A stretch of DNA of 64,000 nucleotides, from contig OZ024742.1 of assembly GCA_964016885.1 (NCBI GenBank), forward strand, positions 336,412,001 through 336,476,000, given 5' to 3'. Below, one piece after another: positions 1-64,000 of the stretch. Under the pieces are notes generated by a model. That model saw only the letters and a program-made list of their open reading frames with translations, had not been told where the DNA came from and made no database searches. Every line of letters begins with the position of its first letter. Positions within the stretch are counted from its first letter, which is position 1. Both the position numbers and the translations under genes were made by a program. Source of the stretch: Eledone cirrhosa. Lineage: Eukaryota.

Positions 1-1405
1 TCATTATCAGAACTGTGGTACCTTTTGTCAACCACTCTGGCACCTCACCCGACACCAAGCAGTCATTGAACATGGCCGTCAGCTTCGGGTGGAGGGATGT
101 TAAATGTTTAATCCAATACCCCTGCACACCATCTGGGCCTGGTGATTTCCAGTTGGTTAGTTTTTTGGCTTGCCCCTTAAGAGTTTCAACTGTGATACTC
201 AAATCAGTCTGTTGTTGTGCCTGCTCACCGATCTCCCTCTGTACTGTCTCAATCCACCCTGCCTGGGCATTGTGTCTAACATCCTGCTCCCATATTCCTC
301 TCCAGAATGTTTTAGCTTGTTCCGCCCCAGGGATCAAGTCGTTGCCTCTTTCTTTCCCCTCAAGCTGTCCAAACAGCATCTTCTGGTTGTTGTCGAACAT
401 GCGGTTCTGTTTATACTGACTGACTCTGTTCTCGTATCGCCTGATTTTGGCACTCTTTGCTACAATGCGTTGCTTCAATTCCTCTATGATAATATTTAGC
501 TTTTTACTCCTAGTTTTGTATTTTATTTCCAGTCTATTTTTAGTGCCTATGTTTTTTAGTGTCCCATTCAGTAGTGACTCAAGCTTTCCTATGTCATTTC
601 TCATTTCCCCGATTTGCCCACTCAGTCGCTTCTTCCACCACGGCTCTGCTCTTTCTTGTCTGTTGTTTCCTCTCGCTTTTATACCAAGTAGTTTCCTCAC
701 CGTATTTGCTGTTGCTTTGAGGATATTGTTGCACTGGTGAAGACTCCTCGCCTCAAGGTATGGGATGACTTTGTTTACCTTAGCTGTTGTTTCTTTTAAC
801 TTTTTCCTGTCTACAAATCTTAGGTTCATAGGTCTCCCACTATCATTGTTCAACTCATCTACCACTAAATTTAGGATGTCAACCGAATCTTGTCCTAGCC
901 CGTCAGCATTCATCTCCTCAGTGGCCGTATCTCTGTTCCAGGTATTATTTATCTCAGTATTCAGATCATTGTCTGCTTCGGGTGGTTCCTCCGTTCTCAG
1001 GACCTCCTCACCTTCATTTCCCGCCGGCTCGCTTGTCTGGCATACTACACCCGCCATCTCCAAGCCATTCTCTCTGCTCAGTTCCTCCAGTTCCAGCTCG
1101 CTTATCCACCCATTAGTTCTTATTACCCGAGCCTGCCCGGCCAATTTTTGTTCATCTAATTTAAATAAACCAATCTCGTTCCAGATGTTATGCATCCGTC
1201 TCCTGTAGCCCCTCTCCTTGTTGTTACTTTTCAGGTAGCATTGCATAACAGTTCTATTCAATTCTTTCGTCCAGTTGGTTCTGGCCCCTTTCCTTCTTCT
1301 TCTTCCTCCAACATCAGCAGTATTTGGTTGACAGTCAGGTTCCTGCTGCTGAGCCAGGGGGCACCTGTTGGGTGAGAGTCTGTCACATGACGTTCTAGTC
1401 TCCAT
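1..1405 (-). CDS. N-terminal part of the family A RT-RLE ORF (partial, continues beyond the window)
   Basis: The ATG at 1405 corresponds to the ATG at 10645, and the sequence is colinear with the intact ORF 7253-10645. Confidence 0.85.
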   Translation of the reverse strand, partial: METRTSCDRLSPNRCPLAQQQEPDCQPNTADVGGRRRRKGARTNWTKELNRTVMQCYLKSNNKERGYRRRMHNIWNEIGLFKLDEQKLAGQARVIRTNGWISELELEELSRENGLEMAGVVCQTSEPAGNEGEEVLRTEEPPEADNDLNTEINNTWNRDTATEEMNADGLGQDSVDILNLVVDELNNDSGRPMNLRFVDRKKLKETTAKVNKVIPYLEARSLHQCNNILKATANTVRKLLGIKARGNNRQERAEPWWKKRLSGQIGEMRNDIGKLESLLNGTLKNIGTKNRLEIKYKTRSKKLNIIIEELKQRIVAKSAKIRRYENRVSQYKQNRMFDNNQKMLFGQLEGKERGNDLIPGAEQAKTFWRGIWEQDVRHNAQAGWIETVQREIGEQAQQQTDLSITVETLKGQAKKLTNWKSPGPDGVQGYWIKHLTSLHPKLTAMFNDCLVSGEVPEWLTKGTTVLIM

Positions 1406-1688
1406 TTCACCGTTATTCGAACTGTTTATGTTCGATATTTAAACACTCTTATCGAGGATTGGCGAATGTATGTTTACATAGCCATCTGTGGATCCGCCAT
1501 CCCACTTGGCCCTTGTGTGGCATTATCACCACGCTGTATACGAACACACATAAACAAACAAACACACGGGCAGAAAGGGCCCCAAAAATGAATAAGCATA
1601 AGTTTCATTGTAATGTAGTATTCGAATGTCTGACTTAGTTTTTGTTTTTTAAGTTTTACTTTTTCCCCCCTCTTCTCTGTCCGTCCGC
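1..1688 (-). mobile_element. R4/Dong-like RLE retrotransposon, family A, copy A1. It runs off the left edge and is 5'-truncated within the leader.
   Basis: Almost identical to 9241-10928 (offset 9240, only a few substitutions). Ends abruptly in a (TTA)n tract at 1689. Confidence 0.93.
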
Positions 1689-1751
1689 TTGTTATTATTA
1701 TTATTATCATTATTATTGTTATTATTATTATTATTATTATTGTTGTTATTA
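1689..1751. repeat. Interrupted (TTA)n microsatellite between elements
   Basis: Read directly from the sequence. Confidence 0.95.
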
Positions 1752-2887
1752 CTCTTTGAGTCTCAGTCATTGATGTTAGTTAACTGGAAAGTTTGTTGGA
1801 ATGAATATCAAGCCATTACCTGCAGCCTCAGATATTCAGGACGTATCGGAGGGTTCTTGCTGTTCCCAGCAAGCATGCCTTTTGAAGCGTTCCAAAAAGC
1901 GTGGCGGGGCCAATTTTCTTTAACCATCCCTGGAAACTTTTTGAGATAGTCCCTAGTGCGCCTATGACAATCGGGATCACTTTGACTTCATGGCAGTTCC
2001 AAATCCTTTTTACCTCCAACTTTAAGTCCTGGTATAGGTTAATTTTCTCCCTCTCCTTCTCTTGCACTCTCGTGTCGAACGGGCAGGCCACATCCACAAT
2101 CAGGCACGATCTTTTTTCTTTGTCCACAACCACCAGGTCAGGTCTATTTTGTTCCAGTTTCTTGTCCATCTGTATCCTAAAATCCCACAGCACCTTCACC
2201 TGATCGTTTTCTATCACCGCCTCTGGCTTATGCTCATACCACTTCTCAGAATGTGGTAAATTGTTTACTTTGCATAAGTGCCAGTGGATCACCCTGCCCA
2301 TCACATCATGTCTCCAGCCCTTATAGTGAGTCTGGGCTAGGTGTTTACACTCGGATACAATGTGAGCCACAGTCTCCTCTCTCTCTCCACAGATCCTGCA
2401 CAGTGGGCTAGCCTCCTCCTTGTAAATATGGTGTTTCAACCACTTCGTTTTGAGGGCCTGCTCCTGCGCAGCCATTAACATTCCTTCTGTAGCCTTTTTA
2501 AGGTCTCCTCTTTTCAACCAGTTCCATGTCTGTGGATCTCTAAATTCAGTTTTCTCAAAGAAGGTACTATGAAGGGATTTTTCCTGAAGGCTGCTCTTTC
2601 TCCTTGATGCTATTTCCTCCTTGGACATCCCCTGGCCTATTGTCCCCTCCTTCAGTACAGTTCTGAGCATTGGCTCCTTACTATCAGTCACGTATTTGTG
2701 TAGGTTGTTTTTCTCCATCTGAACACAGTCCTCTATGCTGATAAGACCTCTTCCACCTTCAGATCTCCTTAAGTAGAGTCAGTCTATCGACATCACTCCT
2801 CTTGTGGAACATGTTGTAGATAGTCAATAGCTTCCTAGTCTTCCTATCAATTTCTTTTTGTTCAGCAACATTCCATCTCAGAATTCC
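1752..2887 (-). mobile_element. 5'-truncated diverged family A copy (A'), containing the CCHC zinc knuckle, RLE domain and 3' UTR
   Basis: ORF 1828-2718 has CRICGEREETVAHIVSEC, RHD and RPDLVVVD. A 4-bp AGTC duplication near 2777-2784 shifts the frame relative to A2. Flanked by (TTA)n on both sides. Confidence 0.92.
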
Positions 2888-2910
2888 ATTATTATTATTA
2901 TTATTATTAT

Positions 2911-5900
2911 TTGCATTTATCTTGCTTTATGTTTATACGAGTTATCACCAAGTCACAACCAGTGACCTCAAGAGACAACAAGGTCCGCCATGTTCAAGAA
3001 AGAACACACATATTCACACATGCATCCTTAGTGTTTAGACTTGTGATGTACTTATATTGACAGGATCTTCCTTAGTATATGAGCAGTTCCCATTAGTACT
3101 ATCTTTTGTATTTCTCCTATACGCGGGTTTCCTGGGATTTGCGATAAGTAGTCGTTAGACCCCTTAGGTATCATTCCCAGAGCGCCTACAACCACTGGTA
3201 TTGTTTTAGTTCTCAATTTCCACATTTTTCCAATTTCTATCTCCAGGTCCTTATACTTGCTCAATTTTTCAAATGTTTTTATAGATACATTCTTGTCTAT
3301 TGGAACAGACATATCAATTAGCAGGCATACCCTCCTTTGAAAGTCCTTCAATATTATATCAGGTCTATTTGCATCTATTTTTCGGTCTGTTTGGATGCTA
3401 AAGTTCCACAAGATTGAGATGTGATCTTTTTCAAGTATGGGAGGTGGTTGATGCTCCCACCAATTCTTTTGATGGGGCAGGTCAAAATGCTTGCACATTA
3501 TCCAATGTATGTATTGTGCAGCTCTGTCATGCCTGTTTAGGTATTCGGTTGGAGCTATAGGACTGCACATTGAAATTATATGGTCAATGGTCTCTGGTTG
3601 TTTTTTGCATACACGGCATAATGGGCTGCACCCATTTTTTATTATGTTGGCTTGGTAATTTTTTGTTGGCAGACACTGATCTTGTGCGGATATAATCAGT
3701 CCTTCAGTCTCCGATTTCAGTCCAGAGGATGCCAACCACTGATGGGTTAAAGTTTTGTCAACATCAGGATTGTTAGCTCGCTCTGGGTATTTTCCATACA
3801 GAGGCTTTTCTTGCCATTTCTTAGCCAGTTTCTGTAGCAGTTCTTTCTTTGCAGTTACTTTTACCTGCTTTGCTTTTTCTGTGTTTTCCATTTCAGCAGT
3901 AAATGGGACTTCTGAAATTTGTAGTCCATTACTGTATCTTTGTGCATCTTTTGTAATGGAATATGATCTTTTGGTGCTTTCGTGTTTCAAAACGAGTTTG
4001 ATCATCCAATCATGTGATTCCCTTAGATATGTGGATAATCCAATTGTTGCAGTTTTCAACGCAATGTCTAACTGGATTAACCCACGTCCTCCTTCTTTCC
4101 TAGGGAGATATATTCTATCTATGTCTGCCTTAGGGTGATGCATTCTGTGCATGGTTAAGAATTTTCGGATTTTTGTATCGAGCCTACGGATCTCTGTGCT
4201 TGACCAGTTGATGACATTGTAACTGTAGGTTACTACTGGTATGGCAAGCGTGTTTATGGCATCGATCCTATTCCTTGCATTCAATTCCGTTCTTAAGATT
4301 GCTCTGACTCTGCGGTAACATTCCTTCCTTATCCTTTCCCTCATTGTCGAGTGCTTGATTCCGTCTCCTTCACAAACACCTAGATATTTGTAAGTTTGTT
4401 CTTGATCAAGCTCTCTTATCACGTTCCCCCGATCAAGATTAATGTCTGAACTCTTCAGCAGCTTTCCTCTGGTGAACGTTGCTTTGGCGCATTTATCCAG
4501 TCCAAACTCCATTTTAATGTCATCACTGAACTGCTTCACAGTGGATAATAGCCCTTGCAATTGTTCATCATTTTTTGCAAATAGTTTCAGGTCATCCATG
4601 TAGAACAGGTGATTAATGGTTTTGTCATAGACTCTATATCCATGTTTTGTTTCATTGAGCATTTTACTTAATGGTATAAGTGCGATGCAGAATAAAAGCG
4701 GTGATAAAGAGTCACCCTGAAAAATTCCACAATTAATGTTAACTTCTCCAGCTTCCAGTGATTTTGTTTCACTATTCAAAAGGAGTGTCGTTCTCCATGT
4801 CCTCATACTGAATGACAAAAACCTCCTGATAACGGGGGATATTTTGAAAATCTCTAAACATTTTTCAATCCAACTGTGTGGCAAACTATCAAATGCTTTT
4901 TTATAATCTATCCAAGCAATCGATAGATTTTTGTGTCTATTATGACAATCTTCCAGTATCATTTTGTTAACCAGAAGCTGATCCTTACAGCCATATGAGC
5001 CTCGTTTACACCCTTTCTGCTCAATGGGAAATAGGTCATTTGTTATCAGGTGGTCATATGTGTATTCAGTTAGGACTGATGTTAACATTTTATACATTGT
5101 GGTCAAGCAGGTTATCGGTCTGTAATTTTTGGGATTGTTTGTCTCATCATTCTTCGGTAGCAGGAATGTAATGCCGTTAACTAGCCATGATGGTATCTTT
5201 TCTGGCTCCTTAACTATTTCATTGTAAAGTTGGGCTAACAGCTCATGAGACTCTGTGAAGGCATTTATCCAAAAGTTTTGTATTTTGTCTTTTCCTGGGG
5301 ATTTCCATTTGCTGGTTTTTCTTAGAGCCAAGCGCAGCTGTTCAACTGTTATATTTTCCCATGTTTGTTCTTCAAGGTGAGCTGTTTCTTTCATTTGTCT
5401 GTCTATCCATGGGGCATGTATGTTATGAACTTTTTCTTCGGCCCAGATCTTTTCCCAGAATTCTTGCACTTCCTCCTTGGGTGGTATTGATTTAGCAGTT
5501 ATTGTTGACTTACCAATTTTTCTGTAGAAGTTTCTTTGGTTGTTTTTGAACATATTATTGTCCTTATAGAATCTAGATCGTTTTTCAAAGCGCCTTATAC
5601 GAGCAGCTTTGGCCGACACTTTTTGCTTGATTGTTTCTATCAGCATGTCTATGTCACATGTTGATCTTATACTGTACTTTTTTTTCAATTTTCTAAGTTT
5701 AGTTTGTTTAACATGTTCACCTACTTTATAGTTTGTTAAAATTTCTATGTCAGATCGGAGAAGGTTTATTTGGCGATTGATGTTATCTTGCCAAGTAGAT
5801 TTCTTGTGGGAATTCCTTTGTTTTTTCATCTTCACTCCACATAAGTGAGTGGTGACTTTAGCCGATGCATAATAGAGATGATTTAAGTCAGTAATGCTTA

Positions 5901-6885
5901 GTTTGTTTGTGATGATAATGTTTTTGAGAATTATGTTAGTCTTGTGTATTATCTTTTGGTTCTGTTTGGAGTTCTGGATCTTAGGGAGGGTGTCTCGTTC
6001 CCCCATGTCAGATTCTTTCATTTTCATCCATTCGATCATAATTTCATCCTTCAAGTTGGCAAGTTCATTCTCATTCATTTCTTTATCATTTACGATCTCA
6101 TTATTTTCATTTGGAGTTTCATCCTGAGCATGCACTCCCTCCACTTTTTCGCTCCTTTCTTTAATTTGTTCTGTTGCCAGTGATTCCGCCCCAACTCTGG
6201 GATTCGAAGTGTTACAGTTTACCTCGTTTTCACTGACACATGCTTCATTTTCCCTTCGCTGACTTTGTGCTACTAGCTTGATCTGATCAATTTCTATATC
6301 AGTTAGTAACTTTTTTCTTACAATATTTCTTCGTATATTGGCTAGTTTGTTACTGTCAATATAGCCTCTGTTTTCGGAATGTTTCTTTTTCCAGTTGATA
6401 TATGTTTGCTCTGTATTCGATGTATTTGATGGGTAGTACATGGCAGTGTAGAAAGCCTCAAGGACTTCTTTATTATCTTCCCTTGACCATTTTTCTCTCT
6501 TTTTCTTTGGATTTCTTGGTGGTGAGCATGGAGGGCCAACAGTAGGAGTATTCCGGTTATGGGAGGTCTCCAGCTCCGAAGTGATGGGAAGGTTTGAACC
6601 ATTAGCTGATTTTTCGACCCCAGTCTGGTTCCTCTCTGAGGGACGCGGCCCTTTTTTACCCGGGTGACGGCCGATCCGGTATGAGATTTCATCATTAGAC
6701 ATCTACTTTATTTTGTCGCGTTTTATCCTTATCCGCCAAGGGGTAATCTTTTCGTGTTACCACTTCTAGAACGAGTGTCAACCAAGACTAGAGGGGTCGT
6801 TCTCCCCTAGAGACATGGCTATTCTCCGCCGGCCGCCATCCCGGTATTTCTTGGTCACGGGGTTTTCTTTTTGTTGTTTTTTTTT
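2911..6885 (-). mobile_element. R4/Dong-like retrotransposon, family B, copy B1 (apparently full length; 5' boundary approximate)
   Basis: Single intact ORF with a short 3' UTR abutting (TTA)n at 2888-2910 and a structured 5' UTR. Confidence 0.9.
3052..6702 (-). CDS. Family B polyprotein (1216 aa): N-terminal W-motif region, reverse transcriptase, CCHC knuckle and restriction-like endonuclease
   Basis: Motifs KWSREDN, KSPGKD, YRPITCL, WIDYKKAFDS, GIFQGDSLSP, YMDDLK, CRVCKKQPETIDHIISMC, RHD, RPDIIL and KYKDL. Confidence 0.95.
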   Translation of the reverse strand: MSNDEISYRIGRHPGKKGPRPSERNQTGVEKSANGSNLPITSELETSHNRNTPTVGPPCSPPRNPKKKREKWSREDNKEVLEAFYTAMYYPSNTSNTEQTYINWKKKHSENRGYIDSNKLANIRRNIVRKKLLTDIEIDQIKLVAQSQRRENEACVSENEVNCNTSNPRVGAESLATEQIKERSEKVEGVHAQDETPNENNEIVNDKEMNENELANLKDEIMIEWMKMKESDMGERDTLPKIQNSKQNQKIIHKTNIILKNIIITNKLSITDLNHLYYASAKVTTHLCGVKMKKQRNSHKKSTWQDNINRQINLLRSDIEILTNYKVGEHVKQTKLRKLKKKYSIRSTCDIDMLIETIKQKVSAKAARIRRFEKRSRFYKDNNMFKNNQRNFYRKIGKSTITAKSIPPKEEVQEFWEKIWAEEKVHNIHAPWIDRQMKETAHLEEQTWENITVEQLRLALRKTSKWKSPGKDKIQNFWINAFTESHELLAQLYNEIVKEPEKIPSWLVNGITFLLPKNDETNNPKNYRPITCLTTMYKMLTSVLTEYTYDHLITNDLFPIEQKGCKRGSYGCKDQLLVNKMILEDCHNRHKNLSIAWIDYKKAFDSLPHSWIEKCLEIFKISPVIRRFLSFSMRTWRTTLLLNSETKSLEAGEVNINCGIFQGDSLSPLLFCIALIPLSKMLNETKHGYRVYDKTINHLFYMDDLKLFAKNDEQLQGLLSTVKQFSDDIKMEFGLDKCAKATFTRGKLLKSSDINLDRGNVIRELDQEQTYKYLGVCEGDGIKHSTMRERIRKECYRRVRAILRTELNARNRIDAINTLAIPVVTYSYNVINWSSTEIRRLDTKIRKFLTMHRMHHPKADIDRIYLPRKEGGRGLIQLDIALKTATIGLSTYLRESHDWMIKLVLKHESTKRSYSITKDAQRYSNGLQISEVPFTAEMENTEKAKQVKVTAKKELLQKLAKKWQEKPLYGKYPERANNPDVDKTLTHQWLASSGLKSETEGLIISAQDQCLPTKNYQANIIKNGCSPLCRVCKKQPETIDHIISMCSPIAPTEYLNRHDRAAQYIHWIMCKHFDLPHQKNWWEHQPPPILEKDHISILWNFSIQTDRKIDANRPDIILKDFQRRVCLLIDMSVPIDKNVSIKTFEKLSKYKDLEIEIGKMWKLRTKTIPVVVGALGMIPKGSNDYLSQIPGNPRIGEIQKIVLMGTAHILRKILSI

Positions 6886-7177
6886 AAATTGTTATTATCA
6901 TGAGTGGTTCCTTAATGTGAGCATTGCGTGGCTTAAGAATGAAATAATTGTCTCCACTCCAGGCCAGCAATCACCCAGTGCATTACAATAATATAATATA
7001 CTTTTTGTTGTAGTTGGCTGTTATTGCTGCTGGCTATGTCGGTGGTGGTGCCGGGGCTTTTTATATTGTTGGTGAGGAAGGGGTGAGCCAGCAGTCCCAT
7101 AATTGTTGATGTAGACGTTTGTCCGTGGCAAGGTCACCAAGTCAATCTATTATTATTATTATTATTGTCATTGTTAT

Positions 7178-10100
7178 TCCTTGAATCTCAGTCATTGATG
7201 TTGGTTAACTGGAAAGTCCGTTGGATTGAATATCAAGCCACTACCTGCAGCCTCAGATATTCAGGACGTATCGGAGGGTTCTTGCTGTTCCAAGCAAGCA
7301 TGCCTTTTGAAGCGTTCCAAAAAGCGTGAAGGGGCCGATTTTCTTTAACCATCCCTGGAAACCTTTGGAGATAGTCCCCAGTGCGCCTATGACAATCGGG
7401 ATCACTTTGACTTCATGGCAGTTCCAAATCCTTTTCACCTCCCACTTTAGGTCCTGGTATCGGTTAATTTTCTCCCTCTCCTTCTCTTGCACTCTCGTGT
7501 CGAACGGGCAGGCCACATCCACAATCAGGCACGATCTTTTTTCTTTGTCCACAACCACCAGGTCAGGTCTATTGTGTTCCAGTTTTTTGTCCGTCTGTAT
7601 CCTAAAATCCCACAGCACCTTCACCTGACTGTTCTCCATCACCGCCTCTGGCCTATGCTCATACCATTTCTCAGAATGTGGTAGATTGTTTACTTTGCAC
7701 AGGTGCCAGTGGATCACCCTGCCCATCACATCGTGTCTCCAGCCCTTATAGTGGGTCTGGGCTAGGTGTTTACACTCGGACACAATGTGAGCCACAGTCT
7801 CCTCTCTCTCTCCACAGATCCTGCACAGTGGGCTAGCCTCCTCCTTGTAGATATGGTGCTTCAACCACTTCGTTTTGAGGGCCTGCTCCTGCGCAGCCAT
7901 TAGCATTCCTTCTGTAGCCTTTTTGAGGTCTCCTCTTCTCAACCAGTTCCATGTCTGTGGATCTCTAAATTCAGTTTTCTCAAAGAAGGTACTATGAAGG
8001 GATTTTCCCTTAAGGCTGCTCTTCCTCCTTGATGTTATTTCCTCCTTGGATATCCCCTGGCCTACTGTCCCCTCCTTCAGTACAGCTCTGAGCATTGGCT
8101 CCTTACTATAGGTCACGTATTTGTATAGGTTGTTTTTCTCCATCTGAACACAGTCCTCTATGCTGATAAGACCTCTTCCACCCTCAGATCTCCTTAGGTA
8201 GAGTCTATCGACATCACTCCTCTTGTGGAACATGTTGTAGATAGTCAATAGCTTCCTAGTCTTCCTATCCATTTCTTTTTGTTCAGCAACATTCCATCTC
8301 AGAATTCCCGCACTGTACCTAATAATAGACACAGCTCGGGAATTTACTGCGCTTATGGCATTTCTGCTGTTCAGATGTGACTTCAATACGCTCCTTACTC
8401 TCCGAATGTATTCAGTTCTTAACAATTCCTTCATTTTTTTGTTCTTTATGCCATCAGCCTCCAGAACGCCCAAATACTTGTATCCTTCATCAGAGTCAAT
8501 TTCCTTTATCATCTCACCTGTTGGTATCTGGATCCCGTTACTTCTGCTCAACCTACCCCTCTTCATCACAATGACTCCACATTTACCAATACCAAACTGC
8601 ATACATATATCACTGCTGAAAATACGGACAGTGTCAACAAGCACATCCAACTCCTTCTCACTTTTCCCGAAGAGCTTAAGATCGTCCATGAAGAGGAGGT
8701 GATTGATGGTAAACTCTCCCCTTCCCAACTTGTATCCTGCTCTCACTTTTCGCAGCATAATGGTCAAGGGCATCAGGGCAAGGACAAACAACAGAGGGGA
8801 CAGGCTATCTCCCTGGAAGATACCTCTCTTGATCTTCACGCTTCCCAAGGATACTCCAGTTGATGTCAACTCTGTCTCCCAGGACCCCATACTCCTGCCC
8901 AGCCACTGTCTCATGTTATCTGCCACCCTGAAAATCTCCAGGCTTTTGGTGATCCAGGAATGAGGCACCATGTCAAATGCCTTTCTGTAGTCTATCCATC
9001 CCATGGCAAGATCAGTGTGTCTCCTCCTGCAATTCCCCATTACCATCTTATCAATAAGCAACTGGTCCTTTGTACCACGTGACTTCTTTCGGCATCCTTT
9101 CTGTTCGTCCGGTAACAAGTTGTTTGTGTGGAGGTGATGGTAGATTTCCTCAGACACAATGCTCGTCAACAGTATCCACATTACGGGCAGACATGTGATA
9201 GGTCTATAGTTGGTAACATCATTACCCTTGATTCGGTCTTTCATTATCAGAACTGTGGTACCTTTTGTCAACCACTCTGGCACCTCACCTGACACCAAGC
9301 AGTCATTGAACATGGCCGTCAGCTTCGGGTGGAGGGATGTTAAATGTTTAATCCAATACCCCTGCACACCATCTGGGCCTGGTGATTTCCAGTTGGTTAG
9401 TTTTTTGGCTTGCCCCTTAAGAGTTTCAACTGTGATACTCAAATCAGTCTGTTGTTGTGCCTGCTCACCGATCTCCCTCTGTACTGTCTCAATCCACCCT
9501 GCCTGGGCATTGTGTCTAACATCCTGCTCCCATATTCCTCTCCAGAATGTTTTAGCTTGTTCCGCCCCAGGGATCAAGTCGTTGCCTCTTTCTTTCCCCT
9601 CAAGCTGTCCAAACAGCATCTTCTGGTTGTTGTCGAACATGCGGTTCTGTTTATACTGACTAACTCTGTTCTCGTATCGCCTGATTTTGGCACTCTTTGC
9701 TACAATGCGTTGCTTCAATTCCTCTATGATAATATTTAGCTTTTTACTCCTAGTTTTGTATTTTATTTCCAGTCTATTTTTAGTGCCTATGTTTTTTAGT
9801 GTCCCATTCAGTAGTGACTCAAGCTTTCCTATGTCATTTCTCATTTCCCCGATTTGCCCACTCAGTCGCTTCTTCCACCACGGCTCTGCTCTTTCTTGTC
9901 TGTTGTTTCCTCTCGCTTTTATACCAAGTAGTTTCCTCACCGTATTTGCTGTTGCTTTGAGGATATTGTTGCACTGGTGAAGACTCCTCGCCTCAAGGTA
10001 TGGGATGACTTTGTTTACCTTAGCTGTTGTTTCTTTTAACTTTTTCCTGTCTACAAATCTTAGGTTCATAGGTCTCCCACTATCATTGTTCAACTCATCT

Positions 10101-11644
10101 ACCACTAAATTTAGGATGTCAACCGAATCTTGTCCTAGCCCGTCAGCATTCATCTCCTCAGTGGCCGTATCTCTGTTCCAGGTATTATTTATCTCAGTAT
10201 TCAGATCATTGTCTGCTTCGGGTGGTTCCTCCGTTCTCAGGACCTCCTCACCTTCATTTCCCGCCGGCTCGCTTGTCTGGCATACTACACCCGCCATCTC
10301 CAAGCCATTCTCTCTGCTCAGTTCCTCCAGTTCCAGCTCGCTTATCCACCCATTAGTTCTTATTACCCGAGCCTGCCCGGCCAATTTTTGTTCATCTAAT
10401 TTAAATAAACCAATCTCGTTCCAGATGTTATGCATCTGTCTCCTGTAGCCCCTCTCCTTGGGGTTACTTTTCAGGTAGCATTGCATAACAGTTCTATTCA
10501 ATTCTTTCGTCCAGTTGGTTCTGGCCCCTTTCCTTCTTCTTCTTCCTCCAACATCAGCAGTATTTGGTTGACAGTCAGGTTCCTGCTGCTGAGCCAGGGG
10601 GCACCTGTTGGGTGAGAGTCTGTCACATGACGTTCTAGTCTCCATTTCACCGTTATTCGAACTGTTTATGTTCGATATTTAAACACTCTTATCGAGGATT
10701 GGCGAATGTATGTTTACATAGCCATCTGTGGATCCGCCATCCCACTTGGCCCTTGTGTGGCATTATCACCACGCTGTATACGAACACACATAAACAAACA
10801 AACACACGGGCAGAAAGGGCCCCAAAAATGAATAAGCATAAGTTTCATTGTAATGTAGTATTCGAATGTCTGACTTAGTTTTTGTTTTTTAAGTTTTACT
10901 TTTTCCCCCCTCTTCTCTGTCCGTCCGCCTGCTTCTCTCTTCATTCTTATTTTCTTTACGTTTTTGGGGTTTCTTTTTTTGTTTTTGTTTTTCTCTGTTT
11001 GTTTTTCTCGTTTTTTGCTGTTGTTGCTGTGCTGCTTTGGTTTTGTTGTTTGTTTTTCCTTTTTTTCTTTTGAGTCTATCTATATATTTTGATGCCTTCC
11101 TCTTTGTTAGTAGTAGGAATTCTATAATGTGGAAGTGGCAGCCAGCAGAGACTGGCGGCGTTGGCGATACTGAGACAGTGGTGGTGGTGATGTCGATACC
11201 GAGGCAGTGGTGGCGGTGATGCGACCGTATTACTGTAGTGATGGTGCTGTAGCGGTGGCAGCAACAGTGAAGGAGTCAAGGGGTGGTGGCGGCGGTGATG
11301 GGATAGTGGTGGTAATGATGGCCGTAGTGAGCGGTGGCGGTGAAGGTGAAAATGCTGTTGTGTTTAGTGTACACAGATGATGGGGTGGGTGGTGTATCTA
11401 GTTTCTGGTGTTGGTGAGTTTAGCTGTCCTATATAGTGTAGCCAGAGGAGAGGAGGGGGGGGGTTCTTCTTCTTCCATTTATAGCCATTTTTTTTTTGGA
11501 TATACAGTGTACAATACAAAGTTGAATATTTGAATATTTGAGCCTTATAACAATATATTTTGGGTCCGAATTTTTTGGGGCTCAAGCCGGGTGCTTTACG
11601 TAGCATTTGTACTAAGAGTTGTTATTTCACAAATGATTTAAATA

Positions 11645-11646
<2 letters not shown>
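7178..11646 (-). mobile_element. Family A copy A2, the longest copy, with a ~1 kb 5' leader
   Basis: Intact ORF bounded by (TTA)n at 7148-7177 and 11647-11709. Whether 10929-11646 is native leader is uncertain. Confidence 0.9.
7253..10645 (-). CDS. Family A polyprotein (1130 aa): RT, CCHC knuckle and RLE
   Basis: Motifs WTKELN..CY, KSPGPDG, YRPITCL, WIDYRKAFD, GIFQGDSLSP, FMDDLK, CRICGEREETVAHIVSEC, RHD and RPDLVVVD. Confidence 0.95.
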   Translation of the reverse strand: METRTSCDRLSPNRCPLAQQQEPDCQPNTADVGGRRRRKGARTNWTKELNRTVMQCYLKSNPKERGYRRQMHNIWNEIGLFKLDEQKLAGQARVIRTNGWISELELEELSRENGLEMAGVVCQTSEPAGNEGEEVLRTEEPPEADNDLNTEINNTWNRDTATEEMNADGLGQDSVDILNLVVDELNNDSGRPMNLRFVDRKKLKETTAKVNKVIPYLEARSLHQCNNILKATANTVRKLLGIKARGNNRQERAEPWWKKRLSGQIGEMRNDIGKLESLLNGTLKNIGTKNRLEIKYKTRSKKLNIIIEELKQRIVAKSAKIRRYENRVSQYKQNRMFDNNQKMLFGQLEGKERGNDLIPGAEQAKTFWRGIWEQDVRHNAQAGWIETVQREIGEQAQQQTDLSITVETLKGQAKKLTNWKSPGPDGVQGYWIKHLTSLHPKLTAMFNDCLVSGEVPEWLTKGTTVLIMKDRIKGNDVTNYRPITCLPVMWILLTSIVSEEIYHHLHTNNLLPDEQKGCRKKSRGTKDQLLIDKMVMGNCRRRHTDLAMGWIDYRKAFDMVPHSWITKSLEIFRVADNMRQWLGRSMGSWETELTSTGVSLGSVKIKRGIFQGDSLSPLLFVLALMPLTIMLRKVRAGYKLGRGEFTINHLLFMDDLKLFGKSEKELDVLVDTVRIFSSDICMQFGIGKCGVIVMKRGRLSRSNGIQIPTGEMIKEIDSDEGYKYLGVLEADGIKNKKMKELLRTEYIRRVRSVLKSHLNSRNAISAVNSRAVSIIRYSAGILRWNVAEQKEMDRKTRKLLTIYNMFHKRSDVDRLYLRRSEGGRGLISIEDCVQMEKNNLYKYVTYSKEPMLRAVLKEGTVGQGISKEEITSRRKSSLKGKSLHSTFFEKTEFRDPQTWNWLRRGDLKKATEGMLMAAQEQALKTKWLKHHIYKEEASPLCRICGEREETVAHIVSECKHLAQTHYKGWRHDVMGRVIHWHLCKVNNLPHSEKWYEHRPEAVMENSQVKVLWDFRIQTDKKLEHNRPDLVVVDKEKRSCLIVDVACPFDTRVQEKEREKINRYQDLKWEVKRIWNCHEVKVIPIVIGALGTISKGFQGWLKKIGPFTLFGTLQKACLLGTARTLRYVLNI

Positions 11647-11709
<63 letters not shown>
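11647..11709. repeat. Pure (TTA)n tract
   Basis: Read directly from the sequence. Confidence 0.97.
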
Positions 11710-11710
<1 letters not shown>

Positions 11711-11712
11711 AG

Positions 11713-12287
11713 TTGCATTTATCTTGCTTTATGTTCATACGAGTTATCACCAAGTCACAACCAGTGACCTCAAGAGACAACAAGGTCCGCCATGTTCAAG
11801 AAAGAACATACATATTCACACATGCATCTTTAGTGTTTAGACTTGTGATGTACTTATATTGACAGAATCTTCCTTAGTATATGGGCAGTTCCCATTAGTA
11901 CTATCTTTTGTATTTCTCCTATACGCGGGTTTCCTGGGATTTGCGATAAGTAATCATTAGACCCCTTAGTTCCCATTAGTACTATCTTTTGTATTTCTCC
12001 TATACGCGGGTTTCCTGGGATTTGCGATAAGTAATCATTAGACCCCAGAGCGCCTACAACCACTGGTAGTGTTTTAGTTCTCAATTTCCACATTTTTCCA
12101 ATTTCTATCTCCAGGTCCTTATACTTGCTCAATTTTTCAAATGTTTTTATAGATACATTCTTGTCTATAGGAACAGACATATCAATTAGCAGGCATACCC
12201 TCTTTTGAAAGTCTTTCAATATTATATCAGGTCTGTTTGCATCTATTTTTCGGTCTGTTTGGATGCTAAAGTTCCACAAGATTGAGA

Positions 12288-12288
<1 letters not shown>
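11713..12288 (-). mobile_element. 5'-truncated family B copy (B2) with an internal ~80-bp duplication and a 15-bp deletion
   Basis: Matches 2911-3420. ORF 11854-12279 repeats GSNDYLSQIPGNPRIGEIQKIVLMGT. Confidence 0.93.
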
Positions 12289-12354
<66 letters not shown>

Positions 12355-12359
12355 GTTAT
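12289..12359. repeat. (TTA)n tract
   Basis: Read directly from the sequence. Confidence 0.97.
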
Positions 12360-15300
12360 TCCTTGAATCTCAGTCATTGATGTTGGTTAACTGGAAAGTC
12401 CGTTGGAATGAATATCAAGCCACTACCTGCAGCCTCAGATATTCAGGACGTATCGCAGGGTTCTTGCTGTTCCAAGCAAGCATGCCTTTTGAAGCGTTCC
12501 AAAAAGCGTGAAGGGGCCGATTTTCTTTAACCATCCCTGGAAACTTTTGAAGATAGTCCCCAGTGCGCCTATGACAATCGGGATCACTTTGACTTCATGG
12601 CAGTTCCAAATCCTTTTCACCTCCCACTTTAGGTCCTGGTATCGGTTAATTTTCTCCCTCTCCTTCTCTTGCACTCTCGTGTCGAAAGGGCAGGCCACAT
12701 CCACAATCAGAGACGATCTTTTTTCTTTGTCCACAACCACCAGGTCAGGTCTATTGTGTTCCAGTTTTTTGTCCGTCTGTATCCTAAAATCCCACAGCAC
12801 CTTCACCTGATTGTTCTCCATCACCGCCTCTGGCCTATGCTCATACCATTTCTCAGAATGTGGTAAATTGTTTACTTTGCACAGGTGCCAGTGGATCACC
12901 CTTCCCATCACATCGTGTCTCCAGCCCTTATAGTGGGTATGGGCTAGGTGTTTACACTCGGACACAATGTGAGCCACAGTCTCCTCTCTCTCTCCACAGA
13001 TCCTGCACAGTGGGCTAGCCTCCTCCTTGTAAATATGGTGCTTCAACCACTTCGTTTTGAGGGCCTGCTCCTGCGCAGCCATTAGCATTCCCTCTGTAGC
13101 CTTTTTGAGGTCTCCTCTTCTCAACCAGTTCCATGTCTGTGGATCTCTAAATTCAGTTTTCTCAAAGAAGGTACTATGAAGGGATTTTCCCTTAAGGCTG
13201 CTCTTCCTCCTTGATGTTATTTCCTCCTTGGATATCCCCTGGCCTACTGTCCCCTCCTTCAGTACAGCTCTGAGCATTGGCTCCTTACTATAGGTCACGT
13301 ATTTGTATAGGTTGTTTTTCTCCATCTGAACACAGTCCTCTATGCTGATAAGACCTCTTCCACCCTCAGATCTCCTTAGGTAGAGTCTATCGACATCACT
13401 CCTCTTGTGGAACATGTTGTAGATAGTCAATAGCTTCCTAGTCTTCCTATCCATTTCTTTTTGTTCAGCAACATTCCATCTCAGAATTCCCGCACTGTAC
13501 CTAATAATAGACACAGCTCGGGAATTTACTGCGCTTATGGCATTTCTGCTGTTCAGATGTGACTTCAATACGCTCCTTACTCTCCGAATGTATTCAGTTC
13601 TTAACAATTCCTTCATTTTTTTGTTCTTTATGCCATCAACCTCCAGAACGCCCAAATACTTGTATCCTTCCTCAGAGTCAATTTCCTTTATCATCTCACC
13701 TGTTGGTATCTGGATCCCGTTACTTCTGCTCAACCTACCCCTCCTCATCACAATGACTCCACATTTACTAATACCAAACTGCATACATATATCACTTCTG
13801 AAAATACGGACAGTGTCAACAAGCACATCCAACTCCTTCTCACTTTTCCCGAAGAGCTTAAGATCGTCCATGAAGAGGAGGTGATTGATGGTAAGCTCTC
13901 CCTTTCCCAACTTGTATCCTGCTCTCACTTTTCGCAGCATAATGGTCAAGGGCATCAGGGCAAGGACAAACAACAGAGGGGACAGGCTATCTCCCTGGAA
14001 GATACCTCTCTTGATCTTCACGCTTCCCAACGATACTCCAGTTGATGTCAACTCTGTCTCCCAGGACCCCATACTCCTGCCCAGCAACTGTCTGATGTTA
14101 TCTGCCACCCTGAAGATCTCCAGGCTTTTGGTGATCCAAGAATGAGGCACCATGTCAAATGCCTTTCTGTAGTCTATCCATCCCATGGCAAGATCAGTGT
14201 GTCTCCTCCTGCAATTCCCCATTACCATCTTATCAATAAGTAACTGGTCCTTTGTACCACGTGACTTCTTTCGGCATCCTTTCTGTTCGTCCGGTAACAA
14301 GTTGTTTGTGTGGAGGTGATGGTAGATTTCCTCAGACACAATGCTCGTCAACAGTATCCACATTACGGACAGACATGTGATAGGTCTATAGTTGGCAACA
14401 TCATTACCCTTGATTCGGTCTTTCATTATCAGAACTGTGGTACCTTTTGTCAACCACTCTGGCACCTCACCCGACACCAAGCAGTCATTGAACATGGCCG
14501 TCAGCTTCGGGTGGAGGGATGTTAAATTTTTAATCCAATACCCCTGCACACCATCTGGGCCTGGTGATTTCCAGTTGGTTAGTTTTTTGGCCTGCCCCTT
14601 AAGAGTTTCAACTGTGATACTCAAATCAGTTTGTTGGTGTGCCTGCTCACCGATCTCCCTCTGTACTGTCTCAATCCACCCTGCCTGGACATTATGTCTA
14701 ACATCCTGCTCCCCTATTCCTCTCCAGAATGTTTTAGTTTGCTCCGCCCCAGGGATCAAGTCGTTGCCTCTTTCTTTCCCCTCAAGCTGTCCAAACAGCA
14801 TCTTCTGGTTGTTGTCGAACATGCGGTTCTGTTTATACTGACTGACTCTGTTCTCGTATCGCCTGATTTTTGCACTCTTTGCTACAATGCGTTGCTTCAG
14901 TTCCTCTATGATAATATTTAGCTTTTTCCTCCTAGTTTTGTACTTTATTTCCAGTCTATTTTTAGTGCCTATGTTTTTTAGTGTCCCATTCAGTAGTGAC
15001 TCAAGCTTTCCTATGTCATTTCTCATTTCCCCGATTTGACCACTCAGTCGTTTCTTCCACCACGGCTCTGCTCTTTCTTGTCTGTTGTTTCCTCTCGCTT
15101 TTATACCAAGTAGTTTCCTCACCGTATTTGCTGTTGCTTTGAGGATATTGTTGCACTGGTGAAGGCTCCTCGCCTCAAGGTATGGGATGACTTTGTTTAC
15201 CTTAGCTGTTGTTTCTTTTAACTTTTTCCTGTCTACAAATATTAGGTTTATAGGTCTCCCACTATCATTGTTCAATTCATCTACCACTAAATTTAGGATG

Positions 15301-16037
15301 TCAACCGAATCTTGTCCTAGCCCGTCAGCATTCATCTCCTCAGTGGCCGTATCTCTGTTCCAGGTATTATTTATCTCAGTATTCAGATCATTGTCTGCTT
15401 CGGGTGGTTCCTCCGTTCTCGGGACCTCTTCACCTTCATTTCCCACTGGCTCGCTTGTCTGGCATACTACACCCGCCATCTCCAAGCCATTCTCTCTGCT
15501 CAGTTCCTCCAGTTCCAGCTCGCTTATCCACCCATTAGTTCTTATTACCCGAGCCTGCCCGGCCAATTTTTGTTCATCTAATTTAAATAGACCAATCTCG
15601 TTCCAGATGTTATGCATCCGTCTCCTGTAGCCCCTCTCCTTGGGGTTACTTTTCAGGTAACATTGCATAACAGTTCTATTCAATTCTTTCGTCCAGTTGG
15701 TTCTGGCCCCTTTCCTTCTTCTTCTTCCTCCAACATCAGCAGTATTTGGTTGACAGTCAGGTTCCTGCTGCTGAGCCAGGGGGCACCTGTTGGGTGAGAG
15801 TCTGTCACATGACGTTCTAGTCTCCATTTCACCGTTATTCGAACTGTTTATGTTCGATATTTAAACACTCTTATCGAGGATTGGCGAATGTATGTTTACA
15901 TAGCCATCTGTGGATTCGCCGTTCCACTTGGCCCTTGTGTGGCATTATCACCACGCTGTATACGAACACACATAAACAAACAAACACACAGGCAGAAAGG
16001 GCCCCAAAAATGAATAAGCATAAGTTTCATTGTAATG
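12360..16037 (-). mobile_element. Family A copy A3, 5'-truncated within the leader
   Basis: Highly similar to A2 and ends in (TTA)n at 16038-16068. Confidence 0.93.
12435..15827 (-). CDS. Family A polyprotein (1130 aa), intact frame
   Basis: Same motifs as 7253-10645, with scattered substitutions such as FWRGIW>FWRGIG and CLPV>CLSV. Confidence 0.95.
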   Translation of the reverse strand: METRTSCDRLSPNRCPLAQQQEPDCQPNTADVGGRRRRKGARTNWTKELNRTVMQCYLKSNPKERGYRRRMHNIWNEIGLFKLDEQKLAGQARVIRTNGWISELELEELSRENGLEMAGVVCQTSEPVGNEGEEVPRTEEPPEADNDLNTEINNTWNRDTATEEMNADGLGQDSVDILNLVVDELNNDSGRPINLIFVDRKKLKETTAKVNKVIPYLEARSLHQCNNILKATANTVRKLLGIKARGNNRQERAEPWWKKRLSGQIGEMRNDIGKLESLLNGTLKNIGTKNRLEIKYKTRRKKLNIIIEELKQRIVAKSAKIRRYENRVSQYKQNRMFDNNQKMLFGQLEGKERGNDLIPGAEQTKTFWRGIGEQDVRHNVQAGWIETVQREIGEQAHQQTDLSITVETLKGQAKKLTNWKSPGPDGVQGYWIKNLTSLHPKLTAMFNDCLVSGEVPEWLTKGTTVLIMKDRIKGNDVANYRPITCLSVMWILLTSIVSEEIYHHLHTNNLLPDEQKGCRKKSRGTKDQLLIDKMVMGNCRRRHTDLAMGWIDYRKAFDMVPHSWITKSLEIFRVADNIRQLLGRSMGSWETELTSTGVSLGSVKIKRGIFQGDSLSPLLFVLALMPLTIMLRKVRAGYKLGKGELTINHLLFMDDLKLFGKSEKELDVLVDTVRIFRSDICMQFGISKCGVIVMRRGRLSRSNGIQIPTGEMIKEIDSEEGYKYLGVLEVDGIKNKKMKELLRTEYIRRVRSVLKSHLNSRNAISAVNSRAVSIIRYSAGILRWNVAEQKEMDRKTRKLLTIYNMFHKRSDVDRLYLRRSEGGRGLISIEDCVQMEKNNLYKYVTYSKEPMLRAVLKEGTVGQGISKEEITSRRKSSLKGKSLHSTFFEKTEFRDPQTWNWLRRGDLKKATEGMLMAAQEQALKTKWLKHHIYKEEASPLCRICGEREETVAHIVSECKHLAHTHYKGWRHDVMGRVIHWHLCKVNNLPHSEKWYEHRPEAVMENNQVKVLWDFRIQTDKKLEHNRPDLVVVDKEKRSSLIVDVACPFDTRVQEKEREKINRYQDLKWEVKRIWNCHEVKVIPIVIGALGTIFKSFQGWLKKIGPFTLFGTLQKACLLGTARTLRYVLNI

Positions 16038-16276
16038 TTATATTATTATTATTATTATTATTATTATTGGCGACCTACGTAGTAAATCGTATCATCGTGA
16101 GCTCCGCAAAGGTTTGTTATTTCCGTTTGTTAAAAATTGCCATTTATGGAAAATTTTATTGTTAACTGTTTATAAGCACACATACATTGTTTTCCGAAAA
16201 GGACACCCAAAAAGATTGGGGCCTTGTGCCCAAAATTTTAACTTTTATTATTATCCAAAAATTTCTTGGAAAAAAA

Positions 16277-18270
16277 ATGGCTAATTCCCCTCTGCACGAA
16301 GCAGCTGAAAGCCTTCCTCACAAAATAACACCTCACACCAACACCACCATTGTAAATGTTACTACTTTTGCCAACACAAAAAAAAAATATAAGCAGTAGC
16401 AATATTTTAAATTTGTCTCAGGCAGACATTCATTTCCCGCCATTACCAATGACTGCAGGTGTTAAAGCCTCCACCACCACCACCACCGCGACAACCACCA
16501 CCCCCACCACCACCGCGACAACAGAAACAAAAGAAGAAAAAAATAAATTAACTCGTGATGTCGAAATGAAATCAAGCAAAATGGACTCTTCCGCATCAAA
16601 GACGACTGACGTCACCACCACCACAACTGAAACTAAAATTAATATTAACACAAATAAAGATAGCAACAACAACAATGACATTATAAAACCGACCCTCAGT
16701 TTCGCCATAGTAGCAAAACAATTCGAAGCATTCACGGTAACTCAAGAGGATTTAGAAAATGCCAAACAAATGGTAAAGAAAGATGGGTACAGGGTCAGCC
16801 ACCCCCCCCCCCACCTAATAAAATGGAGCATCGGCGCCTATGCACCGTGTCGTATAGAACAATAAATGTAAAATCGCGCCGAGTGGAACGGGCATCCGAG
16901 TCCCAAATCCAAAAAGCTTTGGGACATGTGTGGGCAAGAAAAACCCACATCAGACGTGGGCAAAAGTATGGAACCGTGGATGTGTTCTTTGAAACACCAG
17001 AGGAGGCTAGAGAACACTCCATGGCCCCATTAAAAAGTGACGACTTCACACTCGTCCCAAGCTATTGTGGCCAGAGACTCGTAAAGATCAGGGTGACCCA
17101 AGTTCCACCGGCCATCGAAATTCCCTGGCTAATAGCGGCTGTCCTCGCCGGCATCGAAGCCAACACGAAAATAATAGCAATAGCAAAAGAAAAGCAGGAA
17201 AACTGGTCCGGATCTGGGATGGAACTCCTAATCCAAGCGGACCAAAAAAGCATTGAGGAGATCCCAGAGGTAATAGACCTCACTGACGGCAGCCACCTCA
17301 CGGTAATTGTCGAGGGCAGAAGACCTAGGTGTGTTGTTTGTGGTGAAGGAACCCACCTAAGGGCTTTCTGCCCTCAGGCTAAAAGGTTGAGGCCACCTCT
17401 CCTACCCACCCCAGTGACACAACCATCAACACCACCAGTAGCAGAGATGGCAGCAACAACTGTAGCAGCAACAACAGAAGCAACTATAACAGCAACAACC
17501 CCAGCAACAGTAGCAAAACCAACACCACTACCACCACCAGCAAAACCAACACCACCACCACCCAACGCTTCAGAACTAGCACCAGCGCATACTCCATCCA
17601 CCACACCACAACCAAAACTAACGGCTGTGGAGGATTTTCCACTCCCCGGCCTATCACAACTGGAGACAGATTGTGACGACGAGGAGTGGGAAACGATATC
17701 CGGAAAAAAAAAAGAAACCAAAAAAGAAAAAATTCTCTTCCTTCCCCCTCCAAAAACAAAATACAGAGGGAAACAAATAAACTAAGAAACAAAAAAGTTA
17801 GGACAGATATGCCACCATCCACACCAGCATCACCAACCCCATCAACCCAAACACCAACACCATCACCATCATTAACTCCAACACCACCATCACCTACACC
17901 AAAAAAATCACCAAAATGCGAAACAGAAACAAACCCACAACAAACGCAAACAAGACAAAACAACCAAAACGATACACACTACACAGCATTAAATTTGAAC
18001 AACAAGCAATTATTACACTACATCCAACACAACACCAGCATCACAGAAAAAGACTACACAACAACCCCAAAATTCACACCACCTCCACACATACAAATCA
18101 CTCGCATCACACAGAAAACGTACATGACACTAAAACAAAAATTCCCCAAAGACATCGGAGACTTCCGACAAGCACTCTCCAGGAGGATTTATAAGGACAT
18201 CCTTCCTGAGGAGGCCACAAGCAGTGAAAAGGATGGAAAAACCGTCCTTCCCCTACGAGAAGTAAGGTAA
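16277..18270 (+). pseudogene. Tx1 ORF1 (gag-like, Thr/Pro-rich, CX2CX4HX4C knuckle), split by three homopolymer frameshifts
   Basis: Consecutive ORFs 16187-16399, 16356-16865, 16823-17785 and 17686-18270 switch frame at the A run 16378-16387, the C run 16802-16812 and the A run 17704-17713. Knuckle reads CVVCGEGTHLRAFC. Confidence 0.75.
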
Positions 18271-18304
18271 GTGGTCTTTCCCATCTTTTCCACTCCTTTT
18301 CAAC

Positions 18305-20997
18305 ATGACCTCACTCAGAATAGGCAGCATAAATGCGCATTGCTTGGGGTCGTCATGGAAGCAGGGCCACCTGCTCAACGACCTCAGGTCACTAAACATA
18401 GATGTAGTGGCCATCAGCGAGACCAGAATCTCCGAAGCACAGGCTTTGGCACCGATCTTCGGCGGCTACGATGTGTACGCATCTCCCAGCCGTCCGGGAT
18501 CGGGGGGAGGAGTTGCTGTGCTTTTTCAGAGAGGTTTGGATCTTGCCATACGGGCCATCTTCCTGGACCCAGAAGGTAAGTTGGTGGTGCTGGACGTGAC
18601 CAGCGGAGACGGCCAAGCTTTCAGGTTAGTGGCCGTCTATGCCCCGACAGGAGCAGGGCGGCCTGATTTCTTCCGGCGTCTGGAGACCTTTCTTGGAACG
18701 TCCCGCTCTTTAGTGTTAGTGGGCGACTGGAACGGGATCTTAGATGCACGCTGGGATTGTGTGGGATTAGTGGATAGGGAAGGAGGGTGCAAGAGTCTCA
18801 CCAACCTGCTCAGACGTTTTGAACTGTCTGACAGGTACCGAATGGATTTCCCGAATGTACCAATGTGGACTTGGACAAATCGCATAGGGTCATCCAAGTC
18901 ATATCTAGATAGAGTATTTTGTAGGGAAATAGATAGGTCTAGCATAGGCTGTCCACAATTCAAGATAGTCAGCTACACGGACCACAAATTCGTGATCTGT
19001 GTGCTTGACTTAGATAGGCTTCATAGGCGAGGACCCGGCTACTGGAAGCTAAACGCGTCCTTACCAGCGCGCAAGGCCTACAGAGACCGGATTAGCGAAC
19101 TAGTTAAGCGGGCGTTGACGGAGGCCATCGTCAACAACAAGTGGTGGTTTGCTCTGAAAAGAGCAATTAGAATAGAGTCCATTAGGTTTAGTAAGACTTT
19201 AGCAATAGAGAAAAATAGAGCAAAGGGAGAACTAGTTAGAAAATTAGATGAGGCGCTTAGCAAAGGCATCGCGACCGACGTACTTGCGGCGAAATTGGCC
19301 CCTGACCAATTCTTCAATGCAAAGCACGAAGGCTGCGTTGTCAGAGCTAGGGTGCGTGCTCTCAGACACGAGGGGACGAAAGCCGTTCAATGGGCCCGAG
19401 TGGCGGAGGCGCGTCGTGGCAACAAAGCCACGATCCGGTCTTTGGTGGACCACGACGGGCGCATGCTACTCGATCCCGGGCAAATGTGTGAAGCTTTTCA
19501 GCGACACTTCGCTCAACTGTTCGGGGGCAGTGGCGGGCCGGATCGAGGGATGGACTTTAGTGTCTACCTCGACGGAATGCCGCGGCTTTCGGCCAGTGAG
19601 GCGGAGTGTTGCGAAAAGCCGATAACAACCGCTGAAGTACGGGATGCAATGACTAGTTGCACAAGGGGTAAATCGCCTGGTTTGGATGGTCTGCCCTATG
19701 AACTTTACGTACAAATGCCAAACTTGTTCGGAGGCCTCTTGGCGGACGTCTACTGCAACTGGCAACAGAACGGGAGAATTCCCAGCTCTGTGAGCCGAGG
19801 AGCGGTGGCGCTGCTGAGAAAGGATCCGAACAAGGGGGATAACATAGATAATTTTAGGCCCATAACTCTGCTAAACACAGAGTTCAAGATTTTGGCCAAG
19901 GTGCTAGCAAAGAGGTTGGCGCTTGACGTTGGTGGTCTGGTGGGAGAGGCACAGACATGCGCCATTCCCGACAGATCCATCCACGACAACCTCCACCTCA
20001 TGCGATACAGCGTAGAGAGGGTAGCTAGGGAACCTGGCAGGGGTGGGTCTTTGATCAATTTAGATCAATCGAAAGCCTTCGATAGGGTCGACCATCGTTA
20101 CCTAGCGGCAGTCCTGAGGGCGGCTGGCTTTGGGCCCGTCTTCAGAGGCTGGATCGCTGCCATGCACAGCGACATCTGCTCTGTAGTGAGAGTGAACGGT
20201 CACCTTTCGGAACCGTTCAACATCATGCGCTCGGTCCGCCAAGGATGTCCCCTCTCGTCCCTATTGTACGTATTGACTCTCGAGCCATTACTGCACAAAC
20301 TGGAGACGTTGAGGGGGGTCCCGCCCTCGACCAATCGGGAAATGTGATCGGTGGAAACTACACCTTGGCGTTCTATAGAGGATTAGTGGAGGATAAGAGC
20401 GACGACGTACTTGGGGAAACTCTAGGCGTCGACGAAAATCAACTAGCCAATCTCTTCGGAAGAACTTTCGAGCCAGGGCCTATGGACAACTTCCAGAAAT
20501 CCCTGGCCTGGCAGTGCTACCGAGGAACTTTGCCAGTTCGGGATAAACTCTACAGGCATGGAGGTGCCGTCAGCCGGGCATGTCCGAGATGCGCGCAGGG
20601 CGACGAAACCGTCCTGCACGCAGTCTTCCAGTGTCCGAGCATTGCTGACTTGTGGGTTTATGTCGAACACCTGCTGTAGCGTGTAGGACGGATCCGGCTA
20701 TCAGCTAAGTCCATCGTGAGGATTGCCCCGCCCTCTTCCTTTAGCCGGGAAGGGCAGGCAATTTTTATCTGTCTAGTGGCCATGGCGAAAGAGATAGTAT
20801 GGTGGACACGTTTGAAAGGGCTGAAGACGAGCACTTACCTCTTCGGTGATGCCCTGATTAACTTTTTCAAATTTCATTTGAAAAGGAAAATCAGGGTAGA
20901 GAGGGAAGTGCTCTCTTCCCAGCATTTTGTTGAAAGATGGGTGAGAGAGGCAAGAATGGCCCGAGTAAATGGGCCTACTCTGAGTATGTGTCTGTAA
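18305..20997 (+). pseudogene. Tx1 ORF2 (APE, RT, zinc finger) with an internal deletion removing YADD and a nonsense codon
   Basis: APE motifs ISETR, VYAP, GDWN, LDRVF and TDH. RT motifs KSPGLDG, FRPITLL, LDQSKAFD and QGCPLS. At about 20320 it jumps to the C-terminal region (CPRCAQGDETVLHAVFQC). TAG at 20677. Confidence 0.88.
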
Positions 20998-21290
20998 ATT
21001 AAAGCTGGAAAACTGGGAGAGGGCACTTGCCCTGGTGGTTAGGGTCACTGTGGCCTTTTAATGGGCTTTCTCCACAAATGTCCCTCGGAAGTCTCCCCCC
21101 TATTGGGGAATCTTTCTTTGTTATTTTATTACATCCTCTGTTTTTTTACACGCAGAAATGCCCATTTGTACCGTCCTGTATTGTCCTGTACTGTCCTTAA
21201 TGTCTACTTTATGTAAACCCTTGTGGTTAATAAAGAAAACGTTATTATTATTATTATTATTATTGTTATTATTATTATTATTAATGAAAG

Positions 21291-21478
21291 GGTAGTGGAT
21301 TGTCAGTATCGGTAGAAGGTCGGACGCCATACTTTGCAGTATATAGTTACGGCCTTTTACGTTTTGAGTTCAAATCCTTTCGAGGTTAACTTTGCCTTTC
21401 ATCCTTACGGGGTCGATAAAATAAAGTACCAGTAATATACTCAGATCATTCCTGGCCTTGTGCCAAAAGTAAAAACAA
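21291..21478 (+). mobile_element. tRNA-headed SINE with a Meta-domain-like core
   Basis: B-box-like GAGTTCAAATCC, core TTTGCCTTTCATCCTTACGGGGTCGATAAAATAAAGTACCAG and tail GGCCTTGTGCC..AAAC-ATT. The flank ATTAATGAAAG recurs at 21280-21290 and 21689-21699. Confidence 0.85.
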
Positions 21479-21489
21479 TTATCATTAAT

Positions 21490-21676
21490 TGTTTCTACTT
21501 TAGGCACAAGGCCAGCAATTACCCAGTGCATTACTGGTACTTTATTTTATCGACCCCGTAAGGATGAAAGGCAAAGTCAACCTCGGCGGGATTTGAACTC
21601 AGATCGTAAAGGGACGTAACTATGCTGGAAAGCATGGCGTCCGACCCTCTACCGATACTGCCAATCCACCGCCCTT
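21490..21676 (-). mobile_element. Same SINE family, inserted in reverse into the tail of the previous copy
   Basis: 18-bp TSD AAAACAATTATCATTAAT at 21472-21489 and 21677-21694. Confidence 0.88.
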
Positions 21677-22739
21677 AAAACAATTATCATTAATGAAAGA
21701 ACAAAGATGTGAACTTCTAAACTCAGCTTGATTGAACGATATCATATTTATTATTGTATCTCACAGACTTGTTGCGAGTAAACTCACGAACATTTCATTC
21801 ACGCAGTCCCAACCTTCTTCGGCCAAATGGTTAACTCCTTCTTTGTGTAAGGTCAAATGTTTGACCAGCTGCACACAAAACCTTAACCTCTAACTCCTTA
21901 ACCCTAATTCTAAACTACACAAATATGGCTTCCAGACAATTAAACAGAAACTTCCCTGTCTGCCAACATAATCTCTACAATTGAACATTGACATTGTCCT
22001 CATGTTTTTGTTTCTTTTTTGTAAAACTACTTGGTTCTGTTTGTTGTTTTCCCCCGGATGTCTGGAGAAATTCTATATTCATTTGACTTTCAAAGATTTT
22101 CTTTGATATTGTGGTTGTTGTTGTTGTTGTTGTTGATTTTATCGCTGTTTGTTAGAGTTGTGGCAATTGTTTGTTGATGTTGTTGCTGCTGTTGTTACTG
22201 TTGTTGTTACTCTTGTTTATTGATATTATTGTTGTTGATATTGATTTTTTTTTTTATGTATATTGATGTCGTTTGTTGATGTTCTTACTGTTGCTGTTGT
22301 TGATGTCATTTTTTTCTGTTGTTTGTTGATAGTGTTAGTGTTGTTGTTGATGTTATTGTAGAGCCACAGGCCTTCGCTGATCGACTAGACCTTTTTCAGA
22401 CATTTTAACAGGGTTTTAAAATACATCAAAGCATCCATTGTGTCGCAAATATCTTCCTGAATACTGTCATCAGGATGTTTGTGTCAGCTTGTGGCTGTTG
22501 TCTGTCAGCTGTTGGCGCACTCTCCAGACCTGGTCTAGCTGGAAAATAAAATATTTTTCTGAAAACATAACGGTGTTTTTAACATATATTTCACCAAAAT
22601 AATTGATCTTTTTATAACTCTTTCTAACTCCCTCTTTCTCGCCCACTTTCTCTCTTTCTCACTCCTTTTCATTCTCTTTTTCTTTCTGTGTGTATATATA
22701 TATACATACATATCTAAATACATGTATGCATACATATCT

Positions 22740-23100
<361 letters not shown>

Positions 23101-23879
23101 GAGTGCGAGTGGTGTGTGAAGGTAAACAAAAGAATGACAGCAGAATAGAGAAAGACAGATAAAACAAACAAAACACGCGCGTACACACAGACATACACTA
23201 TATACAACATTTACAGACAAACATAATTATCACACAATTATACACATGCAAACTAAGAGCACCAGTCGAATCCCGTTTGGTAGTGTCAGAAAAATATGGC
23301 AACACCTATATATAAGAGCCTGTGCATGTGTATCGTTGCAAAACTTCACGCAATTGTGAAACGTGGGACAGGAGATGAATTACATGATGGGCATACAGTG
23401 AAAATTGTTTAATATCATATTGAATACTGGCTGGTTGATATGGAATGATAAAAGGATATTGTTATTTAATATACAGCATAGAAAAGGCAAGATAAAAACC
23501 TGTAAGGTAATCATAAGAACATACATATGTACATATCGTTTTTCTTGAAAAGAGCATGTGTGTATAAAATAGTAGCAATGCACGGGAAATAGCGACCGTA
23601 TACTATATTTAAATACAGAAATGAACAAATTAACAGAAATGTACATCTAGTTATTGTAGTTGTAGATTTCTGCTGATTCAAGTTGAATATTTGGAGGTAT
23701 ATAATTACGGAGTAAGAATTTTGAAGAATGTCTACAAGAAGCAAGCATTTCTAAGCATTTATCTAATTCTTTAAACGATATCAATATGTCCCATTAAAGA
23801 AAGCTTGCAGCATACAGTTGAACAAAACATTCTTTGTTCAGAAGAAGTGGCATGATTGAGAATCGACCATTAAATTTAA

Positions 23880-24275
23880 AACACAACACAGAAGAACACT
23901 ATCCTAGTTGAACTCAATGCTTTGAACAGGAGAGTGTGAAATATCAACATCTTGTGTAGGGATGAAGAGAAAAAGGATGGCAGGCGTGATGACTATTTCT
24001 AGTTGAGGTGGGCTGCGGAGAATTCTCGACTTAATCTGTATAGAGAATGCCCATTGCCATTAGAATGACAGAGAGAAGAAAGTAGCAGCTCGCACGATGG
24101 GCGAGGCAGTAAAAAGAGCCTGTAGCTGGTTATGGAGCAAGAAGGTGCAGATAAACTAGAGGCCAAGGGCAGAAGGACAGCGATTTGGCCACAATTGCGA
24201 TTCGCCAACGGGAGGGTTTTACAGTGAAGAGTGGAAACACCAAATGAAGATCGGGCACCATATGTTGACATCAAT
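23880..24275 (+). mobile_element. Degenerate 3' fragment of a HERO-like RLE retrotransposon
   Basis: Broken translation reads ILVEL..KYQHL..GWQA..LFLVEVGC..MGEAVKRACSWLW, resembling HERO C-termini (VEVGCRGF...AAERASCWLW). Confidence 0.55.
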
Positions 24276-24702
24276 TCATCCTATCCAAGGTTATATTCAA
24301 TGAAAGTGAATGAATTTGAGATAGTTTTAATATGTAATTATTCTTATTCGAGAATCGTTTTAAAATTCGGTGTTATCAACATTGTCCATTATATTTAAGA
24401 AAGCTGAAAGGAAATATGCTACAAAAGCTCCTGCAAACATCTGTCTTTCTAAAGAAACTGAAGATGCACAGGATATATAAAACGTTTCAAATATATTTGT
24501 TGTGTAAAAATATAAGTGTTTATTATTTTTCAAGTTTGTTATAGAAAGACACTTCAGAAATATTCTTTGATAAAAAGAATATTTTATGGTAATAAATATA
24601 GAACCACTGTCGATTACACGCGTTCTCGTATTGTGAATATAAATAACTATAAATATGTTTATGTATGTATGTATGTATGTATGTATGTATGTATGTATGT
24701 TT

Positions 24703-27700
24703 GTTCTTCTGGTTTTATAATTTCACCAATTTTTTCCCATAAAGAGAGAGAGTCGGTTTCTAAAATAGACACAAGACTCTCTCATTGGAATTTACACATC
24801 AACTAGGTAGAATATGTATGCATGCATGTGTAGATATGGATGTTATTGTATGTGTGGATGTGGATGTTTTGAGTTGTATGTGTGCATGTGTATATGTTTT
24901 GCATCTGTACATGTGTATATGCAGTTATTAGATGCAAACTTTTTGGAATGTTTTACATATTTTTACTGTTCCATTAATGGATTGTACTTGTAGTTTCCTA
25001 ACTAGTTGGTGTTCTTTCTGTGAAGTCCAGCTTCTCAAGATTTGTATTGAGGCAGTTACTAACATATCCCAGTGCCCCAATAATCACAGGCATAAATCTG
25101 AAGGTGTAATCAGGGTGGAGTATCTACAGATTTCTCATCAGTTCTGCATAAATATTCTCCTTTTCGCTAATCTTTGTTATTATATTGGTATCTGCTGGGC
25201 AGCTAATTTCCACTACTGTGCATGCTTTCTGTCCCATATCATAATATATGGTCTGTTATGCCTGCATTTTATTGGGGTTTTTACTGGAACATTCCACCAG
25301 TACTCTTTCATATTATGTACATGGATGTCTTCCACATTGCTGTAGCTTTTATCATCGGGGCTATCTTTTATACGAACTGCATTGTACAGTGTTTTGGCCA
25401 CCTCATCATGCCTCATAGGTAGATAGTACCGCGATGACATCTTTGGACAGCTGCTGATGACATGGGTGATATCCTCGATGTTAGTTCTGCAGAGTCTGCA
25501 CTTGTTATGACATCTAGGTGTTTTGCCTGCATCCCTATCTCTTTTGTGAATCAGGTATTTCGTGTTAATATCCTGCTCTTGGATTGCAAAAGCGTATCCT
25601 TCAAAGTGGGAGCCAATATAGCGGTTGTTGGTCCAAGATAGACTACTTTCCTTATCTATATTACTCTCACTCTGGAGCTTCCTGGCAACATATCCATGCA
25701 TGATTTTTTTTGCTGATAAGCATGCAGTTTCTCATCCATGGATTTACTGCGATACTGCTGAGCGACTTCCCTGGGTGTGAGTTTTTGATTATCACACAGG
25801 GAATATCTCTCGAGGAGTTCCTTCCCAACTCTCATGATCTTATCTATTTCATGCAGATAGACTTGCTCGAGAAAGGGGCTCTTACGGTTCGAGGTTCGTA
25901 GATGTTGTCGGAGAGATATGATGCGACATTCAAATGTTGTCTGGACTGATGTTAGGCTTCTGCCTCCCTGCTTACGTTTCAAGTAAAGGCGTCACTGTTG
26001 ATGTGGAAGTTTCCGGTGTTGTTTAGTAGTTTTCGAGTTCCAACATCAACTGTTCGGATTTCGTCACTGTTTTGTTTTGCACAGAGAGTTCCGATGACCA
26101 GATCTTTCTTAATCGGGTGTAGTATTCCCTGGTTACGCGTTCTTTATTACAGATACCATTATAGGATATGTTCTCATCTATCCCCAGGTATCTGTAGCAG
26201 TCCTCATCAGATATCGGTGAAACAGTTAGGCCATTGATGACAATGTTGCTAGATTGGGTTGTTGTTTTTCCCCGTTTTACAGTCATGTATAAGCATTTAT
26301 CTTGGCCAAACTCCATTTCTATATCCTTTGAGAACGTTGTAACCAGGTCAAGATTTTTCTTCATCCCATCCATGTTCTTGGCATAGAGTTTCAGATCGTC
26401 CACAAAGAAATTATGGCTTAGGTTCGTATTTCTGTCCTCCTGTGAGCCAATGATGTATCTCTCACATTTCTTGAGCAGAAACGACAAGGGGTTTAATGAC
26501 AAGATGAATAATATCACAGAGAGACTGTCCCCCTGAAATATACCCATGCAATACTTTATTTCATCAGTGAAAATAGAGTCCTCCCTCTCTGTATTTAACC
26601 TTAGGATAGTAGCCTAAGAAGACAGCCTCTCTATGGCTCTGACAATAATGTCTGGGACTTTAGCAAGTTGGAGGGCCTCTATCATCCAAGAGTGGGGAGC
26701 AGAATCGAAAGCTTTCCTGTAGTCCAGCCAGACTGTAGCCATATTCCTCCTAAGTTGTCGCACCTCCGACATCGCAGTTTTGTTGATTAGGAGTTGTTCA
26801 GCACATCGCCAAACCCTTTTCTTTCCAGCTGCTTGTTCATCTGTGATGATGTTATTATTTTAACAGTGATCTTGGAGGAATAGGTTTAGGCAGGCTGTAT
26901 ACATCTTATACATCAGGTTCTGGCATGCAATGGGTCGGTAATTTTTTGCCAAGTGGGTGTCTTTGTTCTTGGGGACCAGTAATGTTTGTGCTAATGTCAA
27001 CCATTCTGTTATAAGTATATCTCCCTTAAGAACTTGTTGGTAGAGGTCTGTAAGATACCTCCGATAGAATATCAGATTTTTGTACCAGTAGTCGACAATC
27101 ATGTCTCTTCCTGGTGTTTTCTTATCTTGGAGTTTTCCTATCACAGTCTCAAGGGTATCCTCACTTATTTCGTATGTTTTTGTTGTAGTGTAGGAGCAAT
27201 AGTTCTTTCAGATTTCTCTTAGCCACACTGCATCTTGGTTGAAATTCTTCTTTTCACCCCATATTTTGCTCCAAAAGGAATCTATGTTTTTTTGGGGTGG
27301 CACGTCAGTGACACTTATTATTTTGCCCTTCATATCTCTATAGACTGATGTTTGGTTTCATCTGAATCTTTTATTAAGCACTTTTCTCTCATCTACCTTC
27401 TTCAGGTATCGGCGTTTTTCGCTAACAGCTCTCAATTCTTGTTTGAGGGTGATCAGCTTATATTGGAGAGTTCTGGTTCTACTGTTACCAAACATCGTCT
27501 CTATTGTATTTTTCACTCTTTGTTGGTGAGGAGTGAGGTTTTTTTGTGTTTATTTGCATGTAAGGAGCATTGTCACATATCCTATGTTTTTTCGTAGGTC
27601 AGCAATCTTTTTTTCTATTTTAGTTATATATGATGGTATTTTGGGTGGTGTTCTGTTCTTTTTAATATCTCTGCTATCACCAAGATAATGCTTCACTGTC

Positions 27701-27808
27701 ATTGCTAAGGCATATAAACAGGCGTTGATTTGCCAAAATGTTGGGGTTTTTATCCGTCGTAAATATTCATCCCCTATTTCGTCAATAACACGTAATATTT
27801 CTTTATTT
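24703..27808 (-). mobile_element. R4/Dong-like RT-RLE element, family C, copy C1: decayed, 5'-truncated and flanked by (TATG)n
   Basis: Fragments KTPGRD, YRPIAC, GIFQGDSLS, FFVDDLK, CRLCRTNIEDITHVISSC, RHD and a C-terminus KTFQKFCI with stop at 24928-24930. Contains several stops and frameshifts. Confidence 0.88.
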
Positions 27809-27817
27809 GTATGTATG

Positions 27818-27848
<31 letters not shown>

Positions 27849-27869
27849 TAACACGTAATATTTCATTAT

Positions 27870-28096
27870 ATGTATGTATTATGTATCTATGTGTGTATGT
27901 ATATATGCACGCATGCTTGTATGTATGTGAGTATATATGTTTGTTCGTTTGTGTCTTTCTCTTAATTTCACGTATATATTTTATCAGCCATCTTCCCGGT
28001 GGCAGAGCTGTAAACAAAAAGAAATATCCGTCATTTTCTGTGCAATCGTTCATCCTTTGTATCTGAAGAATGTTTTGCGGATTTTGAAAGTTCCGG

Positions 28097-28100
<4 letters not shown>
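27870..28100 (-). mobile_element. Short 3' fragment of a different Dong-like family (D) between (TATG)n tracts
   Basis: The minus strand reads ISGTFKIRKTFFRYKG*, comparable with family C SINGTVKICKTFQKFCI*, followed by an unrelated 3' UTR. Confidence 0.55.
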
Positions 28101-28127
<27 letters not shown>

Positions 28128-28173
28128 TGTATGTATGTATGTATGTATGTATGTATGTACGTATGTATGTATG

Positions 28174-28525
28174 TTCTGGTTATATAATTTCATAAATGTT
28201 TGCTAATAGAGAGAGAGAGTCGGTTTCTAACATAGATACAATACTCTCTCATTGGAATTTACACAACATCAAGATCGTGTGCTGGGGAAGTAACGGGGCG
28301 GGATACCGAGTAGAAGGAAAAGGAGTTGGTTGTAAGGCATATTTCGACGTGAAAATCGGAAGTAAGATTTTCATCACGGGATACGAATGGTTTGGACAGC
28401 AGTGTTGCGGGGACTCAGGATGTATTGAGTGACGAGGCAATTTTGAGACTGTATCTGAAGGTTAGCTTTGAATAAATAACGGGAAGCCGATGACCATGGC
28501 CACAATATCTTGGCTCCTTTCTGCT
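28174..28525 (-). mobile_element. Putative non-autonomous element sharing the family C 3' tail (5' boundary approximate)
   Basis: 28174-28272 matches 24703-24800 and, in reverse, 42432-42533. The upstream body does not match family C. Ends in (TATG)n. Confidence 0.6.
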
Positions 28526-28859
28526 TCTTCAGCACTGACAGGGAACTAAATAACAACAATAACAAACTGTTCTTGTGGAAAGAACTGACCTCGGCACTTG
28601 TAAGCCAGTAAGTTAATGCTATGTGATGGTGTTATTGGCGTTGTTGTTGTTTAGTCAAACTTTAGCCATAGTAAAGAAAACTTGTGATCAAAGACGTACC
28701 AGTTGTAACCATTCCATTTTTTCTTATCTATCCACAGCTATATTATCTGAGGTGTATTTTATTTATTTTTTGAGGCGGTAATTTGTGATTTTTTAGGAAG
28801 CATGGGTGTCTTTTCTAGCCTTTTGAGAAATCATGTAGAGTCTTTCGCATTGGCTTCAT

Positions 28860-29270
28860 GATGTAATGTGGCCTGATGTGTGTGTGGTGATGTGATCTAT
28901 TGGGCTATGTGCTGTGGTGTGTGATGTAGTATGGTTTCTGGCATGTAGTGTGGTGGGGTGAGATGTGATCAGTAATGGTGTGATGTGATATAGTATAGTG
29001 CATTATTGAGGGGGGTGCTATGGGCTAGTCTAATGTAATGTGAATGATGTTCTGTTATAAGGAGTGGCATGGTGTTATGTGGTATGTAGTACTGGGATGT
29101 GATGTAGTGTGGTGTAATGTAGTCCATGATGTGATGTAAGGTAGAGTATGGTGTGAGGTGGCATGCTGTAGTGTGGTATGGTTTAATATAGTGTATGGTG
29201 TGATGTGGTGAGATGCAGTGTGGTCTGGTGTAATGTAGTGTATGGTGTGGTGCAATATAGTGTATGATCT
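28860..29270. repeat. Degenerate TGTGA/TGTGG pentamer satellite
   Basis: Read directly from the sequence. Confidence 0.7.
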
Positions 29271-29504
29271 GAAATGAAATATTTGGTGTGTTGACAGACA
29301 ATATATAGTTATAGTTCAGCAATGATGAGATAAGATTCTATAATAAAGAGTACCCTGCCAAAACTGTTGTAGCGAAGCCAACAGACAGGCCGTGTCTATG
29401 CTTATAGAATATATGTACACAAAACTAGTTAATTTCGTAAGCCTCACGTGGGGAAATCATTGAAGACATAGTGCTATTTACGTAACGATTCAATATGAGG
29501 TATA

Positions 29505-29702
29505 CGAGGCTCCACTGAAACGTTCATAGGCTGACTATGAAGGAATAATGCTAGAGCTGTGAAATCTTGCATACATTGATTTCAAATTTTCTTATTAATA
29601 ATTTCAATGTTTTTTTCCAGGGACTAACTTGAATAATAAACCCCATTTGGCCATTCCATGCGAGTATCTTGGTCAACCTATGAATTTTTCAACCGACCAT
29701 CA
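29505..29702. mobile_element. Tc1/mariner-like MITE
   Basis: Imperfect TIRs CGAGGCTCCACTGAAACGTTCATAGGCTGAC and GTCAACCTATGAATTTTTCAACCGACCATCA, with TA on both flanks. Confidence 0.7.
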
Positions 29703-29956
29703 TATACCATTGCAATTTGGGATGTATCAATGGCAAATGGTTAAGAAGTTTGTTTCGCAATGAGAAGTATCCGGGTTCGAGTCAATTCTGCTACGTGGCA
29801 TCTTGGGCAACTGCTCTGGGTCGACCCCAGACTTTTGGGTGAAATAGGGAGGGTGCGGCAAAATTTTCTTGAAAGCCCGGTGGGTTGATTTTATCCATAA
29901 TTTAAAGGTCAAACTTTGCCATATATCATTCACGAAGGAGAGAGAGAGTGGATATG

Positions 29957-30060
<104 letters not shown>

Positions 30061-30251
30061 GAGAGAGATGTCTTTATATGTGGGAATGACTGTTCTTAAA
30101 GGTTTGTGAGTGTGAGTACGAGTTTGTATATGTGTAAGTGTCATAAACTATAATATAAATGGTAATTTATTTCATGTCACCATATTTGACTTCACACTTC
30201 AATTAAAATTTTGTGACAGCCGCAGAGGTAACATTTGTATTAACCCACACG

Positions 30252-30283
<32 letters not shown>

Positions 30284-30465
30284 AAAGGATGAAACGAAAT
30301 TTCATTTCTCACTCTTAGTACGGCTGATACTTAAATGTAAGTATGTACACGTACATACATATATGTATACAGACGTACAGTAGTATGTATATATATACAT
30401 ACATGTACACATATATATATGCACGTATGGGTTTACCGAACATTTATTATAATGTTCGGTTTATA

Positions 30466-30502
<37 letters not shown>

Positions 30503-30511
30503 ATATATATG

Positions 30512-30575
<64 letters not shown>

Positions 30576-30746
30576 CAAATAACGAAACGAAATTAAATTT
30601 CGTTTCGCTTCTAACTCACTTAGAAACGTTATTTGTTTTTATCGTTTCCGCTGAACCGGCGCGTACAATCACTCTCGTTCTATGCAAATTAGTCTGCCCA
30701 CTACTGATTTTCATAGAAAAAGCATATAACGATATGTGCTTTTACA

Positions 30747-30841
30747 ATTCTCCAGAGAAGCCGGAAGATAGGTATATATTGCTGATGAGATGTAATAACA
30801 TCGAAACTAGTCCAATATTCCTGTCTGGCTCTCTGGAGAAT
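30747..30841 (+). ncRNA. Minimal type I hammerhead ribozyme with an extended stem I (Penelope-type)
   Basis: ATATTG-CTGATGA-GATGT aata ACATC-GAAA-CTAG-TC-CAATAT. Stem III is the palindrome ACTAGT. Outer pairing ATTCTCCAGAG/CTCTGGAGAAT. Confidence 0.85.
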
Positions 30842-31119
30842 AGAGGAAGTGTGTTTCCTTGAAAACTCGTATGACTTTAAAATCCGGTTCGTCTGTTTGT
30901 TTACATACAGACTAGCTGGACACTCACTGTAAAGTGTCTAGTGAAAAACTCGGTACATGTACATATGTATACATGTGTGTATTTATATGCATACTAGTAC
31001 TTCCGTATACATATGTAGATGTACACTTTAACTTAATTATATATATATATTTATATGTATATATATATGTATATATATATATATGTATATATATATATGT
31101 ATATATATATATGTATATA

Positions 31120-31171
<52 letters not shown>

Positions 31172-32974
31172 CATATGTATAGTAATAATAATAACATTGA
31201 AGACTAAAATCCAAAGAGGGCTCGATAAGGAAAATATATATCAAATATATAAGAACCGTAGAGCAAATATTTATTAAAATAACAGATTAAAGTTTAAGCA
31301 AAGAATCGCTGCTTTCACCCTTAACAGGATCTTCTGAAACTAACAAAGTCAATCTGTAAACGCAGAACTGGATATTTCAAAAAACGTTGCAACCGGTCGT
31401 AGACTAATGAGGTCGTAGACTAATGTTCTCTGAGGTGGTGCATAGAGACGTTCTCTGGCAATGAACGAAAAAACGAAGATAATAAGTCTTATGTGGAGCG
31501 TGGAGAACAATAGCACGCAAAGACAAAACCACGTAAATGGTATAGCAGAGATCGTAGACTAAAATTCTAACTAGGAGACCAAATGAATCTCCGCAACAGA
31601 GTTTAGAACAAAGTAAATAAATACAATACAGAAGTAATAGAAACAAATAAATACATACACGCAAACAGATACGTACATACACAAGCATACGCAAAACCTT
31701 ACCATGGGTATACAAAACCACGCACATATAAATATGTGTGTGTGTGTATGCTTGTGTACAAATAAATAAATAATTATATAAACGTATATAAGTAATATAT
31801 ATACGTATTTATTACTTATATACGTTTATATAATTTGTAGAAGAGAGCATTTGTAGAATAAGTTTTGAATGATTTCTGCTAAATAAGGCTTGGTGAACAA
31901 TTTTGGTTTTGTTTGCTTTTGACTCTGATTCTATGACCGATATGCGTGGCATACTATGTTCTCTTGCGTCCCTAGATACTCTGTGGAGTGACGAAGATAT
32001 TCTTGGCGTTTTTAATTTTAATATTGATATCTGTTGTCTACTCTATGCTTGATCGATGATCATGCAAGTGAGGCTGGAATGTTATTTTAGATGTTAATGT
32101 ATATCTTATATGTTTTGTGTCTATATATATGTATATATGTATGTAAATGTATGTAGGGTGGAATCTTTTCTAACGCATTGAAGTTTTTCATGAAATATAA
32201 GAATCAGTGCAGCGTATCACGTAGGTTCACATGTGCGTCTATATTTATCAACTTGAATTTGAGATAACCTTCTCTTTTCTCTTTTTTCACGAGAATGCAT
32301 ATATACTTATGTCTGAAGTTTTATCTCACATTTTGCTTATAGACCTAAGAATTTTTAAATTGAGCATGTGGTCATTTTTTCACACATTATAGATATGTGT
32401 CTCATTCATGAATACGATATTTACATTATAATACCTAATTCATAAAAATTGATAATTCAAATGGATGAGACATAATATATTTTTAATATATTTTAAATAT
32501 ATCATCTTTCTTTCTTTTTCTCCTATACACTAATTTAACTGTATCCCTTCCCTTAACCTCTCACATATACGATGATCATCTGTCAAAAAGCAGCCTACTA
32601 TGTTTTTCACCATCAATGTATTTCTCTCTCTCCTTGTCTCTCTATCTCGCTCCGTTGTTTTTCTTTACATACATCTCTTTTCTCTTTACATACATCTCTT
32701 CATCTTCTTTTTTTTTATTTACATACATCTCTTCATCTTCTTCTTCTCATCTTCGTTTTCTTTCTATATAACAATCATAACAGTTTCACTACCAAATCAA
32801 CTTTTTAAAAGGAAGTTGCATTATTACAAGGTATGTCACTAATTATTTATAAAACAGCTTATGTATTGTATTTTGTCTGAGGAAGGCATACCATATTTTT
32901 AATATGATATCCCAGAAATATATATAACGAAATAAATATGGTTTTATAAATATAGTTTCCATTTGTTTAATATC

Positions 32975-33027
<53 letters not shown>

Positions 33028-34056
33028 CAACCACACCCACGCACGTAATATATGTAATATATATATGTGAACTGACCCATCCATCTCCTCCTACTCGTAG
33101 CCTCTTAGTAACTACTCCCACCATCACTGTACAATCCACCCCTCCCCTCTCTTTCATCACCCTGTCAATCTCCACCACTCCAGCCATACACCAATGACAT
33201 CACATTGTCATCACCTCACATCTATTGTCACCTATGACGTGCTTATCATTCTTCTTACTTCATCTGTTCTCTTCCCCACCCCGTCACCCTATCCCTCATG
33301 GTGTACACTGTGCGTTTCAATCCAGTCTATACCGACAACCTCTCTCGTGCAGGTGCTGCAATAAAAAGATTGTGTAAAGTGGTTTGAGTTAGGAAGGGCT
33401 TTCATGTATAGAAACCATGTTAACCATGACTGAGATGACCATCCAGTCGCAACAGGGCAGCCTCTCCAGAGCTTGTGCCACGGAAAATGCACCCAGTATA
33501 GGCTGAAAGGTGGCTGGTGATGAGAATGTCATCCAGTTGTACAAGCCATACCAAACAGCATTGAAAGGAGTCTTCAGTTTTGTCAAGGGCACAACAAATT
33601 ATTTAATGTTGGTAACACGACATAACACCTTCAACACACTCTGTGATAGAAAGGGCATACAACCGTAAAAAAAGACGTGCCAAAAAAGGATCAAGAAGAT
33701 ATTTCAATTGAGTCAAAGATATGACAGCATTTGTAGTGATGTTGCATCGATAAAATGCACCTGGTGCACTCAGATGTTAAGTGATGACAATGATGTTGAC
33801 GCTATATATATTTCGCAAAACACGACACTTACCTTTAGGTACAATCTTTCCCAACAATATTATAATGATGACCACCACCAATATATCTACACATAACACC
33901 AACACCAGCAACACTTCACTGTTACTAAGAACGTTATATATAAAAGTCAAACAGAATACTATCTGACCCAGTGGAAATTCCACGGTTTAATTAGAAACAA
34001 CCACCAAGTATTAAAGATCGATATACCACTTTAAATGCTATATATATATATATATA

Positions 34057-34335
34057 TCAATCACATCAATTGTCAAGTCAAGAGTACTCAAACTATACAG
34101 CCATATAAAAAGATCAACTCGTGGTGTGAGTAGGTTATACCTGGAAGGAAGGTTGAATGGTAAGAGGAGCAAAGGCCGGCAGCCAAAACGATGGCTTGAT
34201 GATGTCAACCTCTGGACTGGACTTGATCTTTGCTCTTTAAGCTCTGATGTTGGTGATCGAACTTTGTGGAGAAAAAATATCTCATGTTGATGCACAGTCT
34301 GCAACTGGCGGAGTTTAGCGTCAAAGTAGCAAGTA
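34057..34335 (+). mobile_element. 5'-truncated RTE-clade 3' fragment inserted in (TA)n
   Basis: Translation LKLYSHIKR..LEGRLNGKRSKGRQPKRWLDDV..DRTLWR, with (TA)n on both sides. Confidence 0.8.
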
Positions 34336-34401
<66 letters not shown>

Positions 34402-34540
34402 CTAACGTCTTTCACTTGAGACACAGAGACACAGCTTCTCCGAGGTGATTATCTCATCAGTAGTTCACATCGACGATGCTGGTGGGGCTGGTCGGGGTAG
34501 GTGTCCGAGGGTTGTAGTACTAGTAGTGGTAGTAGTATTC

Positions 34541-34576
<36 letters not shown>

Positions 34577-34698
34577 ATAGTAGTAGTAGTTGAAAGTGTT
34601 GTTGATGAAGATGATGTGGATTTCCACAAATCACATCATGCTCCACAGTTCCCTCACACCCACATGCATACACGGTCGCGCGACCTCACACACATACC

Positions 34699-34757
<59 letters not shown>

Positions 34758-35774
34758 ACACCCTCACGCACATACACATACATATGCTTGTATGCACTCT
34801 TACGCACTCACTCTCACGCACTCACACACACACAGACGCTCCCTCATATACAGGCTACTGCACATATGTCTAGATACTAATTGTAACAGGTACAGGAATT
34901 TATCTGCAGGCGTCACGTAACGAACTAAGTTAATTAAGGCAAGTTTATTAGTCGATTTATTAAAAACGAAAAAGCAAACAACAGGAAAAAATGACTGCTC
35001 TTTTCTGCTTGCTGCACGTAATGAGGTTTTAATGAAATATTATTGCAGATAAATTTCGTTAATTTGTCAAAGACTCTTGAGTTGAAAGAATTCAGTGAAT
35101 ATGGTGAACTATGCGAGTTTGTCTCCAGAACAAAAATATATGCCGACTGACGACTCGTTGAAGTCTTTAGTGTAATAGTAGCGGCAATAAAGGTTGTAGT
35201 AGTAATCCCTTGTGTTGACATAAGGCTTTGGTAAATGACACTTGTCCATATGAGATCGAACGTGGGACCTTTTTAAACAATCAGCCATGCCGTGTTCCCA
35301 TTTTTTTTAAAGCAAGGATATAAAATGACGTACAAAAAGTGTTAGCCAAATTACATTTCACGAGAAATTTTGTTTTATATTGAAAGAGCTTGAAAGGAAA
35401 TGAGATCCCGTGATACGCATTGTCCGGTGTAAATAATGTTTTCCCACTGAGTGAAATCTGTTGCCAAGAATTTTGTACAAGTTTCGTGTATTTAAATATA
35501 TGCTGTGATATACCTGATAATATTAATCTATCACATTGACCAAAGATATTGAGGGCTGGGTGGAGTTGTCGAGTACATCTAAATCGGTATATTGCTGGTA
35601 CTTAATTTATCGACGTCGGTACCCGGTCTTTCCATCCCAGAACGCTCACCCATCTGGAATTCCCTCCCAGCTCATATTTATTCTGTAGCCTTCAAATTGC
35701 AGTTGTTCAAAAGTATCAACTTCGTCGATCTTTCCAGTCTCGGGTGGCCTGGGTGTAGGATAGTGTGGGGTGTA

Positions 35775-36015
35775 GCATAGTGTAGTGTATGGTGTAGTAT
35801 AGTGTAGTGCAGTGTGTGGTGTAGTACAGTGTAGTGCAGTGTGTGGTGTAGTATAGTGTAGTGCAGTGTGTAGTATAGTGTACTGATGTGTAGTGTGTGG
35901 TGTAGTACAGTGTAGTGCAGTGTGTGGTGTAGTGTACTGATGTGTAGTGTGTGGTGTAGTATAGACTAGTGCAGTGTGTAGTGTAGTGTACTGATATGTA
36001 GTGTGTGGTGTAGTG
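35775..36015. repeat. (GTGTA)n-based pentamer satellite with higher-order repeats
   Basis: Repeated GTGTAGTGCAGTGTGTGGTGTAGTA units. Confidence 0.85.
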
Positions 36016-37004
36016 TCACACACGCTTTAACATAAGTCTAATATATAAAAATGTACATTCTTTGGAATAGTCAGTCAGATTTTCTCCCAGTTCTTGAGCG
36101 GAACTTGTTTCATTTCACTTCCGTTAATATAAATGGAATAGTCGACACTTGTGGAATTTGAAATCAAAACCGGAAGGAACATAACTAAACTACCACAAGA
36201 TATTCTGGACCACATACACGTCTATACTGCCCTACTCCATTCATTTTGACTGCGTAACTCAGCAGAGAACAATGTAACTCGGCTTGAAATACTTCCCTAT
36301 GTTTCACGGTTCGCTTGAATGTCAGATTGAAACTTACGGCTGTATCTCATTCTAATATTCTAATATTCTAATAATCCAATATTCAATATTTCAATATTAA
36401 AATATCTCCTCATTATCTCTTTCCGTTGTTCCAGTTTATTTTTTCTTATATTTCATGCCTCTTTGCATTTCTGCGCCTACAGTTTCATGTCAATTGAAAC
36501 GTTAATAAAGACAAACATGAAAGGAAGCGGAGAGCGGCAGAGATAGAATACCGGGGAAAATGCCTTGCGGTATTTAATTACGCCCTGTGTTTTTTATTTT
36601 TATTTTTATTATTTTTTTTTTTTACCTTACTGAGTTTGAATTCCGCCAAATCAAATTTCGCTGTAGTATTTCCAAAGTCGATGAAGTAGGTGCCAGCTAA
36701 GTATAAGATTCAATTAAATGAACCAAACGCAATTTTGGCGATTGTCCCTGTGTCACAAATAAAAAACGATTTACAACTTTTTGCCTTTGCATGTTGAGTT
36801 CGAATTTCGCTGGAGTCGATTTCGACTTTCACCTTTCCGATGATAATAAAATGAAGTACCAGCCAAGTATAAGCACCACCACTTCTACAGGACTAGAGGA
36901 CTAGAAATGTTTCATTCTATTACATCATCAGGATGCTCTGATGATTTCATACGAATGAAAATGTTCTAGTCCTGTAGAAGTCTTTTCTATATAAACACCG
37001 TTCG

Positions 37005-37088
<84 letters not shown>

Positions 37089-37260
37089 TATACATATATA
37101 CAAACACACACATATATACAAACACACACACACACACTCATATATATATATATATGTGTTTTAATGTGTTAAGTATTTTCGTAGAAAAGGTAAAGGAAAG
37201 AAGAGTGCTCTATGTGTAGTACAGAGCTATTTAATTACATAATAAACAACGCAATATAAT

Positions 37261-37334
37261 TATTCCATTACCAAAGGTTTCAGGAAACTCGACGATCCTT
37301 GCAGAAACGTCCAGCTCGTTCATCAGATGAAATA
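37261..37334 (-). ncRNA. Type I hammerhead ribozyme-like motif with a partly degenerate stem II
   Basis: Minus strand reads TATTTCAT-CTGATGA-[stem II]-GAAA-CCTTTGG-TA-ATGGAATA. Confidence 0.6.
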
Positions 37335-38272
37335 GTTATGTTTTGAATATAAGATTTGAAATTAACATCTATTAAAAATGAAAGTGAGGCTGAGTTAAAA
37401 TAACATCTTATAACGGAAAAGATATATATACAAGTACACACACATTTAAATATACATACATGCACACACATAAAAATACAGCGCGCATCTATACGTACAT
37501 CTAAATACACTCTTACATAGATATATAAACGCATCAACCACATACTCATACATATACATACTCATACATATACATACATACATCCATATATATATATATA
37601 GTAATGAGTTGACGGGCCCAGCATATTTATCAATGCCAGGACCGGTTGTATCTCAGCGTACTCAATAGGTAATGTAAGATACATTCCCAGAGTATAGAAA
37701 TAGTTATTCGCTTCAATACAACACACGTAAAACGGCTGCCTATAATAGTTCCTGGACTCGAGTTTCGGCCACATTTAATGCAGCAGTAGGGTGCACTGCA
37801 CCCTCTGTCTGCATATATTATGCAACAATGCATAATCGGCGTATGCGGCTTCATCAGTGTGTATCGCCTAATCAATAACCAATCGATCGACAGTATCCAA
37901 ACTCCAGCCCATGCCGGTCATGACCTGTTTGCGACAACCGACACGGTAAAGCGATTAGCAACTGGAATCCGATACAACTCAGCCCATCGACTAGCCACCG
38001 ATTTACAAACTTCACAAATCTTTGTTATATCTTTAAAGAGGCTATTTGCATAATTGCAATCGAATCGAATATTATTATTAATGAGGTTTACTTTGCCTTT
38101 CATCCTTACGGGGTCGATAAAAAAAGTACCAGTAATGCACTGGGTAATTTGCTGGCCTTGTGCCAAAAGTAGAATCAATTATTAATATTCGAAAAACTCA
38201 GAATGGCAAGGGCCGTAACTCTATGCGTCAAAGCATGGCGTCTGGCCCTCTACCGATACTGCTAATCCACCG

Positions 38273-38408
<136 letters not shown>

Positions 38409-38481
38409 ATGTGTATATATATACACATACATACATATGTATATAAAGAGAGAGAGAGAGAAAGATAGAATGAAAGAGATA

Positions 38482-38542
<61 letters not shown>

Positions 38543-38778
38543 AGTATGTATGTATACGTACATACATATATGTATACAGACGTACAGTATGTTGAACAAA
38601 AAGGTGACGTGGTTGCCTAAACACTGTACGGCGTAATTCGGGCTGTTTGTTTGTTTACAAACAAACAAGCCGAGCATTATAATAAATGTTCGGTAAACCG
38701 ATACGTGCAAATATATGTGTGCATGTATGTATATATATACATACTACTGTACGTCTGTATACATATATGTATGTACGT

Positions 38779-38831
<53 letters not shown>

Positions 38832-39360
38832 CAGGGTGTCCCCCTAAAATGTATGCACATTTTGATTACAATGCTGTTGAAGGATGTCACTTATTGCTTT
38901 CCATTGTCTTTTCATGTATCCAATATGCATTTGTAAAAATAGGTGGAAAGTTTCTGGTTTAAATGTTAAAAGAAGCCATTAAACATAAGGAGACTGAGAG
39001 ATGATGCAGGTAAAATAGAGCGTACTTTGTCTCGGCTGAGTTAGCAGATATTGCTATAACGAGCAGGAAAAAGATCAAATTAGGCTGTGATATTGAATTA
39101 GTCCTGCTACGATATGTTACCAGGTGATGTATAGACATTCCTATGAAGGTGTGCGCATATGTGTGTTGTTGTGTGCGTCCGTCTCTCTTCTCTCTCTATC
39201 TCTCTCTCTTTCTCTCTCTTTATCATTCTCTCTCTCTCTTTCACTCCCTCTCTCCCTCTCTCTCTCTATCTCTCTCTCTCTCTCTCTTTCTTTTTCACTC
39301 TCTCTCTCTCTCTCCCTGTCTATCTATCACACACACATATACATATAAATATATGTGCGA

Positions 39361-39412
<52 letters not shown>

Positions 39413-39907
39413 ATACATACATACATACGCGTATATAGTCATCCATTAAATATATTTTCAATTACATAATTAAGTAATGCATCTCAAAAAGGTTGAAACG
39501 TTTAATTAACTTATTACATTAACTACGCCAGCACAAAGACAGCACATGTAATCAGAAACAATACATTTACACACGCATGTACACTCGTTCACATACACAC
39601 AAACACACACCGTATCATACAGAGACACAGACGCACGCACACATACACACACAATAGTAGGCAAGCGTGCATTGTATCTTAGTTAGCCACACGTTATGAG
39701 TCACATGATAGACAGATCTGTGTATTAAAATAACTGTTAACAGTCGAACATTCCTTTAGTCCCTGGCAAATGGTGTTCCATAATAAGTCATCTTCAGAAC
39801 ATTGAAGCCATGTATAGACAGAGAACTCATTTGAGAGAAAATTAGAGTCATTATGGGGGATAGGGAATTATATGAGAGATAGACAACCTATATCGTTTTT
39901 ACTCTTC

Positions 39908-40019
<112 letters not shown>

Positions 40020-40153
40020 CCAACATTATCGCCGCACATTTATCCATCTGCCTTAACTTTTGAAAATCAGGAAACTTGTGAAACCGGTAAAATTATAAAT
40101 TATTGTAAACAAACTTCATTAAGAATTCCAATTTTATTTTCAACTTTTTTTCT

Positions 40154-40252
<99 letters not shown>

Positions 40253-41154
40253 AAGGCCACGACAATGCAAAATGGACGAACAAGAAAATAAGGCGAAGCA
40301 ACGAAGAAAGATGTTATGTGTTACCTTATTTATTTATCTGTCCTGATATTTCGAGATAAAATATATAGTTCAATGTTAAAAAAGGAAATGCCTTTGATTC
40401 GCAGCAATTTTCTATTTGGTTGGTATTGTACTTAGGAAGGATGATACAACAGTGATTTAGAGAAATGTCTAGGCGCACTTGTGAAAGAGTAATTAAAGCT
40501 GAGAGCAAAGACCAAACACCTCACCGAGTAGTAAATATGATAGTTGCTGGATGGTTGGGGTGGTTACAGCTGCATCTAGTTTGGTGTATTGGCTGCACGA
40601 TGGGCTGAGGAACCCATAGTTGCCTGGTACCATCAATGCTGCTTGACACCGCGATACAGTAGTTGGAAGGTGCCGAAATCATTATGACCTCCAGCTTAAT
40701 TAAGCAAAGATGGGATATGAATCAGTAATAAACAGATATGATTGAAATAGTCCGTGCACAGCAGGTTCGAAATGATTCGAACCTGTATCGATTTTCGAAT
40801 TAAAGAAAGTATCTTTATTGACTCTCTGATACGCCATAGCCTCTATTGCATGGCTTAAAAAGCAAAGCTTATTTAGTGACAGGTTAAATATACTAACAAT
40901 AATTATATTGGCTGTCATCTGTGTGTGGAGCATGCGGCCATGCGCACATGAATTCGCATTTATTATTGCCAGAGTTGCTAGAGTGTGGATACATCAAAGT
41001 ACCAGTCATGTACTGGAGTAAATATAATTGCTGGGGGGGTCGATAAAATAAAGCATCAGTGATGCAATGGGGTCGATTTAATCGACTTTCCCTTTCCCCA
41101 AAATTGCTGGCCTTGTGCCTATATTATGCAATATTATTATTATTATTGTTGTTA

Positions 41155-41380
41155 TGCGGTAGATTGGAGGTATCAGTTGAGCGTCGGACAACATGCTTTG
41201 CTGCATAGGGTTACGTCTCTTTACGATCTGAGTTCAAATCCTGCCGAGGTGAAATTTGCCTTTTAAATTATCCTTACGGGGTCGATAAAATAAAGTACCA
41301 GTAATGCACTGGGGTCGATTCAATCGACTTTCCCCTCCCCCAAAATTGCTGGCCTTGTGCCTAAATAAGAAACCATTATT
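41155..41380 (+). mobile_element. SINE of the same family as 21.3 kb, near full length. Further copies or fragments lie near 36.5-36.9, 38.1-38.3, 41.0, 44.9, 45.6, 47.3-47.5, 49.06-49.25, 49.64-49.79, 54.9, 55.6, 59.6 and 62.4-62.5 kb.
   Basis: Shared core and GGCCTTGTGCC tail ending in ATT repeats. Confidence 0.85.
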
Positions 41381-41504
41381 ATCATTGTTGTTGTTAAATC
41401 AGAAACATATATATATAGAGAGAGACAGAGAGAGAGAGAGAGAGAATCTCTTTCATTCTATCTTTCTCTCTCTCTCTCTCTTTATATACATATGTATGTG
41501 TGTG

Positions 41505-41556
<52 letters not shown>

Positions 41557-41603
41557 TATATATATATACACACATACATACATACATACACACACATACA
41601 TAC

Positions 41604-42533
41604 ATTGGCTCCCACTTTGAAGGATACGCTTTTACAATCAAGAACAGGAGATTAGCACGAAATACCTGATTCACAAAAGAGAGGGATGCAGGCAAAACAC
41701 CTAGATGTCATAACAAGTGCAGACTCTGCAGAACTAACATCGACGATATCACCCATGTCATCAGCAGCTGTCCAAAGATGTCATCGCGGTACTATCTACC
41801 TATGAGGCATGATGTAGTGGCCAAAACACTGTACAATGCAGTTCGTAAAAAAGATAGCCCCGATAATAAACACATTAAAAGCTACAACAATGTGGAAGAC
41901 ATCCATGTACATAATATGAAAGAGTACTGGTGGAATGTTCCAGTAAAAACCCCAATAAAATGCAGGCATAACAGACCATATATTATGATATGGGACAGAA
42001 AGCATGCACAGTAGTGGAAATTAGCTGCCCAGCAGATGCCAATATAATATCAAAGATTAGTGAAAAGGAGAATATTTATGCAGAACTGATGAGAAATCTG
42101 CAGATACTCCGCCCTGATTACACCTTCAGATTTATGCCTGTGATTATTGGGGCACTGGAATATGTTAGTAACTGCCTCAATACAAATCTTGAGAAGCTAG
42201 GCTTCACAGGAACAGAAAGAACACAACTAGTTAGGAAACTACAAGTACAATCCATTAATGGAACAGTAAAAATATGTAAAACATTCCAAAAATTTTGCAT
42301 CTAATAACTGCATATACACATGTACAGATACAAAGCATATACACATGCACACATACAACTCAAAACATCCACATCCACACATACAATAACATCCATATCT
42401 ACACATGCATGCATACATACATATCTACCTAGTTGATGTTGTGTAAATTCCAATGAGAGAGTCTTGTGTCTATGTTAGAAACCGACTCTCTCTCTATTGG
42501 TAAAACTTTGTGAAATTATAAAACCAGAAGAAC
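41604..42533 (+). mobile_element. Family C copy C2, 5'-truncated, in (CATA)n
   Basis: Reverse-complement match to about 24703-25618. Both flanks carry a CACACA-interrupted (CATA)n tract, which looks like a TSD. Confidence 0.9.
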
Positions 42534-42569
42534 ATACATACATACATACATACACACACACATACATAC

Positions 42570-42784
42570 TCACACGTCGCAGTCGTTATGAAATGCAACA
42601 TAGAGAGCAACTTCACACGACACCAGGAAGACCTAAAAAAAAGCTAGAGAGACGATTTGGATACAAAATTTAAAACTTTGAACTCCAAATTACACCAGTT
42701 GAAACAACAACTCACAGCTACAACAGAAAGACTAAAATATAAACGACAAGTGATAAATAGATTGTTTGCCAGAGATCCTAAATC
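42570..42784 (+). mobile_element. Internal fragment of a further Dong-like ORF (pre-RT region)
   Basis: LHQLKQQLTATTERLKYKRQVINRLFARDPK resembles the LKQ..A..R.Y...N.MF motif of families A and B. Confidence 0.5.
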
Positions 42785-43901
42785 ATGTCGCTTGAGCCCT
42801 CCTGCTGATTTACATTCTCTACCACATGCTTGGCAAGCATGATGAGTAGCATCTCCAACAGCAGCCTGGTAGTCAACCACTGGTCTTACTTTATGACTGC
42901 GAAGATGACTTTCGAGTCCAGCTTTGCTTAGACAGAGTCTCGCACATACGCTGCATGTCAGCACCATAGGAGGACCCTCGCCGTCTGGAAGTGTAACATC
43001 CCGCTTTACTTTCTCGTATGCGATTCGAGATGCCTCAAAGGCAACTTTTCCCTCATATACAGTCTTTCTCCATTTATTACGATCAGCAGCAATATTTTCC
43101 CATGTATCAGCAGAGATGTTAGCGTCTTTCAAAGAGGCTTTCAAGGAATCCTTATACCTCTTTTTTGGTTTATGTGGCGGTCGTTTTCCTTTCACCAACT
43201 CTCCATAAAAGAGTTGTTTTGGTATTCTAGAATCCTTCATCCTGGCAAGGTGACCACTCCAACGGAGTCGTTGCTTAAGCACAAGAGCTTCTATACTGTC
43301 ACACATAGAGCTTTCCAAAATCTCGACATCACTGATGTGGTCCCTCCAGTGAACGCCATGGATCCGTTTGAGACACATCTGATGGAAACGCTCCAATTGC
43401 TTAAGGTGGTGTCGATATGTGACCCAGGTCTCGCAGGCATAAAGAAGACAAGAGAGCACACATGCCTTGTACACCTTTACCTTTGTCCTCCTGCATATGT
43501 CTCGCCGACCCCAGAGTCGCCTTTCTAGCTTTCCGAAAGCATCACTTGCTTTCCTAATCCTAAGTGAGATTTCACTGTCAAGGTTGCTGTATCGATTGAC
43601 AGTGCTTCCCAGGTAGACAAACTGATCAACCACTCCAAGTCGTTTACCATACACATAGATATTTGGTTCAGTGTACTGCTTACCAGGGGCAGGTTGGTAC
43701 ATGTCGACGGTTTTCTTGAGACTGACAGTCAGACCTAGGGCAGTGCAAGCGTCAGAAAATGCATTCAAAATGTGCTGCATATCACTCTCTGTGTGCGCTA
43801 CAAGATCGCAATCATCTGCATACAAGAGGTCTCTTATGATTGATGTAAATACTTTTGTCTTTGCAGCAAAGCGCCTGATGTTAAATATGCTGCCTAAATC
43901 T
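42785..43901 (-). mobile_element. RTE (BovB-like) fragment: RT C-terminal half plus two C2H2-like fingers, abutting (CATA)n
   Basis: FNIRRFAAKTKV..DLLYADDC, YLGS, LRWSGHLARM..RIPKQLFYGEL and CSVCARLCLSKAGLESHLRSH. Confidence 0.9.
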
Positions 43902-43927
43902 ACATACATACATGCACACATACATAC

Positions 43928-43958
<31 letters not shown>

Positions 43959-44157
43959 TACATACATACATACATACATACATACATACATACATACATA
44001 CATACATACATACACACATACATACACACATACATACATACATACATACATACATACATACATACATACATACATGCATGCATGCATACATACATACATA
44101 CATACATACATACATACATACATACATACATACATACATACATACATACATACATAC
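43902..44157. repeat. Long (CATA)n microsatellite
   Basis: Read directly from the sequence. Confidence 0.97.
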
Positions 44158-46431
44158 AATATGAGACCTCCGTTAACTAGACAGAATCAGGTTAATGAAG
44201 ATGTAATGATGTGATGACAAAAATCGACCTCGACCAACACAAGAAATTCTAGAACATTATAATGCAGTGATAATATAGACAATATCGAAATCAAATTAAT
44301 AGATGTTTGTAATGCCACAAACAAATGAGATCACATAACGAGAAATCGTATATCATCTGGAAGAAAACTAGAACGTTGATTATATCTTTGCAAATGAAGC
44401 GGTAAAAATACTGTTGAAGCATATATATTGAAAATTGACTACGAACACCCAACGGAATTTGATTGTGTGAAAACATGGACACAAGAATAGAAGCGTGATT
44501 AAGAAGTTGTCTCTGCAGCCTCGAGATTTTCGATTCGATCTCACTACATACGGTTTCTTGTGCTTTCTGCCACAAGCCCCGATCGATCAATGCTTCTAAG
44601 TGCTTTCTGCCATAGACCCCGATCGACCAATGCTTTGTAAGTGGAATTTGGCAGATGAAAACTACATAGACCCCTGTTGGACGGACAGTCCTTGTTCTTG
44701 GATAGTCGTAGAGGTGTACTCATCCACCGTATCAGTGCTCATTTTGTGATGGCGTAAACAGTGGGGGTGGATAGTTGAAAATGTGGATTGCCACAATCAA
44801 GTCGAATCTTAAACTAATATATTGTCCTCACATATATGGTGCCTGCCGTTCGAATCGTGTCAGGCTGTGGGTTATGAGAATCGTTAGAGTGCTGGACAAA
44901 TTCATAGGTATTTGTTCCAAATCTTTGCGTTCTGAGTTCAAATTCCACCAAGCTCAAAGTTGCCTTTCGTCCTTTGAGGGGTCGATAAGATTAGAAATCA
45001 GTATTTGTACCAACTCTTTGTGCTTTGAATTTCCAGAGATCAACTCTGGGCATCATGAATTCGAAGCGAGATAAAATAAAATAGCAATATATGGCGAGGA
45101 ATTGGGGGATTAGTTTGAACGCCGGACGAGAATCCTTGCGATATTTGCTCCGGTCCTTTGAGTACCGAGTTCAAATTTTGCCTACCAATTAAAAAGACTA
45201 ATCAAGCTAATCACCCGATCTCGAAACCACAACTCATTATTGAATGCTGCAATGGTGAAGGAGGATTGTACTTGTCTGCTACTGCAGTCGAACGATTATA
45301 CTGATGATGATGATAATAATAAGTCAACATAGGCACTGTTGGAACATGTTTGAGTGTGTGTCTACTTGATATAACCTAACCTGGGGCTAAAGAATAAGAG
45401 CTTAATGATTTGATGACTCAGGGAGAGGACCTTCACGACATCGTTTATACTTCTATCAATTCACACCACATAGAGAAAGGCCCCTCAACTCCTGTTTCAG
45501 TAGTAAAGACGCCCTCCTGACACACAGTGTGTCTTGAACATTTAAAACCTGGTAGAGCCCATGCCAGGTCAGAACGCAGGTGATTTCTTCTAGGGAATCA
45601 GAGAGAGAAAGAATAGATTACACCATTGATTGGACTGGTACTTCATTTATCAACCTGGATGAAAGTCAAAGTTGACCTCAGCGAGATTTGAACTCAGGAC
45701 ACAGTGAACCAGAACAATTACCTCAAACCTTTCTATTAGACGCCTTAATGACACTACTAATTCGTGACTTTTAATTCACACCCTACAGTCTTAAAATAGA
45801 AAAGAGAGATTAGATAAAGTAGTCTCATATACACTATATCTGGAAAAAGACCGGGTGGTCACAGTTGAATCATATTTCATCATATGTCTACTAGACCAAG
45901 AATAACCTCTTGGACCAGGCAAAAATATTAACAAGAACAACAAATAATCATCAATGACAGAGCCTCTACATGGTCACCTGATTTTTTAGAAAAACGAAAA
46001 CATAAAATCTCCCACAAATTACACTATAAAAAAAAAGACACATTAGACAATGTTGTTCTGCATACACTATACCTGGAAAATGGACGAGATAATCACGGCT
46101 GGAATGCCTCAGATCATATATCTGCTCATTTAGAGCTGACCTATGGCAAAACAGAAACAACCAATGAGGGGATAAGCAAACTCAACCCCTTCCTACTAGA
46201 AGATGTCGAAAATTATCGTTCATTTTTTTTTCTATATATCTCTCGTTAACCGCCATATTGTCCACGATATCTGTAGATTACTGACTGACTGGGTTGTCCT
46301 TTTTACACCGTTAGATATTCACCTAACTACACATAATATATGTATGTGTGTGTATGTATATATATATATATGTGTATTGATATGGGTGCATGCATGTATC
46401 TATACCTGTATATATGCATATGTATGTCTCT

Positions 46432-46599
<168 letters not shown>

Positions 46600-47937
46600 A
46601 TATATAAATATATATATAAAGAGAGAGAGAAATAGGGAAGAAAATATATATATTAAATAAATCATCTTGTAGAATAGAGTTCCTAATTAGATTGTGAGCA
46701 AAATTACGTAACCCACCATATAGCATGAGAATTAATTAGGGAAGTATTAATTAGGTCTCATGCTTCTCTTTGAATGAAACTGATTACTTATTCGTATATG
46801 CACACAGACCCCCCCCCCCCCCACACACACACACACACACAAATATATATATACATATATATATATGAGAGGAGAAAGTGAAAAACGGAAGAAATATATC
46901 ATCTGGTAATGGCCATTTTTGTAGTAAATTTATAAGGATAATTATATAGTATACGTTATAGAAAATATGGTATCTAATGAATTAGACTTCAACAGCGTAA
47001 AACTTTCCATTTGCTTAACTGTCGGAGCCATATGTGCTCTCCATTTCTCTCCAGGTTATATCCTTACGGCTGTTTTCGATCAATACTAGACGTATATATT
47101 ATATAATGTGAAATAATTCATATGTTTTACATGCTGTGTTAATATAATTTTCCCAGTTTATTAGTAAATTACTGTGTTTGCCAACTTTGTTTTTTTTGTA
47201 AAAAGGAAAGGAACCAATCGTCAGATCGGATCAAAGAAAATAGTTTCCATAGCTGATACTATCTACTGATACTATCTCCTGCTAACAATTCCTTGTTGAA
47301 GCGTCACTAGTTTTCCGGTGACATGGGGCGTAATTTGAACTCAAAACGCACAAAACAAAGCCTGAGAGATACCACAAAGCATCTTGTGCTACTCTTTAAG
47401 TTTTCCGACAATCCACCGACCATAGATTATTTTCTTTTTCTATTTATTGACTCCGAAAAGGTGAAAGGCAAATTTGACTTTCGCGGGATTTGAGCGATGG
47501 ATTACGTCTATTTCGCTCTGACGACTCTGCCAAGTAGCTGACCGCCTAGCTAAATTACCCGGATACTTACTGCTGCTCTTATCTTTTACTTTTGTTTTGT
47601 AAACGTAGTGGCGGTAACCCTCGCTCGACGTAATATAATTTTGCTCGTCATTTTAGAAGGCGCCATGGAGCTCCATATGACCCTCTGGTGTAAACATACC
47701 CAGTCGTGGCTGTGCCATTAAGAATGACACTTACCAATCACGTGGTTCTGGTTTCGATGCAAATTTGCGGCACTCATCACAATGTATAGATAGACTGTCC
47801 CTGCTGTAGACGTAATTCATCGCCCCTTTTATACCCACACCTGGCACTTAGGTACTTTTAACGGAGTCCAATTTTTTTGCAAGCCTTTATTATTTTTCTC
47901 CCATCAGCCTTGTTGCCGTGACTAAGTCAGGGAAAAT

Positions 47938-47979
<42 letters not shown>

Positions 47980-48698
47980 GGGGGGGGGTTTGTGTGTGTG
48001 TGTAGTATGATATATATATGCGTGTGTGTTTGTTTTTGTTTTTTTTGTGTGAATGCATGTGTATAAAAAATTATTGATGAACCAACCATATTTCCCCATA
48101 ATCCTTTCCATTATCATGACCTTCCCCACGACCATCATCGAGTACCATCAACACCACCAGCACCACAACCAACTATATCAATGTTTGACCTTGTGCTAAA
48201 ATATTAGATCGTATTTTGCTTTTTAAAACTAGGTTACAACGAATATTCTACTAACTATATTAACATTAAATTAACATTATGAAAAATAATTAAAATTAAG
48301 AAATGAGATAATGCAAAAAAAATTTAAAATGTACAAATCAAAAAAATACAAATGTAGAAATTCGGAAAGAAAATTTTTTCTGTTTTTTTTTTAAAAAGAA
48401 ATACTAAAGAAATTTGAAAAATGTGGCAAAATATATTTTTAATGCCAAATGTTTAAAAAAAACGCCTCGTAAAGTGAAGTAAAAAAAAATATTTTCGTTT
48501 TGCTTCTAACAGAGCTTATTAATTTAATTGGTAGGATTGGTGTTTCCCTAATTTGTAATGACTTTGTTAATGATATACAGGTGAATGATGTTGATATTAT
48601 TGTTGTTGTTCTGGTGGTGGTGATGGTGATGGGTTGTCGTAGTAGTGGTTGTTATTGGTGGCGTTTGTATTTGTTACGGTGGTGGTGGTGGTGCTGAC

Positions 48699-48895
48699 GG
48701 TGTTATTGGCGTTGATGGTATTGGTGGCGGTGGTGGTGGTATTATTGGCGTTAATGGTACTGGTGGTGGTGGTGGTGGCGGTGTTATTGGCGTTGATGGT
48801 ACTGGTGGTGGTGGTGGTGGCGGTATTATTGGCGTTGATGGTACTGGTGGTGGTGGTGGTGGTGGTGGTATTATTGGCGTTGATGGTACTGGTGA
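48699..48895. repeat. ~36-42 bp GGT-rich minisatellite, about 5 units
   Basis: Repeated GGTRTTATTGGCGTTGATGGTACT(GGT)n. Confidence 0.85.
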
Positions 48896-51019
48896 CGATA
48901 CCGTACCGTTGATGGTGGTGTTTAGTGTTGAGCTTGTTGTGAGGGATGGTGGTAATTGTGGTGTTACTGGTGCTGCTGCTGATGGTGGTGGGTTTTATAG
49001 AATTGATGATGAAGTTGATGATGATCACTATTACCATCACCATCACTATCACGATTGACTTTAATAATTGTTTCTAATTTTGGCACAAGGCCAGCAATTT
49101 GAGGCAAGGGAAAATTCAATTAAATCGACCCCAGTACTTACTGGTGCTTCAGTTTATCGACTCCGAAAGGATGAAAAGCAAAGCTAACCTGGGCGGGATT
49201 TGAACTCAGAACATAACAGCCGTAACTATATGCCACAAAGCATTTTGTCTGGCGTAGTGGTTTAGCGGTAAAACTGTTGGGTTCACAGCCGCAATTTCGA
49301 TTCCTAGGCTGGTCAACGCGTTGTGTACTTATTTCACGTTGTTCCAGTCTACTGAGCTGGAAAAATGAGTTGTGACGTCACTGGTACCAAGTTGTATCGG
49401 CCTTTGCCTTTCCTTTTGACAATATTGCTGGTATGGAGAAGAGTGACTGCTGGTCATAAAACACATTGCACCTTCGATAGAACTTTCTAGATGCAGCCTC
49501 ATGGTCAATGATACTTAGTTTGTATACTATGTTCACTTTTACTTCATCCTTTTTTTTTCCTTTCTTCTTTATGTAACCCTCACCTGTCTTTGTAATATCC
49601 TTTCCCCCAATACTCCTGTGGTAAATAAAAGAAGCCATGAGTTCAAATCCCGCCGAGGTTAGCTTTCCCTTTCATCCTTACGGGGTCGATAAAATAAAGC
49701 ACCAGTAAGTACTGGGGTCGATTTAATCGACTTTCGCCTCCCCTAAAAATAACGGGCTTTGTGCCTAAAGTAGAAACAATTATTATTGGGTTGTTAATAA
49801 AGAAATAATTATTATTGGGATTGTTATTAATTATTTTCAGTTTTCAGTTAAGAGGTTTAGTGAATGTGATTTGTCACAAACATTGGAAAACACTTATTTA
49901 GACTGAAACATATACACCAAGTCCAAACACAAAGGAACCAAACTCCCAAAATCACTACCTCCGTCTCTCCCACTCTCCCTATCTCTTACTATTATGAGCA
50001 AATGGAGACCCACGCGCTGGCCGTCCCGCGGCCTCGACGGACAGAATAGAGAAGGCGTTTCTCCGAAGGATGGTGTGGGAGACGCCCTGGAAGAGCCATC
50101 CAGCTCACGAGGTTCACACTTATGGGTAGCTGTTGCTGTAGTTGTTTGTAGTAATGACGATAGTGATATTAACTGGAATGTCTGTCCGCTTCAACTGGTA
50201 ATTGTTATTAGTACTGTTTGTTAACTTTGTAATTATTTTTATTATTCCTACTGCTGCTGCTTTTGGTCTTGTCATGTCATTACCACCACCCCATCTCTCT
50301 TTCTTTTCTTCTTTATGTCTCTTTCACTTTTTTACTTTCTCCCCCACCCACCTCACCCCCATTTCTTTTTCTCGTTTTCTCCTCACCTCTTTCTTATTTC
50401 GTTCTCTCCCTCTTTCTCTTTTCCTCTCCCTTTTTCTCTTTTTCTCTTTCTCTCCCCATTTCTCTCTCATACCTGCCAGTATCACTTTATTTTTGTGTGT
50501 ATATTTGTATTACTTTTGTTGTTGCTGATGTTATTGTTGATGTGTTATTATTGCTGTTGTTGTGGATTATTGATAGTAACATTGTTGTTGTTATTGCATA
50601 TGTTATTGTTAGTGGGTTTTTGTTAAGCGGGGTGGATTTCGTAATTCATCCAATTTTTATATTTTCTGAAAACAAGATTTATCTCATTAGACAGACAAGA
50701 TATTCCTCTGGCTATCTCATTAGAAATCAGAAGATTAGATTGGATTTAAGGTTAATTGATTGATTGGTTTATTGATTTATCGATTTATCGATTATGGCCA
50801 CGTGCTGCGTGACCGTGTCTCTATCATACAAGACCACAAATGGAGAGACGTTGGCGAGGATTGGACTGAGACGTTGAACGTTAGAATAAAGTGACCAAAT
50901 AAATAGTTAGTCCGCGGGTATTGAGAGTGAAGATTACGATGAGGAAAAAGGGGTTCTTCTGTCGGTTTCGACGATGAGCATTCAGTCGTCCGATTCATAA
51001 ATTAACCTCTAATTAGTTG

Positions 51020-51870
51020 AATATTAGTTGTACTCTGAATGCCGTGGCTACTTAATCGCAGGCATAAATTGAAGCTGCTGCATTTGCAGATCCTTAGTTG
51101 GTGAACGTGTATAATCTCTGTTCCTGAGAAATGCTTTTCCGCAACCCGTTTTCTTGACGAAGCTACAATCCTGGACCAAATGAAGACCGAGACCGGGCGG
51201 CCCCTGACATTTATAATGTCGCTAAGTGGTCTACCAGTCGGACAATGCGATCGATGGGAGTTCCACTCTAGTAATATAGAAAGGACTAGTGGCGAGAAAG
51301 AGCGACGATACTCACGGAGAAGCTCTAGGTGTCGATGTAGATAAACTGTTAGGTGTGTTTCGAAGAACTTACGGGACAGGTATCACTGTGGATAATAGCT
51401 TCCAGAAAGCCTTAGCCTGGCAGACTACCGAGCATACGTGTGGGGTACTCGTTGCCGATTCGAGATAAACTTTACAGGCGCAGAAGTGTTGTAAGGAAGA
51501 CGTATCCAAGATGCGCACAGAGTGAAGAAACCATTGTGCACGAACTCGTTCAGTGTCCGGCTGTTACTGACTTGTGGAGTTATGTTGAACATCTGCTGTG
51601 GCGTGTAAGAAGGATCCACCTATCGACCGAATCCATCCTGAAATTCATACCGCTAACCTCTTTCAACAGGGATCAGAAAGCAGTTTTCCGATACCCTGTG
51701 GCTATGGCGGATAGGGTAATCAGATTTGAGGGGGATAAGGACATGATCTAATCGAGGGTTTCTTTCAACTCCCCCCTTTTAAGTCTCTTCTTAAGTATTG
51801 TTTTCAAAAGGTGGGTGTGTGCGGTGAAAATGGCAAGAGGGGATGGAATACTCTCAGCATGAGCCAGTAG
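51020..51870 (+). mobile_element. Old degenerate Tx1 ORF2 3' fragment
   Basis: LPIRDKLYR..YPRCAQSEETIVHELVQC, homologous to 60.4-61.3 kb. Confidence 0.75.
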
Positions 51871-51974
51871 GTTGGAAAAGGATCCTGTTTTCTTGGAGAA
51901 TATTTACGCGAAGTGTCGCTGAAAAACCGCATATTTCTCATTGGGACTCAGTACGGTGGTCCCATTGTTATCCG

Positions 51975-52570
51975 CCAAAGACCGAATTGTGGATAACTTC
52001 CAGAAATCCCTAGCCTGGTAGGGCCACAAATAAGCTTTGCCAGTTCGAGATAAGCTATACAAGCAAGTGCCTTCAACCGTCCGAAATGCGCGCCGGGCGA
52101 CGAAACCGTCCTACACGTCCAGACCTGCGGGTTTATGTCGAGCACCTGCTGTCGCGTGTAGGACGAATTTGGATATCAGCTGAGTCCATTGTGAAGATCG
52201 CCCCACCGCCTTCCTTTTGCCAGGAAGTGCAGGCTGTTTTTATCTGTCTGGTGGCCATGGCGAAAGAGGTTGTATGGTGGACACATTCGGCGAAGCCCTG
52301 ATTAACTTTTTCAGGTTTCACTTGAAGAGAAAAATCAGGGAAAAGAGGGAAGTGCTGCTTTCCAAGCAGTTTTTTGTAAGATGGGTGAAAGAGGCGAGCA
52401 CGGTCCGAGCGAATGGGGTCGCTCTGAGTATGTGCCTGTAGATGAGAGGAGGACGGAACTGTTTTCTATGAGCAGCCCTTGAACATTCTCATACACACAG
52501 ACTCTATGTTTTTGTCATGTACCGTCTTAATGTTTTTCTTGATGTTAACCCTTGTGGTGATTAAAGAAAT
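51975..52570 (+). mobile_element. Degenerate Tx1 3' fragment with its terminus, ending in (CAT)n/(ATT)n
   Basis: YVEHLLSRVGRI..AKEVVWWT, with terminal CCCTTGTGGTGATTAAAGAAA. Confidence 0.8.
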
Positions 52571-52728
52571 CATCATCATCATCATCAACATCATTTATAT
52601 TATTATTATTGCCGCTGTTATTATTATATATAACAAATATTCATTATTGTCGGTAGCTGTTTTTATTTTTATTGATGTTATCGTCCTTATTAAATAACCA
52701 TTGCTACTACAGCTATCATTATTATATA

Positions 52729-52780
<52 letters not shown>

Positions 52781-53449
52781 GAGAAATCATTATTATAATT
52801 ATCAACATTTGTTAGCTGCAAGAAAGAAGTAACAGCGCTATTATTCATTCTTAAGTAAAGCTTTACAATGTTATATATGAACCATTTGTGTACAAGGAAA
52901 AAATGAAATTTAGTGTGAATCAAGAATTAAATGTACAACGTCTTATCTTACCATTTCTGACTATAAATATCCTCTGGGTCCTGACAAAATAGTAGAATGA
53001 CTCTTGCACAATAGACGTAGGTTTCATTATGACAGAAAAATCATACCACTCTGTGTGTACCTACATTTAAGTTAAGTAACTATTCAATACAAACTAACCT
53101 ATGTAAGCTATAAATTTCTCCTCAAGTTTTAAATAATATTCACCATATTTCTTTCGCCCATTTTATTTTTTAAAATTCGTTACACAATCACTTTCTAATC
53201 TTTATTCTTTTTTTACTTATTCTTGTGTGTTGGTATATAATGGGTATTCTAGCCATGTTCCATTAATTTTACGTGTCTAATCTCCTGAGGAAGTGCTTCA
53301 ATAATAGTTTAGCCTAGTTCCACAACATGGACATAAAATTAATATGAATTGCATAAATTCAACTGAGAAACAAAATGGTGGACGGAAACAATTGTAGAGA
53401 ATTATATGTAACTGAATGAACCGTAACTTTCATTATTCATTTTCATTGT

Positions 53450-53554
<105 letters not shown>

Positions 53555-53569
53555 ATATATATATATACA

Positions 53570-53805
53570 TGCATTATGTAAAGCTGGCAGGTAAGTTTAT
53601 GAGATGTATAATAATGATATACTAAAATGATAATAATCTAGGACAGGTATAACTGCCTCTCCAAAAAAGTTTCGAAACTTTTGGTGCATTCCAGAAGTTT
53701 CGAAACTTTTTTGGAGAGGCAGTTATACCTGTCCTAGATTATTATCATTTTAGTATATCATTATTATACATCTCATAAACTTACCTGCCAGCTTTACATA
53801 ATGCA
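53570..53805. repeat. Near-perfect inverted repeat with ~111-bp arms and a short spacer
   Basis: TGCATTATGTAAAGC...AAGTTTCGAAACTT paired with AAGTTTCGAAACTT...GCTTTACATAATGCA. Confidence 0.93.
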
Positions 53806-54061
53806 GTTGGCACGTGAAGGCAGTTTTGAAGACGAGTCAAAATGGGCAAACACACCCACCCTAAAGTCCAGACCTTGCTCCCTATGATATTTGGTTGTTC
53901 CTCAAGCTGAAGGAGAACCTCAGGGACAGTAATTTTGAAGACATTAAAAAGGTGAAGGAGGATGTTCCAAGGGTCCTCAATACTTCACTTTGAAGGACTT
54001 CCACGAGGACTTCTTGAAGTGAAGAAGTCCTGAAGAAGTTTCAAAACTTCCTGAATGCACC
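53683..54061. mobile_element. Mariner-like MITE
   Basis: TIR-like GGTGCATTCCAGAAGTTTCGAAACTT versus AAGTTTCAAAACTTCCTGAATGCACC. Confidence 0.65.
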
Positions 54062-54122
54062 TTGTGGTGTGTGTGTGGGGCGGGGGGGGGGGGTATTATT
54101 TTCCATCCTGTCCAGCCAGCGG

Positions 54123-54160
<38 letters not shown>

Positions 54161-54587
54161 ATAAACTTACAGATATACACTCTATCTCATTAGTGCAAAA
54201 TTCAACATATTTATTAACGGTCATCTCTGAATGTGTATATATGCTTGCGTATGTGTATGTACACACACACACATGCACACATACATATAAACAATCATGC
54301 ATGCACGTATACGAACATACATACACACGGACGGACGGCGTATGTACCTCCCTAACTCTTTGATCTCTCGGTATCTGTGCACTTAATCATCATCTTAATG
54401 CCATCCATGTTGACCGCACTGACTAGCAATGAAAGAGTAATAAAACGTATCCGGGAATCTGCGGCAAATAATGATGTAATCATTTGGATGTCTGTGTGTC
54501 CGTGTACGGGGAAGAGGGTGGAGTTACTCCGATAGTCCACACCTACAGTCAGTCAAAGATCTACAGCTCTTGTTTTCTACGAGTGAA

Positions 54588-54692
<105 letters not shown>

Positions 54693-56206
54693 CTGTGTGT
54701 GTGTCGGTGTATCTGTATCTGTGTCTGTGTGTGTGTGTGTGTTTACGTGTGAGAAATAAGGAGAGTTTATGAAAGAAAAAGCTGATAGAAATTTAGGGAA
54801 AGGATGAAAGAGAGAGAAGGGAAAAGACGGGCAGATAGCGACAGACAAACACGGAGAAGGTAAGAAATAATTGTTTCTACTTTAGGCAAGGCCAGCAATT
54901 ACCAGTGCATTACTGGTACTTTATTTTATCGACCTCGTAAGGATAAAAGGCAAAGTCAACCTCGGCGGAAAGGTAAGAAATAATACATACGGAGAAGAGA
55001 GAAAAACAGACTGAAGCTGATAGCAAGATAGCGGGAGATGGTGAACGTATTAGACAGCATAGCTGAAACCATATAATTGCAAAATCTCAGTTAGATGTGA
55101 TTATTCGCTACTTCTAGTTTTTAAATCTGCTGTTATCGATTAATCTCTCCGTCTTCTGATTTTTCTAAATGACGTCATTATAAACATGGACGAACCATTT
55201 ATTCGTATTAGTTCCAAAGGAAATATTCCACGCGGTAATAGCTTCTTAATGTTTTGTTACTGAGATTGTTTTCTGCGTGAACAATGATACGGTTTTTAAA
55301 TGTTAATCTTTCATTACTATATTTCTAATGAAATATACCGCCTATAATTTTCAAATATTTTTTTTAATAACCAAAAATCTGGAGAGATTTAGTGATATAA
55401 ACTTTTTCATTATGAAGATTCTGTTTGAAGCAGAACTTCAAAAAAAATTTCTTACGTAAAATCTTAATGGAAGGTCTTTAGATTAGTATAAACACTTTAA
55501 AATAAATAGTTTTGTATTATAGTGCAAAGAGGGTTTTGGGCAGTTATGTATCAACATAATTAAATGATTTATAAATGGTAATGTTGTTTTAAAAGGCGGT
55601 GGGGGGTTAGATAATCGGGCACAATGTTCACGGGCAGTTATTCCGACGTTTTACGCCCTTATTTCAAATCCTACCGAGATCAACTTTGTTTTTCATCCTT
55701 CTGGGGTTGATAAAATACAGAACCAATCACATACTGAAGATGAATTAATGCCTCTACCCCCACGAAGAAAAATGTCCGGTCTTGTGTCTAAATTAGTAAA
55801 CAGTATTGTTTTTAAAAGGATGCATGTATAGCTGCGTGGTTAAGATGTTTACTTCGTAATTATGAGGTCTCGAGTTCAATCTTACTGTGTGGTATCATGG
55901 ACAAGAGCCTTTATCAAGGCCTCTTCATTTGTCCCTTTCCTCCGTTCTAGATTTTCTTTATATCTTTATTTTCATGCTGTTGTTTTTTGAGGGATATCAT
56001 GAAATTGTTGCTATACTCAGCGACATATTGATTCTGACATAAATTCTTCTTTATAGCTGTCTGGTGACGTGACAAAATTCTTTCGAGTCCAGCTGCAAAT
56101 AGTTATGTCATTTTCATTATGCAAATCACTATATTACACTACAGCTGAAAGCAGATTGATAAAGAAACGGATATTATACTGATTTCTTCAAATTTTTCAT
56201 ATATAT

Positions 56207-56248
<42 letters not shown>

Positions 56249-56587
56249 ATACTTTGGGAGAGTCATACTGTGAATAAAACCACACGCACCTGTTGGTTTT
56301 CACTTCAATTTATTATAAGTTTCCGATTGGCTGGTTAGTTCGATAACCGGATTGTTGTTTATATATTGTCAAAGCTCTTTCGTCACACATTCTGTGACCT
56401 CCTCTTGTTTTTGTGTGTTGTATGCTATGTGCTTGGTTTGCGCATATGTATATGTATATGCATATATATATATATTATTTGAAAATATATATATATATAT
56501 ATATATAACGAAGGAGGTGTGGTAAGGAACCAGATGGACCATAACGCACCAAAGTACTCAATACTTAGGGTAGTAGAGTGGGTAATA

Positions 56588-56697
56588 AGAACAAGTATGA
56601 CTCCGACGGCAGACCTCAAGCCGTTTCGACGGCTAATTCTGGACACAGAATTAGCCGTCGGAACGGCTTGAGCTCTGCCGCCCGGGTCATACTTGTT

Positions 56698-56699
<2 letters not shown>
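56588..56699. repeat. Imperfect hairpin (~54-bp arms, 4-nt loop) in a (TA)n-flanked repeat; 56507-56587 recurs inverted at about 58457-58538
   Basis: Read directly from the sequence. Confidence 0.85.
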
Positions 56700-56746
<47 letters not shown>

Positions 56747-57099
56747 AATCACATAATCTTCCTCAACCTATCAAATTGTACTGCACTGCAAAGATAGGGC
56801 AATCTGACCCACATTTTTTTTTTTTAAATGAAAGAAATTCCCAACATCAATTAGATGCGAGTTGCAAGTCGGCATAGCCACACTTTTATCCATCTCTCTT
56901 ACCTTGAAAATATGAGACTTTTGAAACCGGTAAAGTCATAAATTATTGTATAAATCTTCTGAAAGACACAAATTGCGTTTTCAGCTTGTTTTATATATAT
57001 ATATATAGAGAGAGAGATTTTTATATCGATCGACTTTCGTCAAATCGGACCGAGGAAATAATGTTTCCGTTGAATTTTCTAGTTGGTAATACTATCTAT

Positions 57100-57238
57100 C
57101 AGTCGCAACTCCAGGTAAAAGGAGCAACGTGAAATAAAGTATCTTGCTCAAGGACATAACGCATCGCCAGGTCAGGGAACCTAACTCATAACCTCACGAT
57201 TGCGAATCCAATTCCCTAACCACTCAGCCACACGCTTT

Positions 57239-57240
<2 letters not shown>
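57100..57240 (-). mobile_element. Second tRNA-headed SINE family, 5' part; related pieces lie near 29.73, 49.25 and 55.83 kb
   Basis: A-box-like TGGCTGAGTGGTTAG followed by GTCCTTGAGCAAGATACTTTATTTCACGTTGCTCC. Confidence 0.65.
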
Positions 57241-57292
<52 letters not shown>

Positions 57293-57406
57293 AAGGCGTG
57301 TGGCTGGGTGGTTAGGGAATTGGAACTCTTTTAACCATCTCTTGATCTTTTATATATATATATATATATATATAAAAGATCAAAAGATGGTTAAAAGAGT
57401 TCCTAG

Positions 57407-57477
57407 TATTTTATTATGCGCATTTCAAGAACAAATATCATCATGAGATGATATCTGCGTTTTCATCAGATAAAATA
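57407..57477 (-). ncRNA. Minimal type I hammerhead ribozyme with an intact core
   Basis: TATTTTAT-CTGATGA-[stem II]-GAAA-TGCGCA-TA-ATAAAATA. Stem III is the palindrome ATGCGCAT. Confidence 0.82.
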
Positions 57478-57601
57478 GGGATACATGATATGAAGGTTAA
57501 AAAAAAAAAACGCTTGTGAATAGTGAAGTTTTAAATCAACATATGTTGATTTAAAACTTCACTATTCGCAAGTGTTTTTTAACCTTCATATCATGTATCC
57601 C

Positions 57602-57672
57602 TATTTTATCTGATGAAAACGCAGATATCATCTCATGATGATATTTGTTCTTGAGATGCGCATGATAAAATA
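57602..57672 (+). ncRNA. Hammerhead copy with core mutations, probably inactive
   Basis: GAAA>GAGA at 57655 and cleavage-site TA>TG at 57664. Confidence 0.7.
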
Positions 57673-57817
57673 CTTGGAACTCTTTTAACCATCTTTTGAT
57701 CTTATATTATTTATACTCCAGTCCTACAAACTGTAGAGTGCTACTTATCCGATATTTGCATTGCTTCATTGTGCTACAATAAAACTCACCTCCTACATAT
57801 ATATATGTATATGTATA

Positions 57818-57869
<52 letters not shown>

Positions 57870-57994
57870 ATAAGGGTTGACGGACCCAGCATATTTATCA
57901 ATGCCAGTACCGGTTGTATCTCAGCGCCTTCAATGGGCAATGTAAGATACATTACCAGAGTATACACATAGTTATTTGCCTCAACACAACATAC

Positions 57995-58034
<40 letters not shown>

Positions 58035-58256
58035 AGCTGAAAATACATATATATATATATTAATATATATATACATATACATACATATATATGTATATAT
58101 ATATTTGTATATATATATATAGAGAGAGAGAGAGATGGGGGGGGGTGAAATGTTACTAGTTAAGACCAGTAAGTACTCTATACTAAACCATTTTTCCTTT
58201 GCTATCGAAACGGTAAAAGATTAATAGTAAGTTGAAAAAAAAGATGTGTATACACG

Positions 58257-58409
<153 letters not shown>

Positions 58410-58537
58410 ATATAGAAATTAATGTGAGCAAGAAGCCATCGGGGTTAAACATTTTCCTAATACTCACTCTACTACCCTAAGTATTGAGTACTCTAGTGCT
58501 TTATGGTCCATCTGGTTCCTTACCACACCTCCTTCGT

Positions 58538-58575
<38 letters not shown>

Positions 58576-58576
58576 G

Positions 58577-59116
58577 AAGTGGTTACACAACAGTTAGTTC
58601 ACCATACCGAGAACAATTGTTTCACCTTAGCGGATCCTCAGCTCGTAATGGACATGGTTATACGGAACAGGAAGGACAACCGTACGAACGCGCATGCGCA
58701 GAAACGATCAATTCACACAGGCAATACTAAAATGCGTGCGAGAGGTGTAAGGGAGATAACTGCGAAAGTCCGAAAAGTTTCTAGTTGATAAGAAAATTAG
58801 TATGTTGTTGTAATTCAATCCGGAGCTTTGTAGTTATGTAAGAGGTGTTTGCAGACGTGTGGACAACGTGTGAAGAATTCACTAAGTCCAAGCCATACGC
58901 AAGGGGAAATCCGTCGTGTGGACTATATATTGATGAACGAATAAGTATTCTAAAGAGATTATGCAATAGTGATTGTCTAAACACGAGAAATGAATTCTTC
59001 ACACGTTGTCCACACGTCTGCAAACACCTCTTACATAACTACAAAGCTCCGGATTGAATTACAACAACATACTAATTTTCTTATCAACTAGAAACTTTTC
59101 GGACTTTCGCAGTTAT
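58577..59116. mobile_element. 5'-truncated Penelope-like element with an inverted 3' repeat, in (TA)n
   Basis: The plus strand reads KPYARGNPSCGLYIDERISIL..CLNTRNEFFTRCPHVCKHLL, resembling a PLE endonuclease C-terminus. Inverted arms at 58756-58881 and 58991-59116. Confidence 0.8.
58602..58651 (-). ncRNA. Minimal hammerhead-like motif in the 3' UTR of that Penelope-like element
   Basis: CGAG-CTGAGGA-tCC gctaa GGt-GAAA-CAATTG-TT-CTCG. Stem III is the palindrome ACAATTGT; stem II is weak. Confidence 0.65.
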
Positions 59117-59206
59117 GTGTATATATATATTATATATATTAATATGTATGTTGATTTAAAACTGCACTATCAGCAAGTGTTTTTTAGCCTTCATATCATG
59201 TTCTCC

Positions 59207-59277
59207 TGTTTTATCTGATGAAAACACAAATATTATTGTTTGATGATGTTTGTTTTTGAAATGCGCATAATAAAATA
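59207..59277 (+). ncRNA. Minimal type I hammerhead ribozyme, third copy of the 57.4-kb family, with an intact core
   Basis: TGTTTTAT-CTGATGA-[ACAAATATTATT/GATGATGTTTGT]-GAAA-TGCGCA-TA-ATAAAATA. Confidence 0.8.
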
Positions 59278-59401
59278 TATGGAACTCCTTTAACCATCTT
59301 TTGATCTTATATTATGCATACTCCAGTCCCACAAACTGTAGAGTGCTTCTTATCCGATATCTGCATTGCTTTATTGTACTACAATAAAACTCACCTCCTA
59401 C

Positions 59402-59483
<82 letters not shown>

Positions 59484-59946
59484 TATTATCTGCGCGTTTG
59501 TATAGGATTTACACAGCATTAGTATCTCATAATACATTTGTATTATCATTATAGTTCGGCCGAACTACTTACAACTAATCTCTCGGACTTTTTCTTTCCC
59601 GGGTCAGAATTATTAGAGTGTCGGACAAAAAGCGTTGTGGCATCATTAAGTTACGGCCCTATACTTTCTGAGTTCAAATCCAGCCGAGGTTAGATTTGCC
59701 ATTCATATGTACTGGATCGAGTTAATCGACATTCCCATCCCCCAAAATGGTTGGTCTTTTGCCTAAATCAGAAGCCGTTATAACATTGGCCCTCATCATC
59801 ATCATCGTCACTACTATCAACATCCCTATCTCTAATACCACCATCAGCATCAAACACGTCTTTACCTACAGAAGCAAACCCATCAGCAACTCTATCGCCA
59901 CTATTATCATTACAACCACCATTATTATCATTATTTACCCTCGTCA

Positions 59947-61532
59947 ATCACCGTGATGGTGTCGGACACCTTGGAAATCGAGGTCGTCAGCAACTTCTTG
60001 GAAGAATAGAATATGGAAGATTGACAGGAGCGAAACTTAACCCGGAAAAGTCGGTGGGCTTGCAACTCGGCACCTGGAGAGGCAAGTCCATGCCGTCCAA
60101 TAGCGTAGTTAGGCGCTGGACGGACGAACCGGTAAAGTTGCTCGAGGTTTGGTTCGGACCAGACCTCCAGGTGGATAAGAATTGGGACGAGGTGACGAGC
60201 AGGGTAGCCAGTCCCACCCAGAAAAGGGCTGGGAGTAAGCTATCACTGAAAGGTCGGGCGGAGGTGGCGAACGCGTACATAGAGTCCGTCATCTACTACT
60301 GTCTGACCGTCGTCCCTTGCCTCCGTTCGCGCCTCGCCATCTTGGAGTGGCTCCTTTTCAAATTCTTGTGGAGGGGTCAGGTTCCGCTGGTGAGGCGGTC
60401 TGTCTGCTGCCAGCACCCTCTACGTGGAGGGCTGGGCATGCCGTGGCTAATGATACGCAGATACGCGCTGAGGCTGTGGCATCTCCAGATATTTTGCCTA
60501 AACGATGAACAGGTGTGGTCGCCGTTTGTCAAACGGGCCTTTCCGCAGCTCGTTTCTTTGACTGAGCTGCAGTCCTGGGTCAAGAAGAGACCGAGACTGG
60601 GTGACTGGCATCTGGAATGTTGCCAAGCATTCACTGCCCTCTATCAGGCGGGCAATGCGGTCAGTGGAACTTCCACTCTCGAGTTCTATAGAGGATTAGT
60701 GGTGGGCAAGTGCGACGACGCACTCGGGGAGGCTCTGGGAGTCAACGAAGTCGAACTAACCAGTCTGTACCGGAGGACTTTCGAGCCGGGGACGATGGAT
60801 AATTTCCAAAAATCCCTCGCTTGGCAGTGCCACCGAGGGGCACTGCCGGTTCGAGATAAACTCTACAGGCACGGAAGTGCTGTCAGTCGGACCTGCCCAA
60901 GATGCGCACAGAGCGACGAAACCGTTCTGCACGCACTCGTCCAGTGTCCGTGCATTACTGACTTGTGGAGTTATGTTGAACAGCTGTTGTCGCGTGTAGA
61001 ACGGATCCGGCTATCGGCCGAGTCGATAGTGAAGATCGACCCACCGCCTTCTTTTGGCCAGGAAGGGCAGGCAATTTTCCTCTGTCTGGTGGCAGTAGCG
61101 AAAGAGGTTGTATGGTGGACGAGGTTGAAAGGACTGAAGACAGACACTTTTCTCTTCGGCCAATCCCTCATCAACTTTTTCAAGTTTCACTTGGAAAGGA
61201 GGGTGAGGGTGGAGAGAGAAGTGCTGCTCCCCAGCACATTTGCTGAAAGGTGGGTGAATGTGGCGAGAATGGCCCGTGTGAGTGGGCCTACTCTGGTTAT
61301 GCGGCTGTAGGTAGGTAAATTTGAGGAGAAGGGTGCCCTTCCAGAGTGCTCTCGAAGCGTCCGCTCGTTCAGGATTGGTGGGGTACTTGAGCGAACCCTT
61401 TTTTCTTGTTGTAATTTTATTATTACTTTGTTATTGTTATTCATATTGTTTACTCGATTTTTCTGTAAAACCCCACTGTCCCAGTCTTTTGTATTGTCCC
61501 CTACATGTCGGCCCTTGTGGCCAATAAATGAA
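59947..61532 (+). mobile_element. 5'-truncated Tx1 copy starting just after the RT YADD position, with a 20-bp TSD
   Basis: ORF 60021-61310 has TGAKLN..KS, LSLKGR and CPRCAQSDETVLHALVQC. TSD ATCATTATTTACC(C/G)TCGTCA at 59927-59946 and at 61533-61544 plus 61707-61714. Confidence 0.9.
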
Positions 61533-61544
61533 ATCATTATTTAC

Positions 61545-61697
61545 GGATTGGCAGTATCGGTAGAGGGTCGGACGCCATGCTTTCCAGCATAGTTACGTCC
61601 CTTTATGATCTGAGTTCAAATCCCGCCGAGGTTAACTTTGCCTTTCATCCAGTAATGCACTGAGATAAGCGCTGGCCTTGTGCCTAAAGTAGAAACA
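61545..61697 (+). mobile_element. SINE inserted into the 3' TSD of the Tx1 copy
   Basis: 9-bp TSD ATTATTTAC at 61536-61544 and 61698-61706. Confidence 0.88.
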
Positions 61698-61779
61698 ATT
61701 ATTTACCGTCGTCATATTTTTTACTACTACTATTACTACTACTACCACCACTACCACCACCACCACCACTACCACTACC

Positions 61780-61812
<33 letters not shown>

Positions 61813-62062
61813 GCTACTGCTGCTGCGTTATCATTAACGTTATTGTTCGGAGCTTAGCTTAAGGTTTTGGTCTTGACCAATTAAATCTGATACGGGGTTA
61901 TAGCGTAGCTGTGTAATCGCGTCTCTAAGACGATTACGTCGCTGATTGATGTTTACAGAGAAAAGCTGAAAAGCCGAAACTCTCTGTTAGTGAAAGAGAG
62001 AATGTGTGTGATATACATAAATACGTCTGTGTGTGTATATATATATATATATATACACACAC

Positions 62063-62159
<97 letters not shown>

Positions 62160-62912
62160 CATATATATATACACCCACACACACATATATATATACGAAG
62201 ATACACACGTATGTATATATATATATATATATATATCGCGTGTGTGTGGGGAGAGAGAGAGAGAGGGAGAGATAGATAGAGAGGGAGAGATAGATAGAGA
62301 GGGAGAGAAAGTGAATGGATTGTAAAAACAAAATGTTTCTCTGAACTTAATTCTTTCTGACATTGGCACAAGTGAAGCAACTCGGGTGAAGGGGAAAGGG
62401 GAAAGGGGAAAGGGTGAAGGGGAAAGGGGAAAGGGGAAAGGCGATTATATCTATCATTGTACTTAACTGCTACTTTATTCTATCGATCCCCGTAAAGGAT
62501 GAAAGCCAAAGTTAACCTCGGCGGGATTTGAACTCTGAACTTAACAATACGCATGAAGTAAACATTATTGGTGTTGGTGTTGCAGTTGGTGTTGGTGTTG
62601 TTGGCGGTGTTGTTCTTAGTATTTCTGGTTGTAGAGATGGTTATAGTGGTAGTGTTTCTATTGTGGTGGTGGTGGTGGTGGTGGTGGTGGTGGTAGTGGG
62701 GATGGTGTCCTTGTTCGTAGTTATGGTGGTGGTCGTTATAATGGTCGTTGTCGTGGTTGTTGTTTTCCTTCTACTTGGTAGATGTGGAGGGAGCAATGCC
62801 GTTGATGCCCTGGAAAAAAGATGAGTAAGGTGGAGGTTCCAGAGGTTTGACATTCAGGGTTAGGTCAGAAAGAATTGGGGGATGTGGTTCCTACTGGGTC
62901 TCATAAACACAC

Positions 62913-62988
<76 letters not shown>

Positions 62989-63200
62989 GAAAAAATAACG
63001 AGGAAGTTTCTCATTTGTTCCTCTCTTTACGTTGCCTCACCATTCGTGTTTGTTTACCTGTGTCTCTTTCTCCACCCAACGCTTAATTTAGATATTGTAT
63101 TGCCCTAGCCGGAGGTATATAGTCTGTAATGCGAAGAAATACCTATGATGGCTCATCGACCACTGATGATGGATAGTCCTGGCTTCTATTTCTAATTCTT

Positions 63201-63236
<36 letters not shown>

Positions 63237-63377
63237 GAAGTAATTCCGTCGGAAAAGTCCAGGAAAAAAGAGTGCTCTATGTAAGCAACAGAGCTTAATT
63301 ATTATGCACGCACACACATGTGTATGGGGGAAATATATTTATATTTGTATACGCGTGCGTGCGTGCGCGCATACACA

Positions 63378-63433
<56 letters not shown>

Positions 63434-64000
63434 TATACATACACAGATTCTCATCTGTATTATAACCTTCATGCTCTGCGGTGTACTGAGTGCCTTGCTT
63501 ACTGTGGCTGCCTCCGATTCAACCCGGAATAACGTGTGTGTGTATGCGCGTGTGTGTATGTGTGTGTGTGTGAGTGTGTGTGTGTGTGTGTGTGTTTTCG
63601 TGTATGTGTGGTTGTATGGGTAGTCTTATTTTATTTTTATTTTTCCTTTCCTTCTTCCTTCTCCAGCCTCACTTTCATATAGCTTGCTTTTTTTGTTTTT
63701 AAGATCCAAATTCAATAAACAAACCAGGATTTTTTCATCCTGAGGATTGAAAGCAAAACCTTTTGCTTTTAAGAAACCACTGGTAAATGGAATAATTGCC
63801 TTATGTTGTTTATTACATAATAATATATATATATATATATATATATTCATACAATGGCCATTTAGTGTCAATATCTGGAATCGTGGATACTCATTAGGTG
63901 GTCAAAATAATATCGCTTACGTAAATATCACCTGGTGAAGATATCCGGCATTGCTTTATTGGTTAATGCAACACCAGATATTTTATGTCATCGAAAATAA

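What the first reader, a model, noticed from the sequence alone, without database searches (positions are those of the whole stretch)
1..21700. More than 21 kb multi-family retrotransposon array grown inside one (TAA)n microsatellite
Seen: the order A1-A'-B1-A2-B2-A3 (all minus strand, head to tail), then Tx1 and two SINEs. Essentially every junction is a TTA-repeat tract, the 5' truncation points differ between copies, three ORFs are intact, and A1 and A2 are nearly identical. Known: Dong-type R4-clade elements target TAA repeats. Inference: each insertion regenerates its target, so the locus is a self-perpetuating landing pad used recently by at least four families. It could serve as a safe-harbour source locus or as a transposon trap similar to a unistrand piRNA cluster.
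Basis: partly seen in the sequence, partly recalled or inferred. Interest (0 to 1): 0.75.

Follow-up and report, generated by a model that had tools for sequence, protein, structure and literature searches.

The report
Stacked jumping genes in TAA repeats
Seven jumping-gene copies of two unrelated kinds sit end to end, facing opposite ways and joined by short TAA repeats, likely because each insertion leaves a fresh repeat for the next; such stacks are the normal state of these elements across this animal genome, so this spot is not special.

Summary
The array is real and slightly larger than reported: six Dong/R4-type LINEs of two families (minus strand) plus one Tx1 LINE (plus strand), 23.3 kb from 2.1 kb left of the window to 21,241, with a TTA tract at 8 of 8 LINE junctions. 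Four ORFs are intact, but no copy is complete. TAA targeting holds genome-wide (69 of 75 young 5' junctions against 49 of 7,730 background positions). The landing-pad reading is supported: cluster sizes fit a geometric law, and array mates are not each other's closest relatives. The locus is not special: 37 of 40 sampled copies sit in arrays, and 4 of 4 other clusters checked hold 8-11 LINEs. A source-locus role found no support, and a piRNA-trap role could not be tested. Dong on (TAA)n, tandems by repeated insertion and opposite-strand sharing (SART/TRAS) are known; I did not find an (ATT)n-targeting Tx1 sharing the tract with Dong in ten paper searches. This scan has reported the same pattern many times on other DNA of this genome. 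No available reads spanned the array.

The parts
1..1688 (-). A1: Dong/R4-type LINE, family A; 3,763 bp in all, continuing 2,074 bp left of the window to a (TTA)6 tract that is the tail of an older SINE; ORF intact (1,130 aa), most of the leader missing
1689..1751 (.). Interrupted TTA tract (tail of A')
1746..2887 (-). A': 5'-truncated copy of an older A subfamily (about 5% from A1-A3)
2888..2911 (.). (TTA)8 tract (tail of B1)
2912..7147 (-). B1: Dong/R4-type LINE, family B; intact 1,216-aa ORF (3052-6702), 36% identical to the A protein; lacks about 665 nt of leader; 0.11% from its closest sampled copy
7148..7165 (.). (TTA)6 tract (tail of A2); the B1|A2 junction is unique in the genome
7166..11646 (-). 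A2: nearly full-length family A copy, intact ORF (7253-10648); 10929-11646 is its 5' UTR; lacks about 62 nt at the 5' end
11647..11709 (.). (TTA)21 tract (tail of B2)
11710..12287 (-). B2: short 3' fragment of family B with an internal 81-bp tandem duplication
12288..12353 (.). (TAT)22 tract (tail of A3)
12354..16038 (-). A3: family A copy, intact ORF (12435-15830), 1.6% from A1 and A2, most of the leader missing
16041..16067 (.). (TAT)9 tract between the 5' ends of A3 and Tx1 (head to head)
16068..21241 (+). Tx1-type LINE (ORF1; APE endonuclease, RT, zf-RVT); complete 5' and 3' ends, about 0.7 kb missing inside the RT region near 20323
21242..21283 (.). Interrupted TTA tract (tail of Tx1 and right edge of the microsatellite)
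21284..21486 (+). SINE1, older copy, flanked by a roughly 16-bp duplication
21486..21694 (-). SINE2, inserted in the tail of SINE1 with an 18-bp duplication

Best explanation
Six Dong/R4-type LINEs and one Tx1 LINE lie in fixed opposite orientation, joined by TAA/TTA tracts, and they likely arrived one at a time by target-primed reverse transcription into that microsatellite, each insertion likely leaving repeat on both sides and so adding a landing site. Shown: the anatomy, the genome-wide flank preference, the polarity, the different truncation points and the cluster-size law. Inferred: the two endonucleases (restriction-like in Dong, APE in Tx1) nick opposite strands of the tract; long tracts are the effective targets; the seed here was the TTA tail of a SINE that sits in the tail of an old RTE-like LINE. 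The array is a by-product of shared target choice, one of roughly 10,000 occupied tracts in this genome (model estimate), with no locus-specific function required.
For: 5' flanks: TAA at 29 of 30 full-length A starts, TTA at 29 of 30 Tx1 starts, 69 of 75 young A/B 5' junctions versus 49 of 7,730 background positions; the sets of 30 include the window's own copy. 3' tails: TAA at 30 of 30 A and 30 of 30 B. Exact 3' markers genome-wide: A 8,801, B 4,666, Tx1 10,645. In the first 43 Mb of C1, 180 of 218 markers lie within 10 kb of another (nulls 21 and 40); 117 of 126 adjacent pairs and 62 of 68 Dong-Tx1 pairs have the expected polarity; cluster sizes fit geometric better than zero-truncated Poisson (log-likelihood -150.5 versus -163.4). 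Array mates are the nearest relative for only 3 of 29 A and 1 of 20 B copies. Implied total targets of about 45,000 are of the order of tracts of 8 or more units.
Against: No empty site or insertion polymorphism was observed (could not span the array). Target-site duplications cannot be read inside a pure repeat. A geometric law also arises from fixed hotspots of unequal strength, and at a 7-kb cut-off the two fits differ little (-150.2 versus -152.9). 6 of 75 young 5' junctions lack TAA; 3 of 30 Tx1 3' ends in sampled arrays and 1 Dong copy break the polarity rule. Marker density is uneven (5 per Mb in the tested stretch, 8 per Mb genome-wide), so regional effects add to clustering. In the 3'-most 1.1 kb, A2 is the nearest copy to both A1 and A3, which leaves some local exchange open.
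Confidence: 0.85

Rival explanations
1. Fixed hotspots or selection: insertions pile up where chromatin is permissive or where they are tolerated, and target regeneration adds little.
For: Marker density varies along the genome; unequal hotspot strengths can also give a geometric-like law; published TE hotspots exist in O. vulgaris (PMC13282606, passages).
Against: Clustering far exceeds a null that keeps 1-Mb local density (180 versus 40 of 218); elements abut at base-pair scale through TAA tracts with fixed polarity, which tolerance alone does not produce.
Confidence: 0.08
2. The array grew by local tandem duplication, unequal crossing-over or local copying, or is an assembly misjoin of near-identical copies.
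For: A1 and A2 are 99.5% identical; no read or contig available spans the array; in the 3' 1.1 kb A2 is the nearest copy to A1 and A3.
Against: All six 5' ends and all junctions differ; 19 differences are spread along A1/A2; over 3.5 kb both have closer copies on other loci; within-array divergence is not lower than between arrays in 3 of 4 comparisons; no N in the window; the same architecture recurs at 37 of 40 loci.
Confidence: 0.04
3. This locus is a functional source locus or a piRNA-type trap kept by the host or the elements.
For: Four intact ORFs in 18 kb; six copies on one strand; piRNAs are reported in molluscs (PMC6128900, search listing only).
Against: No copy has both a whole leader and a whole ORF; the B1|A2 junction that a read-through copy of A2 would carry occurs once; thousands of like arrays exist; none of the 4 runs holding the right flank is on record as RNA (a DNA-directed search, so weak).
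Confidence: 0.03

Closest known systems
Dong (Bombyx mori), DongAg, DongBg and ostracod Dong, R4 clade; 'Dong-R4' of octopus annotations
   Same: Single ORF with RT, CCHC knuckle and PD..D..K endonuclease; (TAA)n target (PMC3812793, PMC7998251, passages). Dong-R4 is the most numerous recently active LINE group in O. vulgaris, 1,129 insertions in 5 families (PMC13282606, Table 1).
   Different: A long leader (about 1 kb or more) shared by two families only 36% identical in protein; no HDV-like ribozyme found, unlike B. mori Dong (PMC3774820, passages); copies stack in mixed arrays at thousands of loci.
Microsatellite-targeting Tx1 families: Kibi (TC)n, Koshi (TTC)n, crocodilian (TTCC)n/(TTTC)n (PMC4494074, passages)
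   Same: Two-ORF APE LINE with both ends in one microsatellite.
   Different: The target here is (ATT)n, shared with an RLE element; not found in my paper searches.
SART1 and TRAS1 in silkworm (TTAGG)n (PMC7265360, passages)
   Same: Two families insert in one simple repeat in opposite directions; at least three repeat units are needed (SART1).
   Different: Both carry APE-type endonucleases and sit in telomeric repeats; here an RLE and an APE element share dispersed microsatellites that their own tails extend.
Tandem TEs by double insertion in Drosophila, including R1 and telomeric elements (PMC5932611, passages)
   Same: Tail-to-truncated-head junctions holding the target sequence, read as independent insertions at one site.
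   Different: Mostly same-family dimers; here multi-family, two-clade arrays of up to 11 LINEs seen are the usual state.

Membership tests
R4/Dong clade (RLE non-LTR retrotransposon) | Single ORF with RT and C-terminal CCHC plus PD..D..K restriction-like endonuclease, no APE | tested here: met
   Pfam RVT_1, no Exo_endo_phos; C942/C945/H954/C959 and P1028/D1029/D1044/K1060 conserved in 99-100% of 72 aligned sequences; best structural matches are R2 proteins
R4/Dong clade (RLE non-LTR retrotransposon) | N-terminal Myb/SANT-like domain without zinc fingers (PMC7998251) | tested here: inconclusive
   Helical bundle predicted at residues 48-118 with conserved W76, L89 and I96, no Cys/His finger pattern; no profile comparison with Myb was run
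R4/Dong clade (RLE non-LTR retrotransposon) | (TAA)n on both sides of the copy | tested here: met
R4/Dong clade (RLE non-LTR retrotransposon) | RT phylogeny groups with named Dong/R4 | not tested
   The homologue search returned 180 proteins, none of the 120 listed named Dong or R4; no named reference was fetched and no tree was built
R4/Dong clade (RLE non-LTR retrotransposon) | HDV-like ribozyme at the 5' end, as in B. mori Dong | tested here: not met
   My descriptor gave 0 folds for A and only weak G-U-rich ones for B; no Rfam match. A home-made descriptor can miss variants
Tx1 clade | ORF1 plus ORF2 with APE endonuclease, RT and zf-RVT | tested here: met
   placement in Tx1 rather than another L1-group clade rests on architecture and recall, no tree
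Tx1 clade | Target specificity for a repeated sequence | tested here: met
   TTA upstream of 29 of 30 full-length starts; by eye three or more ATT units after 29 of 30 3' ends. 5'-truncated Tx1 copies were not scored
Unistrand piRNA cluster | One long transcript antisense to the resident elements, processed to piRNAs | not testable with these tools
   No small-RNA or RNA run was laid; the elements are not all on one strand
Unistrand piRNA cluster | A rare, exceptional locus enriched for elements | tested here: not met
   37 of 40 sampled loci are arrays; 4 of 4 clusters checked hold 8-11 LINEs

The most novel reading that the evidence does not exclude
The roughly 10,000 polar arrays form a dispersed system in which unrelated LINEs build each other's targets and trade parts: recombination or template switching between neighbours would swap 5' leaders (an A-type leader on a B body occurs at 5 loci; the A/B leader weakly resembles a Tx1 5' UTR), and read-through at tail-to-tail Dong/Tx1 junctions would supply mutual antisense RNA for silencing.
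Probability: 0.25. Interest if true: 0.7.

Novelty: new variant of a known kind. Interest (0 to 1): 0.42.

Why it matters
The locus itself is ordinary for this genome. The pattern matters: a large share of young LINEs here is funnelled into self-extending microsatellite stacks, which may help explain how a 3-Gb genome tolerates thousands of recent insertions, and it confounds repeat annotation and TAA markers. An RLE and an APE enzyme apparently reading the same three-base repeat from opposite strands, beside a sister family on (ACAT)n, is a ready natural test of how retrotransposon endonucleases choose targets.

Tried and rejected
Empty-site test: contigs of a related organism (X1) match the right flank at 21685-22100 and stop at the TTA edge, but the 114 letters before that were not shown; the left flank proved to be an old repeat, so nothing could be joined. 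Inconclusive; X2-X4 are one sample and may be the assembly's source. RAD-seq runs did not cover the right flank. HDV-like ribozyme at A/B 5' ends: not found; hammerhead and twister layouts were considered by eye and did not fit. Segment 10929-11646 as a separate element: rejected. Automatic splitting at TAA tracts over-counted elements with internal TAA and was replaced by counting 3' ends. blastn found no A/B-Tx1 leader match with the window's Tx1; a shuffle test with other Tx1 subfamilies gave z up to 7 for one subfamily and about 0-1 for another. ARAGORN found no tRNA. The original Dong paper was not available; Kojima and Fujiwara 2004 and Repbase were not seen, so short earlier mentions of Dong tandems or ATT-targeting Tx1 cannot be excluded. 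No supplements were read. Host genes around the array were not annotated, so 'safe harbour' in the sense of distance from genes is untested.
Full report
Setting. The window is G000:C3:336,412,001-336,476,000 of a 3.0-Gb assembly. It has no N and is rich in microsatellites and SINEs. It is probably an octopus; that is an inference, not a tool result.

Anatomy. Self-comparison, ORFs and the left neighbour give, left to right: the 3' end of an old RTE-like LINE (read by eye from a six-frame translation); a SINE (plus, 2.3-2.1 kb left of the window) ending in (TTA)6; A1, A', B1, A2, B2, A3 (all minus); a Tx1-type LINE (plus, 16068-21241); a TTA tract; SINE1 (plus) and SINE2 (minus), each with a duplication-like repeat. 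The LINE part spans 23.3 kb. All 8 LINE junctions are TTA tracts of 6-22 units. The stretch 10929-11646 is A's own 5' UTR: it is joined to the A body in 30 of 30 loci, many with tandem copies of a 327-bp unit. A1, A2, A3 (1,130 aa) and B1 (1,216 aa) have intact ORFs. A2 lacks about 62 nt at its 5' end, A1, A3 and B1 lack more of the leader, and the Tx1 lacks about 0.7 kb of RT. No copy is complete.

What the elements are. A and B carry RT only by Pfam and are 36% identical. The CCHC knuckle and PD..D..K motif are near-invariant in 72 aligned sequences. The predicted fold (pLDDT 88) matches R2 proteins best. With (TAA)n flanks this fits R4/Dong as described in PMC7998251 and PMC3812793 (passages read); no tree with named members was built. 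The plus-strand LINE has APE, RT and zf-RVT and is filed as Tx1-type on architecture.

Targeting. TAA lies upstream of 29 of 30 full-length A starts. TTA lies upstream of 29 of 30 Tx1 starts, and TAA tails follow 30 of 30 A and 30 of 30 B ends; each set includes the window's copy. In 40 regions of 20 kb around other young copies (20 of the 29 other A loci and 20 of the 29 other B loci), 69 of 75 young 5' junctions have three or more TAA units against 49 of 7,730 background positions.

Is this locus special? No. Of those 40 loci, 37 are arrays of two or more LINEs, 32 are multi-family and 16 hold five or more within the 20-kb frame, with 22 cut off by the frame; this sample is biased towards large arrays. 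An unselected view comes from exact 3' markers: 8,801 A, 4,666 B and 10,645 Tx1 genome-wide. In the first 43 Mb of C1, 180 of 218 markers lie within 10 kb of another (uniform null 21, 1-Mb-local null 40), and 117 of 126 adjacent pairs, including 62 of 68 Dong-Tx1 pairs, show the polarity seen here. Four of the nine clusters with five or more markers were fetched; 4 of 4 are contiguous TAA-joined arrays of 8-11 LINEs over about 24-34 kb. A simple model gives about 10,000-13,000 occupied tracts and 115-380 with seven or more marked elements. This array is in the upper tail, not unique.

How it likely grows. Target-primed reverse transcription in the middle of a tract leaves repeat on both sides, so each insertion adds a target. 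That predicts geometric array sizes, which fit better than a zero-truncated Poisson at 10 and 12 kb cut-offs (13-16 log units) and only slightly at 7 kb; unequal hotspots could mimic this. The implied target pool, about 45,000, is near the number of tracts of eight or more units (12,172 and 24,535 for single boundary phases; 6 in 200 kb of 20 arbitrarily placed regions) and well below that of four or more units (17 in 200 kb), so long tracts are likely the real targets. Of 84 long tracts listed in those 43 Mb, 37 lie within 300 nt of a marker (this phase favours one B tail type). Fixed opposite polarity is what nicking of opposite strands would give; this is inferred. Copies arrive from the genome-wide pool: an array mate is the nearest relative for 3 of 29 A and 1 of 20 B copies, and A1 and A2 (0.55% apart) each have a closer copy elsewhere over 3.5 kb, although A2 is nearest to A1 and A3 in the last 1.1 kb.

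Function claims. Source locus: unsupported; the junction that read-through from A2 would copy is found once. piRNA trap: untested; no RNA data were laid. Assembly error: unlikely but not excluded by reads; contigs confirm both flanks without spanning.

Side results. A and B share about 330 nt of leader at 73%. One B-bodied copy has a leader 98.7% like an A-bodied one, and that junction occurs at 5 loci on 4 contigs. The leader weakly resembles one Tx1 subfamily's 5' UTR (z up to 7; tested after the lead). SINEs joined to LINEs by a tract face the Tx1 way in 14 of 16 cases, and their last 28 or so bases resemble the Tx1 end by eye. A third Dong-like family nearby ends in (ACAT)n in 22 of 25 copies.

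Comparison with what is known. Dong on (TAA)n, microsatellite-specific Tx1 (PMC4494074), opposite-strand sharing by SART1/TRAS1 (PMC7265360) and tandems by double insertion (PMC5932611) are published (passages read in each). Dong-R4 and L1-Tx1 are listed as recently active in O. vulgaris, and the passages found for 'tandem', 'nested' and 'microsatellite' do not describe such arrays (PMC13282606, first third and passages; PMC8967140, passages). PMC3774820 and PMC4640811 were read as passages. Ten searches found no report of an (ATT)n Tx1 sharing tracts with Dong; the library lacks most subscription papers and Repbase. This scan has noted the same arrays, the shared leader and the ACAT family many times elsewhere in this genome; those notes are not independent evidence.

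Verdict. Observation confirmed; landing-pad mechanism likely (0.85); special-locus function unsupported. New variant of a known kind; interest 0.42.

Noticed in passing
window 24667-27800 (minus) and 41601-42569 (plus): A third, older Dong-like family (about 30-35% protein identity to A and B) flanked by (ACAT)n instead of (TAA)n; 22 of 25 sampled copies end in three or more ACAT units.
   Followed up: partly
window 42570-44158: An RTE-like fragment (minus) lies between the ACAT tail of that third family and a (TACA)65 tract, a possible second shared-microsatellite system.
   Followed up: no
L257-L258, G000:C1:2,796,108-2,800,304: A B-bodied element with an A-type leader; the junction recurs at 5 loci on 4 contigs, so the chimera likely moved after forming.
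   Followed up: partly
window 11024-11350 and loci L067-L096: The A 5' UTR has a 327-bp unit present in one to three tandem copies among young elements, recalling monomer-type LINE promoters.
   Followed up: no
window about 6920-6970: The B 5' UTR holds about 49 bp similar to the SINE 3' end, in B's sense direction, in many copies.
   Followed up: no
window 21486-21560 versus 21210-21255: The SINE 3' end resembles the Tx1 3' end over about 28 nt, and tract-joined SINEs share Tx1 polarity in 14 of 16 cases; Tx1 may mobilise this SINE.
   Followed up: partly
L033-L034, 35.3-29.4 kb left of the window: A solitary full-span Tx1 copy 98% like the array's, with TTA on both sides; several Tx1 subfamilies with unlike 5' UTR/ORF1 share the 3' end.
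   Followed up: partly
window 58756-59116: A perfect 126-bp inverted repeat with a 109-bp spacer; possibly a young non-autonomous DNA element.
   Followed up: no
L278-L281, G000:C28 near 61.40 Mb: Four copies of the ACAT family with the same 3' flank at 2.2-2.7 kb spacing, a true tandem duplication unlike the insertion-built arrays.
   Followed up: no
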